In this document: positions 1 to 64,000 of the stretch, piece after piece
Layout: every line of letters begins with the position of its first letter
Position numbering within the stretch: position 1 is the stretch's first letter
NCBI GenBank assembly: GCA_964496855.1
Contig: CAZCAU010000002.1
Span: 4,122 to 68,121 of the forward strand
Reading direction: 5' to 3'
DNA from: an uncultured Desulfurococcales archaeon
GTDB lineage: Archaea > Thermoproteota > Thermoprotei_A > Sulfolobales > CAZCAU01
Length of the DNA: 64,000 bases
The notes under the pieces: generated by a model
Told to the model about the DNA's origin: nothing
What the model saw: the letters and a program-made list of their open reading frames with translations, nothing else
Database searches by the model: none
Program-made: the position numbers and the translations under genes

Positions 1-1572
1 GCTCTTATCACAGAAGATTCTGGCATCATACCCATAGATACCCTACGATTTTATCAAGACGCTACACTAGCTGCAAAGCCTCTGAAGAATACAACACTTA
101 TCCTCAAAGGATTCTTCCACGGCGGTCTAAGAATAACTCTCAATAATGAAGGCAACGGATACATGATTAGAGACGAGAACGTAGTTAAAAGAGTGCTTAA
201 CTGGTTATTTAGCAGAAACCAATACGCGCGACTAGTTATGTATGCATTATATCCTACACAATATACTGGTTTTATAGAAAAAGGATACCCTTATACGCTT
301 AACATTGAAAAAGCAAGTATAGAAAGATACTCTTCGGAAACGAAAAAACAGTACGTATTCAAATACTCTGAGAGCCTTACAACAATGCTTGCATATGCGG
401 ATAAGTATAGGTATAAGATTCTAAGCTTACCAATACTTGATGACGAGGTGTCAATTATCAATATAACTATAACTCTTAAAACATACACAAGTGTACGCGC
501 AACTTCTTTCAAAATAAGCTTTGAGACCAACAGTGGCTACGTAGTATTCTACGAATCTAGTTATATCCGTCCTCTGAGAATACGCATATTAGAGTATTTT
601 GAAAACAAGACCGCAGTAGCTGAGGCATATGATACTAGTGGCACGATTCTACAATACGCAAGTTACAACAGTATTCTAAAAAGCATCAAGATAGAAACAT
701 ACTATCCTGTTTATACCGTGTACCTAGATATATTAAAAGAAGAATTTATTTCTGGTAATGCCTACCTGAACCTCTCTTCTTTACCTATAAAGCTAGTAGG
801 TGTAAAGATAAATAATTCAATAACTTGGTTTAACTCTTCATCAACTCTCTCCTATATTGGTAAGGGTAGTCTACTAAATTTTGGTAACAATAGAATCTAC
901 TATGTAATCAATATACCCAGCGGCTCTACGCCTATGACTATATTATTCCCACAAATAGTGAGGATCAAAACAGATCTTTCTACACATACTTTTATGCTAT
1001 TAGAAGAAGGAGCCGAGTATATCACGAGACCATACTATGGAGGCATAATGTTTGCTCGAAGCACTGATCCTAGTGACATGATAAGTTTAAACGGTTTTAA
1101 TACGAGTGTACAAGTTATACAAAATAGTAATGCTTGTTTTTACGAAGTGTACTTATCTAATAAACTCGTAGTTGAAGGCCTTCCTCCCGGTGCTGTAGTA
1201 AAGATGAATTCTTCAGATGTAGACATTGCTGAGATTGTTGATGCCTCTGGAGAGGTCAACATCTCAATAGGCTACTCTGTGCCCGATTCATTAGAGATAA
1301 TAATCCCAAACGCGGTGGCGTTCAGTAATAATAGTGTAGAATACTATGATGTTATTAGAGAAGAGAATTGGTTTGGCTACAGACTAGTAGTTAAAAGTGT
1401 TATAGGCCCCTCATGCCTATACATCCCGATAGATAAAGAACCAGCAAATGTAAGTGTAGATAACGCTATGATAAATAATTACGATATACTAGTCTATAGT
1501 AGTTCCAGGGTTTTAAGACTATGTCTAGGCAACGGCGTCCATGACGTTGTGCTATTATTCTTGAAGTCTTAG
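1..1572 (+). CDS. Large extracellular/surface protein, 3' part only (5' end lies left of the window; longer copy at 62059..64000)
   Basis: Frame 1 is open from base 1 to TAG 1570-1572 (523 codons). The translation is identical to the C-terminal part of the mirror ORF. It has many N-x-S/T sequons (NIT, NKT, NLS, NSS, NTS, NVS) and no catalytic motif that I recognise. Confidence 0.6.
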   Translation, partial: ALITEDSGIIPIDTLRFYQDATLAAKPLKNTTLILKGFFHGGLRITLNNEGNGYMIRDENVVKRVLNWLFSRNQYARLVMYALYPTQYTGFIEKGYPYTLNIEKASIERYSSETKKQYVFKYSESLTTMLAYADKYRYKILSLPILDDEVSIINITITLKTYTSVRATSFKISFETNSGYVVFYESSYIRPLRIRILEYFENKTAVAEAYDTSGTILQYASYNSILKSIKIETYYPVYTVYLDILKEEFISGNAYLNLSSLPIKLVGVKINNSITWFNSSSTLSYIGKGSLLNFGNNRIYYVINIPSGSTPMTILFPQIVRIKTDLSTHTFMLLEEGAEYITRPYYGGIMFARSTDPSDMISLNGFNTSVQVIQNSNACFYEVYLSNKLVVEGLPPGAVVKMNSSDVDIAEIVDASGEVNISIGYSVPDSLEIIIPNAVAFSNNSVEYYDVIREENWFGYRLVVKSVIGPSCLYIPIDKEPANVSVDNAMINNYDILVYSSSRVLRLCLGNGVHDVVLLFLKS

Positions 1573-1609
1573 CATGGGGTGATCAGTTTAAAACCCCTAT
1601 AATAGGATA

Positions 1610-1885
1610 GTGGGGGATAAGAAGATGAATATAGTGAATTTTGTTCACGATTTGACAATGAAAATAGTGTCCCTATCTTGGAGCCTATTCTTATTAACAT
1701 GGAGCCTAGGCTGGGCTCTGAGAGGATCACCAGTACCATTTCTCAGACTTAAGAGAACAGGGCAGGACTTAATAGAAGACTCTGTATGGGCAGCATTCTG
1801 GTTAGCCATGGGTTCAACGATATTCGCCATAGTCTCTTATCTTGCCGCACAATTCGCTTTTGAGGCCCCTCCTCCACCATCATAG
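1610..1885 (+). CDS. Small two-TM membrane protein (VirB2/CedA1-like topology; function inferred from topology and context only)
   Basis: 91 aa. Two hydrophobic helices (IVSLSWSLFLLTWSLGWAL and VWAAFWLAMGSTIFAIVSYLAAQF) are separated by a basic loop, RLKRTGQD, and the C-terminus is PPPPS. It sits between the surface protein and the polytopic membrane protein on the same strand. Confidence 0.55.
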   Translation: MGDKKMNIVNFVHDLTMKIVSLSWSLFLLTWSLGWALRGSPVPFLRLKRTGQDLIEDSVWAAFWLAMGSTIFAIVSYLAAQFAFEAPPPPS

Positions 1886-1912
1886 CCCGGTTAGCACACT
1901 AGGTGCGGTACC

Positions 1913-3343
1913 TTGGACGACGTCTTATTAATGGCATACGCTTTTTCCCTACTAACGTATTATCTAGGCGTATTCATGTACTCATTACCTATCCCGATTT
2001 ATGGTGTAAAGAAATGGGCTCCAATACTTCTAAGAGACGGTATTTACTCGCTCATACTCGTATTATCGTATCACACTATTGTATCCATAATGTACTATCT
2101 CTATAGCATGCTGGGTCATGACTGGGCTTCTCTGACATCTTGGCTTCTAGAGAGGCTAGCCTTTCTAATAAATCTGAAACTATTGGTAGCAACAGTAAGT
2201 GTTGCCTCAAGTAGCGTAGGTGTACGGTCATTTATAGATGTATTTGTATCCCCAATATCACATTTGTTATCATACATAATAGTTGCTTTTCAAGCATTCT
2301 ATCTTTTATCAAAAATAATACAACTATACCATTTGAAAATACTATTACTTGGAATATTGTTATTTGCCATACCATTTAGACTTGCACGATGGGCTGGTGC
2401 CTTCTTTATAGCTTTCGCACTTGTATTCTTTGTGGGCATGCCGTCACTGCCATTGTTCGTAAGCACTTTTTCTCCCTCTAATATTGATACAATACCATAT
2501 TCACTTCAAGAAGAAGAGCACATCGTATTCTTTGAGGGGCGGGTCGTCAATAGGTATGGAGAACCACTAAGAGGTGGTCAGCTAGTTTTTACAGATAAGG
2601 AGGGCAGAGAACTAGCATCATACATTATAGATCTAGACGGCACTGTTAAAGCTCTACCCCCTGAAGGAGGTATCCCTCTTAATAGAGAAGTGGATTCATA
2701 CATTATAGTAGATGGTATAAAGCTTCAAACACTCATAAGACCCTCGTTATCGTCTCTGGGAGGAAGAGCGCAATACACCACTAGTATTGTCAAACTAACT
2801 TTCACAGCAGTAGATGTTGTGTGGAGTCCTAAACCATATACGGTTATTGTACTAGAGAATAAGTGTGCGGAAACACACGTGAATACCCAGGCTCCAAGCA
2901 TCTTTAATGCGTCAATACACCCTACTATCAGTTGCCCGCTCCTAATCGCTTATCCAGAAAATTCTTTGGTAAAAGTACACATGTATATGAACAAGACTGT
3001 AGTCACGCCTGTTCTTAACACTACTAGCACTTGGGGAGGCCAGGAATTCAGAGTAATAAAGTTCGTGTTAAAAAGTAACGAGAGTTATTACTTGCATGTA
3101 AGCATTAGCAAGTATCCTAGAGAACTAGACGTTCAAGTGCCTAGTAAAGGCTACATGGAGAAATATCTCGGAGGAGCACTGGATCTCCGTAGACTAGACA
3201 TCATATTAGCTAACTTCCTAGTATCATGGATTATACTCCCCATCTCTTACTATATATTATTGATAAGCATTACTACATCACTTGCATACGTTATAGCGGG
3301 TGCTAGAGAGAGAATACCTATACCACTCAGAGTATACTGGTGA
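1913..3343 (+). CDS. Polytopic membrane protein with a large non-membrane domain (candidate CedA/VirB6-like channel subunit)
   Basis: 476 aa. The TTG start at 1913 is preceded by AGGTG (1901-1905). The N-terminal ~190 aa contain about 6 hydrophobic helices, followed by a ~240-aa hydrophilic beta-rich domain and a C-terminal hydrophobic anchor (ILANFLVSWIILPISYYILLISITTSLAYVIAG). It ends 6 nt before the ATPase gene. Confidence 0.7.
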   Translation: MDDVLLMAYAFSLLTYYLGVFMYSLPIPIYGVKKWAPILLRDGIYSLILVLSYHTIVSIMYYLYSMLGHDWASLTSWLLERLAFLINLKLLVATVSVASSSVGVRSFIDVFVSPISHLLSYIIVAFQAFYLLSKIIQLYHLKILLLGILLFAIPFRLARWAGAFFIAFALVFFVGMPSLPLFVSTFSPSNIDTIPYSLQEEEHIVFFEGRVVNRYGEPLRGGQLVFTDKEGRELASYIIDLDGTVKALPPEGGIPLNREVDSYIIVDGIKLQTLIRPSLSSLGGRAQYTTSIVKLTFTAVDVVWSPKPYTVIVLENKCAETHVNTQAPSIFNASIHPTISCPLLIAYPENSLVKVHMYMNKTVVTPVLNTTSTWGGQEFRVIKFVLKSNESYYLHVSISKYPRELDVQVPSKGYMEKYLGGALDLRRLDIILANFLVSWIILPISYYILLISITTSLAYVIAGARERIPIPLRVYW

Positions 3344-3349
3344 GGAAAA

Positions 3350-4924
3350 GTGCTCGACATATTATTAATAGCTATACTTAGTGGTGCAGGGTTAGCATGG
3401 ATTTACAGAAACACTGTTAATTCGAACATCTCGAAAATACTCACAGTAAATACGCGTCACAAGAAAAGTCTGGATAAAGTGACAGTATTTGTGAAAAAAC
3501 ATAGCGGTCAGAGATATATCTTGTGCAATAACGAAGGGAGCTCTAAAGTTTATGCGGCAGGACTACTAATAGTACCGCTATACGAAAGCATACTTGATAC
3601 AAATATACATGACCTACAAGCCAAGCTTACAGGATTTTATAAGATGCTTAGCGAAATTGATGCAGAAGTCGAGCTCCGATTATTTATGACTAAAGTTACT
3701 GCTAGGGACTTCATAAAGAAGATTGGTAACGAATTGCAAAAACTCTCATTATATGAGTACGACAAGGACCTGCCTGGGATTAGGGCAAAGCAGGAGTATA
3801 GAGTTCTCCACGACATCTATACAAAGATAATGTACGAGAAAAGAGTACCGTTTATATCATATGTACTAATATTAAGACGCAAAGCTAATAACAACAGCGA
3901 TGCAGAAAGACTACTCGCAGAGCTAAATCTTGTAAAAGCGTATTTTGATGTAAATAAGAACATAGAGACAAGAATACTCACCGTAGCAGAATTAGATGCG
4001 TTAGGCGTATGTTCCAATAGTCCTGATAGATACTCCATTATGGTTAAACCAGTTTCTCTAATACCGTATCCACTACAATATGCCAGAATCAACCCTATCG
4101 ATGATCTCAACGTCTACTTAGGCTACGATTTAGATACGGGATACCCTGTCTATATACCATTAGCTAAAATGACTGAGAAACACCACTTAGTGATAGGACC
4201 TACGGGTTCCGGCAAGACAACATATCTGGCAACACTCCTGCTAAGAAGCATTGAGCAGAGAGAATTCTTTAACACCTTCCGGTTAAGTGTATGTATTGAT
4301 CCTAAGGGAGATTTTGTAGAGATGATAAAAAAGTATAGTAGCAAGTTAGGAGACGATTCCCTGGCTCTAAGATGCAATATTACAGACTCTATAAGTGAGG
4401 AGGGGAAAAACCAGAGTCTTGTAGAAGCCATAATCAATGATTGCATAGAAAGGTATAATGCTTCAACAAGGAATCTTGTTGTGTACGACATCTCAGAACT
4501 CAGTGACACCTATAAGAACAATGTGCTAGACCTTATACTAAAACACATATACGAAGAAGCACCAGAGATCCTCGGGGGTAAAAGACTCCTACTAATAATT
4601 GATGAGGGCTGGAGAGTTTTAGAATCTAAGAGCTATTATTTTAAGAGAATGGTTAGAGAAGGACGTAGTTTAGGAATAAACCTTGTGCTAGCAACTCAGT
4701 CCCCAGAGGACATTCCCTTAGGAGTAGCGGTTAACATGCACTCCTACGGTATTTTCGGGTCCTCTAATATAGAGTATCTAGAGGCTGTGAAAGAATTACT
4801 AGGATTAGGCGATAAATACCTAGAAAAACTTTCTACTATGAGCGTAGGCGAATTCTTGTTAAGAATCCCTGGTAGACAGGCTCCTGTGCCCTTGAGAATA
4901 ATTCCTATAACAACTCTTTCGTGA
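3350..4924 (+). CDS. Membrane-anchored VirB4/CedB-like (HerA-FtsK clade) P-loop ATPase
   Basis: 524 aa with a GTG start. It has an N-terminal TM helix (LDILLIAILSGAGLAWIY), Walker A HHLVIGPTGSGKTT, Walker B RLLLIIDEGWRVL, and GINLVLATQSPEDI. The DE[AG]W plus ATQ-x-P-x-D layout is typical of conjugation/DNA-transfer ATPases. Confidence 0.75.
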   Translation: MLDILLIAILSGAGLAWIYRNTVNSNISKILTVNTRHKKSLDKVTVFVKKHSGQRYILCNNEGSSKVYAAGLLIVPLYESILDTNIHDLQAKLTGFYKMLSEIDAEVELRLFMTKVTARDFIKKIGNELQKLSLYEYDKDLPGIRAKQEYRVLHDIYTKIMYEKRVPFISYVLILRRKANNNSDAERLLAELNLVKAYFDVNKNIETRILTVAELDALGVCSNSPDRYSIMVKPVSLIPYPLQYARINPIDDLNVYLGYDLDTGYPVYIPLAKMTEKHHLVIGPTGSGKTTYLATLLLRSIEQREFFNTFRLSVCIDPKGDFVEMIKKYSSKLGDDSLALRCNITDSISEEGKNQSLVEAIINDCIERYNASTRNLVVYDISELSDTYKNNVLDLILKHIYEEAPEILGGKRLLLIIDEGWRVLESKSYYFKRMVREGRSLGINLVLATQSPEDIPLGVAVNMHSYGIFGSSNIEYLEAVKELLGLGDKYLEKLSTMSVGEFLLRIPGRQAPVPLRIIPITTLS

Positions 4925-5027
4925 AACGCCTCTTGGCAGGTAAAAAGGTATATTAAGTCCTTAGTGATACTAACAGTAGGCAGAATTACCTAGTAATCAT
5001 TCACTATAGAATACAGGTGTAGCAGGG

Positions 5028-5744
5028 TTGGGTAAGCGGATATTAGTACAGAGAATGGGCAGAGGCTCTCCGACATTTAGATCACCTACTAAGGGTAGGA
5101 AAGGTCCTGCCAAGTATCCACCCTATCTTGAGGGCACACATAAGGGTATAGTGAAAGCTTTAGTTCACGACTCGGGAAGGTATATGCCTTTAGCAGTTAT
5201 ACAGTTAGATAATGGTATAGAATTTAAGATACTGTCGGCAGAGGGCATGTATGTTGGCCAGGTAGTAGAAATTGGCGCTGAAGCTTCTATCAAGAATGGC
5301 AACATACTACCCCTAGGAAGCATACCTGAGGGTACACAGATATTTAACATAGAGCTAAGGCCGGGTGACGGTGGAAAACTCGCGAGACAGCCCGGCTCTT
5401 ATGCAATGTTGATAGGAAGAGCTGGCGATAAGAGCATAGTTCAGTTGCCCAGTGGTAAGAAGAAAGAGATAGACAATAGGTGCAGAGCAACTATAGGCGT
5501 ACCAGCAGGTGGCGGAAGAATAGAAAAACCATTACTCAAGGCGGGAGCAGCATATCACAAGTGGTCTAAGAAGGCAAGAAAATGGCCTAGAGTACGTGGT
5601 GTAGCGATGAACGCAGTCTCTCACCCCCATGGTGGTGGCAGTCATCAATCAGAGTCGTTCCCGACAACAGTTGCTAGAGAGACCCCACCTGGCAGAAAAG
5701 TAGGACATATAGCAGCTAGGAGAACAGGGCGTAGAAAGCGCTAG
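5028..5744 (+). CDS. rpl2: 50S ribosomal protein uL2 (L2/L8e)
   Basis: 238 aa. The TTG start is preceded by AGGTG (5015-5019). N-terminus MGKRILVQRMGRGS and GVAMNAVSHPHGGG are uL2 hallmarks. Confidence 0.95.
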   Translation: MGKRILVQRMGRGSPTFRSPTKGRKGPAKYPPYLEGTHKGIVKALVHDSGRYMPLAVIQLDNGIEFKILSAEGMYVGQVVEIGAEASIKNGNILPLGSIPEGTQIFNIELRPGDGGKLARQPGSYAMLIGRAGDKSIVQLPSGKKKEIDNRCRATIGVPAGGGRIEKPLLKAGAAYHKWSKKARKWPRVRGVAMNAVSHPHGGGSHQSESFPTTVARETPPGRKVGHIAARRTGRRKR

Positions 5745-5923
5745 TCAGCTACGACCGCATTCATCATGAGTGTAAGTGCAGCATCTTATAAGCCCGCCTT
5801 TCATCACCCTTCTATAGATAATGCTTATTTAAGGGGGCTAAATTAATTAATCCCTGCACTAGACAGAGATAACGCGTTAGAGTAATGATATACAGGTGTC
5901 TCTAGAGAAAGTGGTGTAAGCAC

Positions 5924-6943
5924 ATGGGTGCTAGGAAAAAACACGCACCACGACGCGGAAGCCTGGGTGTAAGACCTAGGAAGAGAGCATCAGATATACT
6001 ACCCAGGGTTAAAAGCTGGCCCGAAATAGACCCTAGTCAAGGCCCTCTTCTACTAGCTTTCATAGGTTACAAAGCTGGGATGACTCACGCTCTCATAATA
6101 GATGATAGAGAAAATTCTCTCACAGCTGGAAGAGAGATATTTGCACCTATAACCGTAATTGAGACTCCACCTATAATACCACTAGCTATCAGAGCATACA
6201 GATACAAGTACGGATACGGGTTACTCACGTTCACAGAGGCGTGGATTGACCCGCCTAGAGAACTCGAGATTGAGAGGGCAATAAGCACGTTCTCGGCAGG
6301 AGACTTTGATAAAAGGATAGATAGGATAAAAGAGAATCTTGACAAGATAGCTGACATAAGGGTAATCATTGCTTCGCAACCGAAGAAAGCAGGCGGGTTA
6401 GAAAAAAAGAAGCCGGACTTGTTAGAAGTAAAAATTGGCGGTAGCTCAATAGAAGACAGGCTTAATTATGCTCTAGGAATCATAGGTAAGGAGGTTACCA
6501 TAGACCAGGTATTCAGACCAGGCCAGTTCATTGATGTTATAGGCGTTACTAAAGGCAAAGGGTTTGGAAGTGTTATAAAGCGTTTTGGAGTAAAAGAGCT
6601 GCCCAGATGGCATAAGCATAGGAAAGGAAGTAGAAAAATAGGAGCTAGAAGCCCAGGCATAGGAACCGTAAGCGAGGCTCCTCAGCCAGGCCAGCTGGGC
6701 TATCATAGAAGAACAGAGTATAACAAGAGAATAATATTAATGGGGAGTGATGGCTATACGATCACACCTTCTGGAGGCTTCCCCCATTACGGCATAGTAA
6801 GATCACACTTTATAGGCGTTCTAGGCTCTGTAATGGGTCCACCTAAGAGACCCCTAGTATTAAGACACCCTATTAGACCACCAGAGTGGAGACCCACTAG
6901 TGCTCCGGAAATAGTGTATCTGAGTTTAACAAGTAAACAATAA
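5924..6943 (+). CDS. rpl3: 50S ribosomal protein uL3
   Basis: 339 aa. N-terminus MGARKKHAPRRGSLGVRPRKRA and the FIGYKAGMTH block identify it. Confidence 0.95.
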   Translation: MGARKKHAPRRGSLGVRPRKRASDILPRVKSWPEIDPSQGPLLLAFIGYKAGMTHALIIDDRENSLTAGREIFAPITVIETPPIIPLAIRAYRYKYGYGLLTFTEAWIDPPRELEIERAISTFSAGDFDKRIDRIKENLDKIADIRVIIASQPKKAGGLEKKKPDLLEVKIGGSSIEDRLNYALGIIGKEVTIDQVFRPGQFIDVIGVTKGKGFGSVIKRFGVKELPRWHKHRKGSRKIGARSPGIGTVSEAPQPGQLGYHRRTEYNKRIILMGSDGYTITPSGGFPHYGIVRSHFIGVLGSVMGPPKRPLVLRHPIRPPEWRPTSAPEIVYLSLTSKQ

Positions 6944-6958
6944 TGAGGTGTATGAAGA

Positions 6959-7786
6959 ATGCCTGTCTTATATACTTACCTGCAACTATATTGCAAGGAG
7001 CCTCCTGAAGTCCCAGTGTACGATGCACATGGAGAGATAGTTAAGAAGATGAAACTGCCATGGTTCTTCGGATTCCCGATAAGAAAGGATCTTATAAGGA
7101 GAGCGTTTCTCGCAGCCTTTACATCGAGAATACAGCCTCAAGGAAGAGACCCCCATGCAGGTAAGCGGACTACTGCACGAAGCTTTGGGGTAGGATTAGG
7201 AATAGCTAGAGTACCTAGAATACCGGGTATAGGCAGAGCAGCGTTTATAAACTCTGCTGTGGGGGGCATGGCTGCACACCCGCCGCGAGTGGAGAAGCGT
7301 ACTAAAGAAGAGATAAACAAGAAAGAAAAGAGAATAGCTCTTCTAAGTGCTCTTGCTTCTACATCTATACCAGAAATGGTTCGAGCCCGTGGTCATAGGT
7401 TCTCGGTAGAGCACCTACCAGTTATACTGAGTAACGGCGTTGAGGATGACATACTATACACTACTAATGCTCGCGAGCTCCTCAAAAAGATAGGATTATG
7501 GGAGGATGTTGAGAGGTCCAAGAAGGGAACCCGTATAAGGGCAGGGAAAGGTAAAATGCGGGGGAGACGTTACAAGGAGCCTAAAAGCATACTATTCATA
7601 CTAAGTGACGCATCATCTAATCTTGCACTGGCTGTTAGGAACTTACCGGGAGTAGATATAATGACTCCTAAGACACTCAACATACTACTTCTAGCACCCG
7701 GCGGCGTACCTGGCAGACTAACCGTAATTACCGAGAATGCTCTTGAAATGCTTACAAAAATGTTTAGCGAGGGAGCGTCGCCTTGA
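6959..7786 (+). CDS. rpl4: 50S ribosomal protein uL4 (L4/L1e)
   Basis: 275 aa with blocks [30 protein letters not shown] and [12 protein letters not shown]. Confidence 0.95.
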
Positions 7787-8052
7787 CAGGAGTTGATCCT
7801 TTCAAAATACTTCTAAGACCATTACACACCGAAAAAGCCATACTAATGATAGAGAGGGAAAACACACTAACATTCATAGTTGATAGAAGGGCTACAAAGA
7901 AACAGATTAAAGAAGCTGTTGAACAGTATTTTAAGGTCAAGGTGGAAAAAGTACGTACACTCATAACTCCTCGTGGCGAGAAAAAAGCATACATAAAGCT
8001 AGCAGAAGGCTATAATGCGTCGGAGATCGCTACAAGACTAGGTATAGTGTAA
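7783..8052 (+). CDS. rpl23: 50S ribosomal protein uL23
   Basis: 89 aa. The TTG start overlaps the rpl4 stop (TTGA at 7783-7786). Block [27 protein letters not shown]. Confidence 0.93.
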
Positions 8053-8084
8053 AGCATACTAATTTCTTCTACTCGGACTATTCT

Positions 8085-8957
8085 CTATCCTGCCTTAACA
8101 CTTGTTATACTCAGTGCATAGTCTAGGATAGCTAGTGTTATTAGAATAGCTTCTTCGGTCCTAATGGTTTTTGTAAATTGATGATACACTACATTAACCA
8201 CATAGTCTGCTTTATTATCCAAATTAAGATTATGATATGAAGCTATCTCGTATAATCCCTCAAAGGGTCCGCCGAATAGCAGCAAAAGCTTCTTTTTACG
8301 ATTAACTGCCTCTTTAAGCTCCTCTATGATGTCTCTCACATATACACCTTTTCGACTAGTAGCTAAAATCACATAGTTCTTCTCATAGTCACTTATTAGA
8401 GATACTATATCCGGATAAACCTTAACTCTATAGCCTCGATAAATATTGTTACAAACGCTAGGATCTTTTACTATCTCTCCCAGAACTCTCTCCCTAGTTC
8501 TCACTATCTTTACTAAATGCAATCCTTCTCTAACTTTTTTATCAATATTAGGTTCATGCATCAGCTCTATCGGCTTCTCTAAACCAACATACGCGTAAAA
8601 CTTATTCTTCTTCCTAAAAACTAAGGCCTCTCTGCATTCTCCCTCCTCTAATTCGCTGGTTACAGTATGAGTTGGTATTTGTAGTGGATACAATGCACCA
8701 ACACTGCTTAGAGTATCTTTTTTCCCGTACACCATTTTCTTTAAGTATGGTGGTACAACAGCGTATCCGAGTACGTCGGCAACAAGCTCAAGAGAATCTT
8801 TACGTGTATACCTATCAGCGTATACAATTAGCTCGTCTACGCCAAAAATTACAGCGCTCCTCGCTATTAGTCCTAGTTTTAGAGTCTTCCTGAGAGGGCC
8901 TGGCTCAACCTCGACTATGCTTCCAGGAAAAGCTATTGCGATAGAATAAAAACTCAT
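8085..8957 (-). CDS. Putative SPOUT-superfamily RNA methyltransferase (COG2106/DUF171, SPOUT1-like)
   Basis: 290 aa, and the only real gene on the opposite strand of this arm. N-terminal SIAIAFPGSIV...LGLIARSAVIFGVDELIVY and C-terminal KTIRTEEAILITLAIL resemble the DUF171 family. AGGTGA lies 4 nt upstream of the ATG. The family assignment comes from motif recall, not a search. Confidence 0.6.
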   Translation of the reverse strand: MSFYSIAIAFPGSIVEVEPGPLRKTLKLGLIARSAVIFGVDELIVYADRYTRKDSLELVADVLGYAVVPPYLKKMVYGKKDTLSSVGALYPLQIPTHTVTSELEEGECREALVFRKKNKFYAYVGLEKPIELMHEPNIDKKVREGLHLVKIVRTRERVLGEIVKDPSVCNNIYRGYRVKVYPDIVSLISDYEKNYVILATSRKGVYVRDIIEELKEAVNRKKKLLLLFGGPFEGLYEIASYHNLNLDNKADYVVNVVYHQFTKTIRTEEAILITLAILDYALSITSVKAG

Positions 8958-8977
8958 ATCTTCACCTAGAACATGGA

Positions 8978-9005
8978 GTAGAGGAGGGTCGAAAAGCTCC
9001 TCTAC
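8978..9005 (-). promoter_or_regulatory. 9-10 bp perfect stem-loop directly upstream of the SPOUT-like gene's Shine-Dalgarno sequence
   Basis: GTAGAGGAG (8978-8986) pairs with CTCCTCTAC (8997-9005) around a 10-nt loop. It overlaps the stop codon of a 22-codon micro-ORF (9002..9070, minus strand). Mirror copy at 54626..54653. Confidence 0.3.
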
Positions 9006-9419
9006 TTTTTCTTCTTACCTTTCTTGCTAGTTTTTTCCTCTTCTTCTTTAGACTCTTTCCCTATACCCATGAATATTGTTGTTCTCTGTCTGCCACCCAC
9101 TACGTCTTCACCGGGTATACTAAGTTGCTAATCAAGCCAAAATAGTTTTACCATGCCGAGATAATAATATACTAATGGTTGCGTAGAGATAGTAAGCAGC
9201 TTTCTGGCCCAGTGAAGAATTTGCCGAGTACTGAGACAGAAAACGGTGATGATAACTAGTTGCTGAGGGATAATGATTTTGGTGTTATTCAAGCTTCTCT
9301 ACTCATCACAAAACAGCTACTTGTCAGCGTTTGCACCCTTCTTCATCCATATAGTCAGGTATAGATATTTTAATAAGGGTTACTTAAGACTTCTTCGTAG
9401 TGACAGCTGATATATTCTG

Positions 9420-9698
9420 GTGCTAGACGTTATGAGCAGAAAGAACACGGAGACTAAATACAGGGTGTATTTCACGTTATACGATGAAGAGTTATTTAAG
9501 AAAATCCTTAAAGAACTCGATAACACTCTTGACGTGAATATTATCATTCATAAGTCTATTTTCCCAGAATTTAGATATATTGAAATAATTCCCTCGCGAG
9601 GCAAAACTCATATTGATAAAAGTATTCTCTTCAATCTTCTTTCTAAGTATAGTGAAGAAGTATCTGGTCTTAGAATTGATGAGATAAAGATAGAGTAA
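9420..9698 (+). CDS. Hypothetical small protein upstream of ileS
   Basis: 92 aa from GTG 9420 (first ATG at 9432). It ends 15 nt before ileS on the same strand. I recognise no motif. Confidence 0.4.
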   Translation: MLDVMSRKNTETKYRVYFTLYDEELFKKILKELDNTLDVNIIIHKSIFPEFRYIEIIPSRGKTHIDKSILFNLLSKYSEEVSGLRIDEIKIE

Positions 9699-9712
9699 AG
9701 AGATGAATAGCC

Positions 9713-12700
9713 ATGGATAAACGTTCACTTATCTTCAAAGAACACTATGTACCTCATGATGTTGAAGAAGCTATATTCAGGTACTGGGATAACATAGGTC
9801 TACGCAAATTAATTGAGGATTCTATAAAAAGTGCTAAGAAGAAATTCTATTTCTTAGACGGCCCACCATACGTCTCAGCACCAAGTATACACATAGGTAC
9901 TGCTTGGAATAAGGTTATCAAGGACTCAGTACTGAGATACAAGAGAATGCAAGGCTACAACGTATGGGATAAGCCGGGTTTCGATTGTCATGGATTACCT
10001 ATAGAGGTACAGATGGAAAAACAACTTGGTATAAAGAATAAGCGTGAAATCATCGAGAAGATAGGTATAAAGGAGTTTGTCGAGAAATGCAAAGAGCTCG
10101 CACTAAGTAATATGGAGGGTATGAAAGAGAAGTTTAAAGATCTAGGCGTGGAGATGGATTGGAATAATCCGTATCTCACGTTAGATCCGGAGTACATAGA
10201 GTCGGGCTGGTGGCTGATAAAAAGAGCGTATGAGAAGGGTCTTCTAGAAGAAGACGTGAGTGTACTGCACTGGTGTCCGAGATGCGAGACTACACTAGCT
10301 GACTATGAAGTATCAGAGTATAGGATTATGCGTGACCCATCAATATATGTGCTTTTCCCACTTATAGGAGAGAATGAGAAGTACATTGTTATCTGGACTA
10401 CCACACCATGGACGCTTCCCGCTAATACCATGGTAATGGTGCACCCGGACCTAGACTACGCAGAAGTAGAGGCTGTTGTGAATGATAAGAGGATAGTACT
10501 GGTCCTTCTAGAAAACAGGGTAAAAGAGGTATTAGAAAAAGAGGCTGGCATAACACATTATAGTATAAAAAAGAAGTTCAAGGGCAAAGAACTAGTGGGA
10601 AAGAAATATGCTCATCCACTCAGAGATTTAGTTGACGCTCAGAAAAAGCTTGATGAGTACCACAAGATAGTTGCAGCGCCTGAGGCGGTATCTCCCTATG
10701 AAGGTACAGGCTTGGTGCATGCGGCACCTGGTCACGGAACAATAGATTTTGAGATAGCTAAGAAGCTTGGTTTCCCAATAGTATCACTCATAGACGATCA
10801 AGGAAGATTCGTGGCTGAGGCTGGCAAGTATAGAGGATTGTACTTCAAAGATGCTAATAATGTAATAATAAGAGATCTCAAAGAGAAGAATGCTCTTCTG
10901 GCATCATCTACCATAGAGCATCGTTACCCAGTTTGCTGGAGATGCAAAACACCACTTATATTGAGAGCTACAAAACAATGGTTCATACGAGTCTCAAGGC
11001 TGTATAAGAAGCTTATTGAAGAAGCTGATAAAGTCAAATGGATACCAGATTGGGCTAAAGAGAGGTTTATGAACTGGATTAGAGACGTTAGGGACTGGGT
11101 TATATCCAGGCAGAGGTACTGGGGGATACCGCTACCTATATGGCGGTGCAATAACTGTGGACAAACCATTGTTATAGGCAGTAAAGAAGAGCTGAGAAAA
11201 TTCGGTGCTTCATACATACCCGAGGATCCGCACAGGCCAGACATAGACGAGGTAGTGCTTAAATGCCCACGATGCGGGGGAGAAATGTATAGAATACCGG
11301 ATGTGCTAGACGTATGGTTTGATAGCGGCGTCTCCTTCTACGCGAGTCTCGGGTATCCTAAGAGCAAACTATGGGACGATCTTAAACCAGTAGACTTCAT
11401 AGTTGAAGGCCATGATCAGACTAGAGGATGGTTCTTTAGTTTGTTAAGAAGCGGAGTAATAGGTTTTGGCGAGGCCCCTTACACTACTGTCCTTGTCCAC
11501 GGCTTCATGCTTGACGAGCATGGTAGGGAGATGCACAAGAGCCTGGGCAACTACGTGGAGCCTGATGAAGTTATAGATAGGTATGGACGTGACATATTTA
11601 GGCTCTGGGTACTAGGGAATACTACCTGGGAAGATATAAGGTTCTCCTGGAAACGAATAGAGTTAGCTAAGAAAACCCTATCTATAGCATGGAACGTATT
11701 CAGATTCGCGTACACCTATATGAAACTAGACAAGTTCTCGCCTTCCAAGTCATCGGTAGAACAACTACTAGAGTCTAATGCTTTGGGACCTGAAGATAAG
11801 TGGCTCCTGAACAAGACTAACAAGCTTGTAAAAGAAGTTACCAAGGCTTTTGAAGAGTACAGGATACATGAGGCGGTCAGACACTTAGTAGACTTCATAG
11901 TGGATGATGTAAGCCACTGGTATATACGATTAGTACGTAGGAAAGCTTGGGAAGAAGAGTTATCTCCGCAAAAACTAGCATCATATACAGTACTATACAA
12001 TGCTCTCAGAACATGGCTTCTACTAATATCTCCTATAACGCCGTTCATAAGCGAGTACCTATACCAGGTATTCATAAGAGAGTTCGAAGACAAAGCTAAA
12101 ACAAGTATACATCTAGAGAACTGGCCTAGTTATCGCGAAGAGTACATCGATGACAATCTTGAAGAAAAAATGAGTATAGTGAGAGAAGTTATCGAGAATA
12201 CTCTTGTCGCGAGAATGAAAGCTGGTATAAAGCTAAGACAACCCGTGGCAAGACTAATTATCTCGTCTACTAATCAAAAAGTACTCGACGCCGTAAACTT
12301 CTTCAAGAAGATACTACTGGAACAAGCAAACGCCAAGAATCTTGAGATATTAAGTGTTGAAGACTTTAAAGCTATGAGAAAGATAAGAGTAGAACCTGTA
12401 CTTAGCATCATTGGTAAAGAATTCAAGTCTAACACGCCCTTTGTAATTAAAACAATAGAAGAGAAGAACAAAGAGATAGCTGGAAGCATAGCTACTAAAG
12501 GATACTACGAGATAACTCTCGAGAATGGCAAAAAACTCGTCCTACGCAAAGAGCATGTGCGGCTAGTAAGTGATTACCCCGACTGGTTGTCCGTGAAAGA
12601 AACCGACTGGGGATTCATTGCTATAGACACTAGGTTATCAAAACAAGAGATACTTGAGGGTCTTGCGAGAGATCTTGTTAGAAGAATACAGTTTATGAGA

Positions 12701-12931
12701 AAAAAACTACAGCTACCAGTAGACACATACATAGTCACATCTATATACACTAAGGATGCTGACATGCTTGAAGCTGTGAAATTGTACAATGACTACCTTA
12801 AAGAAGAGACGAGAAGTATAGAGATAAGGACAGGTGCTGTAGCAAGCGAACAAGTAGGGGAGGATGAGTTAAGAGAGTCTTGGGACATCGATGGACGTGA
12901 GGTAGTAATAATAATTAAGCCTGTGAAATAA
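9713..12931 (+). CDS. ileS: Isoleucyl-tRNA synthetase
   Basis: 1072 aa. It has a HIGH-type motif (PSIHIGTAWNK), a KMSKS-type loop (EMHKSLGN), and zinc knuckles CPRCETTL, CWRCKTPL and CPRCGG. The length is typical of archaeal IleRS. Confidence 0.97.
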   Translation: MDKRSLIFKEHYVPHDVEEAIFRYWDNIGLRKLIEDSIKSAKKKFYFLDGPPYVSAPSIHIGTAWNKVIKDSVLRYKRMQGYNVWDKPGFDCHGLPIEVQMEKQLGIKNKREIIEKIGIKEFVEKCKELALSNMEGMKEKFKDLGVEMDWNNPYLTLDPEYIESGWWLIKRAYEKGLLEEDVSVLHWCPRCETTLADYEVSEYRIMRDPSIYVLFPLIGENEKYIVIWTTTPWTLPANTMVMVHPDLDYAEVEAVVNDKRIVLVLLENRVKEVLEKEAGITHYSIKKKFKGKELVGKKYAHPLRDLVDAQKKLDEYHKIVAAPEAVSPYEGTGLVHAAPGHGTIDFEIAKKLGFPIVSLIDDQGRFVAEAGKYRGLYFKDANNVIIRDLKEKNALLASSTIEHRYPVCWRCKTPLILRATKQWFIRVSRLYKKLIEEADKVKWIPDWAKERFMNWIRDVRDWVISRQRYWGIPLPIWRCNNCGQTIVIGSKEELRKFGASYIPEDPHRPDIDEVVLKCPRCGGEMYRIPDVLDVWFDSGVSFYASLGYPKSKLWDDLKPVDFIVEGHDQTRGWFFSLLRSGVIGFGEAPYTTVLVHGFMLDEHGREMHKSLGNYVEPDEVIDRYGRDIFRLWVLGNTTWEDIRFSWKRIELAKKTLSIAWNVFRFAYTYMKLDKFSPSKSSVEQLLESNALGPEDKWLLNKTNKLVKEVTKAFEEYRIHEAVRHLVDFIVDDVSHWYIRLVRRKAWEEELSPQKLASYTVLYNALRTWLLLISPITPFISEYLYQVFIREFEDKAKTSIHLENWPSYREEYIDDNLEEKMSIVREVIENTLVARMKAGIKLRQPVARLIISSTNQKVLDAVNFFKKILLEQANAKNLEILSVEDFKAMRKIRVEPVLSIIGKEFKSNTPFVIKTIEEKNKEIAGSIATKGYYEITLENGKKLVLRKEHVRLVSDYPDWLSVKETDWGFIAIDTRLSKQEILEGLARDLVRRIQFMRKKLQLPVDTYIVTSIYTKDADMLEAVKLYNDYLKEETRSIEIRTGAVASEQVGEDELRESWDIDGREVVIIIKPVK

Positions 12932-13049
12932 AATTACCTTCATCTAAACACGTAGCTTAATTAACAATATTTAATTTTATAGAGTAATACGTGTTAAAGA
13001 ACAGTCTGCTGAAAATAACTAGCAGACCAAGCCCAATAGGTATCATATT

Positions 13050-13646
13050 ATGAGGAATAATGTTAACAGTGAATACTTAAAGATAACACCTAGTGAAGTG
13101 AGAACTTATACTTATTGTCCCCGGCTCTTCTTCTATGAGACGTACATGAGTAGAGAAAAGAGCTTCTCCGAGAAACTGAGACTTGCTCTTGGTAGACTTT
13201 ATCACTTTATCTTGGAGAGCCTAATACGTATCAGGAGGAGAGGAGCACTTGTAGAAAAAAGTATTGAAAGACCACTAGGGAACATACTATTAGTAGGGCG
13301 TCCAGACGCGATTCTTCCTGGTAAAGATCATCTTCAAATAGTAGAGATAAAAAGTGGTAAAGCCCCAGCCAATGGGAGACCCTGGCATTCTGATAAGATG
13401 CAACTAGTTGCATATTACATGTTGTTATCAGGTGTGGTACAGAAAGAGATAAGGACTCTGCTACGGTACCGTGATAGAGAATTCTTTGTGAAGATAACAT
13501 CTAATGATGTTACGCGTTTTCATAAAATATTAGAAGAAATATATTACGTGAAAGCATATGGTATATTCCCGGCAGCCAAATATAGTCCAGGAAAATGTCA
13601 AAGATGTCCTTATCTAACGTACTGCATGATTGTAGGCTTTCCCTAG
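13050..13646 (+). CDS. Stand-alone Cas4-like PD-(D/E)xK nuclease (DUF83 architecture)
   Basis: 198 aa. It has an N-terminal Cys (YTYCPRLFFY), a nuclease core (GRPDAIL...LQIVEIKSGK), QLVAYYML, and a C-terminal CQRCPYLTYC cluster, giving a 4-Cys Fe-S arrangement. There is no CRISPR array or other cas gene in the window. Confidence 0.7.
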   Translation: MRNNVNSEYLKITPSEVRTYTYCPRLFFYETYMSREKSFSEKLRLALGRLYHFILESLIRIRRRGALVEKSIERPLGNILLVGRPDAILPGKDHLQIVEIKSGKAPANGRPWHSDKMQLVAYYMLLSGVVQKEIRTLLRYRDREFFVKITSNDVTRFHKILEEIYYVKAYGIFPAAKYSPGKCQRCPYLTYCMIVGFP

Positions 13647-13739
13647 CCTCTTCCTCAACAATACTCAAATGCTAAAATAAATTAGTCCCTAAGGATATAT
13701 CATGTTGTACTAGAGGCTGCTATAAGAGGAAATAACGTA

Positions 13740-14684
13740 ATGTACGATAAGGCTCAAGAAGAGTTCGAGGAACTTTCAAAGAAAGTATGGGAGATCTATG
13801 GAGGCTCACTAGTCACCCGGGAGCCTATTAGAGACCCTGAGCTAGCTGTTAAGATCTTGAGACAGGAGTATAAACTAGTTGTAGACAAAGAGCTGGTAAC
13901 ACTAGTGTTCGCATCCTTCTATAATAACAAACCAGTCTTATTTGAAGGCCCTCCAGGTACGGGTAAGACCGAGATAGGTCAAGCACTACTAGAGCTATGG
14001 TCTGGTAAGTCAGCTTTTATCCTGCCTTGTAGCGAGAACTATGATGAATACAGAGTGATAGGTGATTTCCACCCATTAATGGCTATAAGGTATGGTTTTA
14101 ACGAGAAAAGCTTCATACCAAGAACATTACTAGCGGCAGTCATCATAGATGCTGGTGTACTAATAGACGAGATAAGGAGATCTAGCGAGGAGTTCCAGAA
14201 CCTACTACTCGACATCATAGATAAGCGTAGGATAATAATCCCAGAGCTTAAGAAAACTATTTATGCTAAGGGAGATGGGTTCCAGGTTATACTAACATCG
14301 AATCCTGAGGACATAGCACAAGGAGAGCTCAGCGATGCTTTTCTCAGACGCGTCACTAGGATAGAGTTTAACTACCCGGACGAGGATACAGAGATAGAGA
14401 TAATAAAAATAAGGCTCTTATCAGGCCTACCTCCTTTACCAGCGGAAAAGATGCACTTGATAGTTGATACATTAAACGAGCTTAGAGATAAAGGCATGGA
14501 GTATAAGCCTGGGCCTAGTGAAGCAGTGTCATGGGCACAATTAGCTCAGAGAGTAGCGATGATTAGGGGTAGGAAGAGAGTAGATGATATAGATCTTCTT
14601 GATGCTGGTAGAAGCGTTCTAGGCAAGAAGTACGATGATAAAGACATTGTCGAGGAGGTATTGAGGAAAAGGTTTCGGGTATAA
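13740..14684 (+). CDS. MoxR-family AAA+ ATPase
   Basis: 314 aa. Walker A LFEGPPGTGKTE, Walker B GVLIDEIRRS, and VILTSNPED. It is followed 5 nt later by a VWA-domain gene, the classical MoxR-VWA pairing. Confidence 0.8.
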   Translation: MYDKAQEEFEELSKKVWEIYGGSLVTREPIRDPELAVKILRQEYKLVVDKELVTLVFASFYNNKPVLFEGPPGTGKTEIGQALLELWSGKSAFILPCSENYDEYRVIGDFHPLMAIRYGFNEKSFIPRTLLAAVIIDAGVLIDEIRRSSEEFQNLLLDIIDKRRIIIPELKKTIYAKGDGFQVILTSNPEDIAQGELSDAFLRRVTRIEFNYPDEDTEIEIIKIRLLSGLPPLPAEKMHLIVDTLNELRDKGMEYKPGPSEAVSWAQLAQRVAMIRGRKRVDDIDLLDAGRSVLGKKYDDKDIVEEVLRKRFRV

Positions 14685-14688
14685 CTAT

Positions 14689-16773
14689 ATGGTAGACATT
14701 TTCAAAGAGGCTTATACTAGTATGGAAGACAAGCAAATAGCTGAAAGCCTAGGTAATGCTACAAAGCTATTGCTAAGTATAGCATTTGAGCTCAAAGAAC
14801 GAGGCGCTAAAATATCTGTGTCGGAGATTATCGATTCTCTTAGACTCATGTACACGTACGCTTTTCTCAATAAAAACATCACACTAAATGATTTATACAA
14901 AATCATAAGGGCCTCACTAGTTAAGAAACCAGAGTATCAAGACCTATACGACAAGATATGGGAGAAGAAGACAAGCCTGGCTAGAGCTGTTCCAGAAGAA
15001 GTATTTAGAAACCTGTGGCATGAAGTGCTTCAACGTTTACATACTTTACACACGGATTTCGGCAAAAAAGTCTCTCTCAGCAGAGTAGAAGATGCGAAAA
15101 ATAGGCAAGAGTATATGAAGAAAATTTCTTCGTACATAGAGTTGAGAAAAGCAGGCTTGATAGAGAAATATGGTTCTAGAGAATACATTGTGTCGCGTAA
15201 AAAAGCATTGATGCATCTGAAAAGGGTTGCAAGAGAATATAATGCCCACATAACAAGCTTGGCAAGCTTAGCCGATAAGCTATGGATTAATGAGCCAAAG
15301 GGTAAGTGGGATCGTGATTTTCTAAGAATAGTCCTAAGATATAGCGAGCTAAATCCTGATACTCTTAAAAATATGAGTGATACTCAGCTGGATAGGTTGT
15401 TATCTGTATCAAATTCTGCTACAAGCCGTAATAAGAGGATAATAGACAAGGAAATAGCTAGCAGGCTAAGTAACGGTAGACTTGAGAATAGTAGGAATAT
15501 TGAGAACATAATTGACGATTTAATATCGCATAATAGGCTTTCTCTAAGTATGGAAGAGTTGTCTTTCCTATTGTCTAGGAAGCCTGAGCTCATAGAAAAA
15601 ATAATGAATACCAGTTTTATGAATTATGAAAAGCTTAGAAGTCTTCTTGATAAATTACCTTCTCAAGAATCTAGGGAGATTATACGTAGACTACTCAGAA
15701 AGCAGCCTGGCTATATTAATTTATTACTAAAAGATATTTTGAGAGGCAACTTGTCTCCCGAGATTTTGCCAGAAAAACAATCGCTTAAAAAGATAAGCCG
15801 TGAAGCAGACTTACTAATGCTTGTTGCATCCATAATGCATAATGTTGACAACTATATTAGTACAGGGAATGCCGGATATTTAGACATGATTCAAGACCAG
15901 TTATTCAAACTTCAGAATAAGATGAGAAAAGAAGCATTAAGCGGTAAGGGAATACAAGGCTTAGACAAGCTTAGAGAGGCACTGTACATACTTGGTACAG
16001 AAGCTGATCGAGAAATAGGGATTGCGAAATTCCTGGTGAAAACGCAACCAATACATAAGGCTTTCACCAATATATCAAGACTATACTCCACGGCAACCAG
16101 TATTGAGACTAGGAAGAGACTTATACGAATAGCTCTTCGCGCCTGGAGATTGTCGTTAGTGAAGTACAGAGGAGGACATCTGGTTTACAAAAAGACTAGA
16201 GTCTCTTACAGGACTCCAAGACTTGACTACCGAAGTAGTATATATAACATGATTAGGCTTACACATGTCTACAAGTATATTGCTAGGCATAAGCAACGGA
16301 GAATAGTCTTAGTAGTAGACTATAGTGGTAGTATGCAAAAGTACTCTATCTACGCTCTCCTCATGGCATCAGCTCTCTTGCCTAGAGTAAAACGGATAAC
16401 GCTCTTTTCGCAGCACCCTGAAAACTTTGATGTGAGGGGGAGGAGCAGAAGCATATCCCGACTCGTCGAGATACTGATCTCTAAAAAGTTTGAAGGATTG
16501 ACAGACATAGTAGCAGCCTTAAAGAGCAGTACTAGAAGAACTCGCCCTGGTATACTGGTTCTAGTATCAGATCTCAAACAAACGGTTAAGAGAAGTATAG
16601 GTGTCGAGGAAATCGTTAAGCAGCTCATCTTAAGAGGCTGGAGAATTAAGGTGGTGGTACCCCCAGACTATAATGTTGAGGCTAGTGAGAGACTCAAGAG
16701 TTATGGAGCAAAGATATATGTGCTAAGCGATGTGTCTAGGATAAAACCTATTGCTCAAAAGATATTTTCTTAG
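14689..16773 (+). CDS. VWA-domain protein (CoxE-like), partner of the MoxR ATPase
   Basis: 694 aa. The C-terminal VWA domain has a MIDAS-like RIVLVVDYSGSM. The N-terminal ELKERGAKISVSEIIDSL...LVKKPEYQDLYDKIW resembles CoxE-type proteins. A long helical middle region has no recognisable motif. Confidence 0.7.
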   Translation: MVDIFKEAYTSMEDKQIAESLGNATKLLLSIAFELKERGAKISVSEIIDSLRLMYTYAFLNKNITLNDLYKIIRASLVKKPEYQDLYDKIWEKKTSLARAVPEEVFRNLWHEVLQRLHTLHTDFGKKVSLSRVEDAKNRQEYMKKISSYIELRKAGLIEKYGSREYIVSRKKALMHLKRVAREYNAHITSLASLADKLWINEPKGKWDRDFLRIVLRYSELNPDTLKNMSDTQLDRLLSVSNSATSRNKRIIDKEIASRLSNGRLENSRNIENIIDDLISHNRLSLSMEELSFLLSRKPELIEKIMNTSFMNYEKLRSLLDKLPSQESREIIRRLLRKQPGYINLLLKDILRGNLSPEILPEKQSLKKISREADLLMLVASIMHNVDNYISTGNAGYLDMIQDQLFKLQNKMRKEALSGKGIQGLDKLREALYILGTEADREIGIAKFLVKTQPIHKAFTNISRLYSTATSIETRKRLIRIALRAWRLSLVKYRGGHLVYKKTRVSYRTPRLDYRSSIYNMIRLTHVYKYIARHKQRRIVLVVDYSGSMQKYSIYALLMASALLPRVKRITLFSQHPENFDVRGRSRSISRLVEILISKKFEGLTDIVAALKSSTRRTRPGILVLVSDLKQTVKRSIGVEEIVKQLILRGWRIKVVVPPDYNVEASERLKSYGAKIYVLSDVSRIKPIAQKIFS

Positions 16774-16793
16774 AGAATTACGAGTCTTGGGGA

Positions 16794-16805
16794 AAATTTA
16801 ATATT
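16794..16805 (+). promoter_or_regulatory. TATA-box-like element upstream of the uS19-led operon
   Basis: AAATTTAATATT lies in the 114-nt intergenic region, about 85 nt upstream of the GTG start at 16888. Mirror copy at 46826..46837. Motif only. Confidence 0.25.
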
Positions 16806-16887
16806 CCCATATAGTTAATCCGTGTAACAAAGAAGATGCTGGTAGGGGTAACCGGTAGTAAATGCTGAAGAAAATGGTGGGGATAGC

Positions 16888-17328
16888 GTGGCTATAAGCA
16901 TAGAAGAGATCCCGGTCGAATGGAGAAAATTTAGGTATAGAGGACGTAGCATAGAGGAATTACTAAACCTGCCGATGGACGAGTTCATTAAACTTCTCCC
17001 TGCTCGTCAAAGAAGGAGCATTCTCAGAGGGTTTACGCCTGCACAAAGAAAGCTTATAGAAAAGATAAGGCGTGTCAGAAATATCCTTAAGAAAGACCCC
17101 AATAGGAAAATCGTTATACGTACCCATGTAAGAGACATGATCATACTACCTGAGATGGTAGGATTAACTATTGCTGTTTACAATGGCAAAGAGTTCATAC
17201 CCGTAAGGATCACACCAGAGATGATAGGTCATTACTTAGGAGAGTTCGCGCCTACGTGTAAACAAGTACAGCACGGCGAGCCTGGTCTGAAAGCCACTCG
17301 TTCAAGCATGTTCGTAGGACTAAAGTAA
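16888..17328 (+). CDS. rps19: 30S ribosomal protein uS19 (S15e)
   Basis: 146 aa. The GTG start is preceded by GGTGG. Blocks [28 protein letters not shown] and [15 protein letters not shown]. Confidence 0.93.
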
Positions 17329-17347
17329 TAGAGAGGTGCAGAACACA

Positions 17348-17818
17348 GTGCCGAGTTGGGATTATAGTGTTAAGTTCCGCGATGAAACCCTCATAGCTAA
17401 GGCATCAGCTAGAGACGTACCTATTTCCTACCGTAAAATGGTTGACCTAGTAGCACTACTTAGGGGTAAGAAGCTAAGCGAAGCACGAGAGATTCTTCAG
17501 CGCGTGATAGAGAAAAAAGAGGCTGTACCGATTAGGCGTTATCATGGTAAACAAGCTCATCGCAGAGGCTTAGCAGACAAAGCTGGCTGGCCTGTAGGTA
17601 GATACCCTGTCAAAGCAGCAAAGTACTTGTTAAAACTGCTCGATAACGTGGAGAATAACGCGATAGATAAAGGTCTAGATGTTGATAGACTCAAGATAAT
17701 ACACATGGCTGTGCATAAAGCAATTACTCTTAAGAGATACATGCCTAGAGCATTCGGTCGTTCTACTCCTAGGTTTAAGCATTATAGCCATGTAGAAATA
17801 GTTGTGAAAGAGGTCTAG
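17348..17818 (+). CDS. rpl22: 50S ribosomal protein uL22 (L17e)
   Basis: The track ORF starts at GTG 17336. I prefer GTG 17348, which has GAGGTG 9 nt upstream and gives MPSWDYSVKF.... Blocks ARDVPISYRKMVDLVALLRGKKL and RRYHGKQAHRRG. Confidence 0.92.
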   Translation: MPSWDYSVKFRDETLIAKASARDVPISYRKMVDLVALLRGKKLSEAREILQRVIEKKEAVPIRRYHGKQAHRRGLADKAGWPVGRYPVKAAKYLLKLLDNVENNAIDKGLDVDRLKIIHMAVHKAITLKRYMPRAFGRSTPRFKHYSHVEIVVKEV

Positions 17819-17823
17819 CGGCA

Positions 17824-18435
17824 ATGGTGAACATAAAGAGGTACTTTGTACAAAGAGGCCTTCAGAAAACAAGAGTAGACGAGTACCTTGCAAGAATGTT
17901 TACCAGAGCAGGCTACGCAGGGGTTAATATACAGCGCACACCGCTTGGTACACACATTGTAATATACGCTGAGAGACCAGCAATGATTATAGGCAGAAGA
18001 GGCCAGACTATAAGAGAACTAGCAAGGATATTTGAGAAGGTATTTGGCCTCGAGAACCCCCAGATAACAGTAATGCCTGTTGAGAACCCTGATCTAAATG
18101 CAAGGGTAATGGCTTCTAGACTGGCACAGGCTTTGGAGAGAGGATTCCACTTTAGAAGAGCAGCATTTATAGCACTTAGAAGAATAATGGCTGCCGGAGC
18201 TGTGGGAGCAGAGATAAAGATAAGCGGTAAACTAACTAGCGAAAGAGCTAGGTATGAAAAGTACAGAATGGGTAGAATATACAAGGCTGGCGAGCAAGTA
18301 GACCTACTAGTTGACCATGCCATAGCACACGCGCTTCTAAAACCAGGAATCTACGGTGTAGAAGTCTTAATAGTTAAGCCTGGATCACCTGTTGATAGCA
18401 TAAAGATAAAGACACCAGAGGCTGCTGAGACATGA
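17824..18435 (+). CDS. rps3: 30S ribosomal protein uS3
   Basis: 203 aa. KH-domain block IVIYAERPAMIIGRRGQTIRELA and GAEIKISGKLTSERARYEKY. Confidence 0.95.
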   Translation: MVNIKRYFVQRGLQKTRVDEYLARMFTRAGYAGVNIQRTPLGTHIVIYAERPAMIIGRRGQTIRELARIFEKVFGLENPQITVMPVENPDLNARVMASRLAQALERGFHFRRAAFIALRRIMAAGAVGAEIKISGKLTSERARYEKYRMGRIYKAGEQVDLLVDHAIAHALLKPGIYGVEVLIVKPGSPVDSIKIKTPEAAET

Positions 18436-18635
18436 GTCTAAAACCCGAGGACATAAGAAAAATGAGTCCTGAAGAGAGGCGTAAGAAGCTCATGGAACTT
18501 CGAGAAGAACTTCTAAGACTTAGACTACAAGCAGAGATAGGTACCTTGGAGAATCCTGGGAAAATAAGGAGTATAAAGAAGTCTATTGCCAGAATACTTA
18601 CAATAGAGAACGAGGAGAGAAAACACAAAAGCTAG
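18432..18635 (+). CDS. rpl29: 50S ribosomal protein uL29
   Basis: 67 aa. The ATG overlaps the rps3 stop (ATGA). Blocks EERRKKLMELREELLRLRLQ and KIRSIKKSIARILT. Confidence 0.92.
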   Translation: MSLKPEDIRKMSPEERRKKLMELREELLRLRLQAEIGTLENPGKIRSIKKSIARILTIENEERKHKS

Positions 18636-18661
18636 AATAAACGTCCAAATGGTTCTAAGTT

Positions 18662-18949
18662 TTGAGACATACTCCGCGAAACATATTCTTTCATGAGTTA
18701 ATAGGCTTGAAGGTCTACGTAGCAGATCATTTATCTCCTTCTTACATAGGTAAGAAGGGAACCGTATACTGGGAGACTAGGAACCTTCTAATAATAAGGG
18801 ATGAGGAGAGTGGTGAACTAAAGAAAATTCTTAAAAAGGGAGGTGTATTCATATTTCAGTTGCCGGACTCGACGCAAGTCGTGGTTCGAGGAGAAGAAAT
18901 ATTAGCAAGACCCGAAGATAGGCTCAGAAAATTAAAGACGAGGAGATAG
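18662..18949 (+). CDS. rnp1: RNase P protein component 1 (Rpp29/Pop4)
   Basis: 95 aa with a TTG start. Blocks HELIGLKVYV, GKKGTVYWETRNLLII and RGEEILARPEDRLRK. It sits at the conserved archaeal position between L29 and S17. Confidence 0.85.
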   Translation: MRHTPRNIFFHELIGLKVYVADHLSPSYIGKKGTVYWETRNLLIIRDEESGELKKILKKGGVFIFQLPDSTQVVVRGEEILARPEDRLRKLKTRR

Positions 18950-18952
18950 AAT

Positions 18953-19318
18953 TTGAGCGCTAAACTAGCTAGAAAACCAGTCAAGAACGTTGGAGTACCC
19001 GGTATAAAGCCACCTACGGCTACTTGTAAGGATCCAAACTGCCCGTTTCACGGTACATTAAGGGTCAGAGGCTTAATACTGAGAGGAGTTGTTGAGAAAG
19101 CTAAGATGAAAAACACTGTTACTGTGCGTTACGATTACCTCTACTACGATCGCAAGTACAGGAGATACGAGAAGAGACATTCAAAAATACATGCACATAA
19201 CCCGCCATGCCTTAATGCAAAAGAAGGTGATATAGTAATTATTGGCGAGACTAGACCTATCTCAAAAACGGTTTCATTCGTTGTAATAGGTGTTGTTGGT
19301 AAAAACGTTGAGAGGTAA
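18953..19318 (+). CDS. rps17: 30S ribosomal protein uS17 (S11e)
   Basis: 121 aa with a TTG start. Blocks CKDPNCPFHGTLRVRG and GDIVIIGETRPISKTVSFVV. Confidence 0.94.
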   Translation: MSAKLARKPVKNVGVPGIKPPTATCKDPNCPFHGTLRVRGLILRGVVEKAKMKNTVTVRYDYLYYDRKYRRYEKRHSKIHAHNPPCLNAKEGDIVIIGETRPISKTVSFVVIGVVGKNVER

Positions 19319-19324
19319 TGCTAG

Positions 19325-19750
19325 ATGCCAGGCAAAGTAGGCAAAATAAGTAGTGCTGCATCTAGAAGGCGTATAAATACGGGTCTACAGGTAGGTAGCT
19401 GGGTTAAGGTAGCTGATAATAGTGGTGCTAAAGAAGTCCTCATAATAGGAGTACCTGGTTACAAAGGTAGACTCAGAAGAATACCACCTGCTGGCGTTGG
19501 TGATTTAGTAATAGTATCAGTCAAAAAGGGAACACCAGAGATGAGAAGACAAATAGTGCCAGCAGTGATAGTTCGCCAACGGAGACCTTTTAGACGTCCA
19601 GACGGGACATGGGTAGCTTTTGAAGATAACGCTGTTGTCATTATTACCCAGGATGGATCACCAAAAGGAAGTGAGATAAGAGGCCCAATAGCGAAAGAGG
19701 CTGCAGAACGCTGGCCTAGAATAGCAAACATTGCATCAACAGTTGTGTAG
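19325..19750 (+). CDS. rpl14: 50S ribosomal protein uL14 (L23e)
   Basis: 141 aa. Blocks [15 protein letters not shown] and [24 protein letters not shown]. Confidence 0.95.
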
Positions 19751-19761
19751 GTGAATAAAGG

Positions 19762-20139
19762 ATGACCTCAAAAACCACGCAACCCAGAAAGCAGAGGAAG
19801 AGACTGTTTAATGCGCCTCTTCACAAAAGATACAAGATGATGGCAGCACCTCTAAGTCCGGAACTCGTTGAAAAGTATAATGTGAAGAGACTCCCAGTTA
19901 GAAAAGGAGATGTCGTAAGAATACTTAGAGGTAGCTGGGCTGGTCACGAAGGCAAAGTGCTTAGGGTTAGCCTTAGAGATATGAGAATATATGTTGAAGG
20001 AGTAACTATACAGAAGGCTGACGGTACACCTCGTTTCTATCCTATTCATCCATCAAAAGTAATGATAGTGAAGCTAGACACTAGTGACAAGCTTAGAATG
20101 AAGATTATCGAGGAGAGACATAAGCGAGAAAAAGAATAG
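19762..20139 (+). CDS. rpl24: 50S ribosomal protein uL24 (L26e)
   Basis: 125 aa. [17 protein letters not shown] and KOW-type [21 protein letters not shown]. Confidence 0.94.
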
Positions 20140-20151
20140 TCTTCTTAAGGC

Positions 20152-20168
20152 AAAAATAAATTTAATAA
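20152..20168 (+). promoter_or_regulatory. A/T-rich TATA-like element in the L24-S4e intergenic gap (possible internal promoter)
   Basis: AAAAATAAATTTAATAA lies in a 110-nt gap that interrupts otherwise tightly packed genes. GGAGGG precedes the S4e ATG. Mirror copy at 43463..43479. Motif only. Confidence 0.25.
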
Positions 20169-20249
20169 GCTTCCAAGTAATCATGGGTTCTAGCAGACTA
20201 CCTGATAGTATGTGTCACAATACAAATCCTAGGAGGGTCACTGAGAGTA

Positions 20250-21008
20250 ATGGGCAAATTAGGTGGAAGCAGACACCTTAGAAGCTTTGCAGCACCAGGT
20301 TTCTGGCCTATTCTTAGAAAGGAGTATCACTGGGCGCCTAAACCTTCCCCAGGCCCACATCCAATAGAGAGATCTCTACCTCTTCTACTCATAGTACGCA
20401 ATGTACTAGGTTATGCCGAGACTTCTAGAGAGGCAAGGAAGATAATAAGTGAGGGACACATAAAGATAGATGGGAGAGTGAGAAAAGACTATAAGTACCC
20501 CGTAGGCTTCATGGATGTAATCGAAATCACTACCACTGGTGAAAAGTATAGGTTCATACCTTATCCCGTAAAGCATTTCAAGCTCCACCCTGTCTCGGAG
20601 GATGAAGCTTCCTTTAAACCCGTCAGAATAGAGAATAAAACAACTGTTAAAGGCGGGCATATCCAGTTAAACTTCCATGATGGCAGGAATCACCTAATCA
20701 AGGTATCAGACCCGCGTAACCCTGTGGAGGATAGATACGAGACTCTCGGTACAATAAAGCTAGGAATACCTGAACAAGAAATCTTGGATTACACCCCCCT
20801 TGAAATAGGGAAGCTAGCCATTATTGTTGGTGGCAGAAACATAGGCAGAGTAGGCAAGATAGTTGACATAAAAAGAGGTATGGGCAGGCATAGGAGTATA
20901 GTTACATTAGAGAGAAAGAATGGTGAAAAAGTACAGACAAGTCTTAATTACGTGTTCGTAATCGGCGATGAAGAGCCATTGATATCATTGCCTGAGGAGG
21001 TGTATTGA
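20250..21008 (+). CDS. rps4e: 30S ribosomal protein eS4 (S4e)
   Basis: 252 aa. N-terminus [21 protein letters not shown], an S4-like block, and KOW-like [15 protein letters not shown]. Confidence 0.95.
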
Positions 21009-21571
21009 GCAGGATGTCGTTGTCTCCAGAGCTTGTTGACGATATCTTGAAGAAATGGAGCGAGAACCCTATGAGAAAACCTAGAATAGCCAAGGTCACG
21101 GTGAATATAGGTGTCGGCCAAAGCGGGGAGCGTTTACAGAAAGCAGCTACATTACTTGAGCAACTAACTGGTCAAAAACCGGTTTTTAGGAGAGCAAAGA
21201 AGACAATAAGGGGTTTTGGCATACGTAAGGGCGAAAACATAGCTGTGATGGTTACTCTTAGAGGCCAACATGCTATAGAATTCTTAAAGAGAGCACTTGA
21301 GGCTGTCGGTTGGAGAATAAAGGCTAGCAGTTTTGACGATTATGGGAATGTATCTTTCGGAATAACAGAGCATATCCTTATCCCAGGCACTACGTACGAT
21401 CCGGAAATGGGAGTCTTTGGAATGGATATAGCAATAACTTTAGAACGGCCAGGTTACAGAATTATGAGAAGAAGGCGTTGCCGCAAGAAACGCGTGCCTA
21501 GAAGGCATAGGGTATCTAAGGAAGAGGGAATAGTCTTTCTATCTAAAGAACTAGGTGTACAGATAGTCTAA
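21005..21571 (+). CDS. rpl5: 50S ribosomal protein uL5 (L11e)
   Basis: 188 aa. The TTG start overlaps the S4e stop (TTGA); an alternative ATG is at 21014. Blocks [15 protein letters not shown] and [19 protein letters not shown]. Confidence 0.94.
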
Positions 21572-21581
21572 GGTGGGGTAG

Positions 21582-21746
21582 ATGGGCAAGTATAGGCCTA
21601 TTAAGGTGAGAAAATACGGGAAGGGCTCGCGTGCATGCATTAGATGTGGATCTCGAGATGCTATCATCAGGAAGTATGGCCTATACCTCTGCAGGCAATG
21701 CTTCCGAGAAGTAGCGTATAGCATAGGATTTAGAAAATACAACTAG
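21582..21746 (+). CDS. rps14: 30S ribosomal protein uS14 (zinc-ribbon type, S29e-like); absent from the supplied ORF track
   Basis: Hand-translated 54 aa: [54 protein letters not shown]. It has CxxC...CxxC and GGTGGGG 4 nt upstream of the ATG. It sits at the canonical slot between L5 and S8. Confidence 0.93.
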
Positions 21747-21760
21747 GGTGGGATTAAGCA

Positions 21761-22162
21761 ATGGTCATGCTGGATACACTAGCCAACGCCCTGGCTACAA
21801 TATACAATTGCGAGATGCGAGCTAAGAAAGAAGCCATAATTATGCCTGCTTCTAAACTCATAATAGCGGTATTAAGAGTGTTCCAGAAGGAGGGGTACAT
21901 AGGAGAGTTCGAGTACATAGATGATGGGAGATGGGGTAAGATCAAAGTACAGCTACTAGGAAGGATAAATAAGACTGGCGTCATTAAACCAAGATTCTCT
22001 GTAAGCTATAGAGAACTAGCAGAGATGCCCCACTGGCTAAGAAAGTACTTGCCTTCACGAGAGTTCGGGATACTGGTTGTAAGCACTCCTAAAGGCATGA
22101 TGTCGCACAAGGAGGCAATACAGCACAGAACAGGTGGTGTTCTACTAGCATATGTATACTAA
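21761..22162 (+). CDS. rps8: 30S ribosomal protein uS8
   Basis: 133 aa. Blocks [35 protein letters not shown] and GGVLLAYVY. Confidence 0.95.
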
Positions 22163-22187
22163 TAACATGATAAACGAGGCGATAGCA

Positions 22188-22739
22188 ATGGCCAAGGTTG
22201 TTCATGTCGCTGAAGAAGTTGAAATCCCGGAAGGAGTCAATGTGGAAATTAATGGTTTAAAAGTCAGGGTTAGTGGACCCAAGGGTACGCTTGAGAGGGA
22301 TTTCTCTCACGCTAGAGGAATTATTGTAAGAAAAGAAGACAATAAAGTAGTGGTTGAAACCTTTTTCGCGAATAGGCGTAAAAAAGCACTTGTAGGATCA
22401 ATTGCATCTCATATTTCTAACATGATAACAGGTGTGACAAAAGGATATAGGTACAAGCTTAAGATAATATACTCGCACTTCCCAATAAGCGTTAAAGTCG
22501 AAGGAAAGAAGATACTCATAGAGAACTTCCTTGGCGAAAGAGCACCAAGAGTAGCAGAGATTTATGGCGACGATGTACGTGTCAGAGTTGAAGGAACTGA
22601 TGTCATTGTTGAGGGTATAAATATCGAAAACGTGGGCCAGACAGCAGCCAACATCGAGAGAGCCACGAAAATAAGCGATTTGGATAGACGTGTCTTCATG
22701 GACGGTATATACATCTACGAGAAAGGGGTGATGGAGTAA
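22188..22739 (+). CDS. rpl6: 50S ribosomal protein uL6
   Basis: The track ORF begins at 22152. ATG 22188 (MAKVVHVAEEVEIPEGVNV...) has GAGG 9 nt upstream and fits the usual uL6 N-terminus. Blocks VRVSGPKGTLERDF and KLKIIYSHFPISVKVEG. Confidence 0.92.
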   Translation: MAKVVHVAEEVEIPEGVNVEINGLKVRVSGPKGTLERDFSHARGIIVRKEDNKVVVETFFANRRKKALVGSIASHISNMITGVTKGYRYKLKIIYSHFPISVKVEGKKILIENFLGERAPRVAEIYGDDVRVRVEGTDVIVEGINIENVGQTAANIERATKISDLDRRVFMDGIYIYEKGVME

Positions 22740-23140
22740 TGGGGTCAACACAGCCTCCACGCAAGAGTCTTGAGAGATTACTCAGGCTGAGAAATGAGTT
22801 AAGAAGACGTTTACCAGACTTCTACAGACACCAGTACTGGAAGTTTAAGAAATTTAGCAGAGACCCGTGCTGGCGCAAGCCTAAAGGTAATGATAATAAG
22901 ATGAGGCTTAAACTCAAGGGATACCCGCCTGTTGTAAGCATAGGTTACCGCAAGCCAACTGAGATAAGAGGCTTGCATCCGTCAGGTTTATACCCGGTAA
23001 CAGTGTCATCTCTTAGAGATCTCGACGCCTTCGATCCGTCTGAGCATATAATATATATCTCCTCCACTGTTGGTTATAGGAAGAGGCAAGAGATAATTAA
23101 GGCGGCTCTAGAGAAAGGGTTTAAGATAGCTAATATGTAG
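22739..23140 (+). CDS. rpl32e: 50S ribosomal protein eL32 (L32e)
   Basis: 133 aa. The ATG overlaps the rpl6 stop (TAATG). Block WRKPKGNDNKMRLKLKGYPPVVSIGYRKP. Confidence 0.93.
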   Translation: MGSTQPPRKSLERLLRLRNELRRRLPDFYRHQYWKFKKFSRDPCWRKPKGNDNKMRLKLKGYPPVVSIGYRKPTEIRGLHPSGLYPVTVSSLRDLDAFDPSEHIIYISSTVGYRKRQEIIKAALEKGFKIANM

Positions 23141-23147
23141 GTGCAGA

Positions 23148-23600
23148 GTGATGGATCTAAGCTTGCAGAAAAGACTGGCGGCAGAGATACTAGGAGTCGG
23201 TGTAAGCAGGGTTAAGATAAAACCCGAGGAAGCTGAGAGAGTAAGCGAGGCGTTGACTAGAGAGGATGTAAAGAAACTCATTAAGGAAGGAATAATATAT
23301 GTCGAGCCAGTACATGGCAATGCTCATAGATGGCTTGAGAGGAGGAGGAAGAGACAAAAGGGCCATAGGAGAGGGTGTGGTAAGAGGAAGGGTAAGAAAA
23401 CTGCTAGGCTACCTGAGAAAGAGGCTTGGATGCATAGGATTAGAAAGATGAGGCGGCATCTCAGGTACCTTAGGGATAACAAGAGAATTGATGCGAGAAC
23501 TTATAGGCGGCTCTACATGCTCGCTAAAGGCGGAATGTTTAAGAGCTTGTCTGCTTTGCAGAGTTACATCACTGAACATAGTCTACTCAAGAAGAAATAA
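23148..23600 (+). CDS. rpl19e: 50S ribosomal protein eL19 (L19e)
   Basis: 150 aa. N-terminus DLSLQKRLAAEILGVGVSRVKI and the basic RRRKRQKGHRRGCGKRKG. Confidence 0.94.
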   Translation: MMDLSLQKRLAAEILGVGVSRVKIKPEEAERVSEALTREDVKKLIKEGIIYVEPVHGNAHRWLERRRKRQKGHRRGCGKRKGKKTARLPEKEAWMHRIRKMRRHLRYLRDNKRIDARTYRRLYMLAKGGMFKSLSALQSYITEHSLLKKK

Positions 23601-23619
23601 CAGGTAGGGTAAGAAGACA

Positions 23620-24225
23620 ATGGCTAGAGGGCCTAGATACAAAGTCCCTAGAAGAAGGAGAAGAGAGGGGAAGACGAACTACTATAAGAGATACACAATG
23701 GTACTGTCTAAGAGGCTCAGGCTAGTCATTAGGAAGTCGCTAAAGTACATCCAGGCACAGATAATAAAAGCTGAGCCCCAGGGCGATGTAACATTAGTGG
23801 CCGCTCATAGCAGGGAATTGGTTAAAAAATATGGTTGGAAAGCAGGGACTTGCAATACCCCAGCAGCATACCTCACAGGATACCTCTTGGGGCTCCGTGC
23901 ACTAGAGAAGGGGATAAAAGAAGCAATAGCTGATATAGGTCTCCATAAGCCTGTTAAAGGTGCAAGAGTTTTCGCCGTTGTTAAAGGAGCGCTTGATGCA
24001 GGTCTAAAAATACCTGTATCTGAAGAAGTGTTGCCCTCCGAGGATAGGATTCGTGGTGTCCATATAGCAGAATATGCTAAGAAACTCGAAGAAGAGGATC
24101 CTGAACGCTTCTCACGCTTATTCTCTGCGTTATTATCGCGCGGGTTTAACCCCGTTGATACGCCTAAGCATTTTGATGAGGTAAAGACACGAATAAGTGA
24201 AGATTACAAGGGTGTAAAGGCATGA
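23620..24225 (+). CDS. rpl18: 50S ribosomal protein uL18 (L5e)
   Basis: 201 aa. [24 protein letters not shown] and [15 protein letters not shown]. Confidence 0.94.
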
Positions 24226-24857
24226 GCCAGCAGCAAAGCTTGGAAGAATGGGTCCCTAGGACTAGAGCAGGCCGTATGGTAAAAGAGGGTAGAATAGCCT
24301 CCCTAAAAGAGATATTTGAGCGCAACCTTCCTCTACTAGAACCCGAGATAGTAGATTATCTCATGCCTGATCTTAAACACGAGGTGCTCGACGTCTCGCT
24401 CGTGCAAAAAGTAACTGATGCTGGTCGTGATACAAAGTTCAGAGTAGTAGTCGTTGTCGGTAATGAAGACGGCTTTGTGGGATTAGGGGCTGGTAAAGCC
24501 AAACAGTTACGTTTCGCAATAGAGAAGGCGATAATTAATGCTAAGCTCAATATCACGCCAGTTAGAAGAGGATGTGGTAGCTGGGAGTGTACCTGCGGCG
24601 AGCCTCACTCAGTGCCTTTCACTGTCAGAGGTAAGAGTGGTAGCGTAATAGTAGAGTTAAAGCCAGCTCCTAAAGGCACTGGATTAGTAGCGGGGGATGT
24701 GGCAAAAACTGTTCTTCGATTAGCTGGGATAAGAGATGTATGGTCATCAACACTAGGCGAGACGAGAACTACTTACAACTTCGCTCGTGCCACATACAAT
24801 GCACTAAAAGCAACCTATCGCGTCGTAACCCCAGCAGACTGGGCACGCTCCACCTAA
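24222..24857 (+). CDS. rps5: 30S ribosomal protein uS5 (S2e)
   Basis: 211 aa. The ATG overlaps the rpl18 stop (ATGA). Blocks [22 protein letters not shown] and [11 protein letters not shown]. Confidence 0.95.
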
Positions 24858-24895
24858 GACTAAGTCACTAACTATTAAGAAGCAGGTGCCATGTT

Positions 24896-25375
24896 ATGAC
24901 AGCATTATATGCTATCATAAGGATCAGAGGGATACCTGATACTCCCCCAGATGTAGAGCATACTCTTAAGCTACTTAGATTACACAGAAAGTATCATGCA
25001 GTATTATATCCAGACACCTTACCTGGGATAAGAGAGATGCTTAGAAAAGCTCAGGGATGGATAACATGGGGCGAGATAGACGAGGAGACACTTATAGAGT
25101 TGCTAAAGAAACGGGGAAGAGCACCAGGTAATAAGAAACTTGACGAGAAATACTTAGAGGAAAAGCTAGGTGTCAAAAGCTTCTCGGAGCTGGCTAAAAA
25201 GCTTCTCTCTGGAGAAATAATGCTTCACAAACTTGAGGATAAAATAAAACCCGTATTTAGGCTTCATCCACCTAAAGGCGGCTTTAAAGGAAGTATAAAG
25301 AAAATGTACGGCAATGACGGAGAGCTTGGCTATAGGGGTAAAGCAATAAATGATTTACTTAAAAGAATGATCTAA
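24896..25375 (+). CDS. rpl30: 50S ribosomal protein uL30 (L7e)
   Basis: 159 aa. Blocks YAIIRIRGIPDTPPDVEHTLKLLRLHRK and WGEIDEETLIELLKKRG. Confidence 0.93.
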   Translation: MTALYAIIRIRGIPDTPPDVEHTLKLLRLHRKYHAVLYPDTLPGIREMLRKAQGWITWGEIDEETLIELLKKRGRAPGNKKLDEKYLEEKLGVKSFSELAKKLLSGEIMLHKLEDKIKPVFRLHPPKGGFKGSIKKMYGNDGELGYRGKAINDLLKRMI

Positions 25376-25391
25376 GACTGGTGACCCCATA

Positions 25392-25853
25392 ATGGTTAGG
25401 AGAAAGAGGAGGAAATCTAGAAAATTAAGAGGAAGGACTCGAACAATGGGCTGGGGACGAATAGGCCAGCACAGAAAAAGTGGTTCTAAGGGAGGATACG
25501 GAGCAGCTGGTATGCATAAGCATAGGTGGACATGGGTCGTAAAATACGCTCCTAACTGGTTCGGGAAGCACGGCTTCACACATCCAGTCTCGCATAAGAT
25601 AGAGATTAAAGAGATAAATGTAGGTGAGTTAGACGAGATGGCCGAATACTTATTAAAGACAAGCGTGGCTACCCGCGAAGACGAGGCTATAAAGATTGAC
25701 TTGGGCAAGCTAGGCGTAAACAAGCTCCTTGGTAGAGGCAAGGTATCCAAAGCTCTCATAGTAGTAGTTAACGAAGCTTCTGAGAAAGCGATAGAGAAGA
25801 TAGAGAATGCTGGCGGCAAGGTAATCATAGCCGGGGAGAAGAGTACATTTTAA
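25392..25853 (+). CDS. rpl15: 50S ribosomal protein uL15 (L27Ae)
   Basis: 153 aa. RKSRKLRGRTRTMGWGRIGQHRKSGSKGGYGAAGMHKH. Confidence 0.94.
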   Translation: MVRRKRRKSRKLRGRTRTMGWGRIGQHRKSGSKGGYGAAGMHKHRWTWVVKYAPNWFGKHGFTHPVSHKIEIKEINVGELDEMAEYLLKTSVATREDEAIKIDLGKLGVNKLLGRGKVSKALIVVVNEASEKAIEKIENAGGKVIIAGEKSTF

Positions 25854-25916
25854 ATTTATTCAATTACTAGAAAGTTTTAGTGATAACCTCTTAGTAGCTA
25901 GAAGGGATGCATTATA

Positions 25917-27290
25917 ATGGGACTGCTTGATGCCATAGCTAATGCATCTAGATATCTTCCATCAGTCAAGAAGCCGAAACGTAAACAATCGTTATATAGA
26001 CGTCTTCTTGTCACAGGCCTAGTGTTAGTTCTCTATTTCGTAATGGCTAACATTCCTCTCTACGGAGTCAAGGTTACCGGTGGCAGCGTAGGTTTAATGC
26101 AGATAATATTTGCCTCAAATATAGGTACATTAATGGAACTCGGGATAGGGCCTATAGTTACTGCCAGCCTTGTTCTACAGGTTTTAGCGGGTGCTAAGAT
26201 TATAGATCTAGACCTAAGCGATCCCGAGTCTAGGAAGAAATTCACAGCGGCACAGAAAACACTTGCAATAGTATTTGCTGTGTTTGAGGCCTCGGCCTAT
26301 GTATTAAGCTGTAGGTATTGGGGGCCTGTAACAGGTAATCCCATAACAGCTTGTCCCGTATCTATAGGTGTCCGTGTAATAGACATACTACTACTCACCA
26401 CAGCTACATTTATGGTTGTTCTATTTGATGAAATGCTTCAAAAAGGATGGGGAGTAGGTAGCGCGATAAGCCTGTTCATACTAGGCGGCGTAGCCTATCA
26501 TATGTTCTGGGCTTTGTTCGGCTTATCTCCCGGAGGTCAACAGCACTACGGATTCATACCATACCTAATACAGGGTGGGCGGCAAGCCATACTCAGAGAG
26601 CACGGCTATCCAGACCTTATCGGTCTCATAGCTACGATAGCCGCTATACTATTGCTTATATATCTGCAAGGCATGAGGGTGGAGATACCCATCGCATCAC
26701 AAAAACTTCGTGGTATTAGGAGCAGGGTCCCTCTACAATTCATCTATGTTACTAACATACCCATACTACTAGTAGGAATACTAGTAGCCGATCTTCAGAT
26801 ATTTGCGAATGCTTTTTCAAACTTTATGGGCGACAATGTCTTCACAAGATTCTTGATGGCCAGCTATGAGTATGCCAGACCTCCTAGAGGGTTACTCGAT
26901 GCTTTATCTGATCCTACTAGGACTGCTGTATACGTGGCAATATGGCTTATACTAGCAGTATTATTCGGCTATATGTGGGTGGAAATAGCAGGTCTTAATC
27001 CTCAAGCACAAGCAAAGAATCTTATAAGTTCTGGACTAGACGTACCAGGTATGAGACGGAATCCCAAGGCTTTAGAGAAAAGGCTTGCTAGATATATCTA
27101 TCCCTTAACCCTTCTTAGCTCTATAATAGTAGCGTTAATAGCTGTTACAGCAGATATTTTCGGGGCTTATGGTAGTGGAACTGGTATACTGTTAGCAGTA
27201 GGTATAATCATTCAATATTATCGTCTAATAGCTTATGAAAGAGCATTAGAAGCATATCCATTACTCAAGAGGATATTAGGTGAAGAGTAA
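25917..27290 (+). CDS. secY: Protein translocase subunit SecY
   Basis: 457 aa with about 10 TM helices. Blocks IFASNIGTLMELGIGPIVTASLVLQVL and GTGILLAVGIIIQYY. It sits at the canonical position after L15. Confidence 0.96.
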   Translation: MGLLDAIANASRYLPSVKKPKRKQSLYRRLLVTGLVLVLYFVMANIPLYGVKVTGGSVGLMQIIFASNIGTLMELGIGPIVTASLVLQVLAGAKIIDLDLSDPESRKKFTAAQKTLAIVFAVFEASAYVLSCRYWGPVTGNPITACPVSIGVRVIDILLLTTATFMVVLFDEMLQKGWGVGSAISLFILGGVAYHMFWALFGLSPGGQQHYGFIPYLIQGGRQAILREHGYPDLIGLIATIAAILLLIYLQGMRVEIPIASQKLRGIRSRVPLQFIYVTNIPILLVGILVADLQIFANAFSNFMGDNVFTRFLMASYEYARPPRGLLDALSDPTRTAVYVAIWLILAVLFGYMWVEIAGLNPQAQAKNLISSGLDVPGMRRNPKALEKRLARYIYPLTLLSSIIVALIAVTADIFGAYGSGTGILLAVGIIIQYYRLIAYERALEAYPLLKRILGEE

Positions 27291-27901
27291 TGAAACGCCA
27301 TCCCTTCAAAGTAGTAGTGGTAACTGGAGCACCCGGTGTAGGAAAGACTACAGTATTAGCTCTTCTCTCAAAACTTCTAGAAGAAAGAAAAGCACGTTTT
27401 ATTATCTCTAATTTCGGAGACTACATGTTGAAGGCTGCTGTGAAAGCAGGTTACGCTAAAACTCGTGATGAAATACGGAAACTCAACCAAAGAGTACAAC
27501 TAGGGTTACAGGAACTAGCAGCAGAACTCATAATACGTGATGCTGAAGAGAAGATAGGAGAAGACGGTGTGCTTATCGTTGATACACACTCTATCATAAA
27601 AACCAGGACTGGGCTATGGCCTGGGCTACCCGAGAATGTTGTGAAAACATTACTTCCAGACGCTATAGTACTAATTGAAGCTAAGCCAGAGGTAATTCTT
27701 GAAAGACAGCTTCGTGATAAGACTAGGGATAGAGGCGATGTAGCAGACGTGGAGTTCTTAAGAGAATTCCTTGCACAAGCAAGAATAGCCGCGATAGCCA
27801 GTGCCGTGCATACAGCATCAGCTGTTGTAATGGTTGAGAACCCTGAAGGTGAACCTATAAAAGCTGCAGAGACCATTATGAGGATAATTGAGACAATCTA
27901 G
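27290..27901 (+). CDS. adk: Adenylate kinase, archaeal type
   Basis: 203 aa. The ATG shares its A with the secY TAA. P-loop VVVTGAPGVGKTT, then LIVDTHSIIKTRTGLWPGLP and ERQLRDKTRDR. Confidence 0.9.
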   Translation: MKRHPFKVVVVTGAPGVGKTTVLALLSKLLEERKARFIISNFGDYMLKAAVKAGYAKTRDEIRKLNQRVQLGLQELAAELIIRDAEEKIGEDGVLIVDTHSIIKTRTGLWPGLPENVVKTLLPDAIVLIEAKPEVILERQLRDKTRDRGDVADVEFLREFLAQARIAAIASAVHTASAVVMVENPEGEPIKAAETIMRIIETI

Positions 27902-28406
27902 GTGTCCTGACTTGCCTCATATAAATGCTCTCGCAACCCTAGTTGTAACAGAACTAATAGTCTTAGCGGCCATTCTAGTATCTAAGGCTACACAGGACGA
28001 GAGAGTCTTAAGAGCTAGGAGGAGACTAGAAGAACTAAGCGAGTTCATGCGCTTGGCAAAAATAGAGGGATCACCAAAAGCTTTGAAGAAAGCCAGACGC
28101 TTAGAGCCCGAGTTTAAGGCATTAAGATCCTTTATCTTTAGACACACACTTATAGACTCCTTTAAGTACATGCTCCTATTCTTCATAGGATTATTCATTA
28201 TAACTAGTTACTGGCCATACTCTTTATCACCAGTATACATACCTGGCTTAACATACCAAGCCGATAATGGAGTCATTATTATCCCTAGCGCTATCCTAAT
28301 GCTTTTGATCTACATGTTGAATGTACCATGGATACAGAGCGCTATGGGTGTCAGAATAACAACGAAGGGCATATATTACGTTAAAACCAGAGAGAGAAAG
28401 ATTTAA
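27888..28406 (+). CDS. DUF106/EMC3-like membrane protein (archaeal YidC/Oxa1-related family)
   Basis: 172 aa. A TM helix is followed by a charged coiled segment (RARRRLEELSEFMRLAKIEGSPKALKKARRLEPEFK) and then two more hydrophobic helices. It occupies the conserved position after adk. The exact start is uncertain because it overlaps adk by 14 nt. Confidence 0.6.
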   Translation: MRQSRCPDLPHINALATLVVTELIVLAAILVSKATQDERVLRARRRLEELSEFMRLAKIEGSPKALKKARRLEPEFKALRSFIFRHTLIDSFKYMLLFFIGLFIITSYWPYSLSPVYIPGLTYQADNGVIIIPSAILMLLIYMLNVPWIQSAMGVRITTKGIYYVKTRERKI

Positions 28407-28521
28407 GCCTCTTCTTAAAAGAAATTAAAACACGTCCTAAATAACCCAAGCCCCTGTAGAGACAGATAATAGTGTAAAATAGAGAGGAGAAACAAATAAT
28501 GAGATCACTGGGTGTCCAACA

Positions 28522-28797
28522 ATGGTGAGGCCCTCCCTGAGAACACGTAGTAAGAAGAGAGTCAAAGTCAGGACACCTGGTGGTAGATTAGCACTACACT
28601 TTAAGAGGGAGAAACCCGGATACGCAAAATGCGCCATATGCGGTGCTAAACTTAACGGCGTGCCACGTTTACTGCCCTCTAAGCTATCTAAGCTACCAAA
28701 GACAAAGAAGAGACCACAGAGACCATATGGTGGACATCTTTGTCCTAGATGTTACTCTAGGCTACTCATAAAGAGTACTAGAAGCGTGATACTATAA
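28522..28797 (+). CDS. rpl34e: 50S ribosomal protein eL34 (L34e)
   Basis: 91 aa. MVRPSLRTRSKKRVKVRTPGGRLALHFKREKPGYAKCAICGAKLNGV. Confidence 0.93.
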   Translation: MVRPSLRTRSKKRVKVRTPGGRLALHFKREKPGYAKCAICGAKLNGVPRLLPSKLSKLPKTKKRPQRPYGGHLCPRCYSRLLIKSTRSVIL

Positions 28798-28850
28798 TTC
28801 CTTAGCAGAAGACTCTCTACCTCTTACAATCTTATCCTGAGGAGCAGGTC

Positions 28851-29408
28851 TTGAGAAAAAACATAGTTATAGCTATTAGCGGTCCACCTGGTAGTGGCAA
28901 AACTACTTATGCCAGGAAACTTGCTGAAGATCTGGGACTCAGCTATCATTCTGCAGGATCAATATTTCGTGAAATTGCTAAAGAGAAAGGTATCAGCTTA
29001 TACGAATTAAGTAAGATCGCAGAGAAGGACCCATCCATAGACTTAGAGATAGATAGACGCACACTAGAGATGAGTTTAAATAAGAACATCGTAATTGAAG
29101 GCCACCTTGTAGCCTGGGTACTTAAAGATATCGCGGATATCAAGATATATGTTACAGCACCTTTGCTGGTTAGAGTAAAAAGGATAGCCCTGCGTGAGAA
29201 TAGGGATATATTAGAGGTCCTCCGTGAAACATCTTATAGAGAGCTGAGCCAGGAAATCAGGTTTTACGAATATTATGGGATAAATATCCGTGATCTCTCA
29301 ATTTTTGATTTAGTTATAGACACTTCTAGGCTAAGCATTGATGAAGCTTATAGTGTTATAAAACACTTCGTAGAAAACACGCTTTCTGGTAGACGAAAAT
29401 TAAATTAG
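28851..29408 (+). CDS. cmk: Cytidylate kinase, archaeal type
   Basis: 185 aa. The TTG start is preceded by GGAGCAGG. P-loop IAISGPPGSGKTT, then SAGSIFREIAKEKG and IVIEGHLVAWVL. Confidence 0.88.
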   Translation: MRKNIVIAISGPPGSGKTTYARKLAEDLGLSYHSAGSIFREIAKEKGISLYELSKIAEKDPSIDLEIDRRTLEMSLNKNIVIEGHLVAWVLKDIADIKIYVTAPLLVRVKRIALRENRDILEVLRETSYRELSQEIRFYEYYGINIRDLSIFDLVIDTSRLSIDEAYSVIKHFVENTLSGRRKLN

Positions 29409-29473
29409 GAGTAATAATTAATGCCGTATAGGGTATCATAAGATATAATCCAGCTCTCTGGTGACAAGCACCC

Positions 29474-29770
29474 ATGCCAGCCATAGAAGTTGGAAGACTA
29501 TGCGTTAAGCTAAGAGGAAGAGAAGCTGGCCGTAAATGCGTTATAGTAGACATCATAGATGAAAACTTTGTCCTCATCACAGGTCCTAAAAGCCTAAGTG
29601 GTGTTAAGAGAAGACGGGCAAACATAGCACATATAGAGCCTCTCGAGAAAAAGATAGATATAGAGAAAGGAGCCAGTGATGAAGAAGTCTTAGAGGCTTT
29701 GAAGAAAGCTGGCCTAGAAGAATTTATGAGAGAACCAGTGAAGGTACAAGTATCTCCTTTCACTAGATAA
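29474..29770 (+). CDS. rpl14e: 50S ribosomal protein eL14 (L14e)
   Basis: 98 aa. [29 protein letters not shown] (KOW-like) and [12 protein letters not shown]. Confidence 0.92.
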
Positions 29771-29822
29771 GAGAGTTATTTCCTCAATACTACATTCTAG
29801 AGTCTTCTAGAAAACCACAGTA

Positions 29823-29831
29823 CTTTTTATA
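29823..29831 (+). promoter_or_regulatory. TATA-box-like element upstream of cbf5
   Basis: CTTTTTATA lies 42 nt upstream of ATG 29873 in a 102-nt intergenic gap. Mirror copy at 33800..33808. Motif only. Confidence 0.3.
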
Positions 29832-29872
29832 CGTGTTTCCTTACTCTTATTACCCAATTCTATTACTAAATA

Positions 29873-30967
29873 ATGATAAGAAAGAAGAAAGAGGGTCTAA
29901 TCAATATGGATATAACTAGTAGAGGCCTAGCTTTCATAAAGAGCATCGAGGAATTCTGTGAAAAAGGATCCGAGTGGCTCATAAAAGATGAGGAAGAAAC
30001 AAGTCCGGACTACGGGGTAGTGCCATGGGATAGGAGTATAGAAGACTACATAAAAAACGGAATAATAAACTTGGACAAGCCACCTGGGCCCACGAGTCAC
30101 GAGGTAGTAGCATGGATTAAGAAAATGTTTGGTCTCAGCAGGGCTGGCCATGGGGGTACCCTAGAGCCCCTGCACTAGCAGGGGCGGGGAGACCCCAAGG
30201 TAACCGGTGTACTACCGGTAGCCTTAGAAAACGCGACGAAGGTTATAGGAAACATTGTTTATGCCACAAAAGAGTATATCTGTGTCATGCAGTTACATGG
30301 AGATGTAAGTGATGAAGATCTTAGGAAGACTATAGAGATGTTTCAGGGCGTAATATACCAGAGACCTCCTGTTAGGTCAAGTGTAAAGAGGTCTCTTAGA
30401 AAGAAGAAAGTATATGAAATAGAGTTCTTAGAGAGAATGGGTAGGCTAGTCCTCCTAAGGATAAGAAGTGAAGCAGGAACTTATATGAGAAAGATATGCC
30501 ACGATATAGGCGAACTTCTAGGAGTAGGTGCACACATGAGGGAGCTCAGAAGAACAAAGACAGGCCCCTTCTCGGAAGAAAATAATCTTGTTAAACTACA
30601 AGATGTTTCGGAGGCACTCTACGTATTTAGGGAGTATGGTAAAGATAAGTTACTGAGAAGAATCATACTTCCCATGGAGTATTCTGTCTGTGAAATGCCT
30701 AAGATAGTGATTAGAGATTCGGCGGTAGAGGCATTAACTCATGGTGCTCAACTAGCTGTGCCAGGAATACTAAGGTTCACAAGCGATGTTGAAAGAAGAA
30801 AGAGGGTAGCAATACTAACTCTTAAAGGAGAACTAGTAGCATTCGGGCAAGCCTTAATGAGTGCAAAAGAGATCATGGAGAACGAGAAAGGGATAGCTGT
30901 CAAGCTCTCAAGAGTAATAATGCCTACTGGGATCTACCCGCGCATGTGGAAGAAAAGTAAGGAATAA
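29873..30967 (+). CDS. cbf5: tRNA/rRNA pseudouridine synthase Cbf5 (H/ACA RNP catalytic subunit), split by a 27-nt BHB intron: join(29873..30164,30192..30967)
   Basis: Two same-frame track ORFs (29873..30178 and 30287..30967) cover the gene. Exon 1 ends ...SRAGHGGTL. After removal of 30165..30191 the reading frame continues DPKVTGVLPVALENATKVIGNIVYATKEYICVMQLHG..., restoring the TruB catalytic motif GHGGTLDP. A PUA-like C-terminus is present. Confidence 0.9.
30165..30191 (+). other. Protein-gene (pre-mRNA) intron with a bulge-helix-bulge splice motif
   Basis: An 8-bp inner helix, GCCCCTGC (30166-30173) with GCAGGGGC (30178-30185), is capped by ACTA. A 4-bp central helix pairs CCCT (30159-30162) with GGGG (30186-30189). 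AGA trinucleotides flank it at 30163-30165 and 30190-30192, and the outer helix pairs GGGG with CCCC (30193-30196). It contains an in-frame TAG. Boundaries are ambiguous by 1-2 nt because GA is repeated at both junctions. Confidence 0.8.
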
Positions 30968-30986
30968 AAAGAGGTATAAGAAGGTC

Positions 30987-31604
30987 TTGGAGCACTACTA
31001 TTCCAGTAAACAAGGTTCCAGAGGACCACTATCACTAATATCAGACATCGTTAGAGGAGTAAGCATAGAACTGTACACAAGCCCCGGAGTATTTTCAAAG
31101 AACAAAATAGATCTTGGAACAAGACTACTCGTAGAAAACGCATGGATACCCGATGAGGGAAGAGTCCTAGATCTAGGATGCGGGTATGGAGTTATAGGTA
31201 TCGTACTTGCAAAACTCAATCCTCGGCTAGAGGTATACATGGTAGATATAAATCCACAAGCAGTAAAACTAGCAAGGCTGAACGCTAAGAGAAACAATGT
31301 AGAAGAGCGTGTAAGGATATATCAAGGCAATCTCTTTGATCCACTCCCAGTAAAGGTGTTTAAAGCAATATATTCGAATCCACCATTGTCAGCCGGGGCG
31401 GCAACTCTGGAGAAACTATTACTTGAATCTTTAGAGCGTCTTGAAGAAAACGGAAAACTGCAACTAGTCCTTAAAAAGGGGGGAGAAAAAATAGTTAAAA
31501 TAGCCCAGGAATCCAACTATAATGTTGAGATAGAGAAGCACAATAAAAAAGGGTATATGCTCTTAACGATAACAAAGAGAAGCCGGGGTGCCCGAGCGGA
31601 CTAA
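30987..31604 (+). CDS. Class I SAM-dependent methyltransferase (RsmC/Mj0882-like small-domain MTase)
   Basis: 205 aa with a TTG start. Motif I is VLDLGCGYGVIG and motif IV is IYSNPPLSAG. The last 23 nt, including the stop, overlap the 5' part of tRNA-Ser. Confidence 0.75.
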   Translation: MEHYYSSKQGSRGPLSLISDIVRGVSIELYTSPGVFSKNKIDLGTRLLVENAWIPDEGRVLDLGCGYGVIGIVLAKLNPRLEVYMVDINPQAVKLARLNAKRNNVEERVRIYQGNLFDPLPVKVFKAIYSNPPLSAGAATLEKLLLESLERLEENGKLQLVLKKGGEKIVKIAQESNYNVEIEKHNKKGYMLLTITKRSRGARAD

Positions 31605-31670
31605 GGGGCCGGCCTTGAGAGCCGGTGCCCCGTTGGGGGCGCGCGGGTTCGAATCCCGCCCCCGGCGCCA
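31582..31670 (+). tRNA. tRNA-Ser (anticodon UGA), type II with long variable arm, genomically encoded CCA, no intron
   Basis: Hand-folded. The acceptor stem is GCCGGGG/CCCCGGC with discriminator G. The D stem is 3 bp. The anticodon stem is CCGGC/GCCGG with loop CUUGAGA. The variable arm is GCCCC-GUUG-GGGGC. The T arm is GCGGG-UUCGAAU-CCCGC. It is by far the most GC-rich island of the arm. Confidence 0.93.
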
Positions 31671-31680
31671 CTTATATACC
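31671..31680 (+). promoter_or_regulatory. Consensus-like archaeal TATA box immediately 3' of the tRNA
   Basis: CTTATATACC (a second CTCATATAAG follows) lies about 50 nt upstream of ATG 31729. That ATG opens a frame running into the palindrome axis. Mirror copy at 31951..31960. Confidence 0.3.
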
Positions 31681-31960
31681 CCTCATATAAGCTCCACCAT
31701 CGCTCTGAAGAGCTGCAACCTATGTTTCATGACTAACCGTACAAAGCTATGCTCTCCAGAACCGTGCTGGCCCGAATGGTTTGCATACGCTCATTACAAA
31801 AAGATAGTGTATCCCGGGATACACTATCTTTTTGTAATGAGCGTATGCAAACCATTCGGGCCAGCACGGTTCTGGAGAGCATAGCTTTGTACGGTTAGTC
31901 ATGAAACATAGGTTGCAGCTCTTCAGAGCGATGGTGGAGCTTATATGAGGGGTATATAAG

Positions 31961-32049
31961 TGGCGCCGGGGGCGGGATTCGAACCCGCGCGCCCCCAACG
32001 GGGCACCGGCTCTCAAGGCCGGCCCCTTAGTCCGCTCGGGCACCCCGGC
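31961..32049 (-). tRNA. tRNA-Ser (UGA), mirror copy
   Basis: Exact reverse complement of 31582..31670 (x -> 63631-x). Confidence 0.9.
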
Positions 32050-32644
32050 TTCTCTTTGTTATCGTTAAGAGCATATACCCTTTTTTATTGTGCTTCTCTA
32101 TCTCAACATTATAGTTGGATTCCTGGGCTATTTTAACTATTTTTTCTCCCCCCTTTTTAAGGACTAGTTGCAGTTTTCCGTTTTCTTCAAGACGCTCTAA
32201 AGATTCAAGTAATAGTTTCTCCAGAGTTGCCGCCCCGGCTGACAATGGTGGATTCGAATATATTGCTTTAAACACCTTTACTGGGAGTGGATCAAAGAGA
32301 TTGCCTTGATATATCCTTACACGCTCTTCTACATTGTTTCTCTTAGCGTTCAGCCTTGCTAGTTTTACTGCTTGTGGATTTATATCTACCATGTATACCT
32401 CTAGCCGAGGATTGAGTTTTGCAAGTACGATACCTATAACTCCATACCCGCATCCTAGATCTAGGACTCTTCCCTCATCGGGTATCCATGCGTTTTCTAC
32501 GAGTAGTCTTGTTCCAAGATCTATTTTGTTCTTTGAAAATACTCCGGGGCTTGTGTACAGTTCTATGCTTACTCCTCTAACGATGTCTGATATTAGTGAT
32601 AGTGGTCCTCTGGAACCTTGTTTACTGGAATAGTAGTGCTCCAA
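32027..32644 (-). CDS. Class I SAM-dependent methyltransferase (mirror copy)
   Basis: Reverse-complement twin of 30987..31604; identical 205-aa translation. Confidence 0.7.
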   Translation of the reverse strand: MEHYYSSKQGSRGPLSLISDIVRGVSIELYTSPGVFSKNKIDLGTRLLVENAWIPDEGRVLDLGCGYGVIGIVLAKLNPRLEVYMVDINPQAVKLARLNAKRNNVEERVRIYQGNLFDPLPVKVFKAIYSNPPLSAGAATLEKLLLESLERLEENGKLQLVLKKGGEKIVKIAQESNYNVEIEKHNKKGYMLLTITKRSRGARAD

Positions 32645-32663
32645 GACCTTCTTATACCTCTTT

Positions 32664-33758
32664 TTATTCCTTACTTTTCTTCCACATGCGCGGGTAGATC
32701 CCAGTAGGCATTATTACTCTTGAGAGCTTGACAGCTATCCCTTTCTCGTTCTCCATGATCTCTTTTGCACTCATTAAGGCTTGCCCGAATGCTACTAGTT
32801 CTCCTTTAAGAGTTAGTATTGCTACCCTCTTTCTTCTTTCAACATCGCTTGTGAACCTTAGTATTCCTGGCACAGCTAGTTGAGCACCATGAGTTAATGC
32901 CTCTACCGCCGAATCTCTAATCACTATCTTAGGCATTTCACAGACAGAATACTCCATGGGAAGTATGATTCTTCTCAGTAACTTATCTTTACCATACTCC
33001 CTAAATACGTAGAGTGCCTCCGAAACATCTTGTAGTTTAACAAGATTATTTTCTTCCGAGAAGGGGCCTGTCTTTGTTCTTCTGAGCTCCCTCATGTGTG
33101 CACCTACTCCTAGAAGTTCGCCTATATCGTGGCATATCTTTCTCATATAAGTTCCTGCTTCACTTCTTATCCTTAGGAGGACTAGCCTACCCATTCTCTC
33201 TAAGAACTCTATTTCATATACTTTCTTCTTTCTAAGAGACCTCTTTACACTTGACCTAACAGGAGGTCTCTGGTATATTACGCCCTGAAACATCTCTATA
33301 GTCTTCCTAAGATCTTCATCACTTACATCTCCATGTAACTGCATGACACAGATATACTCTTTTGTGGCATAAACAATGTTTCCTATAACCTTCGTCGCGT
33401 TTTCTAAGGCTACCGGTAGTACACCGGTTACCTTGGGGTCTCCCCGCCCCTGCTAGTGCAGGGGCTCTAGGGTACCCCCATGGCCAGCCCTGCTGAGACC
33501 AAACATTTTCTTAATCCATGCTACTACCTCGTGACTCGTGGGCCCAGGTGGCTTGTCCAAGTTTATTATTCCGTTTTTTATGTAGTCTTCTATACTCCTA
33601 TCCCATGGCACTACCCCGTAGTCCGGACTTGTTTCTTCCTCATCTTTTATGAGCCACTCGGATCCTTTTTCACAGAATTCCTCGATGCTCTTTATGAAAG
33701 CTAGGCCTCTACTAGTTATATCCATATTGATTAGACCCTCTTTCTTCTTTCTTATCAT
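32664..33758 (-). CDS. cbf5: Pseudouridine synthase Cbf5 with BHB intron (mirror copy): exons 33467..33758 and 32664..33439
   Basis: Reverse-complement twin of 29873..30967; both track ORFs are identical. Confidence 0.85.
33440..33466 (-). other. cbf5 BHB intron (mirror copy)
   Basis: CTCCCCGCCCCTGCTAGTGCAGGGGCT is the reverse complement of 30165..30191. Confidence 0.75.
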
Positions 33759-33860
33759 TATTTAGTAATAGAATTGGGTAATAAGAGTAAGGAAACACGT
33801 ATAAAAAGTACTGTGGTTTTCTAGAAGACTCTAGAATGTAGTATTGAGGAAATAACTCTC

Positions 33861-34157
33861 TTATCTAGTGAAAGGAGATACTTGTACCTTCACTGGTTCT
33901 CTCATAAATTCTTCTAGGCCAGCTTTCTTCAAAGCCTCTAAGACTTCTTCATCACTGGCTCCTTTCTCTATATCTATCTTTTTCTCGAGAGGCTCTATAT
34001 GTGCTATGTTTGCCCGTCTTCTCTTAACACCACTTAGGCTTTTAGGACCTGTGATGAGGACAAAGTTTTCATCTATGATGTCTACTATAACGCATTTACG
34101 GCCAGCTTCTCTTCCTCTTAGCTTAACGCATAGTCTTCCAACTTCTATGGCTGGCAT
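33861..34157 (-). CDS. rpl14e: 50S ribosomal protein eL14 (mirror copy)
   Basis: Twin of 29474..29770; identical 98-aa translation. Confidence 0.88.
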
Positions 34158-34222
34158 GGGTGCTTGTCACCAGAGAGCTGGATTATATCTTATGATACCC
34201 TATACGGCATTAATTATTACTC

Positions 34223-34780
34223 CTAATTTAATTTTCGTCTACCAGAAAGCGTGTTTTCTACGAAGTGTTTTATAACACTATAAGCTTCATCAATGCTTAG
34301 CCTAGAAGTGTCTATAACTAAATCAAAAATTGAGAGATCACGGATATTTATCCCATAATATTCGTAAAACCTGATTTCCTGGCTCAGCTCTCTATAAGAT
34401 GTTTCACGGAGGACCTCTAATATATCCCTATTCTCACGCAGGGCTATCCTTTTTACTCTAACCAGCAAAGGTGCTGTAACATATATCTTGATATCCGCGA
34501 TATCTTTAAGTACCCAGGCTACAAGGTGGCCTTCAATTACGATGTTCTTATTTAAACTCATCTCTAGTGTGCGTCTATCTATCTCTAAGTCTATGGATGG
34601 GTCCTTCTCTGCGATCTTACTTAATTCGTATAAGCTGATACCTTTCTCTTTAGCAATTTCACGAAATATTGATCCTGCAGAATGATAGCTGAGTCCCAGA
34701 TCTTCAGCAAGTTTCCTGGCATAAGTAGTTTTGCCACTACCAGGTGGACCGCTAATAGCTATAACTATGTTTTTTCTCAA
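34223..34780 (-). CDS. cmk: Cytidylate kinase (mirror copy)
   Basis: Twin of 28851..29408; identical 185-aa translation. Confidence 0.84.
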   Translation of the reverse strand: MRKNIVIAISGPPGSGKTTYARKLAEDLGLSYHSAGSIFREIAKEKGISLYELSKIAEKDPSIDLEIDRRTLEMSLNKNIVIEGHLVAWVLKDIADIKIYVTAPLLVRVKRIALRENRDILEVLRETSYRELSQEIRFYEYYGINIRDLSIFDLVIDTSRLSIDEAYSVIKHFVENTLSGRRKLN

Positions 34781-34833
34781 GACCTGCTCCTCAGGATAAG
34801 ATTGTAAGAGGTAGAGAGTCTTCTGCTAAGGAA

Positions 34834-35109
34834 TTATAGTATCACGCTTCTAGTACTCTTTATGAGTAGCCTAGAGTAACATCTAGGACAAAGATGTCCA
34901 CCATATGGTCTCTGTGGTCTCTTCTTTGTCTTTGGTAGCTTAGATAGCTTAGAGGGCAGTAAACGTGGCACGCCGTTAAGTTTAGCACCGCATATGGCGC
35001 ATTTTGCGTATCCGGGTTTCTCCCTCTTAAAGTGTAGTGCTAATCTACCACCAGGTGTCCTGACTTTGACTCTCTTCTTACTACGTGTTCTCAGGGAGGG
35101 CCTCACCAT
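34834..35109 (-). CDS. rpl34e: 50S ribosomal protein eL34 (mirror copy)
   Basis: Twin of 28522..28797; identical 91-aa translation. Confidence 0.89.
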   Translation of the reverse strand: MVRPSLRTRSKKRVKVRTPGGRLALHFKREKPGYAKCAICGAKLNGVPRLLPSKLSKLPKTKKRPQRPYGGHLCPRCYSRLLIKSTRSVIL

Positions 35110-35224
35110 TGTTGGACACCCAGTGATCTCATTATTTGTTTCTCCTCTCTATTTTACACTATTATCTGTCTCTACAGGGGCTTGGGTTATTTAGGACGTG
35201 TTTTAATTTCTTTTAAGAAGAGGC

Positions 35225-35743
35225 TTAAATCTTTCTCTCTCTGGTTTTAACGTAATATATGCCCTTCGTTGTTATTCTGACACCCATAGCGCTCTGTATC
35301 CATGGTACATTCAACATGTAGATCAAAAGCATTAGGATAGCGCTAGGGATAATAATGACTCCATTATCGGCTTGGTATGTTAAGCCAGGTATGTATACTG
35401 GTGATAAAGAGTATGGCCAGTAACTAGTTATAATGAATAATCCTATGAAGAATAGGAGCATGTACTTAAAGGAGTCTATAAGTGTGTGTCTAAAGATAAA
35501 GGATCTTAATGCCTTAAACTCGGGCTCTAAGCGTCTGGCTTTCTTCAAAGCTTTTGGTGATCCCTCTATTTTTGCCAAGCGCATGAACTCGCTTAGTTCT
35601 TCTAGTCTCCTCCTAGCTCTTAAGACTCTCTCGTCCTGTGTAGCCTTAGATACTAGAATGGCCGCTAAGACTATTAGTTCTGTTACAACTAGGGTTGCGA
35701 GAGCATTTATATGAGGCAAGTCAGGACACCTAGATTGTCTCAA
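35225..35743 (-). CDS. DUF106/EMC3-like membrane protein (mirror copy)
   Basis: Twin of 27888..28406; identical 172-aa translation. Confidence 0.55.
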   Translation of the reverse strand: MRQSRCPDLPHINALATLVVTELIVLAAILVSKATQDERVLRARRRLEELSEFMRLAKIEGSPKALKKARRLEPEFKALRSFIFRHTLIDSFKYMLLFFIGLFIITSYWPYSLSPVYIPGLTYQADNGVIIIPSAILMLLIYMLNVPWIQSAMGVRITTKGIYYVKTRERKI

Positions 35744-36341
35744 TTATCCTCATAATGGTCTCTGCAGCTTTTATAGGTTCACCTTCAGGGTTCTCAACCA
35801 TTACAACAGCTGATGCTGTATGCACGGCACTGGCTATCGCGGCTATTCTTGCTTGTGCAAGGAATTCTCTTAAGAACTCCACGTCTGCTACATCGCCTCT
35901 ATCCCTAGTCTTATCACGAAGCTGTCTTTCAAGAATTACCTCTGGCTTAGCTTCAATTAGTACTATAGCGTCTGGAAGTAATGTTTTCACAACATTCTCG
36001 GGTAGCCCAGGCCATAGCCCAGTCCTGGTTTTTATGATAGAGTGTGTATCAACGATAAGCACACCGTCTTCTCCTATCTTCTCTTCAGCATCACGTATTA
36101 TGAGTTCTGCTGCTAGTTCCTGTAACCCTAGTTGTACTCTTTGGTTGAGTTTCCGTATTTCATCACGAGTTTTAGCGTAACCTGCTTTCACAGCAGCCTT
36201 CAACATGTAGTCTCCGAAATTAGAGATAATAAAACGTGCTTTTCTTTCTTCTAGAAGTTTTGAGAGAAGAGCTAATACTGTAGTCTTTCCTACACCGGGT
36301 GCTCCAGTTACCACTACTACTTTGAAGGGATGGCGTTTCAT
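35730..36341 (-). CDS. adk: Adenylate kinase, archaeal type (mirror copy)
   Basis: Twin of 27290..27901; identical 203-aa translation. Confidence 0.86.
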   Translation of the reverse strand: MKRHPFKVVVVTGAPGVGKTTVLALLSKLLEERKARFIISNFGDYMLKAAVKAGYAKTRDEIRKLNQRVQLGLQELAAELIIRDAEEKIGEDGVLIVDTHSIIKTRTGLWPGLPENVVKTLLPDAIVLIEAKPEVILERQLRDKTRDRGDVADVEFLREFLAQARIAAIASAVHTASAVVMVENPEGEPIKAAETIMRIIETI

Positions 36342-37714
36342 TACTCTTCACCTAATATCCTCTTGAGTAATGGATATGCTTCTAATGCTCTTTCATAAGC
36401 TATTAGACGATAATATTGAATGATTATACCTACTGCTAACAGTATACCAGTTCCACTACCATAAGCCCCGAAAATATCTGCTGTAACAGCTATTAACGCT
36501 ACTATTATAGAGCTAAGAAGGGTTAAGGGATAGATATATCTAGCAAGCCTTTTCTCTAAAGCCTTGGGATTCCGTCTCATACCTGGTACGTCTAGTCCAG
36601 AACTTATAAGATTCTTTGCTTGTGCTTGAGGATTAAGACCTGCTATTTCCACCCACATATAGCCGAATAATACTGCTAGTATAAGCCATATTGCCACGTA
36701 TACAGCAGTCCTAGTAGGATCAGATAAAGCATCGAGTAACCCTCTAGGAGGTCTGGCATACTCATAGCTGGCCATCAAGAATCTTGTGAAGACATTGTCG
36801 CCCATAAAGTTTGAAAAAGCATTCGCAAATATCTGAAGATCGGCTACTAGTATTCCTACTAGTAGTATGGGTATGTTAGTAACATAGATGAATTGTAGAG
36901 GGACCCTGCTCCTAATACCACGAAGTTTTTGTGATGCGATGGGTATCTCCACCCTCATGCCTTGCAGATATATAAGCAATAGTATAGCGGCTATCGTAGC
37001 TATGAGACCGATAAGGTCTGGATAGCCGTGCTCTCTGAGTATGGCTTGCCGCCCACCCTGTATTAGGTATGGTATGAATCCGTAGTGCTGTTGACCTCCG
37101 GGAGATAAGCCGAACAAAGCCCAGAACATATGATAGGCTACGCCGCCTAGTATGAACAGGCTTATCGCGCTACCTACTCCCCATCCTTTTTGAAGCATTT
37201 CATCAAATAGAACAACCATAAATGTAGCTGTGGTGAGTAGTAGTATGTCTATTACACGGACACCTATAGATACGGGACAAGCTGTTATGGGATTACCTGT
37301 TACAGGCCCCCAATACCTACAGCTTAATACATAGGCCGAGGCCTCAAACACAGCAAATACTATTGCAAGTGTTTTCTGTGCCGCTGTGAATTTCTTCCTA
37401 GACTCGGGATCGCTTAGGTCTAGATCTATAATCTTAGCACCCGCTAAAACCTGTAGAACAAGGCTGGCAGTAACTATAGGCCCTATCCCGAGTTCCATTA
37501 ATGTACCTATATTTGAGGCAAATATTATCTGCATTAAACCTACGCTGCCACCGGTAACCTTGACTCCGTAGAGAGGAATGTTAGCCATTACGAAATAGAG
37601 AACTAACACTAGGCCTGTGACAAGAAGACGTCTATATAACGATTGTTTACGTTTCGGCTTCTTGACTGATGGAAGATATCTAGATGCATTAGCTATGGCA
37701 TCAAGCAGTCCCAT
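36341..37714 (-). CDS. secY: Protein translocase subunit SecY (mirror copy)
   Basis: Twin of 25917..27290; identical 457-aa translation. Confidence 0.92.
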   Translation of the reverse strand: MGLLDAIANASRYLPSVKKPKRKQSLYRRLLVTGLVLVLYFVMANIPLYGVKVTGGSVGLMQIIFASNIGTLMELGIGPIVTASLVLQVLAGAKIIDLDLSDPESRKKFTAAQKTLAIVFAVFEASAYVLSCRYWGPVTGNPITACPVSIGVRVIDILLLTTATFMVVLFDEMLQKGWGVGSAISLFILGGVAYHMFWALFGLSPGGQQHYGFIPYLIQGGRQAILREHGYPDLIGLIATIAAILLLIYLQGMRVEIPIASQKLRGIRSRVPLQFIYVTNIPILLVGILVADLQIFANAFSNFMGDNVFTRFLMASYEYARPPRGLLDALSDPTRTAVYVAIWLILAVLFGYMWVEIAGLNPQAQAKNLISSGLDVPGMRRNPKALEKRLARYIYPLTLLSSIIVALIAVTADIFGAYGSGTGILLAVGIIIQYYRLIAYERALEAYPLLKRILGEE

Positions 37715-37777
37715 TATAATGCATCCCTTCTAGCTACTAAGAGGTTATCACTAAAACTTTCTAGTAATTGAATAAAT

Positions 37778-38239
37778 TTAAAATGTACTCTTCTCCCCGG
37801 CTATGATTACCTTGCCGCCAGCATTCTCTATCTTCTCTATCGCTTTCTCAGAAGCTTCGTTAACTACTACTATGAGAGCTTTGGATACCTTGCCTCTACC
37901 AAGGAGCTTGTTTACGCCTAGCTTGCCCAAGTCAATCTTTATAGCCTCGTCTTCGCGGGTAGCCACGCTTGTCTTTAATAAGTATTCGGCCATCTCGTCT
38001 AACTCACCTACATTTATCTCTTTAATCTCTATCTTATGCGAGACTGGATGTGTGAAGCCGTGCTTCCCGAACCAGTTAGGAGCGTATTTTACGACCCATG
38101 TCCACCTATGCTTATGCATACCAGCTGCTCCGTATCCTCCCTTAGAACCACTTTTTCTGTGCTGGCCTATTCGTCCCCAGCCCATTGTTCGAGTCCTTCC
38201 TCTTAATTTTCTAGATTTCCTCCTCTTTCTCCTAACCAT
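37778..38239 (-). CDS. rpl15: 50S ribosomal protein uL15 (mirror copy)
   Basis: Twin of 25392..25853; identical translation. Confidence 0.9.
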   Translation of the reverse strand: MVRRKRRKSRKLRGRTRTMGWGRIGQHRKSGSKGGYGAAGMHKHRWTWVVKYAPNWFGKHGFTHPVSHKIEIKEINVGELDEMAEYLLKTSVATREDEAIKIDLGKLGVNKLLGRGKVSKALIVVVNEASEKAIEKIENAGGKVIIAGEKSTF

Positions 38240-38255
38240 TATGGGGTCACCAGTC

Positions 38256-38735
38256 TTAGATCATTCTTTTAAGTAAATCATTTATTGCTTTACCCCTATA
38301 GCCAAGCTCTCCGTCATTGCCGTACATTTTCTTTATACTTCCTTTAAAGCCGCCTTTAGGTGGATGAAGCCTAAATACGGGTTTTATTTTATCCTCAAGT
38401 TTGTGAAGCATTATTTCTCCAGAGAGAAGCTTTTTAGCCAGCTCCGAGAAGCTTTTGACACCTAGCTTTTCCTCTAAGTATTTCTCGTCAAGTTTCTTAT
38501 TACCTGGTGCTCTTCCCCGTTTCTTTAGCAACTCTATAAGTGTCTCCTCGTCTATCTCGCCCCATGTTATCCATCCCTGAGCTTTTCTAAGCATCTCTCT
38601 TATCCCAGGTAAGGTGTCTGGATATAATACTGCATGATACTTTCTGTGTAATCTAAGTAGCTTAAGAGTATGCTCTACATCTGGGGGAGTATCAGGTATC
38701 CCTCTGATCCTTATGATAGCATATAATGCTGTCAT
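38256..38735 (-). CDS. rpl30: 50S ribosomal protein uL30 (mirror copy)
   Basis: Twin of 24896..25375; identical translation. Confidence 0.89.
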   Translation of the reverse strand: MTALYAIIRIRGIPDTPPDVEHTLKLLRLHRKYHAVLYPDTLPGIREMLRKAQGWITWGEIDEETLIELLKKRGRAPGNKKLDEKYLEEKLGVKSFSELAKKLLSGEIMLHKLEDKIKPVFRLHPPKGGFKGSIKKMYGNDGELGYRGKAINDLLKRMI

Positions 38736-38773
38736 AACATGGCACCTGCTTCTTAATAGTTAGTGACTTAGTC

Positions 38774-39409
38774 TTAGGTGGAGCGTGCCCAGTCTGCTGG
38801 GGTTACGACGCGATAGGTTGCTTTTAGTGCATTGTATGTGGCACGAGCGAAGTTGTAAGTAGTTCTCGTCTCGCCTAGTGTTGATGACCATACATCTCTT
38901 ATCCCAGCTAATCGAAGAACAGTTTTTGCCACATCCCCCGCTACTAATCCAGTGCCTTTAGGAGCTGGCTTTAACTCTACTATTACGCTACCACTCTTAC
39001 CTCTGACAGTGAAAGGCACTGAGTGAGGCTCGCCGCAGGTACACTCCCAGCTACCACATCCTCTTCTAACTGGCGTGATATTGAGCTTAGCATTAATTAT
39101 CGCCTTCTCTATTGCGAAACGTAACTGTTTGGCTTTACCAGCCCCTAATCCCACAAAGCCGTCTTCATTACCGACAACGACTACTACTCTGAACTTTGTA
39201 TCACGACCAGCATCAGTTACTTTTTGCACGAGCGAGACGTCGAGCACCTCGTGTTTAAGATCAGGCATGAGATAATCTACTATCTCGGGTTCTAGTAGAG
39301 GAAGGTTGCGCTCAAATATCTCTTTTAGGGAGGCTATTCTACCCTCTTTTACCATACGGCCTGCTCTAGTCCTAGGGACCCATTCTTCCAAGCTTTGCTG
39401 CTGGCTCAT
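38774..39409 (-). CDS. rps5: 30S ribosomal protein uS5 (mirror copy)
   Basis: Twin of 24222..24857; identical translation. Confidence 0.91.
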
Positions 39410-40011
39410 GCCTTTACACCCTTGTAATCTTCACTTATTCGTGTCTTTACCTCATCAAAATGCTTAGGCGTATCAACGGGGTTAAACCCGCGCGATAATA
39501 ACGCAGAGAATAAGCGTGAGAAGCGTTCAGGATCCTCTTCTTCGAGTTTCTTAGCATATTCTGCTATATGGACACCACGAATCCTATCCTCGGAGGGCAA
39601 CACTTCTTCAGATACAGGTATTTTTAGACCTGCATCAAGCGCTCCTTTAACAACGGCGAAAACTCTTGCACCTTTAACAGGCTTATGGAGACCTATATCA
39701 GCTATTGCTTCTTTTATCCCCTTCTCTAGTGCACGGAGCCCCAAGAGGTATCCTGTGAGGTATGCTGCTGGGGTATTGCAAGTCCCTGCTTTCCAACCAT
39801 ATTTTTTAACCAATTCCCTGCTATGAGCGGCCACTAATGTTACATCGCCCTGGGGCTCAGCTTTTATTATCTGTGCCTGGATGTACTTTAGCGACTTCCT
39901 AATGACTAGCCTGAGCCTCTTAGACAGTACCATTGTGTATCTCTTATAGTAGTTCGTCTTCCCCTCTCTTCTCCTTCTTCTAGGGACTTTGTATCTAGGC
40001 CCTCTAGCCAT
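39406..40011 (-). CDS. rpl18: 50S ribosomal protein uL18 (mirror copy)
   Basis: Twin of 23620..24225; identical translation. Confidence 0.9.
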
Positions 40012-40030
40012 TGTCTTCTTACCCTACCTG

Positions 40031-40483
40031 TTATTTCTTCTTGAGTAGACTATGTTCAGTGATGTAACTCTGCAAAGCAGACAAGCTCTTAAACATTCCG
40101 CCTTTAGCGAGCATGTAGAGCCGCCTATAAGTTCTCGCATCAATTCTCTTGTTATCCCTAAGGTACCTGAGATGCCGCCTCATCTTTCTAATCCTATGCA
40201 TCCAAGCCTCTTTCTCAGGTAGCCTAGCAGTTTTCTTACCCTTCCTCTTACCACACCCTCTCCTATGGCCCTTTTGTCTCTTCCTCCTCCTCTCAAGCCA
40301 TCTATGAGCATTGCCATGTACTGGCTCGACATATATTATTCCTTCCTTAATGAGTTTCTTTACATCCTCTCTAGTCAACGCCTCGCTTACTCTCTCAGCT
40401 TCCTCGGGTTTTATCTTAACCCTGCTTACACCGACTCCTAGTATCTCTGCCGCCAGTCTTTTCTGCAAGCTTAGATCCATCAC
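40031..40483 (-). CDS. rpl19e: 50S ribosomal protein eL19 (mirror copy)
   Basis: Twin of 23148..23600; identical translation. Confidence 0.9.
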   Translation of the reverse strand: MMDLSLQKRLAAEILGVGVSRVKIKPEEAERVSEALTREDVKKLIKEGIIYVEPVHGNAHRWLERRRKRQKGHRRGCGKRKGKKTARLPEKEAWMHRIRKMRRHLRYLRDNKRIDARTYRRLYMLAKGGMFKSLSALQSYITEHSLLKKK

Positions 40484-40490
40484 TCTGCAC

Positions 40491-40892
40491 CTACATATTA
40501 GCTATCTTAAACCCTTTCTCTAGAGCCGCCTTAATTATCTCTTGCCTCTTCCTATAACCAACAGTGGAGGAGATATATATTATATGCTCAGACGGATCGA
40601 AGGCGTCGAGATCTCTAAGAGATGACACTGTTACCGGGTATAAACCTGACGGATGCAAGCCTCTTATCTCAGTTGGCTTGCGGTAACCTATGCTTACAAC
40701 AGGCGGGTATCCCTTGAGTTTAAGCCTCATCTTATTATCATTACCTTTAGGCTTGCGCCAGCACGGGTCTCTGCTAAATTTCTTAAACTTCCAGTACTGG
40801 TGTCTGTAGAAGTCTGGTAAACGTCTTCTTAACTCATTTCTCAGCCTGAGTAATCTCTCAAGACTCTTGCGTGGAGGCTGTGTTGACCCCAT
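40491..40892 (-). CDS. rpl32e: 50S ribosomal protein eL32 (mirror copy)
   Basis: Twin of 22739..23140; identical translation. Confidence 0.89.
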   Translation of the reverse strand: MGSTQPPRKSLERLLRLRNELRRRLPDFYRHQYWKFKKFSRDPCWRKPKGNDNKMRLKLKGYPPVVSIGYRKPTEIRGLHPSGLYPVTVSSLRDLDAFDPSEHIIYISSTVGYRKRQEIIKAALEKGFKIANM

Positions 40893-41443
40893 TACTCCAT
40901 CACCCCTTTCTCGTAGATGTATATACCGTCCATGAAGACACGTCTATCCAAATCGCTTATTTTCGTGGCTCTCTCGATGTTGGCTGCTGTCTGGCCCACG
41001 TTTTCGATATTTATACCCTCAACAATGACATCAGTTCCTTCAACTCTGACACGTACATCGTCGCCATAAATCTCTGCTACTCTTGGTGCTCTTTCGCCAA
41101 GGAAGTTCTCTATGAGTATCTTCTTTCCTTCGACTTTAACGCTTATTGGGAAGTGCGAGTATATTATCTTAAGCTTGTACCTATATCCTTTTGTCACACC
41201 TGTTATCATGTTAGAAATATGAGATGCAATTGATCCTACAAGTGCTTTTTTACGCCTATTCGCGAAAAAGGTTTCAACCACTACTTTATTGTCTTCTTTT
41301 CTTACAATAATTCCTCTAGCGTGAGAGAAATCCCTCTCAAGCGTACCCTTGGGTCCACTAACCCTGACTTTTAAACCATTAATTTCCACATTGACTCCTT
41401 CCGGGATTTCAACTTCTTCAGCGACATGAACAACCTTGGCCAT
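40892..41443 (-). CDS. rpl6: 50S ribosomal protein uL6 (mirror copy)
   Basis: Twin of 22188..22739 (the track ORF extends to 41479). Confidence 0.88.
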   Translation of the reverse strand: MAKVVHVAEEVEIPEGVNVEINGLKVRVSGPKGTLERDFSHARGIIVRKEDNKVVVETFFANRRKKALVGSIASHISNMITGVTKGYRYKLKIIYSHFPISVKVEGKKILIENFLGERAPRVAEIYGDDVRVRVEGTDVIVEGINIENVGQTAANIERATKISDLDRRVFMDGIYIYEKGVME

Positions 41444-41468
41444 TGCTATCGCCTCGTTTATCATGTTA

Positions 41469-41870
41469 TTAGTATACATATGCTAGTAGAACACCACCTG
41501 TTCTGTGCTGTATTGCCTCCTTGTGCGACATCATGCCTTTAGGAGTGCTTACAACCAGTATCCCGAACTCTCGTGAAGGCAAGTACTTTCTTAGCCAGTG
41601 GGGCATCTCTGCTAGTTCTCTATAGCTTACAGAGAATCTTGGTTTAATGACGCCAGTCTTATTTATCCTTCCTAGTAGCTGTACTTTGATCTTACCCCAT
41701 CTCCCATCATCTATGTACTCGAACTCTCCTATGTACCCCTCCTTCTGGAACACTCTTAATACCGCTATTATGAGTTTAGAAGCAGGCATAATTATGGCTT
41801 CTTTCTTAGCTCGCATCTCGCAATTGTATATTGTAGCCAGGGCGTTGGCTAGTGTATCCAGCATGACCAT
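41469..41870 (-). CDS. rps8: 30S ribosomal protein uS8 (mirror copy)
   Basis: Twin of 21761..22162; identical translation. Confidence 0.91.
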
Positions 41871-41884
41871 TGCTTAATCCCACC

Positions 41885-42049
41885 CTAGTTGTATTTTCTA
41901 AATCCTATGCTATACGCTACTTCTCGGAAGCATTGCCTGCAGAGGTATAGGCCATACTTCCTGATGATAGCATCTCGAGATCCACATCTAATGCATGCAC
42001 GCGAGCCCTTCCCGTATTTTCTCACCTTAATAGGCCTATACTTGCCCAT
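41885..42049 (-). CDS. rps14: 30S ribosomal protein uS14, zinc type (mirror copy; not in ORF track)
   Basis: Reverse complement of 21582..21746. Confidence 0.89.
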
Positions 42050-42059
42050 CTACCCCACC

Positions 42060-42626
42060 TTAGACTATCTGTACACCTAGTTCTTTAGATAGAAAGACTA
42101 TTCCCTCTTCCTTAGATACCCTATGCCTTCTAGGCACGCGTTTCTTGCGGCAACGCCTTCTTCTCATAATTCTGTAACCTGGCCGTTCTAAAGTTATTGC
42201 TATATCCATTCCAAAGACTCCCATTTCCGGATCGTACGTAGTGCCTGGGATAAGGATATGCTCTGTTATTCCGAAAGATACATTCCCATAATCGTCAAAA
42301 CTGCTAGCCTTTATTCTCCAACCGACAGCCTCAAGTGCTCTCTTTAAGAATTCTATAGCATGTTGGCCTCTAAGAGTAACCATCACAGCTATGTTTTCGC
42401 CCTTACGTATGCCAAAACCCCTTATTGTCTTCTTTGCTCTCCTAAAAACCGGTTTTTGACCAGTTAGTTGCTCAAGTAATGTAGCTGCTTTCTGTAAACG
42501 CTCCCCGCTTTGGCCGACACCTATATTCACCGTGACCTTGGCTATTCTAGGTTTTCTCATAGGGTTCTCGCTCCATTTCTTCAAGATATCGTCAACAAGC
42601 TCTGGAGACAACGACATCCTGCTCAA
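42060..42626 (-). CDS. rpl5: 50S ribosomal protein uL5 (mirror copy)
   Basis: Twin of 21005..21571; identical translation. Confidence 0.9.
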
Positions 42627-43381
42627 TACACCTCCTCAGGCAATGATATCAATGGCTCTTCATCGCCGATTACGAACACGTAATTAAGACTTGTCTGTAC
42701 TTTTTCACCATTCTTTCTCTCTAATGTAACTATACTCCTATGCCTGCCCATACCTCTTTTTATGTCAACTATCTTGCCTACTCTGCCTATGTTTCTGCCA
42801 CCAACAATAATGGCTAGCTTCCCTATTTCAAGGGGGGTGTAATCCAAGATTTCTTGTTCAGGTATTCCTAGCTTTATTGTACCGAGAGTCTCGTATCTAT
42901 CCTCCACAGGGTTACGCGGGTCTGATACCTTGATTAGGTGATTCCTGCCATCATGGAAGTTTAACTGGATATGCCCGCCTTTAACAGTTGTTTTATTCTC
43001 TATTCTGACGGGTTTAAAGGAAGCTTCATCCTCCGAGACAGGGTGGAGCTTGAAATGCTTTACGGGATAAGGTATGAACCTATACTTTTCACCAGTGGTA
43101 GTGATTTCGATTACATCCATGAAGCCTACGGGGTACTTATAGTCTTTTCTCACTCTCCCATCTATCTTTATGTGTCCCTCACTTATTATCTTCCTTGCCT
43201 CTCTAGAAGTCTCGGCATAACCTAGTACATTGCGTACTATGAGTAGAAGAGGTAGAGATCTCTCTATTGGATGTGGGCCTGGGGAAGGTTTAGGCGCCCA
43301 GTGATACTCCTTTCTAAGAATAGGCCAGAAACCTGGTGCTGCAAAGCTTCTAAGGTGTCTGCTTCCACCTAATTTGCCCAT
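42623..43381 (-). CDS. rps4e: 30S ribosomal protein eS4 (mirror copy)
   Basis: Twin of 20250..21008; identical translation. Confidence 0.91.
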
Positions 43382-43491
43382 TACTCTCAGTGACCCTCCT
43401 AGGATTTGTATTGTGACACATACTATCAGGTAGTCTGCTAGAACCCATGATTACTTGGAAGCTTATTAAATTTATTTTTGCCTTAAGAAGA

Positions 43492-43869
43492 CTATTCTTT
43501 TTCTCGCTTATGTCTCTCCTCGATAATCTTCATTCTAAGCTTGTCACTAGTGTCTAGCTTCACTATCATTACTTTTGATGGATGAATAGGATAGAAACGA
43601 GGTGTACCGTCAGCCTTCTGTATAGTTACTCCTTCAACATATATTCTCATATCTCTAAGGCTAACCCTAAGCACTTTGCCTTCGTGACCAGCCCAGCTAC
43701 CTCTAAGTATTCTTACGACATCTCCTTTTCTAACTGGGAGTCTCTTCACATTATACTTTTCAACGAGTTCCGGACTTAGAGGTGCTGCCATCATCTTGTA
43801 TCTTTTGTGAAGAGGCGCATTAAACAGTCTCTTCCTCTGCTTTCTGGGTTGCGTGGTTTTTGAGGTCAT
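43492..43869 (-). CDS. rpl24: 50S ribosomal protein uL24 (mirror copy)
   Basis: Twin of 19762..20139; identical translation. Confidence 0.9.
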
Positions 43870-43880
43870 CCTTTATTCAC

Positions 43881-44306
43881 CTACACAACTGTTGATGCAA
43901 TGTTTGCTATTCTAGGCCAGCGTTCTGCAGCCTCTTTCGCTATTGGGCCTCTTATCTCACTTCCTTTTGGTGATCCATCCTGGGTAATAATGACAACAGC
44001 GTTATCTTCAAAAGCTACCCATGTCCCGTCTGGACGTCTAAAAGGTCTCCGTTGGCGAACTATCACTGCTGGCACTATTTGTCTTCTCATCTCTGGTGTT
44101 CCCTTTTTGACTGATACTATTACTAAATCACCAACGCCAGCAGGTGGTATTCTTCTGAGTCTACCTTTGTAACCAGGTACTCCTATTATGAGGACTTCTT
44201 TAGCACCACTATTATCAGCTACCTTAACCCAGCTACCTACCTGTAGACCCGTATTTATACGCCTTCTAGATGCAGCACTACTTATTTTGCCTACTTTGCC
44301 TGGCAT
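43881..44306 (-). CDS. rpl14: 50S ribosomal protein uL14 (mirror copy)
   Basis: Twin of 19325..19750; identical translation. Confidence 0.91.
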
Positions 44307-44312
44307 CTAGCA

Positions 44313-44678
44313 TTACCTCTCAACGTTTTTACCAACAACACCTATTACAACGAATGAAACCGTTTTTGAGATAGGTCTAGTCTCGCCAATAATTACTATA
44401 TCACCTTCTTTTGCATTAAGGCATGGCGGGTTATGTGCATGTATTTTTGAATGTCTCTTCTCGTATCTCCTGTACTTGCGATCGTAGTAGAGGTAATCGT
44501 AACGCACAGTAACAGTGTTTTTCATCTTAGCTTTCTCAACAACTCCTCTCAGTATTAAGCCTCTGACCCTTAATGTACCGTGAAACGGGCAGTTTGGATC
44601 CTTACAAGTAGCCGTAGGTGGCTTTATACCGGGTACTCCAACGTTCTTGACTGGTTTTCTAGCTAGTTTAGCGCTCAA
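44313..44678 (-). CDS. rps17: 30S ribosomal protein uS17 (mirror copy)
   Basis: Twin of 18953..19318; identical translation. Confidence 0.9.
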   Translation of the reverse strand: MSAKLARKPVKNVGVPGIKPPTATCKDPNCPFHGTLRVRGLILRGVVEKAKMKNTVTVRYDYLYYDRKYRRYEKRHSKIHAHNPPCLNAKEGDIVIIGETRPISKTVSFVVIGVVGKNVER

Positions 44679-44681
44679 ATT

Positions 44682-44969
44682 CTATCTCCTCGTCTTTAAT
44701 TTTCTGAGCCTATCTTCGGGTCTTGCTAATATTTCTTCTCCTCGAACCACGACTTGCGTCGAGTCCGGCAACTGAAATATGAATACACCTCCCTTTTTAA
44801 GAATTTTCTTTAGTTCACCACTCTCCTCATCCCTTATTATTAGAAGGTTCCTAGTCTCCCAGTATACGGTTCCCTTCTTACCTATGTAAGAAGGAGATAA
44901 ATGATCTGCTACGTAGACCTTCAAGCCTATTAACTCATGAAAGAATATGTTTCGCGGAGTATGTCTCAA
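44682..44969 (-). CDS. rnp1: RNase P protein component 1, Rpp29 (mirror copy)
   Basis: Twin of 18662..18949; identical translation. Confidence 0.81.
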   Translation of the reverse strand: MRHTPRNIFFHELIGLKVYVADHLSPSYIGKKGTVYWETRNLLIIRDEESGELKKILKKGGVFIFQLPDSTQVVVRGEEILARPEDRLRKLKTRR

Positions 44970-44995
44970 AACTTAGAACCATTTGGACGTTTATT

Positions 44996-45199
44996 CTAGC
45001 TTTTGTGTTTTCTCTCCTCGTTCTCTATTGTAAGTATTCTGGCAATAGACTTCTTTATACTCCTTATTTTCCCAGGATTCTCCAAGGTACCTATCTCTGC
45101 TTGTAGTCTAAGTCTTAGAAGTTCTTCTCGAAGTTCCATGAGCTTCTTACGCCTCTCTTCAGGACTCATTTTTCTTATGTCCTCGGGTTTTAGACTCAT
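44996..45199 (-). CDS. rpl29: 50S ribosomal protein uL29 (mirror copy)
   Basis: Twin of 18432..18635; identical translation. Confidence 0.88.
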   Translation of the reverse strand: MSLKPEDIRKMSPEERRKKLMELREELLRLRLQAEIGTLENPGKIRSIKKSIARILTIENEERKHKS

Positions 45200-45807
45200 G
45201 TCTCAGCAGCCTCTGGTGTCTTTATCTTTATGCTATCAACAGGTGATCCAGGCTTAACTATTAAGACTTCTACACCGTAGATTCCTGGTTTTAGAAGCGC
45301 GTGTGCTATGGCATGGTCAACTAGTAGGTCTACTTGCTCGCCAGCCTTGTATATTCTACCCATTCTGTACTTTTCATACCTAGCTCTTTCGCTAGTTAGT
45401 TTACCGCTTATCTTTATCTCTGCTCCCACAGCTCCGGCAGCCATTATTCTTCTAAGTGCTATAAATGCTGCTCTTCTAAAGTGGAATCCTCTCTCCAAAG
45501 CCTGTGCCAGTCTAGAAGCCATTACCCTTGCATTTAGATCAGGGTTCTCAACAGGCATTACTGTTATCTGGGGGTTCTCGAGGCCAAATACCTTCTCAAA
45601 TATCCTTGCTAGTTCTCTTATAGTCTGGCCTCTTCTGCCTATAATCATTGCTGGTCTCTCAGCGTATATTACAATGTGTGTACCAAGCGGTGTGCGCTGT
45701 ATATTAACCCCTGCGTAGCCTGCTCTGGTAAACATTCTTGCAAGGTACTCGTCTACTCTTGTTTTCTGAAGGCCTCTTTGTACAAAGTACCTCTTTATGT
45801 TCACCAT
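45196..45807 (-). CDS. rps3: 30S ribosomal protein uS3 (mirror copy)
   Basis: Twin of 17824..18435; identical translation. Confidence 0.91.
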   Translation of the reverse strand: MVNIKRYFVQRGLQKTRVDEYLARMFTRAGYAGVNIQRTPLGTHIVIYAERPAMIIGRRGQTIRELARIFEKVFGLENPQITVMPVENPDLNARVMASRLAQALERGFHFRRAAFIALRRIMAAGAVGAEIKISGKLTSERARYEKYRMGRIYKAGEQVDLLVDHAIAHALLKPGIYGVEVLIVKPGSPVDSIKIKTPEAAET

Positions 45808-45812
45808 TGCCG

Positions 45813-46283
45813 CTAGACCTCTTTCACAACTATTTCTACATGGCTATAATGCTTAAACCTAGGAGTAGAACGACCGAATGCTCTAGGCATGTATCTCTTA
45901 AGAGTAATTGCTTTATGCACAGCCATGTGTATTATCTTGAGTCTATCAACATCTAGACCTTTATCTATCGCGTTATTCTCCACGTTATCGAGCAGTTTTA
46001 ACAAGTACTTTGCTGCTTTGACAGGGTATCTACCTACAGGCCAGCCAGCTTTGTCTGCTAAGCCTCTGCGATGAGCTTGTTTACCATGATAACGCCTAAT
46101 CGGTACAGCCTCTTTTTTCTCTATCACGCGCTGAAGAATCTCTCGTGCTTCGCTTAGCTTCTTACCCCTAAGTAGTGCTACTAGGTCAACCATTTTACGG
46201 TAGGAAATAGGTACGTCTCTAGCTGATGCCTTAGCTATGAGGGTTTCATCGCGGAACTTAACACTATAATCCCAACTCGGCAC
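45813..46283 (-). CDS. rpl22: 50S ribosomal protein uL22 (mirror copy)
   Basis: Twin of 17348..17818 (the track ORF extends to 46295). Confidence 0.88.
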   Translation of the reverse strand: MPSWDYSVKFRDETLIAKASARDVPISYRKMVDLVALLRGKKLSEAREILQRVIEKKEAVPIRRYHGKQAHRRGLADKAGWPVGRYPVKAAKYLLKLLDNVENNAIDKGLDVDRLKIIHMAVHKAITLKRYMPRAFGRSTPRFKHYSHVEIVVKEV

Positions 46284-46302
46284 TGTGTTCTGCACCTCTC
46301 TA

Positions 46303-46743
46303 TTACTTTAGTCCTACGAACATGCTTGAACGAGTGGCTTTCAGACCAGGCTCGCCGTGCTGTACTTGTTTACACGTAGGCGCGAACTCTCCTAAGTAAT
46401 GACCTATCATCTCTGGTGTGATCCTTACGGGTATGAACTCTTTGCCATTGTAAACAGCAATAGTTAATCCTACCATCTCAGGTAGTATGATCATGTCTCT
46501 TACATGGGTACGTATAACGATTTTCCTATTGGGGTCTTTCTTAAGGATATTTCTGACACGCCTTATCTTTTCTATAAGCTTTCTTTGTGCAGGCGTAAAC
46601 CCTCTGAGAATGCTCCTTCTTTGACGAGCAGGGAGAAGTTTAATGAACTCGTCCATCGGCAGGTTTAGTAATTCCTCTATGCTACGTCCTCTATACCTAA
46701 ATTTTCTCCATTCGACCGGGATCTCTTCTATGCTTATAGCCAC
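46303..46743 (-). CDS. rps19: 30S ribosomal protein uS19 (mirror copy)
   Basis: Twin of 16888..17328; identical translation. Confidence 0.89.
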
Positions 46744-46857
46744 GCTATCCCCACCATTTTCTTCAGCATTTACTACCGGTTACCCCTACCAGCATCTTCT
46801 TTGTTACACGGATTAACTATATGGGAATATTAAATTTTCCCCAAGACTCGTAATTCT

Positions 46858-48942
46858 CTAAGAAAATATCTTTTGAGCAATAGGTTTTATCCTAGACACA
46901 TCGCTTAGCACATATATCTTTGCTCCATAACTCTTGAGTCTCTCACTAGCCTCAACATTATAGTCTGGGGGTACCACCACCTTAATTCTCCAGCCTCTTA
47001 AGATGAGCTGCTTAACGATTTCCTCGACACCTATACTTCTCTTAACCGTTTGTTTGAGATCTGATACTAGAACCAGTATACCAGGGCGAGTTCTTCTAGT
47101 ACTGCTCTTTAAGGCTGCTACTATGTCTGTCAATCCTTCAAACTTTTTAGAGATCAGTATCTCGACGAGTCGGGATATGCTTCTGCTCCTCCCCCTCACA
47201 TCAAAGTTTTCAGGGTGCTGCGAAAAGAGCGTTATCCGTTTTACTCTAGGCAAGAGAGCTGATGCCATGAGGAGAGCGTAGATAGAGTACTTTTGCATAC
47301 TACCACTATAGTCTACTACTAAGACTATTCTCCGTTGCTTATGCCTAGCAATATACTTGTAGACATGTGTAAGCCTAATCATGTTATATATACTACTTCG
47401 GTAGTCAAGTCTTGGAGTCCTGTAAGAGACTCTAGTCTTTTTGTAAACCAGATGTCCTCCTCTGTACTTCACTAACGACAATCTCCAGGCGCGAAGAGCT
47501 ATTCGTATAAGTCTCTTCCTAGTCTCAATACTGGTTGCCGTGGAGTATAGTCTTGATATATTGGTGAAAGCCTTATGTATTGGTTGCGTTTTCACCAGGA
47601 ATTTCGCAATCCCTATTTCTCGATCAGCTTCTGTACCAAGTATGTACAGTGCCTCTCTAAGCTTGTCTAAGCCTTGTATTCCCTTACCGCTTAATGCTTC
47701 TTTTCTCATCTTATTCTGAAGTTTGAATAACTGGTCTTGAATCATGTCTAAATATCCGGCATTCCCTGTACTAATATAGTTGTCAACATTATGCATTATG
47801 GATGCAACAAGCATTAGTAAGTCTGCTTCACGGCTTATCTTTTTAAGCGATTGTTTTTCTGGCAAAATCTCGGGAGACAAGTTGCCTCTCAAAATATCTT
47901 TTAGTAATAAATTAATATAGCCAGGCTGCTTTCTGAGTAGTCTACGTATAATCTCCCTAGATTCTTGAGAAGGTAATTTATCAAGAAGACTTCTAAGCTT
48001 TTCATAATTCATAAAACTGGTATTCATTATTTTTTCTATGAGCTCAGGCTTCCTAGACAATAGGAAAGACAACTCTTCCATACTTAGAGAAAGCCTATTA
48101 TGCGATATTAAATCGTCAATTATGTTCTCAATATTCCTACTATTCTCAAGTCTACCGTTACTTAGCCTGCTAGCTATTTCCTTGTCTATTATCCTCTTAT
48201 TACGGCTTGTAGCAGAATTTGATACAGATAACAACCTATCCAGCTGAGTATCACTCATATTTTTAAGAGTATCAGGATTTAGCTCGCTATATCTTAGGAC
48301 TATTCTTAGAAAATCACGATCCCACTTACCCTTTGGCTCATTAATCCATAGCTTATCGGCTAAGCTTGCCAAGCTTGTTATGTGGGCATTATATTCTCTT
48401 GCAACCCTTTTCAGATGCATCAATGCTTTTTTACGCGACACAATGTATTCTCTAGAACCATATTTCTCTATCAAGCCTGCTTTTCTCAACTCTATGTACG
48501 AAGAAATTTTCTTCATATACTCTTGCCTATTTTTCGCATCTTCTACTCTGCTGAGAGAGACTTTTTTGCCGAAATCCGTGTGTAAAGTATGTAAACGTTG
48601 AAGCACTTCATGCCACAGGTTTCTAAATACTTCTTCTGGAACAGCTCTAGCCAGGCTTGTCTTCTTCTCCCATATCTTGTCGTATAGGTCTTGATACTCT
48701 GGTTTCTTAACTAGTGAGGCCCTTATGATTTTGTATAAATCATTTAGTGTGATGTTTTTATTGAGAAAAGCGTACGTGTACATGAGTCTAAGAGAATCGA
48801 TAATCTCCGACACAGATATTTTAGCGCCTCGTTCTTTGAGCTCAAATGCTATACTTAGCAATAGCTTTGTAGCATTACCTAGGCTTTCAGCTATTTGCTT
48901 GTCTTCCATACTAGTATAAGCCTCTTTGAAAATGTCTACCAT
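46858..48942 (-). CDS. VWA-domain protein, CoxE-like (mirror copy)
   Basis: Twin of 14689..16773; identical 694-aa translation. Confidence 0.65.
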   Translation of the reverse strand: MVDIFKEAYTSMEDKQIAESLGNATKLLLSIAFELKERGAKISVSEIIDSLRLMYTYAFLNKNITLNDLYKIIRASLVKKPEYQDLYDKIWEKKTSLARAVPEEVFRNLWHEVLQRLHTLHTDFGKKVSLSRVEDAKNRQEYMKKISSYIELRKAGLIEKYGSREYIVSRKKALMHLKRVAREYNAHITSLASLADKLWINEPKGKWDRDFLRIVLRYSELNPDTLKNMSDTQLDRLLSVSNSATSRNKRIIDKEIASRLSNGRLENSRNIENIIDDLISHNRLSLSMEELSFLLSRKPELIEKIMNTSFMNYEKLRSLLDKLPSQESREIIRRLLRKQPGYINLLLKDILRGNLSPEILPEKQSLKKISREADLLMLVASIMHNVDNYISTGNAGYLDMIQDQLFKLQNKMRKEALSGKGIQGLDKLREALYILGTEADREIGIAKFLVKTQPIHKAFTNISRLYSTATSIETRKRLIRIALRAWRLSLVKYRGGHLVYKKTRVSYRTPRLDYRSSIYNMIRLTHVYKYIARHKQRRIVLVVDYSGSMQKYSIYALLMASALLPRVKRITLFSQHPENFDVRGRSRSISRLVEILISKKFEGLTDIVAALKSSTRRTRPGILVLVSDLKQTVKRSIGVEEIVKQLILRGWRIKVVVPPDYNVEASERLKSYGAKIYVLSDVSRIKPIAQKIFS

Positions 48943-48946
48943 ATAG

Positions 48947-49891
48947 TTATACCCGAAACCTTTTCCTCAATACCTCCTCGACAATGTCTTTATCATCGTA
49001 CTTCTTGCCTAGAACGCTTCTACCAGCATCAAGAAGATCTATATCATCTACTCTCTTCCTACCCCTAATCATCGCTACTCTCTGAGCTAATTGTGCCCAT
49101 GACACTGCTTCACTAGGCCCAGGCTTATACTCCATGCCTTTATCTCTAAGCTCGTTTAATGTATCAACTATCAAGTGCATCTTTTCCGCTGGTAAAGGAG
49201 GTAGGCCTGATAAGAGCCTTATTTTTATTATCTCTATCTCTGTATCCTCGTCCGGGTAGTTAAACTCTATCCTAGTGACGCGTCTGAGAAAAGCATCGCT
49301 GAGCTCTCCTTGTGCTATGTCCTCAGGATTCGATGTTAGTATAACCTGGAACCCATCTCCCTTAGCATAAATAGTTTTCTTAAGCTCTGGGATTATTATC
49401 CTACGCTTATCTATGATGTCGAGTAGTAGGTTCTGGAACTCCTCGCTAGATCTCCTTATCTCGTCTATTAGTACACCAGCATCTATGATGACTGCCGCTA
49501 GTAATGTTCTTGGTATGAAGCTTTTCTCGTTAAAACCATACCTTATAGCCATTAATGGGTGGAAATCACCTATCACTCTGTATTCATCATAGTTCTCGCT
49601 ACAAGGCAGGATAAAAGCTGACTTACCAGACCATAGCTCTAGTAGTGCTTGACCTATCTCGGTCTTACCCGTACCTGGAGGGCCTTCAAATAAGACTGGT
49701 TTGTTATTATAGAAGGATGCGAACACTAGTGTTACCAGCTCTTTGTCTACAACTAGTTTATACTCCTGTCTCAAGATCTTAACAGCTAGCTCAGGGTCTC
49801 TAATAGGCTCCCGGGTGACTAGTGAGCCTCCATAGATCTCCCATACTTTCTTTGAAAGTTCCTCGAACTCTTCTTGAGCCTTATCGTACAT
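48947..49891 (-). CDS. MoxR-family AAA+ ATPase (mirror copy)
   Basis: Twin of 13740..14684; identical 314-aa translation. Confidence 0.75.
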   Translation of the reverse strand: MYDKAQEEFEELSKKVWEIYGGSLVTREPIRDPELAVKILRQEYKLVVDKELVTLVFASFYNNKPVLFEGPPGTGKTEIGQALLELWSGKSAFILPCSENYDEYRVIGDFHPLMAIRYGFNEKSFIPRTLLAAVIIDAGVLIDEIRRSSEEFQNLLLDIIDKRRIIIPELKKTIYAKGDGFQVILTSNPEDIAQGELSDAFLRRVTRIEFNYPDEDTEIEIIKIRLLSGLPPLPAEKMHLIVDTLNELRDKGMEYKPGPSEAVSWAQLAQRVAMIRGRKRVDDIDLLDAGRSVLGKKYDDKDIVEEVLRKRFRV

Positions 49892-49984
49892 TACGTTATT
49901 TCCTCTTATAGCAGCCTCTAGTACAACATGATATATCCTTAGGGACTAATTTATTTTAGCATTTGAGTATTGTTGAGGAAGAGG

Positions 49985-50581
49985 CTAGGGAAAGCCTACA
50001 ATCATGCAGTACGTTAGATAAGGACATCTTTGACATTTTCCTGGACTATATTTGGCTGCCGGGAATATACCATATGCTTTCACGTAATATATTTCTTCTA
50101 ATATTTTATGAAAACGCGTAACATCATTAGATGTTATCTTCACAAAGAATTCTCTATCACGGTACCGTAGCAGAGTCCTTATCTCTTTCTGTACCACACC
50201 TGATAACAACATGTAATATGCAACTAGTTGCATCTTATCAGAATGCCAGGGTCTCCCATTGGCTGGGGCTTTACCACTTTTTATCTCTACTATTTGAAGA
50301 TGATCTTTACCAGGAAGAATCGCGTCTGGACGCCCTACTAATAGTATGTTCCCTAGTGGTCTTTCAATACTTTTTTCTACAAGTGCTCCTCTCCTCCTGA
50401 TACGTATTAGGCTCTCCAAGATAAAGTGATAAAGTCTACCAAGAGCAAGTCTCAGTTTCTCGGAGAAGCTCTTTTCTCTACTCATGTACGTCTCATAGAA
50501 GAAGAGCCGGGGACAATAAGTATAAGTTCTCACTTCACTAGGTGTTATCTTTAAGTATTCACTGTTAACATTATTCCTCAT
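49985..50581 (-). CDS. Cas4-like PD-(D/E)xK nuclease (mirror copy)
   Basis: Twin of 13050..13646; identical 198-aa translation. Confidence 0.65.
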   Translation of the reverse strand: MRNNVNSEYLKITPSEVRTYTYCPRLFFYETYMSREKSFSEKLRLALGRLYHFILESLIRIRRRGALVEKSIERPLGNILLVGRPDAILPGKDHLQIVEIKSGKAPANGRPWHSDKMQLVAYYMLLSGVVQKEIRTLLRYRDREFFVKITSNDVTRFHKILEEIYYVKAYGIFPAAKYSPGKCQRCPYLTYCMIVGFP

Positions 50582-50699
50582 AATATGATACCTATTGGGC
50601 TTGGTCTGCTAGTTATTTTCAGCAGACTGTTCTTTAACACGTATTACTCTATAAAATTAAATATTGTTAATTAAGCTACGTGTTTAGATGAAGGTAATT

Positions 50700-53600
50700 T
50701 TATTTCACAGGCTTAATTATTATTACTACCTCACGTCCATCGATGTCCCAAGACTCTCTTAACTCATCCTCCCCTACTTGTTCGCTTGCTACAGCACCTG
50801 TCCTTATCTCTATACTTCTCGTCTCTTCTTTAAGGTAGTCATTGTACAATTTCACAGCTTCAAGCATGTCAGCATCCTTAGTGTATATAGATGTGACTAT
50901 GTATGTGTCTACTGGTAGCTGTAGTTTTTTTCTCATAAACTGTATTCTTCTAACAAGATCTCTCGCAAGACCCTCAAGTATCTCTTGTTTTGATAACCTA
51001 GTGTCTATAGCAATGAATCCCCAGTCGGTTTCTTTCACGGACAACCAGTCGGGGTAATCACTTACTAGCCGCACATGCTCTTTGCGTAGGACGAGTTTTT
51101 TGCCATTCTCGAGAGTTATCTCGTAGTATCCTTTAGTAGCTATGCTTCCAGCTATCTCTTTGTTCTTCTCTTCTATTGTTTTAATTACAAAGGGCGTGTT
51201 AGACTTGAATTCTTTACCAATGATGCTAAGTACAGGTTCTACTCTTATCTTTCTCATAGCTTTAAAGTCTTCAACACTTAATATCTCAAGATTCTTGGCG
51301 TTTGCTTGTTCCAGTAGTATCTTCTTGAAGAAGTTTACGGCGTCGAGTACTTTTTGATTAGTAGACGAGATAATTAGTCTTGCCACGGGTTGTCTTAGCT
51401 TTATACCAGCTTTCATTCTCGCGACAAGAGTATTCTCGATAACTTCTCTCACTATACTCATTTTTTCTTCAAGATTGTCATCGATGTACTCTTCGCGATA
51501 ACTAGGCCAGTTCTCTAGATGTATACTTGTTTTAGCTTTGTCTTCGAACTCTCTTATGAATACCTGGTATAGGTACTCGCTTATGAACGGCGTTATAGGA
51601 GATATTAGTAGAAGCCATGTTCTGAGAGCATTGTATAGTACTGTATATGATGCTAGTTTTTGCGGAGATAACTCTTCTTCCCAAGCTTTCCTACGTACTA
51701 ATCGTATATACCAGTGGCTTACATCATCCACTATGAAGTCTACTAAGTGTCTGACCGCCTCATGTATCCTGTACTCTTCAAAAGCCTTGGTAACTTCTTT
51801 TACAAGCTTGTTAGTCTTGTTCAGGAGCCACTTATCTTCAGGTCCCAAAGCATTAGACTCTAGTAGTTGTTCTACCGATGACTTGGAAGGCGAGAACTTG
51901 TCTAGTTTCATATAGGTGTACGCGAATCTGAATACGTTCCATGCTATAGATAGGGTTTTCTTAGCTAACTCTATTCGTTTCCAGGAGAACCTTATATCTT
52001 CCCAGGTAGTATTCCCTAGTACCCAGAGCCTAAATATGTCACGTCCATACCTATCTATAACTTCATCAGGCTCCACGTAGTTGCCCAGGCTCTTGTGCAT
52101 CTCCCTACCATGCTCGTCAAGCATGAAGCCGTGGACAAGGACAGTAGTGTAAGGGGCCTCGCCAAAACCTATTACTCCGCTTCTTAACAAACTAAAGAAC
52201 CATCCTCTAGTCTGATCATGGCCTTCAACTATGAAGTCTACTGGTTTAAGATCGTCCCATAGTTTGCTCTTAGGATACCCGAGACTCGCGTAGAAGGAGA
52301 CGCCGCTATCAAACCATACGTCTAGCACATCCGGTATTCTATACATTTCTCCCCCGCATCGTGGGCATTTAAGCACTACCTCGTCTATGTCTGGCCTGTG
52401 CGGATCCTCGGGTATGTATGAAGCACCGAATTTTCTCAGCTCTTCTTTACTGCCTATAACAATGGTTTGTCCACAGTTATTGCACCGCCATATAGGTAGC
52501 GGTATCCCCCAGTACCTCTGCCTGGATATAACCCAGTCCCTAACGTCTCTAATCCAGTTCATAAACCTCTCTTTAGCCCAATCTGGTATCCATTTGACTT
52601 TATCAGCTTCTTCAATAAGCTTCTTATACAGCCTTGAGACTCGTATGAACCATTGTTTTGTAGCTCTCAATATAAGTGGTGTTTTGCATCTCCAGCAAAC
52701 TGGGTAACGATGCTCTATGGTAGATGATGCCAGAAGAGCATTCTTCTCTTTGAGATCTCTTATTATTACATTATTAGCATCTTTGAAGTACAATCCTCTA
52801 TACTTGCCAGCCTCAGCCACGAATCTTCCTTGATCGTCTATGAGTGATACTATTGGGAAACCAAGCTTCTTAGCTATCTCAAAATCTATTGTTCCGTGAC
52901 CAGGTGCCGCATGCACCAAGCCTGTACCTTCATAGGGAGATACCGCCTCAGGCGCTGCAACTATCTTGTGGTACTCATCAAGCTTTTTCTGAGCGTCAAC
53001 TAAATCTCTGAGTGGATGAGCATATTTCTTTCCCACTAGTTCTTTGCCCTTGAACTTCTTTTTTATACTATAATGTGTTATGCCAGCCTCTTTTTCTAAT
53101 ACCTCTTTTACCCTGTTTTCTAGAAGGACCAGTACTATCCTCTTATCATTCACAACAGCCTCTACTTCTGCGTAGTCTAGGTCCGGGTGCACCATTACCA
53201 TGGTATTAGCGGGAAGCGTCCATGGTGTGGTAGTCCAGATAACAATGTACTTCTCATTCTCTCCTATAAGTGGGAAAAGCACATATATTGATGGGTCACG
53301 CATAATCCTATACTCTGATACTTCATAGTCAGCTAGTGTAGTCTCGCATCTCGGACACCAGTGCAGTACACTCACGTCTTCTTCTAGAAGACCCTTCTCA
53401 TACGCTCTTTTTATCAGCCACCAGCCCGACTCTATGTACTCCGGATCTAACGTGAGATACGGATTATTCCAATCCATCTCCACGCCTAGATCTTTAAACT
53501 TCTCTTTCATACCCTCCATATTACTTAGTGCGAGCTCTTTGCATTTCTCGACAAACTCCTTTATACCTATCTTCTCGATGATTTCACGCTTATTCTTTAT

Positions 53601-53918
53601 ACCAAGTTGTTTTTCCATCTGTACCTCTATAGGTAATCCATGACAATCGAAACCCGGCTTATCCCATACGTTGTAGCCTTGCATTCTCTTGTATCTCAGT
53701 ACTGAGTCCTTGATAACCTTATTCCAAGCAGTACCTATGTGTATACTTGGTGCTGAGACGTATGGTGGGCCGTCTAAGAAATAGAATTTCTTCTTAGCAC
53801 TTTTTATAGAATCCTCAATTAATTTGCGTAGACCTATGTTATCCCAGTACCTGAATATAGCTTCTTCAACATCATGAGGTACATAGTGTTCTTTGAAGAT
53901 AAGTGAACGTTTATCCAT
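50700..53918 (-). CDS. ileS: Isoleucyl-tRNA synthetase (mirror copy)
   Basis: Twin of 9713..12931; identical 1072-aa translation. Confidence 0.93.
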   Translation of the reverse strand: MDKRSLIFKEHYVPHDVEEAIFRYWDNIGLRKLIEDSIKSAKKKFYFLDGPPYVSAPSIHIGTAWNKVIKDSVLRYKRMQGYNVWDKPGFDCHGLPIEVQMEKQLGIKNKREIIEKIGIKEFVEKCKELALSNMEGMKEKFKDLGVEMDWNNPYLTLDPEYIESGWWLIKRAYEKGLLEEDVSVLHWCPRCETTLADYEVSEYRIMRDPSIYVLFPLIGENEKYIVIWTTTPWTLPANTMVMVHPDLDYAEVEAVVNDKRIVLVLLENRVKEVLEKEAGITHYSIKKKFKGKELVGKKYAHPLRDLVDAQKKLDEYHKIVAAPEAVSPYEGTGLVHAAPGHGTIDFEIAKKLGFPIVSLIDDQGRFVAEAGKYRGLYFKDANNVIIRDLKEKNALLASSTIEHRYPVCWRCKTPLILRATKQWFIRVSRLYKKLIEEADKVKWIPDWAKERFMNWIRDVRDWVISRQRYWGIPLPIWRCNNCGQTIVIGSKEELRKFGASYIPEDPHRPDIDEVVLKCPRCGGEMYRIPDVLDVWFDSGVSFYASLGYPKSKLWDDLKPVDFIVEGHDQTRGWFFSLLRSGVIGFGEAPYTTVLVHGFMLDEHGREMHKSLGNYVEPDEVIDRYGRDIFRLWVLGNTTWEDIRFSWKRIELAKKTLSIAWNVFRFAYTYMKLDKFSPSKSSVEQLLESNALGPEDKWLLNKTNKLVKEVTKAFEEYRIHEAVRHLVDFIVDDVSHWYIRLVRRKAWEEELSPQKLASYTVLYNALRTWLLLISPITPFISEYLYQVFIREFEDKAKTSIHLENWPSYREEYIDDNLEEKMSIVREVIENTLVARMKAGIKLRQPVARLIISSTNQKVLDAVNFFKKILLEQANAKNLEILSVEDFKAMRKIRVEPVLSIIGKEFKSNTPFVIKTIEEKNKEIAGSIATKGYYEITLENGKKLVLRKEHVRLVSDYPDWLSVKETDWGFIAIDTRLSKQEILEGLARDLVRRIQFMRKKLQLPVDTYIVTSIYTKDADMLEAVKLYNDYLKEETRSIEIRTGAVASEQVGEDELRESWDIDGREVVIIIKPVK

Positions 53919-53932
53919 GGCTATTCATCTCT

Positions 53933-54211
53933 TTACTCTATCTTTATCTCATCAATTCTAAGACCAGATACTTCTTCACTATACTTAGAAAGAAGATTGA
54001 AGAGAATACTTTTATCAATATGAGTTTTGCCTCGCGAGGGAATTATTTCAATATATCTAAATTCTGGGAAAATAGACTTATGAATGATAATATTCACGTC
54101 AAGAGTGTTATCGAGTTCTTTAAGGATTTTCTTAAATAACTCTTCATCGTATAACGTGAAATACACCCTGTATTTAGTCTCCGTGTTCTTTCTGCTCATA
54201 ACGTCTAGCAC
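53933..54211 (-). CDS. Hypothetical small protein (mirror copy)
   Basis: Twin of 9420..9698; identical 92-aa translation. Confidence 0.35.
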   Translation of the reverse strand: MLDVMSRKNTETKYRVYFTLYDEELFKKILKELDNTLDVNIIIHKSIFPEFRYIEIIPSRGKTHIDKSILFNLLSKYSEEVSGLRIDEIKIE

Positions 54212-54673
54212 CAGAATATATCAGCTGTCACTACGAAGAAGTCTTAAGTAACCCTTATTAAAATATCTATACCTGACTATATGGATGAAGAAGGGTGCAA
54301 ACGCTGACAAGTAGCTGTTTTGTGATGAGTAGAGAAGCTTGAATAACACCAAAATCATTATCCCTCAGCAACTAGTTATCATCACCGTTTTCTGTCTCAG
54401 TACTCGGCAAATTCTTCACTGGGCCAGAAAGCTGCTTACTATCTCTACGCAACCATTAGTATATTATTATCTCGGCATGGTAAAACTATTTTGGCTTGAT
54501 TAGCAACTTAGTATACCCGGTGAAGACGTAGTGGGTGGCAGACAGAGAACAACAATATTCATGGGTATAGGGAAAGAGTCTAAAGAAGAAGAGGAAAAAA
54601 CTAGCAAGAAAGGTAAGAAGAAAAAGTAGAGGAGCTTTTCGACCCTCCTCTACTCCATGTTCTAGGTGAAGAT

Positions 54674-55546
54674 ATGAGTTTTTATTCTATCGCAATAGCT
54701 TTTCCTGGAAGCATAGTCGAGGTTGAGCCAGGCCCTCTCAGGAAGACTCTAAAACTAGGACTAATAGCGAGGAGCGCTGTAATTTTTGGCGTAGACGAGC
54801 TAATTGTATACGCTGATAGGTATACACGTAAAGATTCTCTTGAGCTTGTTGCCGACGTACTCGGATACGCTGTTGTACCACCATACTTAAAGAAAATGGT
54901 GTACGGGAAAAAAGATACTCTAAGCAGTGTTGGTGCATTGTATCCACTACAAATACCAACTCATACTGTAACCAGCGAATTAGAGGAGGGAGAATGCAGA
55001 GAGGCCTTAGTTTTTAGGAAGAAGAATAAGTTTTACGCGTATGTTGGTTTAGAGAAGCCGATAGAGCTGATGCATGAACCTAATATTGATAAAAAAGTTA
55101 GAGAAGGATTGCATTTAGTAAAGATAGTGAGAACTAGGGAGAGAGTTCTGGGAGAGATAGTAAAAGATCCTAGCGTTTGTAACAATATTTATCGAGGCTA
55201 TAGAGTTAAGGTTTATCCGGATATAGTATCTCTAATAAGTGACTATGAGAAGAACTATGTGATTTTAGCTACTAGTCGAAAAGGTGTATATGTGAGAGAC
55301 ATCATAGAGGAGCTTAAAGAGGCAGTTAATCGTAAAAAGAAGCTTTTGCTGCTATTCGGCGGACCCTTTGAGGGATTATACGAGATAGCTTCATATCATA
55401 ATCTTAATTTGGATAATAAAGCAGACTATGTGGTTAATGTAGTGTATCATCAATTTACAAAAACCATTAGGACCGAAGAAGCTATTCTAATAACACTAGC
55501 TATCCTAGACTATGCACTGAGTATAACAAGTGTTAAGGCAGGATAG
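54674..55546 (+). CDS. Putative SPOUT-superfamily RNA methyltransferase (mirror copy)
   Basis: Twin of 8085..8957; identical 290-aa translation. Confidence 0.55.
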   Translation: MSFYSIAIAFPGSIVEVEPGPLRKTLKLGLIARSAVIFGVDELIVYADRYTRKDSLELVADVLGYAVVPPYLKKMVYGKKDTLSSVGALYPLQIPTHTVTSELEEGECREALVFRKKNKFYAYVGLEKPIELMHEPNIDKKVREGLHLVKIVRTRERVLGEIVKDPSVCNNIYRGYRVKVYPDIVSLISDYEKNYVILATSRKGVYVRDIIEELKEAVNRKKKLLLLFGGPFEGLYEIASYHNLNLDNKADYVVNVVYHQFTKTIRTEEAILITLAILDYALSITSVKAG

Positions 55547-55578
55547 AGAATAGTCCGAGTAGAAGAAATTAGTATGCT

Positions 55579-55848
55579 TTACACTATACCTAGTCTTGTA
55601 GCGATCTCCGACGCATTATAGCCTTCTGCTAGCTTTATGTATGCTTTTTTCTCGCCACGAGGAGTTATGAGTGTACGTACTTTTTCCACCTTGACCTTAA
55701 AATACTGTTCAACAGCTTCTTTAATCTGTTTCTTTGTAGCCCTTCTATCAACTATGAATGTTAGTGTGTTTTCCCTCTCTATCATTAGTATGGCTTTTTC
55801 GGTGTGTAATGGTCTTAGAAGTATTTTGAAAGGATCAACTCCTGTCAA
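55579..55848 (-). CDS. rpl23: 50S ribosomal protein uL23 (mirror copy)
   Basis: Twin of 7783..8052; identical translation. Confidence 0.89.
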
Positions 55849-56672
55849 GGCGACGCTCCCTCGCTAAACATTTTTGTAAGCATTTCAAGAGCATTCTCGG
55901 TAATTACGGTTAGTCTGCCAGGTACGCCGCCGGGTGCTAGAAGTAGTATGTTGAGTGTCTTAGGAGTCATTATATCTACTCCCGGTAAGTTCCTAACAGC
56001 CAGTGCAAGATTAGATGATGCGTCACTTAGTATGAATAGTATGCTTTTAGGCTCCTTGTAACGTCTCCCCCGCATTTTACCTTTCCCTGCCCTTATACGG
56101 GTTCCCTTCTTGGACCTCTCAACATCCTCCCATAATCCTATCTTTTTGAGGAGCTCGCGAGCATTAGTAGTGTATAGTATGTCATCCTCAACGCCGTTAC
56201 TCAGTATAACTGGTAGGTGCTCTACCGAGAACCTATGACCACGGGCTCGAACCATTTCTGGTATAGATGTAGAAGCAAGAGCACTTAGAAGAGCTATTCT
56301 CTTTTCTTTCTTGTTTATCTCTTCTTTAGTACGCTTCTCCACTCGCGGCGGGTGTGCAGCCATGCCCCCCACAGCAGAGTTTATAAACGCTGCTCTGCCT
56401 ATACCCGGTATTCTAGGTACTCTAGCTATTCCTAATCCTACCCCAAAGCTTCGTGCAGTAGTCCGCTTACCTGCATGGGGGTCTCTTCCTTGAGGCTGTA
56501 TTCTCGATGTAAAGGCTGCGAGAAACGCTCTCCTTATAAGATCCTTTCTTATCGGGAATCCGAAGAACCATGGCAGTTTCATCTTCTTAACTATCTCTCC
56601 ATGTGCATCGTACACTGGGACTTCAGGAGGCTCCTTGCAATATAGTTGCAGGTAAGTATATAAGACAGGCAT
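55845..56672 (-). CDS. rpl4: 50S ribosomal protein uL4 (mirror copy)
   Basis: Twin of 6959..7786; identical translation. Confidence 0.91.
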
Positions 56673-56687
56673 TCTTCATACACCTCA

Positions 56688-57707
56688 TTATTGTTTACTT
56701 GTTAAACTCAGATACACTATTTCCGGAGCACTAGTGGGTCTCCACTCTGGTGGTCTAATAGGGTGTCTTAATACTAGGGGTCTCTTAGGTGGACCCATTA
56801 CAGAGCCTAGAACGCCTATAAAGTGTGATCTTACTATGCCGTAATGGGGGAAGCCTCCAGAAGGTGTGATCGTATAGCCATCACTCCCCATTAATATTAT
56901 TCTCTTGTTATACTCTGTTCTTCTATGATAGCCCAGCTGGCCTGGCTGAGGAGCCTCGCTTACGGTTCCTATGCCTGGGCTTCTAGCTCCTATTTTTCTA
57001 CTTCCTTTCCTATGCTTATGCCATCTGGGCAGCTCTTTTACTCCAAAACGCTTTATAACACTTCCAAACCCTTTGCCTTTAGTAACGCCTATAACATCAA
57101 TGAACTGGCCTGGTCTGAATACCTGGTCTATGGTAACCTCCTTACCTATGATTCCTAGAGCATAATTAAGCCTGTCTTCTATTGAGCTACCGCCAATTTT
57201 TACTTCTAACAAGTCCGGCTTCTTTTTTTCTAACCCGCCTGCTTTCTTCGGTTGCGAAGCAATGATTACCCTTATGTCAGCTATCTTGTCAAGATTCTCT
57301 TTTATCCTATCTATCCTTTTATCAAAGTCTCCTGCCGAGAACGTGCTTATTGCCCTCTCAATCTCGAGTTCTCTAGGCGGGTCAATCCACGCCTCTGTGA
57401 ACGTGAGTAACCCGTATCCGTACTTGTATCTGTATGCTCTGATAGCTAGTGGTATTATAGGTGGAGTCTCAATTACGGTTATAGGTGCAAATATCTCTCT
57501 TCCAGCTGTGAGAGAATTTTCTCTATCATCTATTATGAGAGCGTGAGTCATCCCAGCTTTGTAACCTATGAAAGCTAGTAGAAGAGGGCCTTGACTAGGG
57601 TCTATTTCGGGCCAGCTTTTAACCCTGGGTAGTATATCTGATGCTCTCTTCCTAGGTCTTACACCCAGGCTTCCGCGTCGTGGTGCGTGTTTTTTCCTAG
57701 CACCCAT
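56688..57707 (-). CDS. rpl3: 50S ribosomal protein uL3 (mirror copy)
   Basis: Twin of 5924..6943; identical translation. Confidence 0.91.
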   Translation of the reverse strand: MGARKKHAPRRGSLGVRPRKRASDILPRVKSWPEIDPSQGPLLLAFIGYKAGMTHALIIDDRENSLTAGREIFAPITVIETPPIIPLAIRAYRYKYGYGLLTFTEAWIDPPRELEIERAISTFSAGDFDKRIDRIKENLDKIADIRVIIASQPKKAGGLEKKKPDLLEVKIGGSSIEDRLNYALGIIGKEVTIDQVFRPGQFIDVIGVTKGKGFGSVIKRFGVKELPRWHKHRKGSRKIGARSPGIGTVSEAPQPGQLGYHRRTEYNKRIILMGSDGYTITPSGGFPHYGIVRSHFIGVLGSVMGPPKRPLVLRHPIRPPEWRPTSAPEIVYLSLTSKQ

Positions 57708-57886
57708 GTGCTTACACCACTTTCTCTAGAGACACCTGTATATCATTACTCTAACGCGTTATCTCTGTCTAGTGCAGGGATTAATTAATTTAGCCCCCTT
57801 AAATAAGCATTATCTATAGAAGGGTGATGAAAGGCGGGCTTATAAGATGCTGCACTTACACTCATGATGAATGCGGTCGTAGCTGA

Positions 57887-58603
57887 CTAGCGCTTTCTAC
57901 GCCCTGTTCTCCTAGCTGCTATATGTCCTACTTTTCTGCCAGGTGGGGTCTCTCTAGCAACTGTTGTCGGGAACGACTCTGATTGATGACTGCCACCACC
58001 ATGGGGGTGAGAGACTGCGTTCATCGCTACACCACGTACTCTAGGCCATTTTCTTGCCTTCTTAGACCACTTGTGATATGCTGCTCCCGCCTTGAGTAAT
58101 GGTTTTTCTATTCTTCCGCCACCTGCTGGTACGCCTATAGTTGCTCTGCACCTATTGTCTATCTCTTTCTTCTTACCACTGGGCAACTGAACTATGCTCT
58201 TATCGCCAGCTCTTCCTATCAACATTGCATAAGAGCCGGGCTGTCTCGCGAGTTTTCCACCGTCACCCGGCCTTAGCTCTATGTTAAATATCTGTGTACC
58301 CTCAGGTATGCTTCCTAGGGGTAGTATGTTGCCATTCTTGATAGAAGCTTCAGCGCCAATTTCTACTACCTGGCCAACATACATGCCCTCTGCCGACAGT
58401 ATCTTAAATTCTATACCATTATCTAACTGTATAACTGCTAAAGGCATATACCTTCCCGAGTCGTGAACTAAAGCTTTCACTATACCCTTATGTGTGCCCT
58501 CAAGATAGGGTGGATACTTGGCAGGACCTTTCCTACCCTTAGTAGGTGATCTAAATGTCGGAGAGCCTCTGCCCATTCTCTGTACTAATATCCGCTTACC
58601 CAA
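57887..58603 (-). CDS. rpl2: 50S ribosomal protein uL2 (mirror copy)
   Basis: Twin of 5028..5744; identical translation. Confidence 0.91.
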   Translation of the reverse strand: MGKRILVQRMGRGSPTFRSPTKGRKGPAKYPPYLEGTHKGIVKALVHDSGRYMPLAVIQLDNGIEFKILSAEGMYVGQVVEIGAEASIKNGNILPLGSIPEGTQIFNIELRPGDGGKLARQPGSYAMLIGRAGDKSIVQLPSGKKKEIDNRCRATIGVPAGGGRIEKPLLKAGAAYHKWSKKARKWPRVRGVAMNAVSHPHGGGSHQSESFPTTVARETPPGRKVGHIAARRTGRRKR

Positions 58604-58706
58604 CCCTGCTACACCTGTATTCTATAGTGAATGATTACTAGGTAATTCTGCCTACTGTTAGTATCACTAAGGACTTAATATACCTTTTTACCTGCCAAGA
58701 GGCGTT

Positions 58707-60281
58707 TCACGAAAGAGTTGTTATAGGAATTATTCTCAAGGGCACAGGAGCCTGTCTACCAGGGATTCTTAACAAGAATTCGCCTACGCTCATAGTAGAA
58801 AGTTTTTCTAGGTATTTATCGCCTAATCCTAGTAATTCTTTCACAGCCTCTAGATACTCTATATTAGAGGACCCGAAAATACCGTAGGAGTGCATGTTAA
58901 CCGCTACTCCTAAGGGAATGTCCTCTGGGGACTGAGTTGCTAGCACAAGGTTTATTCCTAAACTACGTCCTTCTCTAACCATTCTCTTAAAATAATAGCT
59001 CTTAGATTCTAAAACTCTCCAGCCCTCATCAATTATTAGTAGGAGTCTTTTACCCCCGAGGATCTCTGGTGCTTCTTCGTATATGTGTTTTAGTATAAGG
59101 TCTAGCACATTGTTCTTATAGGTGTCACTGAGTTCTGAGATGTCGTACACAACAAGATTCCTTGTTGAAGCATTATACCTTTCTATGCAATCATTGATTA
59201 TGGCTTCTACAAGACTCTGGTTTTTCCCCTCCTCACTTATAGAGTCTGTAATATTGCATCTTAGAGCCAGGGAATCGTCTCCTAACTTGCTACTATACTT
59301 TTTTATCATCTCTACAAAATCTCCCTTAGGATCAATACATACACTTAACCGGAAGGTGTTAAAGAATTCTCTCTGCTCAATGCTTCTTAGCAGGAGTGTT
59401 GCCAGATATGTTGTCTTGCCGGAACCCGTAGGTCCTATCACTAAGTGGTGTTTCTCAGTCATTTTAGCTAATGGTATATAGACAGGGTATCCCGTATCTA
59501 AATCGTAGCCTAAGTAGACGTTGAGATCATCGATAGGGTTGATTCTGGCATATTGTAGTGGATACGGTATTAGAGAAACTGGTTTAACCATAATGGAGTA
59601 TCTATCAGGACTATTGGAACATACGCCTAACGCATCTAATTCTGCTACGGTGAGTATTCTTGTCTCTATGTTCTTATTTACATCAAAATACGCTTTTACA
59701 AGATTTAGCTCTGCGAGTAGTCTTTCTGCATCGCTGTTGTTATTAGCTTTGCGTCTTAATATTAGTACATATGATATAAACGGTACTCTTTTCTCGTACA
59801 TTATCTTTGTATAGATGTCGTGGAGAACTCTATACTCCTGCTTTGCCCTAATCCCAGGCAGGTCCTTGTCGTACTCATATAATGAGAGTTTTTGCAATTC
59901 GTTACCAATCTTCTTTATGAAGTCCCTAGCAGTAACTTTAGTCATAAATAATCGGAGCTCGACTTCTGCATCAATTTCGCTAAGCATCTTATAAAATCCT
60001 GTAAGCTTGGCTTGTAGGTCATGTATATTTGTATCAAGTATGCTTTCGTATAGCGGTACTATTAGTAGTCCTGCCGCATAAACTTTAGAGCTCCCTTCGT
60101 TATTGCACAAGATATATCTCTGACCGCTATGTTTTTTCACAAATACTGTCACTTTATCCAGACTTTTCTTGTGACGCGTATTTACTGTGAGTATTTTCGA
60201 GATGTTCGAATTAACAGTGTTTCTGTAAATCCATGCTAACCCTGCACCACTAAGTATAGCTATTAATAATATGTCGAGCAC
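58707..60281 (-). CDS. Membrane-anchored VirB4/CedB-like P-loop ATPase (mirror copy)
   Basis: Twin of 3350..4924; identical 524-aa translation. Confidence 0.7.
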   Translation of the reverse strand: MLDILLIAILSGAGLAWIYRNTVNSNISKILTVNTRHKKSLDKVTVFVKKHSGQRYILCNNEGSSKVYAAGLLIVPLYESILDTNIHDLQAKLTGFYKMLSEIDAEVELRLFMTKVTARDFIKKIGNELQKLSLYEYDKDLPGIRAKQEYRVLHDIYTKIMYEKRVPFISYVLILRRKANNNSDAERLLAELNLVKAYFDVNKNIETRILTVAELDALGVCSNSPDRYSIMVKPVSLIPYPLQYARINPIDDLNVYLGYDLDTGYPVYIPLAKMTEKHHLVIGPTGSGKTTYLATLLLRSIEQREFFNTFRLSVCIDPKGDFVEMIKKYSSKLGDDSLALRCNITDSISEEGKNQSLVEAIINDCIERYNASTRNLVVYDISELSDTYKNNVLDLILKHIYEEAPEILGGKRLLLIIDEGWRVLESKSYYFKRMVREGRSLGINLVLATQSPEDIPLGVAVNMHSYGIFGSSNIEYLEAVKELLGLGDKYLEKLSTMSVGEFLLRIPGRQAPVPLRIIPITTLS

Positions 60282-60287
60282 TTTTCC

Positions 60288-61718
60288 TCACCAGTATACT
60301 CTGAGTGGTATAGGTATTCTCTCTCTAGCACCCGCTATAACGTATGCAAGTGATGTAGTAATGCTTATCAATAATATATAGTAAGAGATGGGGAGTATAA
60401 TCCATGATACTAGGAAGTTAGCTAATATGATGTCTAGTCTACGGAGATCCAGTGCTCCTCCGAGATATTTCTCCATGTAGCCTTTACTAGGCACTTGAAC
60501 GTCTAGTTCTCTAGGATACTTGCTAATGCTTACATGCAAGTAATAACTCTCGTTACTTTTTAACACGAACTTTATTACTCTGAATTCCTGGCCTCCCCAA
60601 GTGCTAGTAGTGTTAAGAACAGGCGTGACTACAGTCTTGTTCATATACATGTGTACTTTTACCAAAGAATTTTCTGGATAAGCGATTAGGAGCGGGCAAC
60701 TGATAGTAGGGTGTATTGACGCATTAAAGATGCTTGGAGCCTGGGTATTCACGTGTGTTTCCGCACACTTATTCTCTAGTACAATAACCGTATATGGTTT
60801 AGGACTCCACACAACATCTACTGCTGTGAAAGTTAGTTTGACAATACTAGTGGTGTATTGCGCTCTTCCTCCCAGAGACGATAACGAGGGTCTTATGAGT
60901 GTTTGAAGCTTTATACCATCTACTATAATGTATGAATCCACTTCTCTATTAAGAGGGATACCTCCTTCAGGGGGTAGAGCTTTAACAGTGCCGTCTAGAT
61001 CTATAATGTATGATGCTAGTTCTCTGCCCTCCTTATCTGTAAAAACTAGCTGACCACCTCTTAGTGGTTCTCCATACCTATTGACGACCCGCCCCTCAAA
61101 GAATACGATGTGCTCTTCTTCTTGAAGTGAATATGGTATTGTATCAATATTAGAGGGAGAAAAAGTGCTTACGAACAATGGCAGTGACGGCATGCCCACA
61201 AAGAATACAAGTGCGAAAGCTATAAAGAAGGCACCAGCCCATCGTGCAAGTCTAAATGGTATGGCAAATAACAATATTCCAAGTAATAGTATTTTCAAAT
61301 GGTATAGTTGTATTATTTTTGATAAAAGATAGAATGCTTGAAAAGCAACTATTATGTATGATAACAAATGTGATATTGGGGATACAAATACATCTATAAA
61401 TGACCGTACACCTACGCTACTTGAGGCAACACTTACTGTTGCTACCAATAGTTTCAGATTTATTAGAAAGGCTAGCCTCTCTAGAAGCCAAGATGTCAGA
61501 GAAGCCCAGTCATGACCCAGCATGCTATAGAGATAGTACATTATGGATACAATAGTGTGATACGATAATACGAGTATGAGCGAGTAAATACCGTCTCTTA
61601 GAAGTATTGGAGCCCATTTCTTTACACCATAAATCGGGATAGGTAATGAGTACATGAATACGCCTAGATAATACGTTAGTAGGGAAAAAGCGTATGCCAT
61701 TAATAAGACGTCGTCCAA
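60288..61718 (-). CDS. Polytopic membrane protein, candidate CedA/VirB6-like (mirror copy)
   Basis: Twin of 1913..3343; identical 476-aa translation. Confidence 0.65.
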   Translation of the reverse strand: MDDVLLMAYAFSLLTYYLGVFMYSLPIPIYGVKKWAPILLRDGIYSLILVLSYHTIVSIMYYLYSMLGHDWASLTSWLLERLAFLINLKLLVATVSVASSSVGVRSFIDVFVSPISHLLSYIIVAFQAFYLLSKIIQLYHLKILLLGILLFAIPFRLARWAGAFFIAFALVFFVGMPSLPLFVSTFSPSNIDTIPYSLQEEEHIVFFEGRVVNRYGEPLRGGQLVFTDKEGRELASYIIDLDGTVKALPPEGGIPLNREVDSYIIVDGIKLQTLIRPSLSSLGGRAQYTTSIVKLTFTAVDVVWSPKPYTVIVLENKCAETHVNTQAPSIFNASIHPTISCPLLIAYPENSLVKVHMYMNKTVVTPVLNTTSTWGGQEFRVIKFVLKSNESYYLHVSISKYPRELDVQVPSKGYMEKYLGGALDLRRLDIILANFLVSWIILPISYYILLISITTSLAYVIAGARERIPIPLRVYW

Positions 61719-61745
61719 GGTACCGCACCTAGTGTGCTAACCGGG

Positions 61746-62021
61746 CTATGATGGTGGAGGAGGGGCCTCAAAAGCGAATTGTGCGGCAAGATAAGAGACT
61801 ATGGCGAATATCGTTGAACCCATGGCTAACCAGAATGCTGCCCATACAGAGTCTTCTATTAAGTCCTGCCCTGTTCTCTTAAGTCTGAGAAATGGTACTG
61901 GTGATCCTCTCAGAGCCCAGCCTAGGCTCCATGTTAATAAGAATAGGCTCCAAGATAGGGACACTATTTTCATTGTCAAATCGTGAACAAAATTCACTAT
62001 ATTCATCTTCTTATCCCCCAC
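61746..62021 (-). CDS. Small two-TM membrane protein (mirror copy)
   Basis: Twin of 1610..1885; identical 91-aa translation. Confidence 0.5.
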   Translation of the reverse strand: MGDKKMNIVNFVHDLTMKIVSLSWSLFLLTWSLGWALRGSPVPFLRLKRTGQDLIEDSVWAAFWLAMGSTIFAIVSYLAAQFAFEAPPPPS

Positions 62022-62058
62022 TATCCTATTATAGGGGTTTTAAACTGATCACCCCATG

Positions 62059-64000
62059 CTAAGACTTCAAGAATAATAGCACAACGTCATGGACGCCGTT
62101 GCCTAGACATAGTCTTAAAACCCTGGAACTACTATAGACTAGTATATCGTAATTATTTATCATAGCGTTATCTACACTTACATTTGCTGGTTCTTTATCT
62201 ATCGGGATGTATAGGCATGAGGGGCCTATAACACTTTTAACTACTAGTCTGTAGCCAAACCAATTCTCTTCTCTAATAACATCATAGTATTCTACACTAT
62301 TATTACTGAACGCCACCGCGTTTGGGATTATTATCTCTAATGAATCGGGCACAGAGTAGCCTATTGAGATGTTGACCTCTCCAGAGGCATCAACAATCTC
62401 AGCAATGTCTACATCTGAAGAATTCATCTTTACTACAGCACCGGGAGGAAGGCCTTCAACTACGAGTTTATTAGATAAGTACACTTCGTAAAAACAAGCA
62501 TTACTATTTTGTATAACTTGTACACTCGTATTAAAACCGTTTAAACTTATCATGTCACTAGGATCAGTGCTTCGAGCAAACATTATGCCTCCATAGTATG
62601 GTCTCGTGATATACTCGGCTCCTTCTTCTAATAGCATAAAAGTATGTGTAGAAAGATCTGTTTTGATCCTCACTATTTGTGGGAATAATATAGTCATAGG
62701 CGTAGAGCCGCTGGGTATATTGATTACATAGTAGATTCTATTGTTACCAAAATTTAGTAGACTACCCTTACCAATATAGGAGAGAGTTGATGAAGAGTTA
62801 AACCAAGTTATTGAATTATTTATCTTTACACCTACTAGCTTTATAGGTAAAGAAGAGAGGTTCAGGTAGGCATTACCAGAAATAAATTCTTCTTTTAATA
62901 TATCTAGGTACACGGTATAAACAGGATAGTATGTTTCTATCTTGATGCTTTTTAGAATACTGTTGTAACTTGCGTATTGTAGAATCGTGCCACTAGTATC
63001 ATATGCCTCAGCTACTGCGGTCTTGTTTTCAAAATACTCTAATATGCGTATTCTCAGAGGACGGATATAACTAGATTCGTAGAATACTACGTAGCCACTG
63101 TTGGTCTCAAAGCTTATTTTGAAAGAAGTTGCGCGTACACTTGTGTATGTTTTAAGAGTTATAGTTATATTGATAATTGACACCTCGTCATCAAGTATTG
63201 GTAAGCTTAGAATCTTATACCTATACTTATCCGCATATGCAAGCATTGTTGTAAGGCTCTCAGAGTATTTGAATACGTACTGTTTTTTCGTTTCCGAAGA
63301 GTATCTTTCTATACTTGCTTTTTCAATGTTAAGCGTATAAGGGTATCCTTTTTCTATAAAACCAGTATATTGTGTAGGATATAATGCATACATAACTAGT
63401 CGCGCGTATTGGTTTCTGCTAAATAACCAGTTAAGCACTCTTTTAACTACGTTCTCGTCTCTAATCATGTATCCGTTGCCTTCATTATTGAGAGTTATTC
63501 TTAGACCGCCGTGGAAGAATCCTTTGAGGATAAGTGTTGTATTCTTCAGAGGCTTTGCAGCTAGTGTAGCGTCTTGATAAAATCGTAGGGTATCTATGGG
63601 TATGATGCCAGAATCTTCTGTGATAAGAGCTATGGGTCTCAGATTGTTGCCTGGAATAATATTAGATATGCTCTTTAAATCTACTAACATGGTGTCCCCA
63701 GGCGGTAAGTATAGCTTGTTGTCTAGAGGTGCGATTATTGTAGCATTGCTAGTCTGATTCTCGTATATTATTGCACTAATAACTGCTGGTTTTGACGCTT
63801 GGTTGCCTATGTAGAGATGAGTCGAATTTATGGACGAGGCTAGGATAGGTAAGTGCATGGATTCTACTCCTTCTATAATATACCTAGATGCAAGCGTTAC
63901 TCTTGTTGCCTCATTGCTCATATACTCGGTAATCATGATAGAAGTTATGAGCAGGGCTGGTAGGATTATTGCTAATCCGATTATGCTACTAATAGCCTTG
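62059..64000 (-). CDS. Large N-glycosylation-sequon-rich surface protein with a class III (prepilin-like) signal peptide; 5' end just outside the window
   Basis: The track ORF (62059..63936, 625 aa) starts at an internal Met. The frame stays open to base 64000 and the extra 21 codons read KAISSIIGLAIILPALLITSI before MITEYMSNEATRV. That is K-A followed by a ~22-residue hydrophobic helix, as in PibD/FlaK-processed archaeal prepilins. Sequons include NQTSNAT and NTT. Confidence 0.65.
   Translation of the reverse strand, partial: KAISSIIGLAIILPALLITSIMITEYMSNEATRVTLASRYIIEGVESMHLPILASSINSTHLYIGNQASKPAVISAIIYENQTSNATIIAPLDNKLYLPPGDTMLVDLKSISNIIPGNNLRPIALITEDSGIIPIDTLRFYQDATLAAKPLKNTTLILKGFFHGGLRITLNNEGNGYMIRDENVVKRVLNWLFSRNQYARLVMYALYPTQYTGFIEKGYPYTLNIEKASIERYSSETKKQYVFKYSESLTTMLAYADKYRYKILSLPILDDEVSIINITITLKTYTSVRATSFKISFETNSGYVVFYESSYIRPLRIRILEYFENKTAVAEAYDTSGTILQYASYNSILKSIKIETYYPVYTVYLDILKEEFISGNAYLNLSSLPIKLVGVKINNSITWFNSSSTLSYIGKGSLLNFGNNRIYYVINIPSGSTPMTILFPQIVRIKTDLSTHTFMLLEEGAEYITRPYYGGIMFARSTDPSDMISLNGFNTSVQVIQNSNACFYEVYLSNKLVVEGLPPGAVVKMNSSDVDIAEIVDASGEVNISIGYSVPDSLEIIIPNAVAFSNNSVEYYDVIREENWFGYRLVVKSVIGPSCLYIPIDKEPANVSVDNAMINNYDILVYSSSRVLRLCLGNGVHDVVLLFLKS

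Follow-up and report, generated by a model that had tools for sequence, protein, structure and literature searches.

A perfect 63,630-nt palindrome across an archaeal ribosomal-protein gene cluster is most probably a contig folded back on itself beside a tRNA gene

Inverted duplications are known as products of assembly, sequencing, and amplification as well as of biology. In the presence of a "lonely inverted loop", where a terminal k-mer can be extended only by its own reverse complement, SPAdes and MEGAHIT leave palindromic unitigs unsplit (Rahman and Medvedev 2022, PMC9528984); that study treats palindromic unitigs mainly as true genomic palindromes split by some assemblers. Inverted-repeat chimeric reads are frequent in nanopore ligation libraries, at 0.18-7.33% of reads (PMC13141652). 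MDA chimeras, of which more than 85% are inverted, are described as "inverted with intervening deletion", with priming at complementary stretches of 2-21 nt (Lasken and Stockwell 2007, PMC1855051). Long reads that fold back, whether by nanopore read-through or on PacBio molecules without an adapter, have mirror-image halves with the junction exactly at the fragment end.

Among biological systems, the hairpin telomeres of phage N15 (telRL/TelN), Borrelia (ResT), and Agrobacterium (TelA) read as perfect palindromes; they are dedicated telomere palindromes of tens of bp at replicon ends, accompanied by a resolvase gene. Giant palindromes of tens of kb are head-to-head duplications found in Tetrahymena rDNA and in yeast and tumour amplicons, the latter two arising from breakage-fusion-bridge. 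They are eukaryotic and usually keep an asymmetric centre, a short remnant of the loop that separated the seeding inverted repeats. We know of no giant palindrome of an archaeal ribosomal-protein cluster.

The window analysed here, 64,000 nt of a GenBank contig, shares its head-to-head layout and its scale with these giant palindromes. An earlier note had described it as a perfect, spacer-less palindrome and predicted that its halves would align without differences. This is borne out base by base (x versus 63631-x): reverse-complementing 31816-63630 gives positions 1-31815 exactly, with 0 mismatches, 0 indels, and no spacer. The features are as follows.

1-31815, plus strand: left arm, genuine single-copy chromosome of a Desulfurococcales-like archaeon.
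31582-31670, plus strand: tRNA-Ser(TGA) (ARAGORN; Rfam RF00005, 48.8 bits).
31671-31815, plus strand: strain-specific stretch of 145 nt from the tRNA to the axis, mirrored at 31816-31960.
31813-31818, no strand: CCC/GGG axis, spacer-less (base-by-base comparison and sequence inspection).
31816-63630, minus strand: right arm, mirror copy of the left (0 mismatches; the same relatives match in reverse orientation).
31961-32049, minus strand: mirrored twin of tRNA-Ser(TGA) (ARAGORN; Rfam).
63631-64000, minus strand: tail past the mirrored part, genuine chromosome that continues leftward of window position 1.

At the axis, AAAGATAGTGTATCCC on the left meets GGGATACACTATCTTT on the right, and every base of the centre is paired. 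The SmaI/XmaI site at this point is uninformative, because perfect palindromes always centre on a palindromic hexamer. Within one arm (31.7 kb), the longest spacer-less perfect palindrome measures 16 nt, and a chance origin of the 63,630-nt palindrome is therefore ruled out.

The outer limit of the symmetry is set by the window edge and not by the sequence itself, as comparison with independent data shows. An ORF stays open throughout the 370-nt tail and continues past the right edge of the window, and the tail is 100% identical to an independent contig of the same strain (L015) that extends beyond window position 1 (window 58218-64000 equals L015 7285-1503 at 100% identity); to the sister genome (L013) the tail is 99.3% identical. 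The left arm is thus cut by the window, as had been suspected. The source contig comprises 71,872 nt, at least 89% of which is palindrome (64,000 nt seen, all palindrome-consistent), and each arm consequently measures between 31,815 and 35,936 nt. For a contig that consists almost wholly of palindrome, the prior for an artefact is far higher.

From the outside inward, the left arm carries a large membrane-anchored ORF that the window edge truncates, then a Ced-like cluster, L2-L3-L4-L23, and an RNA methyltransferase. These are followed by IleRS, a Cas4-like nuclease, MoxR/VWA, the genes from S19 through L15, SecY, Adk, and L34e, and then by Cmk, L14e, Cbf5 (with intron), an MTS-type methyltransferase, tRNA-Ser, and 145 nt. 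The mirrored content is indeed core machinery, with 24 ribosomal-protein genes per arm by Pfam instead of the about 30 first estimated; in all, each arm holds about 41 protein genes and 1 tRNA. The 24 ribosomal-protein genes, SecY, IleRS, and others are single-copy in every relative examined.

Taken by itself, each arm is ordinary single-copy chromosome by comparison with its relatives. In the sister genome GCA_053989155.1, one 437-kb contig (L013, L010, L001) matches the entire arm colinearly (99.0-99.5% identity, no indels), spans the locus uninterrupted, and enters non-mirrored genes past tRNA-Ser, namely Nitro_FeMo-Co, two CbiA/ParA-Fer4 genes, AhpC, AsnC, and Dfx, followed by S13-S4-S11-RpoD. 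An Ignisphaera MAG conserves this order, with the methyltransferase, tRNA-Ser, about 2 kb, and then S13-S4-S11-RpoD, genes that are present nowhere within the window. Thus, the 99%-identical genome and more distant relatives alike hold one copy of the arm with an ordinary, non-mirrored continuation after tRNA-Ser, the region to which the earlier note had pointed as a check. The real chromosome almost certainly holds one copy of the arm of about 32-36 kb, as far as these sequence comparisons reach.

These relatives also bear on the idea that a linear replicon ends here in a covalently closed hairpin telomere, or has a replicated telomere junction, and that reading around the hairpin would have given the mirror image. 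Such an end shares with the window a perfect palindrome and an axis without spacer. However, the mirrored DNA here comprises at least 31.8 kb of core chromosome, neither plasmid nor virus, and the locus is single-copy and internal to the 437-kb contig of the 99% relative rather than at a replicon end, with relatives keeping the gene order through to the S13 operon. Moreover, no telomere-resolvase (protelomerase)-like Pfam domain is found in the unannotated ORFs of the window, which covers one 32-kb arm of the genome. We regard a telomere at this position as extremely improbable.

Independent assemblies of the same strain agree with a single copy. Four short-read contigs (L015, L016, L009, and L002), drawn from ENA ERZ27248007 and Logan SRR7051160 (Illumina), are 100% identical to one arm over about 20.6 kb. 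None of the four crosses the axis; the nearest, L002, ends at 31470, and L003, from a 99% strain, ends at 31609, short of the axis as well. Neither the full methyltransferase allele of the window nor an axis-crossing ORF occurs in any indexed contig. The junction is contained in no independent contig found, which is negative evidence only.

The axis lies 145 nt beyond the end of tRNA-Ser, as the earlier note had placed it and as the tRNA coordinates confirm. In L001, L005, and L006, tRNA-Ser(TGA) sits at the same place, 3' of the methyltransferase gene. Beyond it, three close relatives carry three different sequences. Similarity to L001 ends at 31671, one base past the tRNA, while L017 is 100% identical through 31731 and divergent beyond, so that the first 61 nt (31671-31731) are identical to the left terminus of an element integrated in that relative. 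In L017, a 440-aa PF16795 integrase begins 127 nt past the tRNA, together with an MmeI/Eco57I-like restriction-modification gene and MazE. This integrase is of the tyrosine-recombinase type and belongs to an integrase family, not to the resolvases. The last 84 nt (31732-31815) gave 0 matches in genomes, metagenomes, viral contigs, phages, plasmids, or any retrieved locus, and the same searches found no contig in which these 84 nt continue into non-mirrored DNA. As judged from these matches, the axis falls within mobile-element DNA that varies between strains and sits where a tRNA serves as integration site. DNA of this kind is a typical place for an assembly to stop. Past tRNA-Ser(TGA), the genome probably continues into strain-specific DNA, an integrated element with an archaeal SSV-type integrase.

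The same setting would suit a real event. At the edge of the integrated element next to tRNA-Ser, a break might, in some of the population, have been sealed as a hairpin and replicated, leaving either a chromosome fragment with a hairpin end or a giant perfect palindrome; we consider this very improbable. A more specific form, a very recent palindromic rearrangement in some cells in which a double-strand break at or in the element was hairpin-capped as a short natural palindrome at CCC/GGG folded back, and was replicated into a head-to-head inverted dimer or amplicon of the ribosomal-protein region, likewise appears very improbable. Replication of a hairpin-capped end predicts a perfect spacer-less palindrome, identical to the one that an artefact would leave, and mobile-element DNA next to an integration site is a plausible place for breaks and for recombinase activity; the rearrangement is compatible with everything in the sequence alone. 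Against it, the arm is present once in relatives and in independent assemblies of the same strain, where the junction does not appear, the product would be missing the remaining chromosome on one side, and the prior favours an artefact for a contig that is almost entirely palindrome. Furthermore, cells with Mre11-Rad50/SbcCD-type nucleases do not stably maintain long palindromes that have no spacer, and to our knowledge such a rearrangement is without precedent in archaea. Altogether, a real palindrome or hairpin end is very improbable.

We therefore favour the reading that the earlier note had ranked first, a fold-back chimera, which is supported by the single-copy arms, the lack of a junction-bearing contig among the independent ones found, and the variable mobile-element context of the axis. 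Very probably, the palindrome is an artefact of a contig that folded back on itself beside the tRNA gene, rather than a real duplication of the ribosomal gene cluster. In the proposed sequence of events, the assembler path would hit a dead end in the variable region after tRNA-Ser, where the last node would be linked solely to its own reverse complement by an inverted self-edge. The walk would then retrace the same sequence and output S and then reverse-complement(S). Passing through the same graph nodes a second time would account for 0 differences over 31,815 nt and for the lack of junk bases at the axis.

The self-edge could have two sources, to which we assign roughly even odds. It may stem from a short natural perfect palindrome of at least k-1 nt at CCC/GGG that coincides with a coverage gap and thus forms a lonely inverted loop. 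The resulting unitigs resemble the window in being exactly S plus reverse-complement(S), with identical halves and no spacer; the dead-end fold-back proposed here extends the concept beyond its published form (PMC9528984), and the required natural palindrome is putative and indistinguishable within a sequence that is palindromic throughout. Counting against this source, a natural perfect palindrome of at least 20 nt would be needed exactly at the coverage gap. The maximum within the arm is 16 nt, and suitable sites are therefore rare, a few per genome.

Alternatively, the self-edge may stem from a single fold-back read or a few of them, produced when sequencing passes straight from the template strand of a duplex fragment into its complement, as in nanopore inverted-repeat chimeras or a SMRTbell molecule without one adapter. 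The window shares the mirror-image halves of such reads. Unlike single fold-back reads, however, its arms reach at least 31.8 kb and are error-free (100% identical to Illumina contigs), so that under this route the assembler would have extended both arms with normal accurate reads. Errors or adapter remnants are usual at such junctions unless the reads are highly accurate.

An MDA inverted chimera carried into the assembly would likewise be an artefactual inverted duplication of adjacent sequence. Amplification is common for low-biomass samples, and inverted products predominate among MDA chimeras. In contrast to the offset junction expected of them, the offset here is exactly zero; because typical MDA chimeras have an intervening deletion, this origin fits less well than a self-link in the graph, and we consider it very improbable. 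Among the three candidates proposed in the earlier note, MDA is therefore the weakest; the purely graph-level route had been missing from that list.

If the palindrome is an artefact, its significance is limited to the data quality of a public record: a 71,872-nt GenBank MAG contig would carry a mirrored duplicate of about 41 genes, 24 universal ribosomal-protein markers included. This duplicate would inflate estimates of contamination and strain heterogeneity as well as gene-copy counts, and it could mislead comparative analyses. The contig would then be a clear case for an automatic self-reverse-complement check of contigs. If the junction is real, it would be the first case in an archaeon of a chromosomal end capped by a hairpin or of a giant perfect palindrome, arising at the edge of a mobile element, with the ribosomal-protein/SecY cluster duplicated in a hyperthermophile, and it would have implications for the processing of hairpin and palindromic DNA in archaea.

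The window folds back on itself without exception: every position x from 1 to 31815 is complementary to position 63631-x (31,815 of 31,815 pairs, zero indels), and the two arms meet without a spacer at ...GTGTATCCC|GGGATACAC..., which confirms the perfect palindrome described in an earlier note on this DNA. As the longest spacer-less perfect palindrome within one arm (31.7 kb) measures only 16 nt, the window palindrome lies far beyond chance. An old paralogous duplication as the origin of the arms is ruled out by their zero divergence. Likewise, the CCCGGG at the axis (31815/31816) is no sign of ligation at a restriction site, since the central hexamer of any perfect palindrome is itself palindromic. 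The axis lies 145 nt past a tRNA gene that is present in both arms:

31582-31670, plus strand, tRNA-Ser(TGA)
31961-32049, minus strand, mirrored twin of tRNA-Ser(TGA)

The remaining 370 nt (tail, 63631-64000) contain one ORF that is open over their full span, and are unmirrored only owing to the start point of the window. They are 100% identical to a short-read contig (L015) that extends leftward beyond window position 1. Thus, the window edge cuts the left arm, as previously noted. In the protein collection, the IleRS, SecY, CedA1-like, and methyltransferase proteins of the window are each found on one single NCBI contig of 71,872 nt, the source contig, of which the mirrored region and the tail make up at least 89%. 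Each arm therefore measures 31,815-35,936 nt. The near-central axis does not indicate symmetry of the whole contig, as arms of at least 31.8 kb in a 71.9-kb contig force it close to the middle.

Public contigs carrying the same genes were recovered through exact-protein look-ups. A 437,317-nt contig of the sister genome GCA_053989155.1 (L013, L010, L001) is colinear with window positions 1..31671 at 99.0-99.5% identity and without any indel. Moreover, four short-read contigs, together about 20.6 kb, are 100% identical to one arm and evidently derive from the same strain.

Short-read contigs matching one arm of the palindrome
L015, ENA ERZ27248007 (MEGAHIT), window 1-5413 and tail, 100% identity
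L009, ENA ERZ27248007 (MEGAHIT), window 5603-8821, 100% identity
L002, ENA ERZ27248007 (MEGAHIT), window 22704-31470, 100% identity
L016, Logan SRR7051160, window 1659-5060, 100% identity

The colinear sister contig and the identical short-read contigs together show that the arm is bona fide chromosome, accurately assembled, from a Desulfurococcales-like archaeon. A search of the literature under the sample and run accessions had no result. A 1-base gap between the window and L002 is not a long-read homopolymer error, as it falls within the 15 unaligned nt at the start of L002. Among species representatives, the nearest are MAGs of Ignisphaera and Desulfurococcaceae, whose methyltransferase is about 50% identical at the amino-acid level.

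By Pfam, each arm encodes 24 ribosomal proteins (L2, L3, L4, L23, S19, L22, S3, L29, S17, L14, L24, S4e, L5, S14, S8, L6, L32e, L19e, L18, S5, L30, L15, L34e, and L14e), fewer than the "about 30" counted earlier. Their order is unusual (window 5028-16773): L2 lies upstream of L3-L4-L23 rather than after L23, and L23 and S19 lie about 8.8 kb apart, with an RNA methyltransferase (minus strand), IleRS, a Cas4-like nuclease, and a MoxR AAA_5/VWA pair between them. The 99% relative shares this L2-L3-L4-L23 ... S19 order. The Cas4-like PD-(D/E)XK nuclease (13050-13646) stands alone; without a dedicated CRISPR-repeat scan, neither a CRISPR array nor a further cas gene was noticed in this arm. Directly upstream of the ribosomal-protein genes lies a Ced-like DNA-import cluster (window 1610-4924):

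1610-1885, CedA1-like ORF
1913-3343, CedA1-like ORF
3350-4924, HerA/FtsK-type ATPase, CedB-like (PF01580/PF01935)

Orthologues of both CedA1-like ORFs in L013 and L015 carry precomputed PF27251 (CedA1) matches, which our local Pfam copy did not report for the window ORFs. Large uncharacterised proteins adjoin the Ced-like genes. The ORF that runs off the window edge (62059-64000, minus strand) is part of a protein of 655-659 aa that has a hydrophobic anchor at its N terminus; in L013 (2496-8223), a 1056-aa protein and then a 136-aa protein come before it, and none of the three has a Pfam match. At the other end of the arm, the MTS-type methyltransferase ORF (30987-31604) overlaps tRNA-Ser by 23 nt on the same strand, and the same overlap occurs in L001 (gene 11514-12131, tRNA from 12109).

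An in-frame insert of 27 nt, GAGCCCCTGCACTAGCAGGGGCGGGGA, breaks the cbf5 gene; it contains a TAG stop and lies between ...GHGGTL and DPKVTG... (window 30164-30190, mirror 33441-33467). The insert folds into a strong hairpin flanked by 3-nt bulges (-38 kcal/mol, z = -2.8), and L001 and L002 contain it too. A Desulfurococcaceae MAG (L006) lacks the insert and reads continuously as GHGGTLDPKVTG. The cbf5 gene of an Ignisphaera MAG (L005) is broken as well and loses its frame right after GHGGTL, which suggests a different insert. The insert resembles the intron known from crenarchaeal cbf5 pre-mRNA, a bulge-helix-bulge substrate that the tRNA splicing endonuclease cuts.

Beyond tRNA-Ser, the 99% relative does not turn back. 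A small unannotated stretch is followed by Nitro_FeMo-Co, two CbiA/ParA-ferredoxin genes, AhpC, an AsnC regulator, desulfoferrodoxin, and then the S13-S4-S11-RpoD operon. An Ignisphaera MAG has the same order of methyltransferase, tRNA-Ser, about 2 kb, and S13-S4-S11-RpoD. None of the genes that follow tRNA-Ser in these relatives, through S13-S4-S11-RpoD, occurs within the window. A search for the same-strain continuation via members of the S13 cluster did not reach it; it led to an NCBI contig outside the index and to L019, which stops before the tRNA. The conserved layout is a single copy of the arm, a variable insert after the tRNA, and the S13 operon. L001 has a Nitro_FeMo-Co/CbiA island at this place; no further contig in the collection encodes its Nitro_FeMo-Co protein, the next relative of which is 76% identical.

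A perfect palindrome is also what a hairpin telomere or a replicated telomere junction would look like in sequence. However, the 99% relative has the locus at an internal position, synteny extends onward in more distant relatives, and the unannotated ORFs of the window show no resolvase-like domain.

In the 145 nt between tRNA and axis (31671-31815), similarity to the 99% relative ends one base past the tRNA 3' end. In L017, a SPAdes contig from another sample (ENA ERZ1742239) whose flanking genes are about 93% identical to the window, tRNA-Ser and the next 61 nt (31671-31731) are 100% identical, with divergence thereafter. A 440-aa archaeal SSV-type integrase begins 127 nt after this tRNA (PF16795, E = 9e-20), followed by a 1001-aa MmeI/Eco57I-like restriction-modification gene and a MazE antitoxin (L017 1379-9556). 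With these genes, the stretch is an integrated mobile element. Homologues of the integrase led to a related one likewise placed beside a different tRNA (L018), to which the 145 nt show no match. The 84 nt at 31732-31815 matched nothing in any collection searched; an axis-adjacent 30-mer and a 27-mer from within the 145 nt gave 0 exact matches among genome, metagenome, and viral contigs; blastn of 144 nt against phages and plasmids found no match; and short-word blastn against all fetched loci returned chance 11-12-mers only. Three close relatives thus each have a different sequence directly after the 3' end of tRNA-Ser(TGA), a flank that is an integration hot spot, and the axis lies within this strain-variable, mobile-element-associated DNA. 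Independent assemblies also end nearby (L002 at 31470; L003, from a 99% strain, at 31609). The complete methyltransferase allele of the window is on no indexed contig, and the axis-crossing 98-aa ORF, the IleRS, the methyltransferase, and a 469-aa ORF are absent from the gene-position index.

Such a mobile-element context makes a break at the axis conceivable, recently capped by a hairpin and then replicated. However, the junction is without independent support, and for a contig that is almost wholly palindrome the prior is strongly in favor of an artefact. Long spacer-less palindromes are unstable in vivo. Taken together, we consider all readings as a real structure, telomeric ones included, very improbable. 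The palindrome is very probably a fold-back artefact rather than a genomic feature; this was also the preferred reading of the earlier note, and the single-copy arm in relatives and the unsupported junction strengthen it. To this we add a route at the level of the assembly graph.

The most economical explanation combines a dead end with an inverted self-edge. The assembly path would dead-end within the variable element, where the sole remaining edge would link the terminal node with the reverse complement of that same node; the assembler would then re-walk the same nodes and write S + reverse-complement(S). Walking back over the same nodes would yield zero differences, no spacer, and a twin for every ORF. 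Such an edge could arise in two documented ways, between which we cannot choose here. In a de Bruijn graph, a k-mer with a (k-1)-suffix that equals its own reverse complement creates an "inverted loop" and, if this loop is "lonely" (no other extension), a palindromic maximal unitig, which SPAdes and MEGAHIT output whole (PMC9528984). For this, the gap would have to contain a natural perfect palindrome of k-1 nt or more. Judging from the 16-nt maximum in 31.7 kb, a genome offers a few suitable sites at k = 21. Alternatively, in a string graph, a few fold-back reads at the contig end would do the same. In such reads the template is followed by its complement strand; they account for 0.18-7.33% of the reads in nanopore ligation libraries (PMC13141652). 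Of the candidates in the earlier note, MDA fits least: classical MDA chimeras are "inverted with intervening deletions" (PMC1855051) and would not yield a zero-offset junction. A short-read or HiFi/polished origin suits the 100% match of the arm to Illumina contigs and the clean axis. The value of the palindrome lies mainly in flagging a quality problem in a public MAG.

Follow-up and report, generated by a model that had tools for sequence, protein, structure and literature searches.

The window analysed here (the whole stretch of DNA, 64,000 nt) carries two head-to-head tRNA-Ser copies separated by 290 bp, each lying 145 bp from an axis of symmetry. Positions 1–31815 and 31816–63630 are perfect reverse complements of each other, with 31,815 of 31,815 positions matching. 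Every candidate symmetry register was tested: p+q=63631 was the sole register with 100% complementarity, and its neighbours reached 24–28%. The features of the window and of the region around the axis are the following:

1–31815, plus strand: arm 1, a native chromosomal segment (Pfam scans and comparison with the contigs L005 and L006, see below)
31816–63630, minus strand: arm 2, the exact reverse complement of arm 1
63631–64000, minus strand: continuation of arm 2 past the displayed part of arm 1, beyond the left edge of the window
31582–31670, plus strand: tRNA-Ser(UGA), the real copy (ARAGORN; Rfam RF00005, 48.8 bits)
31671–31731, plus strand: 61-bp block with CTTATATACC and a 7-bp hairpin, CTTATAT-N7-ATATAAG (alignment and fold)
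31732–31815, plus strand: 84 bp unique to this contig, with no match elsewhere, the last native stretch before the join
31815–31816, no strand: the axis, a presumed fold-back junction with a CCC/GGG centre, zero spacer and no adapter
31961–32049, minus strand: mirror image of tRNA-Ser, read as an artefactual second copy (ARAGORN and arm symmetry)
31588–31884, plus strand: 98-aa chimeric ORF, made of the tRNA gene in frame, the flank and then the reverse complement of the flank
31747–32043, minus strand: mirror twin of this ORF, with the same translation

The coordinates that an earlier, sequence-only reading had given for the symmetry, the tRNAs, the TATA box, the ATG and the 98-aa ORFs all held on recomputation. 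The axis falls between 31815 and 31816, with ...GTGTATCCC on its left and GGGATACAC... on its right, and both GC and AT skew change sign at this point. We considered the central CCCGGG as a sign of a native palindrome and rejected it, since every perfect palindrome necessarily has a self-complementary centre. Searches for Nextera, TruSeq, SMRTbell and ONT adapters were negative throughout the window. Arm 2 is thus the same DNA written twice and provides no independent copy, and the palindrome probably extends outside the 64,000-nt window.

Gene content and matches both mark the arm as a genuine piece of the chromosome of a Desulfurococcales archaeon related to Ignisphaera. Within the genome collection, its nearest relatives at the species level are MAGs of Ignisphaera and Desulfurococcaceae, with about 50% protein identity (best at most 51%). 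In the Pfam annotation, the arm starts with two ORFs without family match and a HerA/FtsK-like ATPase, followed by L2, L3-L4-L23, a minus-strand SPOUT gene, IleRS, a Cas4-like nuclease and MoxR/VWA. Next to MoxR/VWA comes the series S19-L22-S3-RNase P p29-S17-L14-L24-S4e-L5-S8-L6-L32e-L19e-L18-S5-L30, and after L30 a 153-aa ORF (25392–25853) at the L15 position, whose counterparts in L005 and L006 carry PF00828 (Ribosomal_L27A). SecY, two kinases, L34e, L14e, Cbf5, an MTS-type methyltransferase and tRNA-Ser complete the arm. Of the 40 plus-strand ORFs with 80 aa or more, the Pfam scan covered 39 (all but the 153-aa ORF), and it also covered the SPOUT gene. Neither an integrase nor a transposase nor an att-like repeat was found in the window by Pfam and PHROGs, in agreement with the first impression that no integrase or att-like direct repeat was visible. 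A telomere resolvase was likewise absent among the ORFs scanned with Pfam and by PHROGs.

Only one clear minus-strand gene occurs in the arm, the SPOUT-type Methyltrn_RNA_3 gene at 8085–8957; the tRNA and about 40 further genes are directed toward the axis, as had been noticed beforehand for all genes except a SPOUT-like one. This convergent transcription arises because one co-directional ribosomal-protein cluster is mirrored onto itself. The cluster itself is rearranged (5028–17328): L2 stands upstream of L3-L4-L23, and about 8.8 kb of non-ribosomal genes, comprising the opposite-strand SPOUT methyltransferase, IleRS, the Cas4-like PD-(D/E)XK nuclease, the MoxR AAA ATPase and the VWA protein, separate L23 from S19.

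We then compared the arm with other public assemblies. ENA contig k141_222125 (L005, from sample ERZ27248007) carries the window's SecY and shows zero mismatches to window positions 22701–31470 beyond its adapter boundary; it ends at window 31470, 345 bp short of the axis, with no turning back. The window's exact L3 protein is also found in sample ERZ27248007. The MTS methyltransferase is 100% identical to an NCBI protein (P0001), whose two cluster mates lead to close relatives. Exact look-ups of the MTS protein itself and of a guessed partial C-terminal product yielded no contig. Three further loci align with the end of the arm:

L006, GCA_053989155.1, a 437-kb contig: 98.94% identity over window 20987–31671, diverging exactly at the tRNA 3′ end (31671/31672)
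L007, from Logan, same strain as L006: 99.08% identity, ending inside the tRNA at window 31609
L008, ENA ERZ1742239 (NODE_9842): 92.9% identity, matching up to 31731 and then diverging

tRNAs were looked for in the DNA fetched around the gene, which reached as far as 10 kb to either side if the contig was long enough. One tRNA-Ser(TGA) follows the MTS gene in each of L001 (Ignisphaera), L002 (Desulfurococcaceae), L006 and L008. The head-to-head tRNA-Ser arrangement, which the sequence-only reading had proposed to look for in related genomes, was seen in none of these four loci, all of them single-copy. Past the single tRNA-Ser of L006 lie about 660 bp without a called gene (10685–11341), then a Nitro_FeMo-Co gene, two CbiA/ParA-Fer4 genes, a peroxiredoxin, a MarR/AsnC regulator and a desulfoferrodoxin-like gene and, further on, the S13-S4-S11-RpoD-L18e-L13-S9-RpoN-S2 operon; the sequence runs at least 10 kb beyond the tRNA-Ser point, within the 437-kb contig. 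The more distant L001 and L002 carry unrelated genes after their single tRNA-Ser(TGA).

These downstream genes were also recovered from the sample that contains L005. A Nitro_FeMo-Co protein identical to that of L006 is encoded on ERZ27248007 contig k141_291361 (L013, 100% identical to L006 11274–12331), and the Prx/MarR segment lies on ERZ27248007 contig k141_376084 (L015), 99.64% identical to L006. Moreover, matching Prx and S13 variants occur together on one NCBI contig of 25,343 bp. The presence of the downstream genes on other contigs of the same sample therefore indicates that the chromosome continues past tRNA-Ser in this population, as expected if the palindromic contig is a folded-back dead end.

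The region immediately 3′ to tRNA-Ser differs between strains. The TATA-like CTTATATACC (31671–31680) directly follows the tRNA; since TTATATA is rarer in the window than by chance (10 found against about 27 expected), this motif is not a trivial one. The 61-bp block that contains it is identical at 61 of 61 positions in L008, against a backbone identity of 92.9%, and is not present in L006. It is probably the conserved border of a mobile element integrated at the tRNA. The adjoining 84-bp tract (31732–31815) was unmatched in the other loci, the rest of the window, phages, plasmids, IMG/VR and JGI metagenomes. Exact probes of 33 and 37 nt from the flank gave no match in IMG/VR or JGI metagenomes, and a search of the 145-bp flank against phages and plasmids (blastn, distant mode) found nothing. 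The predicted fold of the flank was no better than that of shuffled sequence (z-score 0.08). Rfam matches to mir-1420 (47 bits, gathering score 70) and mir-379 across the axis (31755–31876) were discarded as false positives, sub-threshold matches caused by the artificial perfect hairpin. On the other side of the tRNA, its first 23 nt (31582–31604) overlap the 3′ end of the MTS methyltransferase ORF (30987–31604), so that tRNA sequence encodes the C-terminus of the protein (...KRSRGARAD). L006 and L008 keep this overlap, and the Ignisphaera locus L001 lacks it.

Tyrosine integrases of the SSV/pNOB8 type (PF16795) insert mobile elements at archaeal tRNA genes. The three strains compared here (window, L006 and L008) carry three different sequences 3′ to the same tRNA-Ser, and in L008 a 440-aa archaeal integrase (PF16795; phrog_5127, E=5e-16) begins 127 bp after the tRNA. 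This integrase beside the same tRNA bears out the earlier suggestion that the tRNA 3′ flank is an integration hotspot. As in tRNA-integrated elements of the SSV/pNOB8 type, strain-specific DNA starts at or shortly after the tRNA-Ser 3′ end; unlike them, the window lacks an integrase and an att repeat, and holds 145 bp only of the putative element. We searched for a second att copy in L008 (up to the contig end) and in L006 and found none that was convincing. One attR candidate from this search, an 11-nt match inside a coding region, was judged to be due to chance. In L008 the region 1379–9556 encodes the integrase, a 1001-aa N6_Mtase/Eco57I-type restriction-modification protein and a MazE antitoxin, and looks like an integrated defence island.

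Several contigs end close to this site: L005 at window 31470, L007 at 31609, L010 and L012 28 bp inside the tRNA 3′ end, and L013 and L014 some 70 bp beyond the stop codon of Nitro_FeMo-Co. The break points of L013 (ENA ERZ27248007) and L014 (JGI 3300022188) are within 10 bp of one another (L006 11265–11274). This shared break point suggests a second boundary of the strain-variable tract, and the tract from the tRNA to this point is evidently strain-variable and hard to assemble. The axis had at first been described as lying at an arbitrary position. This does not hold, as the tract that contains it differs between strains and several independent contigs end in or near it; a dead end of a contig is to be expected in such a place. 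Comparison of these loci leads to a modest biological point: tRNA-Ser(UGA) downstream of the MTS gene is, on this evidence, a strain-variable integration site in the Ignisphaera-related lineage, and this is probably why the contig reaches a dead end there. We observed as well that untrimmed Nextera adapter remains at the ends of public contigs, with the mosaic end ATGTGTATAAGAGACAG in L005 1–17 and CTGTCTCTTATACACATCTCCGAGCCCACGAGAC in L008 at about 9520–9556. Those two contig ends were therefore set by adapter contamination.

We examined the reading frames at the axis separately. The twin 98-aa ORFs begin inside the tRNA, run across the axis and have no Pfam match. When the 98-aa and 49-aa axis-crossing ORFs were concatenated into one query, which takes in all open frames of both strands, nothing was found at E<=10 among 5.8e9 proteins; in particular, the full-length homologue of the palindromic ORF that would have spoken for a real protein was not found. 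The twin ORFs are junction chimeras and not genes, as the sequence-only reading had already proposed. Similarly, the 48-codon open frame across the flank had too few words in common with any of 5.8 billion proteins for a candidate to emerge.

The ATG at 31729, which opens MTNRTKLCSPEPCWPEWFAYAHYKKIVYP, had been taken as an apparent gene start truncated by the axis. Codon 29 ends exactly at 31815, so that most of this frame lies in the 84-bp tract. Against the codon usage of the genome's own genes, the 29 codons score +1.7 bits, compared with 7.2 ± 3.6 bits for real 28-codon windows, which corresponds to the 6th percentile. The 29-residue peptide contains 4 Cys/Trp, for a typical content of 1.7% (P=0.0015), it has no homologue, and the same ATG in L008 meets a stop after 5 codons. 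The claim of a truncated gene start is hence not sustained by homology, codon usage, Cys/Trp content or the short frame of L008. That ATG 31729 nevertheless is a true gene start, presumably of a mobile element integrated at tRNA-Ser and cut after 29 codons by the fold-back, is a minority possibility that we rate at about one chance in four. It would agree with the TATA-like box about 50 nt upstream, a motif otherwise depleted, with the frame being open over the whole flank and outscoring most off-frame and antisense windows, and with the first 61 bp of the flank being common to the integrase island of L008. The low coding score, the aberrant Cys/Trp content, the missing homologue and the 5-codon frame of L008 all speak against it, and 29 codons are too few to judge.

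Between the arms there are no independent substitutions and no spacer; the join lies at a non-functional position, where the axis-crossing frames have no homologue; and the arrangement is absent from independent and conspecific assemblies, with L005, L007, L010 and L012 all ending without inversion. Exact arms, zero spacer, a dead-end join and absence both in conspecifics and in an independent assembly argue together that the palindrome is very probably a technical fold-back and not a genome structure. The perfect identity of the arms taken alone would also fit a real inverted repeat homogenised by gene conversion. Inversion is excluded in the conspecifics and unsupported in the same sample, judging from the assembled sequences, and for the exact strain it is not directly disproved. 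The initial proposal that the symmetry point is a fold-back join beside a tRNA hotspot, and not biology, is now supported by comparative evidence, since conspecific and related genomes carry a single tRNA-Ser and continue into other genes.

A simple model of the fold-back would be as follows. The real path would run through the ribosomal-protein cluster, SecY, Cbf5, the MTS methyltransferase, tRNA-Ser(UGA) and 145 bp of strain-specific DNA, and the assembly would run out of unambiguous continuation 145 bp past tRNA-Ser. At this place the assembly graph would be branched or thinly covered because mobile elements at the tRNA make co-occurring strains differ. The path would then be joined at its dead end to its own reverse complement and the assembler would walk back along the same reads, so that the two arms would be identical by construction. 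Two routes could lead to such a join. In the first, a polymerase would switch template to the complementary strand and so generate chimeric fold-back fragments or reads; this could happen in strand-displacement amplification, in library preparation or in long-read sequencing. In the second, an 'inverted loop' would form purely at the level of the graph, where a short self-complementary sequence closes the last covered k-mer and the path lacks its true continuation. Which of the two applied is inferred, and we lean slightly toward the first.

For the first route, exactly mirrored contigs were found and discarded as artefacts in single-cell genomes from Yellowstone hot springs (bioRxiv 10.1101/2023.06.06.543983), and more than 85% of MDA chimeras are inverted, primed on 2–21 nt of complementarity (Lasken & Stockwell 2007, PMC1855051). 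The window resembles these cases by its inverted join, its source in a thermophile lineage and the Nextera remnants on related public contigs. Typical MDA chimeras carry an intervening deletion (PMC1855051), whereas the fold-back here is exact and without deletion, which counts against this comparison. Fold-back (duplicated-inversion) artefact reads are also described in ONT and PacBio data (Heinz, Meyerson & Li 2026, PMC12870357); as in the window, forward and reverse strands of one molecule are concatenated at the same locus. Unlike what such reads would lead one to expect, the window is adapter-free and agrees without mismatch with a short-read contig along 8.8 kb, which gives no indication of a long-read origin.

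For the second route, palindromic unitigs are known to arise from 'lonely inverted loops' in de Bruijn graphs, when a terminal k-mer with a self-complementary suffix meets an uncovered continuation (Rahman & Medvedev 2022, PMC9528984). Unitigs are unsafe at low coverage, and in the tests of the same study SPAdes and MEGAHIT contigs covered palindromes fully, without splitting (PMC9528984). The present contig is similar in being its own reverse complement at the end of a path with uncovered continuation; such unitigs need a native self-complementary (k-1)-mer at the end.

Genuine large inverted repeats exist in plastids, haloarchaeal plasmids, Streptomyces termini and the rDNA palindrome of Tetrahymena. 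Their arms flank a non-palindromic spacer or are placed at opposite ends of the replicon, and relatives share them. The window shares with them long, near-identical inverted arms and differs from them by its zero spacer and by an arrangement that is missing from relatives.

A first biological explanation would be an inverted duplication in vivo: the chromosome would have suffered a double-strand break beside tRNA-Ser, for instance where an integrase cuts an att site, and fold-back priming would have repaired it. It would imply a head-to-head duplication of at least 32 kb per arm, hence a palindrome of at least 64 kb, in one strain. The axis does adjoin a demonstrated integration site, the central CCCGGG could act as microhomology, and the native continuation of the exact strain was not found in the probe searches. 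To our knowledge, zero-spacer perfect palindromes of tens of kb are unstable and not stably kept in cells. Known inverted duplications have asymmetric junctions. In addition, about 40 essential genes would be doubled in colliding orientation, the arrangement is missing from the 98.9%-identical conspecific and from all relatives, the normal downstream genes stand on other contigs of the same sample, and the palindrome was not reproduced by an independent assembly of the same population. We thus consider this duplication highly improbable. The same low probability applies, on the sequences compared, to a real molecule formed when the chromosome broke at the integrase-targeted site by tRNA-Ser and healed into a hairpin-capped or head-to-head dimeric arm; if true, a giant palindrome would occur naturally in an archaeon of a thermophile lineage. 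Still further down, and barely conceivable, comes a covalently closed hairpin telomere at the end of a linear replicon or chromosome, read round its tip with the axis as the turn: reading round a hairpin end would indeed give a zero-spacer palindrome, but this is inference only, and no telomere resolvase or recombinase occurs among the scanned arm ORFs, the conspecific chromosome L006 goes straight on into the S13 operon, the flank has no special fold, and we know of no archaeal chromosome that has core ribosomal genes 145 bp from its end.

A technical fold-back would make this contig a database error, to be corrected by cutting between 31815 and 31816 and discarding one arm. In its present form, a public archaeal contig seems to hold every gene of the ribosomal-protein cluster twice, which inflates the duplication and contamination estimates of the genome bin. 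The join further creates phantom ORFs and a false 'head-to-head tRNA' locus, and an inverted repeat that spans the whole contig could mislead tools that seek terminal repeats.

Two other parts of the arm showed particular features. At its outer end (163–4924), ORFs of 469, 476 and 91 aa had no Pfam or PHROG match; they adjoin the 524-aa HerA/FtsK-like ATPase, which among PHROGs matches a terminase large subunit best (E=7e-19), and the outer-end genes may be a virus- or plasmid-derived module. Near the inner end, the gene of Cbf5 (dyskerin-like pseudouridine synthase) is interrupted at 30164–30190 (mirror 33441–33467) by a 27-nt in-frame insert located between ...GHGGTL and DPKVTG..., with a stop codon and the hairpin CCCCTGC-ACTA-GCAGGGG. 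Cbf5 is intact in the Desulfurococcaceae locus L002 and also split in the Ignisphaera locus L001 and in L005–L007, and the insert looks like the known mini-intron of archaeal cbf5 pre-mRNA.

Follow-up and report, generated by a model that had tools for sequence, protein, structure and literature searches.

A probable Aeropyrum-type Ced operon with upstream surface-protein genes in a Desulfurococcales-like archaeon

The 64,000-nucleotide stretch of DNA analyzed here (the window) comes from an uncultured, thermophilic lineage of Desulfurococcales-like Thermoprotei and carries a gene set, cedA1-cedA-cedB, that is very probably orthologous to the chromosomal Ced operon of the Aeropyrum type. We regard the locus as a known system extended to another lineage, accompanied by accessory genes that are possibly new. 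The initial annotation had described a chromosomal Ced-type DNA-import module, as opposed to an integrated conjugative element, made up of four co-directional, tightly spaced genes, and both descriptions were borne out, the former by the protein families, the synteny and the lack of mobile genes. The four open reading frames, designated g1 to g4, all lie on the minus strand (Table 1), with 37, 27 and 6 nt between successive genes. When the products of g2, g3 and g4 were compared with family HMMs, the comparison that had been recommended at the outset, CedA1, CedA and CedB were the respective best families. The E-values obtained for proteins of the module ranged from 1e-28 to 1e-49, and the module is, therefore, not a product of chance.

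Table 1. Features of the window and of the adjoining upstream region
Feature	Coordinates	Strand	Description
cedB-like ATPase (g4)	58707..60281	-	524 aa; NF041017 best family
cedA (g3)	60288..61718	-	476 aa; polytopic membrane (channel) subunit, predicted; NF041796 match
cedA1 (g2)	61746..62021	-	predicted Ced pilin, VirB2-like two-helix hairpin; NCBIfam and PDB match
TATA-like TTTAAAA	62038..62044	-	between g1 and cedA1, 32-38 nt ahead of ATG 62006; direct reading
g1	62059..64000	-	646 codons, open to window edge; orphan surface protein
g0	outside window, upstream of g1		136 aa; pilin-like N-terminus
Mirror image of module	1..4924	+	exact reverse complement of 58707..63630; same four genes
Palindrome axis	31815..31816	.	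no spacer

The pilin and the membrane subunit

As had been proposed from the letters of the sequence, g2 encodes two hydrophobic helices in the VirB2/TrbC/CedA1 topology. The protein scored 128 bits with the NCBIfam model NF041797 (CedA1), above the equivalog cutoff of 100, and matched PDB entry 8DFU, the Aeropyrum pernix CedA1 pilus (PMC11823120), with an E-value of 3.4e-28 over residues 7-79 (73 residues). The properties of CedA1, namely those of a VirB2-like two-helix pilin of about 80 aa with no signal peptide, are all found in g2, which is predicted to be the CedA1 pilin. The gene can be read as 91 aa from the GTG at 62021 or as 86 aa from the ATG at 62006; the ATG is the more likely start of cedA1 and agrees with the call in the NCBI record. 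In the Ced system of A. pernix and other Desulfurococcales (8DFU; Beltran et al. 2023, PMC9905601), CedA1 is highly similar and likewise has no cleavable signal, the genes cedA1-cedA-cedB are chromosomal, and the N-terminus of CedA is homologous to CedA1. The present locus differs in coming from a distinct lineage, in having an orphan pilin-signal pair, g0/g1, ahead of cedA1, and in the relocation of uL2 to a position directly after cedB.

The product of g3 has a hydrophobic transmembrane (TM) core at about residues 1-190 and a last helix at about residues 427-464. Its best family was CedA (NF041796; E 6e-49, 166.9 bits), the match covering residues 3-210 and a C-terminal stretch; divergence and an inserted ectodomain keep the score under the equivalog cutoff of 330. 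The CedA and CedB equivalog models of NCBIfam are Sulfolobales-based (cutoffs 330 and 700), and since the scores obtained here are far under those cutoffs, the orthology of CedA and CedB rests on best-match status together with synteny. In the Ced literature CedA is a protein with 6-7 TM segments, and the resemblance of its N-terminus to CedA1 has been published (PMC9905601). The product of g3 agrees with this picture of a polytopic protein with a CedA1-like N-terminus, and the homology was reproduced here by HMM search and with a CedA profile, which matched the CedA1 pilin 8DFU at an E-value of 3e-5. A true Sulfolobaceae CedA (L035, 354 bits) is collinear with g3 in the alignment, and g3 is predicted to be CedA. 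Of the VirB6/CedA-like role suggested for it by the initial annotation, the CedA half stood; for the VirB6 half, hmmsearch with a 16-sequence CedA profile gave no VirB6 or TrwI chain at E <= 10. A Foldseek search with the low-confidence g3 model gave nothing significant. A VirB6 link has been published, by HHpred, for TedA (PMC9905601).

The ectodomain of g3, about 220-230 aa (residues 196-425), is beta-rich and carries 4 sequons. The alignment places it as an insertion ahead of the last helix, and the secondary structure of the AlphaFold model (pLDDT 51) agrees with this placement. The long external insert, which the initial annotation had not been able to place in the described systems, turned out to be the normal form of CedA outside Sulfolobaceae; Sulfolobaceae CedA, at 259-262 aa, has only about 20 residues where CedA here has an ectodomain of about 230 aa. 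A fast-evolving surface domain of about 220 aa in CedA outside Sulfolobaceae is not mentioned in the Ced literature that we compared. The g3 CedA is at most 32% identical to that of any GTDB representative found, and the ribosomal proteins are 54-73% identical.

Surface-protein genes upstream of cedA1

Full-length g1 is 659 aa in a 99.3% identical strain (L001), the 13 N-terminal codons lying beyond the window edge. It begins there with MVIRMYTRLSTRHK|AISSIIGL; its signal motif, K-A|ISSIIGLAIIL (K-A|I-S-S at residues 10-14), is of class III (prepilin-like) and is followed by a hydrophobic helix. We scored the signal with a FlaFind-like pattern, [KR][GA]-hydrophobic plus one hydrophobic helix, the regular expression of which we take to be the FlaFind pattern, and by this measure g1 carries an archaeal class III signal. 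The N-terminal hydrophobic segment is the only one in the protein, and the remainder is beta-rich; the window copy has 14 N-X-S/T sequons, compared with 7.3 +/- 2.3 expected from shuffles. These observations support the earlier description of a sequon-rich surface protein with a class III signal. The view that g1 does not fit the described systems was also sustained. It is nearly an orphan, with no match in Pfam or NCBIfam and no pilin family at E <= 1; it showed no homology with adhesins, pilin families or Ced components, and only two other members of its family were detected among 1.84 billion protein representatives. The AlphaFold model was unusable (pLDDT 36.5). With its 659 aa, g1 exceeds structural pilins in length several-fold, and L001 has no genes for type IV pilus assembly within 10 kb. 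The N-terminus of the neighbouring g0, RRSIG-LSNIIAMAIL, is pilin-like and misses the strict class III pattern. By description, g1 may be likened to UpsX of the Ups operon (arCOG05986), which is large and beta-rich and is encoded beside DNA-exchange surface machinery; UpsX has several Ig folds, and its deletion lowers DNA exchange, the protein not being needed for the filament itself. The differences from UpsX are the class III signal motif of g1 and its location beside ced rather than ups genes.

In all three lineages where the g1 family is detectable (L001/L003, L011 and L051), g1 precedes cedA1 by 38-81 nt and is on the same strand. Three further lineages have unalignable genes of 643-678 aa with KG|L-type N-termini, positioned 32-59 nt upstream of cedA1, and most Ced loci lack g1 (Acidilobaceae, Ignisphaera and Staphylothermus MAGs). 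Identity to the nearest lineage is 70% for g1 and 67% for the CedA ectodomain versus 92-96% for CedA1 and the TM parts of CedA. In a comparison of two strains with 99.3% identity, a divergent tract (~1.9%) includes an S-layer-like gene, g0, g1, cedA1 and cedA. The pN/pS ratio for these two strains is 0.22-0.30; because it is below 1, diversifying selection is not demonstrated. Our best guess is that g1 is a candidate Ced accessory or cell-contact protein. Orphan pilin-signal proteins directly ahead of the pilin gene, as seen in some lineages, are not mentioned in the Ced literature compared.

An alternative hypothesis is that g0 and g1 form a variable envelope (S-layer) cassette inserted upstream of cedA1, and that the functional Ced system consists of cedA1-cedA-cedB only. 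We consider this a serious contender, with a chance somewhat short of even. Ahead of g0 and g1, L001 encodes a 1056-aa protein that has a coiled coil, a signal peptide and a C-terminal anchor, and the corresponding place before a g1-like gene is taken in L005/L017 and L045 by a tetrabrachion-like protein (1485 to >1611 aa); the location of a g1-like gene beside a giant S-layer-/tetrabrachion-like gene in two lineages makes membership in an envelope cassette possible. The entire cassette is missing from the close relatives L018-L020, in which the site is occupied only by a divergent gene of the PAPS-reductase family. The inclusion of the S-layer-like gene in the divergent strain tract points in the same direction, as does the TATA-like element ahead of cedA1; this element, which is followed in the spacer by a purine-rich GGGGGAT stretch, is possibly an internal promoter, and cedA1 thus seems to own a promoter. 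However, the divergent tract takes in cedA1 and cedA as well and stops exactly at the start of cedB, and every detectable g1 homologue lies no more than 81 nt from cedA1 on the same strand. Furthermore, the 643-aa gene of L028/L046 is flanked by a PEP-mutase gene on one side and cedA1 on the other, and no S-layer gene accompanies it.

A proposed mechanism and partner recognition

The mechanism that we propose for the Ced operon is borrowed from work on Sulfolobus and A. pernix, the system being known here from genes alone. CedA1 subunits would exit the membrane and, together with lipids, assemble to form a VirB2-like conjugative pilus. CedA, with its CedA1-like N-terminal hairpin, would serve as membrane channel or platform, and the membrane-anchored CedB, a hexameric ATPase, would drive assembly and/or DNA translocation, so that chromosomal DNA would be imported from a neighbouring cell for recombinational repair. 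The ectodomain of CedA, glycosylated and fast-evolving, would be exposed at the surface between the TM core and the last helix. The genes g0 and g1, directly upstream and probably co-transcribed with the ced genes, may encode lineage-specific accessory surface proteins that mature through cleavage by a class III signal peptidase and, jointly with the CedA ectodomain, mediate contact between cells or the recognition of partners. We propose this contact role from linkage and evolutionary pattern only.

In the Sulfolobales, cell contact is made by Ups type IV pili. The Ced system of that order is reportedly the subject of van Wolferen 2016. Its components (CedA, CedA1, CedA2 and CedB, with CedD and CedE; PMC11823120, PMC11868833) include a homologous pilin, channel and ATPase, and DNA import for repair is presumed to be common to both systems; cedB is unlinked from cedA in Sulfolobales and linked to it here, and CedA2 is absent here. 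CedD and CedE, which are required for import in Saccharolobus (PMC11868833), are absent from the window and from L001. One could envision that in Thermoprotei without Ups pili, partner recognition and mating-pair formation are built into the Ced locus, although we hold this idea to be rather doubtful. If it is true, then the CedA ectodomain, joined in some lineages by g1/g0-like surface proteins with class III signals, would supply the recognition parts of a hybrid, conjugation-derived machine that uses prepilin-peptidase-processed adhesins; the strain-variable block, as one unit, could set who exchanges DNA with whom; and loss of the ectodomain in Sulfolobaceae would coincide with the passing of recognition to Ups pili. 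The ectodomain and g0/g1 are concrete candidates for how Ups-less Ced cells might find or hold their partners.

A different scenario is that the pilus serves mainly for adhesion, aggregation or non-DNA transport in this lineage, DNA import being specific to Sulfolobales. Import has been demonstrated only in that order, the pilus structure alone is known for A. pernix (PMC9905601), and surface interactions are suggested by the large ectodomain and by the neighbours with pilin signals. We think that this scenario is improbable, however: the ATPase and the channel are conserved, many lineages have a gene for an Lhr-type DNA-repair helicase immediately ahead of cedA1, and genes for CedD-like ATPases are close to ced in L012 and L027. 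The UV motif A(N)TTTC (PMC6101591) is too degenerate to score at a single locus.

The ATPase, the chromosomal address and the palindromic window

The N-terminal hydrophobic helix of g4 (residues 1-20) is its membrane anchor, and a P-loop domain of the HerA/FtsK superfamily carries the motifs GPTGSGKTT (Walker A, residue 283), IIDEGW (Walker B, residue 416) and LVLATQSPEDI (residue 445). The best family was CedB (NF041017; E 3.8e-28, 98.5 bits, cutoff 700), and residues 46-330, a CedB-type N-domain, aligned to model positions 51-324. CedB was also the top family for the operon-linked homologues of g4 (17/17), with which Acidianus CedB groups, and g4 is predicted to be CedB-like. The initial annotation had called the protein VirB4/CedB-type. 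The CedB part agrees with the best family found, whereas the term VirB4-type is, as judged from these matches, true at the superfamily level only: g4 scored 35.8 bits with the VirB4 model TIGR00929 (cutoff 643), VirB4/TrbE matches were weak (E 1e-7 to 1e-9), and PDB profiles of the catalytic domain placed HerA-like ATPases (9e-20 to 7e-15) closer than the VirB4 C-terminal domain 4AG5 (3e-10).

Those PDB matches, together with the best Pfam matches (FtsK_SpoIIIE and DUF87/HerA), might suggest that g4 is a HerA/FtsK-type repair or segregation motor whose neighbouring membrane proteins are unrelated to DNA transfer, but this is scarcely credible, given that the CedB model leads by 57 bits, its alignment including the N-domain specific to CedB, that the HerA repair model NF040937 (HerA_Thermprot) gave only 14 bits (cutoff 800) and FtsK about 15, that no NurA, Mre11 or Rad50 genes are adjacent, that g4 is in fixed operon linkage with a bona fide CedA1 pilin and CedA, and that CedB has already been placed within the HerA clade (PMC11868833). 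By these family-model scores, a closer tie to HerA or FtsK than to VirB4/CedB, named at the outset as evidence against the Ced reading, was not what we found, and a HerA-NurA end-resection system was rejected on the same HerA score and neighbourhood.

The order cedA1, long cedA, cedB beside an RNA methyltransferase gene (PF02598) and uL3-uL4-uL23(-uL2) was found at more than 20 loci, in Desulfurococcaceae, Staphylothermus, Acidilobaceae, Caldisphaera and Pyrodictiaceae. The synteny check in related Thermoprotei therefore came out in favour of the Ced operon: with its cedA1-cedA(-cedB) linkage, the operon keeps one chromosomal, non-mobile address (the uL3 ribosomal operon, often with the Lhr helicase) across several orders, which argues for an old chromosomal system rather than a mobile element and supports an ancient domestication of conjugation machinery. 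A further possibility, that these genes form the transfer machinery of a conjugative plasmid or ICE integrated in the chromosome, and hence a DNA-exporting type IV secretion system (T4SS), is suggested by superfamily-level similarity to VirB4/TrbE/TraC and coupling proteins and by the thought that Ced derives from conjugation machinery (PMC9905601). We regard it as very improbable, and as largely refuted by the missing mobile genes and the conserved ribosomal address. As noted initially, integrase, relaxase and plasmid genes do not accompany the cluster, and none lies in the window or within 10 kb upstream in L001; neither replication or partition genes nor a relaxase with a coupling protein on a mobile element occur in the window or the L001 flanks, and no archaeal plasmid match was obtained. 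VirB4 models reached 36 bits against a cutoff of 643, and the tRNA-Ser gene close to the palindrome axis lies 27 kb away. Bacterial conjugative T4SS resemble the Ced operon in having a lipid-associated two-helix pilin, a polytopic membrane subunit and a membrane-associated hexameric ATPase. In contrast to them, the locus has no relaxase, coupling protein, VirB5 or outer components, and Ced, according to the literature, imports rather than exports. The Thermoproteales Ted system (TedA, TedB, TedC) is also a domesticated, conjugation-like chromosomal pilus system; TedC carries a Sec signal and resembles no Ced part in sequence, whereas the parts found here match Ced models directly.

The whole window is one sequence of about 32 kb fused to its own reverse complement: base p complements base 63631-p with 0 mismatches over 63,630/63,630 testable positions, and without a spacer. 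The two copies of the module that had been reported (left, 1..4924; right, 58707..64000) are, therefore, one sequence and its mirror image, and the left copy is neither independent of the right nor a second locus. No contig spanning the axis was found other than the window's own. The palindrome is probably an assembly fold-back, which cautions against reading the window as a duplication. On each side, tRNA-Ser(TGA) lies about 145 nt from the axis.

A single locus in a palindromic window

Each base p of the window pairs with base 63631-p: all 63,630 comparable positions are complementary, without a single mismatch or a spacer. The "left copy" that the initial annotation placed at 1..4924 is therefore the mirror image of the right-hand genes and not a second locus. 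The palindrome has its axis at 31815/31816 and spans the entire window (1..64000); the GC and AT skews reverse sign at the window centre, and tRNA-Ser(TGA) is mirrored ~145 nt from the axis on either side. This symmetry means that the window is one ~32 kb sequence (31816..64000) joined to its own reverse complement, and a spacer-less perfect palindrome of this size is most likely an assembly fold-back, from which we infer an artefact. In L001, a 437-kb NCBI contig of a closely related strain (99.3% identical, 102 differences in 15,294 bases), the locus is present once and extends beyond the outer edge of the window. Three look-ups for contigs across the axis returned none or only short contigs. 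Every gene of the window appears twice in mirror image, and any report of "duplicated" genes here should be discounted.

The four ORFs and the features first described for them were all borne out by the sequence check. The gaps g1-g2, g2-g3 and g3-g4 are 37, 27 and 6 nt, and uL2, uL3 and uL4 follow g4 on the same strand. The g1 product has a lone N-terminal hydrophobic helix preceded by K-A|I-S-S, and 14 sequons as compared with 7.3 +/- 2.3 expected. The g3 product has a hydrophobic core (residues ~4-187) and a last helix (~427-464), and that of g4 an N-terminal hydrophobic helix and ATPase motifs at residues 283, 416 and 445.

Coordinates of features in the window and in homologous loci
Feature	Sequence	Coordinates	Strand	Remarks
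g1, surface-protein gene	window	62059..64000	-	open at window edge, 646 codons
g2, cedA1	window	61746..62021	-	91 aa from GTG or 86 aa from ATG 62006
g3, cedA	window	60288..61718	-	476 aa
g4, putative cedB-like ATPase gene	window	58707..60281	-	524 aa
uL2, uL3, uL4 region	window	57887..58603 and 55845..57707	-	uL2 directly after cedB, ahead of uL3-uL4-uL23
Cas4-family gene	window	49985..50581
MoxR-type AAA_5 and VWA_CoxE pair	window	46858..49891	-	before uS19
MoxR-type AAA_5 and VWA_CoxE pair	L005	17691..20484		before uS19
Divergent tract	L001	4780..9930		window about 58780..64000 and beyond
Giant surface protein	L001	2496..5666		1056 aa, signal peptide, Ser-rich coiled coil, C-terminal TM anchor
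Giant surface protein	L005	2723..7180		1485 aa, weak Tetrabrachion Pfam match
Giant surface protein	L045	2..4837		more than 1611 aa
Ribbon-helix-helix, VWA and "ParA" genes	L001	1..2313	-	divergent, upstream
Second membrane ATPase	L012	1541..3361	-	few kb upstream of cedA1
Second membrane ATPase	L027	5735..7693	-	few kb upstream of cedA1
Lhr-type helicase	L029, L032, L033, L036-L043, L049	~6600-9650		directly upstream of cedA1
Lhr-type helicase	L012-L015, L020, L044, L005			farther upstream

Assignment of the CedA1, CedA and CedB-like proteins

The g2 product scored 128 bits against the NCBIfam CedA1 equivalog model (cutoff 100) and matched PDB 8DFU, the A. pernix CedA1 pilus (PMC11823120), with an E value of 3.4e-28 over 73 residues; it is CedA1. 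The g3 product matched the CedA model (E 6e-49), with residues 3-210 on model positions 6-215 of 259 plus a second stretch, and scored 109 bits, below its CedA score, against the paralogue CedE; it is assigned to CedA on these profile matches. For g4, the best family was CedB (98.5 bits, E 3.8e-28), in an alignment that takes in the CedB-specific N-domain, versus 41 bits for CedD, 36 for VirB4, 31 for Anti-phage HerA and 14 for HerA_Thermprot. The product is classed as CedB-like, and the refuting case set at the outset, a grouping with HerA/NurA-type repair ATPases or with FtsK, is not borne out by the model scores. Both g3 and g4 fall well under the equivalog cutoffs (330 for CedA, 700 for CedB) of models built from Sulfolobales sequences. 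A genuine Acidianus CedA scored 354 bits and every long CedA of other orders 113-167 bits, and CedB was the top family for all 17 of the 17 ATPases downstream of cedA in other lineages.

The description of the ATPase as VirB4-type holds at superfamily level only: the catalytic-domain profile of these ATPases matched the VirB4 C-domain at 3e-10 (FtsK, 1e-6), but HerA-like chains were nearest in the PDB (9e-20 to 7e-15) and the VirB4 model score of g4 was low. These results are in keeping with PMC11868833, where CedB is assigned to the HerA clade and its N-domain is described as VirB4-like. Likewise, the proposed similarity of the membrane proteins was recovered for CedA1 and CedA, but the CedA profile matched no VirB6 chain in the PDB, so that the CedA-VirB6 link stays literature-based. 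The profile's sole PDB match was the CedA1 pilin (E 3e-5, CedA residues 4-70), which recovers the relationship of CedA to CedA1 described by Beltran et al. A Foldseek search of the PDB with the g3 model, itself of too low a quality (pLDDT 51), gave nothing at E <= 0.001 (TM <= 0.13), and phage and plasmid searches with g4 gave nothing relevant.

The CedA ectodomain and the upstream cassette

The long CedA insert had been regarded as a part that could not be placed in the described systems. In a 16-sequence alignment, 213-237 residues separate the TM core from the final helix in non-Sulfolobaceae CedA, as compared with ~20 in Sulfolobaceae and 38 in one MAG. As the ectodomain is found in every non-Sulfolobaceae CedA aligned, the insert is the normal non-Sulfolobales form; the Ced literature surveyed describes CedA only as a 6-7 TM protein. 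AlphaFold placed beta strands at residues 204-398 of g3, with helices on either side (low confidence, pLDDT 51). Homologues of the ectodomain occur in some Desulfurococcales (phmmer 4e-9 to 2e-4), whereas in others it can no longer be recognised.

In L001, g1 encodes 659 aa, and g0, a 136-aa ORF whose N-terminus (MKMHRRSIGLSNIIAMAILVV) is pilin-like, overlaps its start. The g1 product matched nothing in Pfam or NCBIfam, and a word-indexed search of 5.8 billion proteins returned only itself and a 70% relative. Exhaustive HMMER searching of 1.84 billion representatives with the g1 profile gave two real family members in total, newly adding the relative P0018 (26% identity over 479 aa); a third, marginal match, a Bacteroidota T9SS protein, was uninformative. 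In all three lineages the family lies directly upstream of cedA1. The g1 model (pLDDT 36.5) was too poor to use, and phage and plasmid searches gave nothing relevant.

Genes of 643-678 aa lie 32-59 nt upstream of cedA1 in three other lineages: L005/L017 (N-terminus MFKG|LTNYPVF), L045 and L028/L046 (RRKG|LSNVIG). Each product has one N-terminal helix and 16-21 sequons, and two of the three genes are preceded by a small ORF with a hydrophobic N-terminus and a tetrabrachion-like giant protein. Neither BLASTP nor hhalign detected homology between the L005/L045 family and g1; L028/L046 gave a weak N-terminal signal (E 0.002-0.01, hhalign probability 4-9%) to which the hydrophobic helix contributed most, and the g1 HMM retrieved neither family. 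We treat all three as positional analogues of g1. A metagenome scan for the L005/L045 family returned the query alone.

Related lineages without the g0/g1 block carry a divergent PAPS-reductase-family gene in the same slot, which identifies the block as a variable cassette. Giant surface proteins, probably the S-layer proteins of these organisms, precede the g0/g1-like pairs in L001, L005 and L045. Farther upstream in L001 are genes for a protein of 252 aa that starts with a ribbon-helix-helix (CopG/ParD-like) domain, a 205-aa VWA protein and a "ParA". The last was considered as VirC1-like, as in Ted loci, and rejected: it is of the PF10609 Mrp/NBP35 type, also found by the ribosomal operon in Acidilobaceae, and is a housekeeping protein.

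Identity to L011, the nearest other lineage, is 92% for CedA1 and the CedA TM core and 96% for the last CedA helix, as compared with 76% for the CedB N-domain, 70% for g1 and 67% for the CedA ectodomain. The differences between the window and L001 bunch in one tract, which covers the S-layer-like gene, g0, g1, cedA1 and cedA at ~1.9% divergence and stops abruptly at the start of cedB; cedB and the downstream sequence differ by ~0.2-0.3%. SNP density is ~10-fold higher in the tract, between two strains that are 99.3% identical. Synonymous divergence is also raised (0.025-0.11 in the tract, 0-0.012 outside), which suggests either a recombination tract or an old, long-separated allele of the surface-exposed genes. 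At 0.22-0.30, pN/pS for g1 and the ectodomain lends no support to positive selection; the values of the window-L001 comparison span 0.09-0.30.

Homology and gene order were observed here, and the mechanism is carried over from genetic work on Sulfolobus and from the structure of the A. pernix pilus. By this analogy, CedA1 would form a lipid-containing, VirB2-like pilus, CedA a membrane channel or platform, and CedB would energise assembly or translocation, and the system would import chromosomal DNA for recombinational repair. In our interpretation, cell contact or partner choice may be mediated by exposed, glycosylated, fast-changing surfaces, namely those of the CedA ectodomain and of g0 and g1, both class-III-signal proteins. 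The main alternative is that g0 and g1 are an S-layer cassette that merely adjoins ced. The spacer between g1 and cedA1 contains a TATA-like TTTAAAA, so that cedA1 need not rely on g1 transcription; the UV-response motif A(N)TTTC was too degenerate to score at one locus. Two side points are worth a specialist's notice: the generality of the CedA ectodomain, and the link of orphan pilin-signal genes to cedA1.

Gene order and chromosomal setting

Synteny was compared in the neighbourhoods of distant homologues and in 38 loci from GTDB species representatives with a CedA alignment. The order cedA1, cedA (450-497 aa), cedB-like ATPase (495-628 aa) recurs in Desulfurococcaceae, Staphylothermus, other Desulfurococcales, Acidilobaceae, Caldisphaera and Pyrodictiaceae. 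A PF02598 RNA methyltransferase and uL3-uL4-uL23(-uL2) typically come next. Neither the window nor the 10 kb upstream in L001 contains integrase, relaxase or plasmid genes, and no archaeal plasmid match was found. Together with the conserved order across lineages, these results weigh heavily against an integrated conjugative element, in agreement with the chromosomal Ced system originally proposed. That interpretation is further supported by the CedA1 score above its cutoff and by CedA and CedB as best families, and the data support the view that the locus is a known Ced system in a new lineage. GTDB representatives offer CedA matches of no more than 31-32% identity, and the ribosomal proteins are 54-73% identical to those of these loci (highest in a Pyrodictiaceae MAG), which makes the source a Desulfurococcales-like lineage not yet described.

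An Lhr-type repair helicase is often found upstream of the ced block, a recurrent link of Ced genes with DNA repair. In Ignisphaera and several Desulfurococcales lineages this DEAD/DEAH helicase (~950-970 aa) directly precedes cedA1. The second membrane ATPases of L012 and L027 have CedD as best NCBIfam match (67 and 107 bits), so CedD-like genes can be loosely linked to ced outside Sulfolobales.

Unlike in the window, uL2 follows uL23 in most other loci; in Caldisphaera loci (L024, L030) it likewise lies immediately 3' of the ATPase gene. The MoxR/VWA_CoxE pair lies inside the ribosomal protein cluster, as in the Desulfurococcaceae locus L005, and is adjoined in the window's lineage by the Cas4-family gene and IleRS. 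Ignisphaera-type loci (L029, L031-L033, L037, L038, L041-L043, L049) carry cedA1 and a long cedA by the ribosomal genes, without an adjacent cedB-like ATPase gene; either the gene for the ATPase lies at another site, or the operon is split as in Sulfolobales. Contig JALWCE010000049.1 (L028) is binned in a bacterial "Nitratiruptor sp." MAG and carries cedA1/cedA of archaeal type with a pilin-signal gene of 643 aa; the contig is evidently archaeal and was put in the wrong bin.
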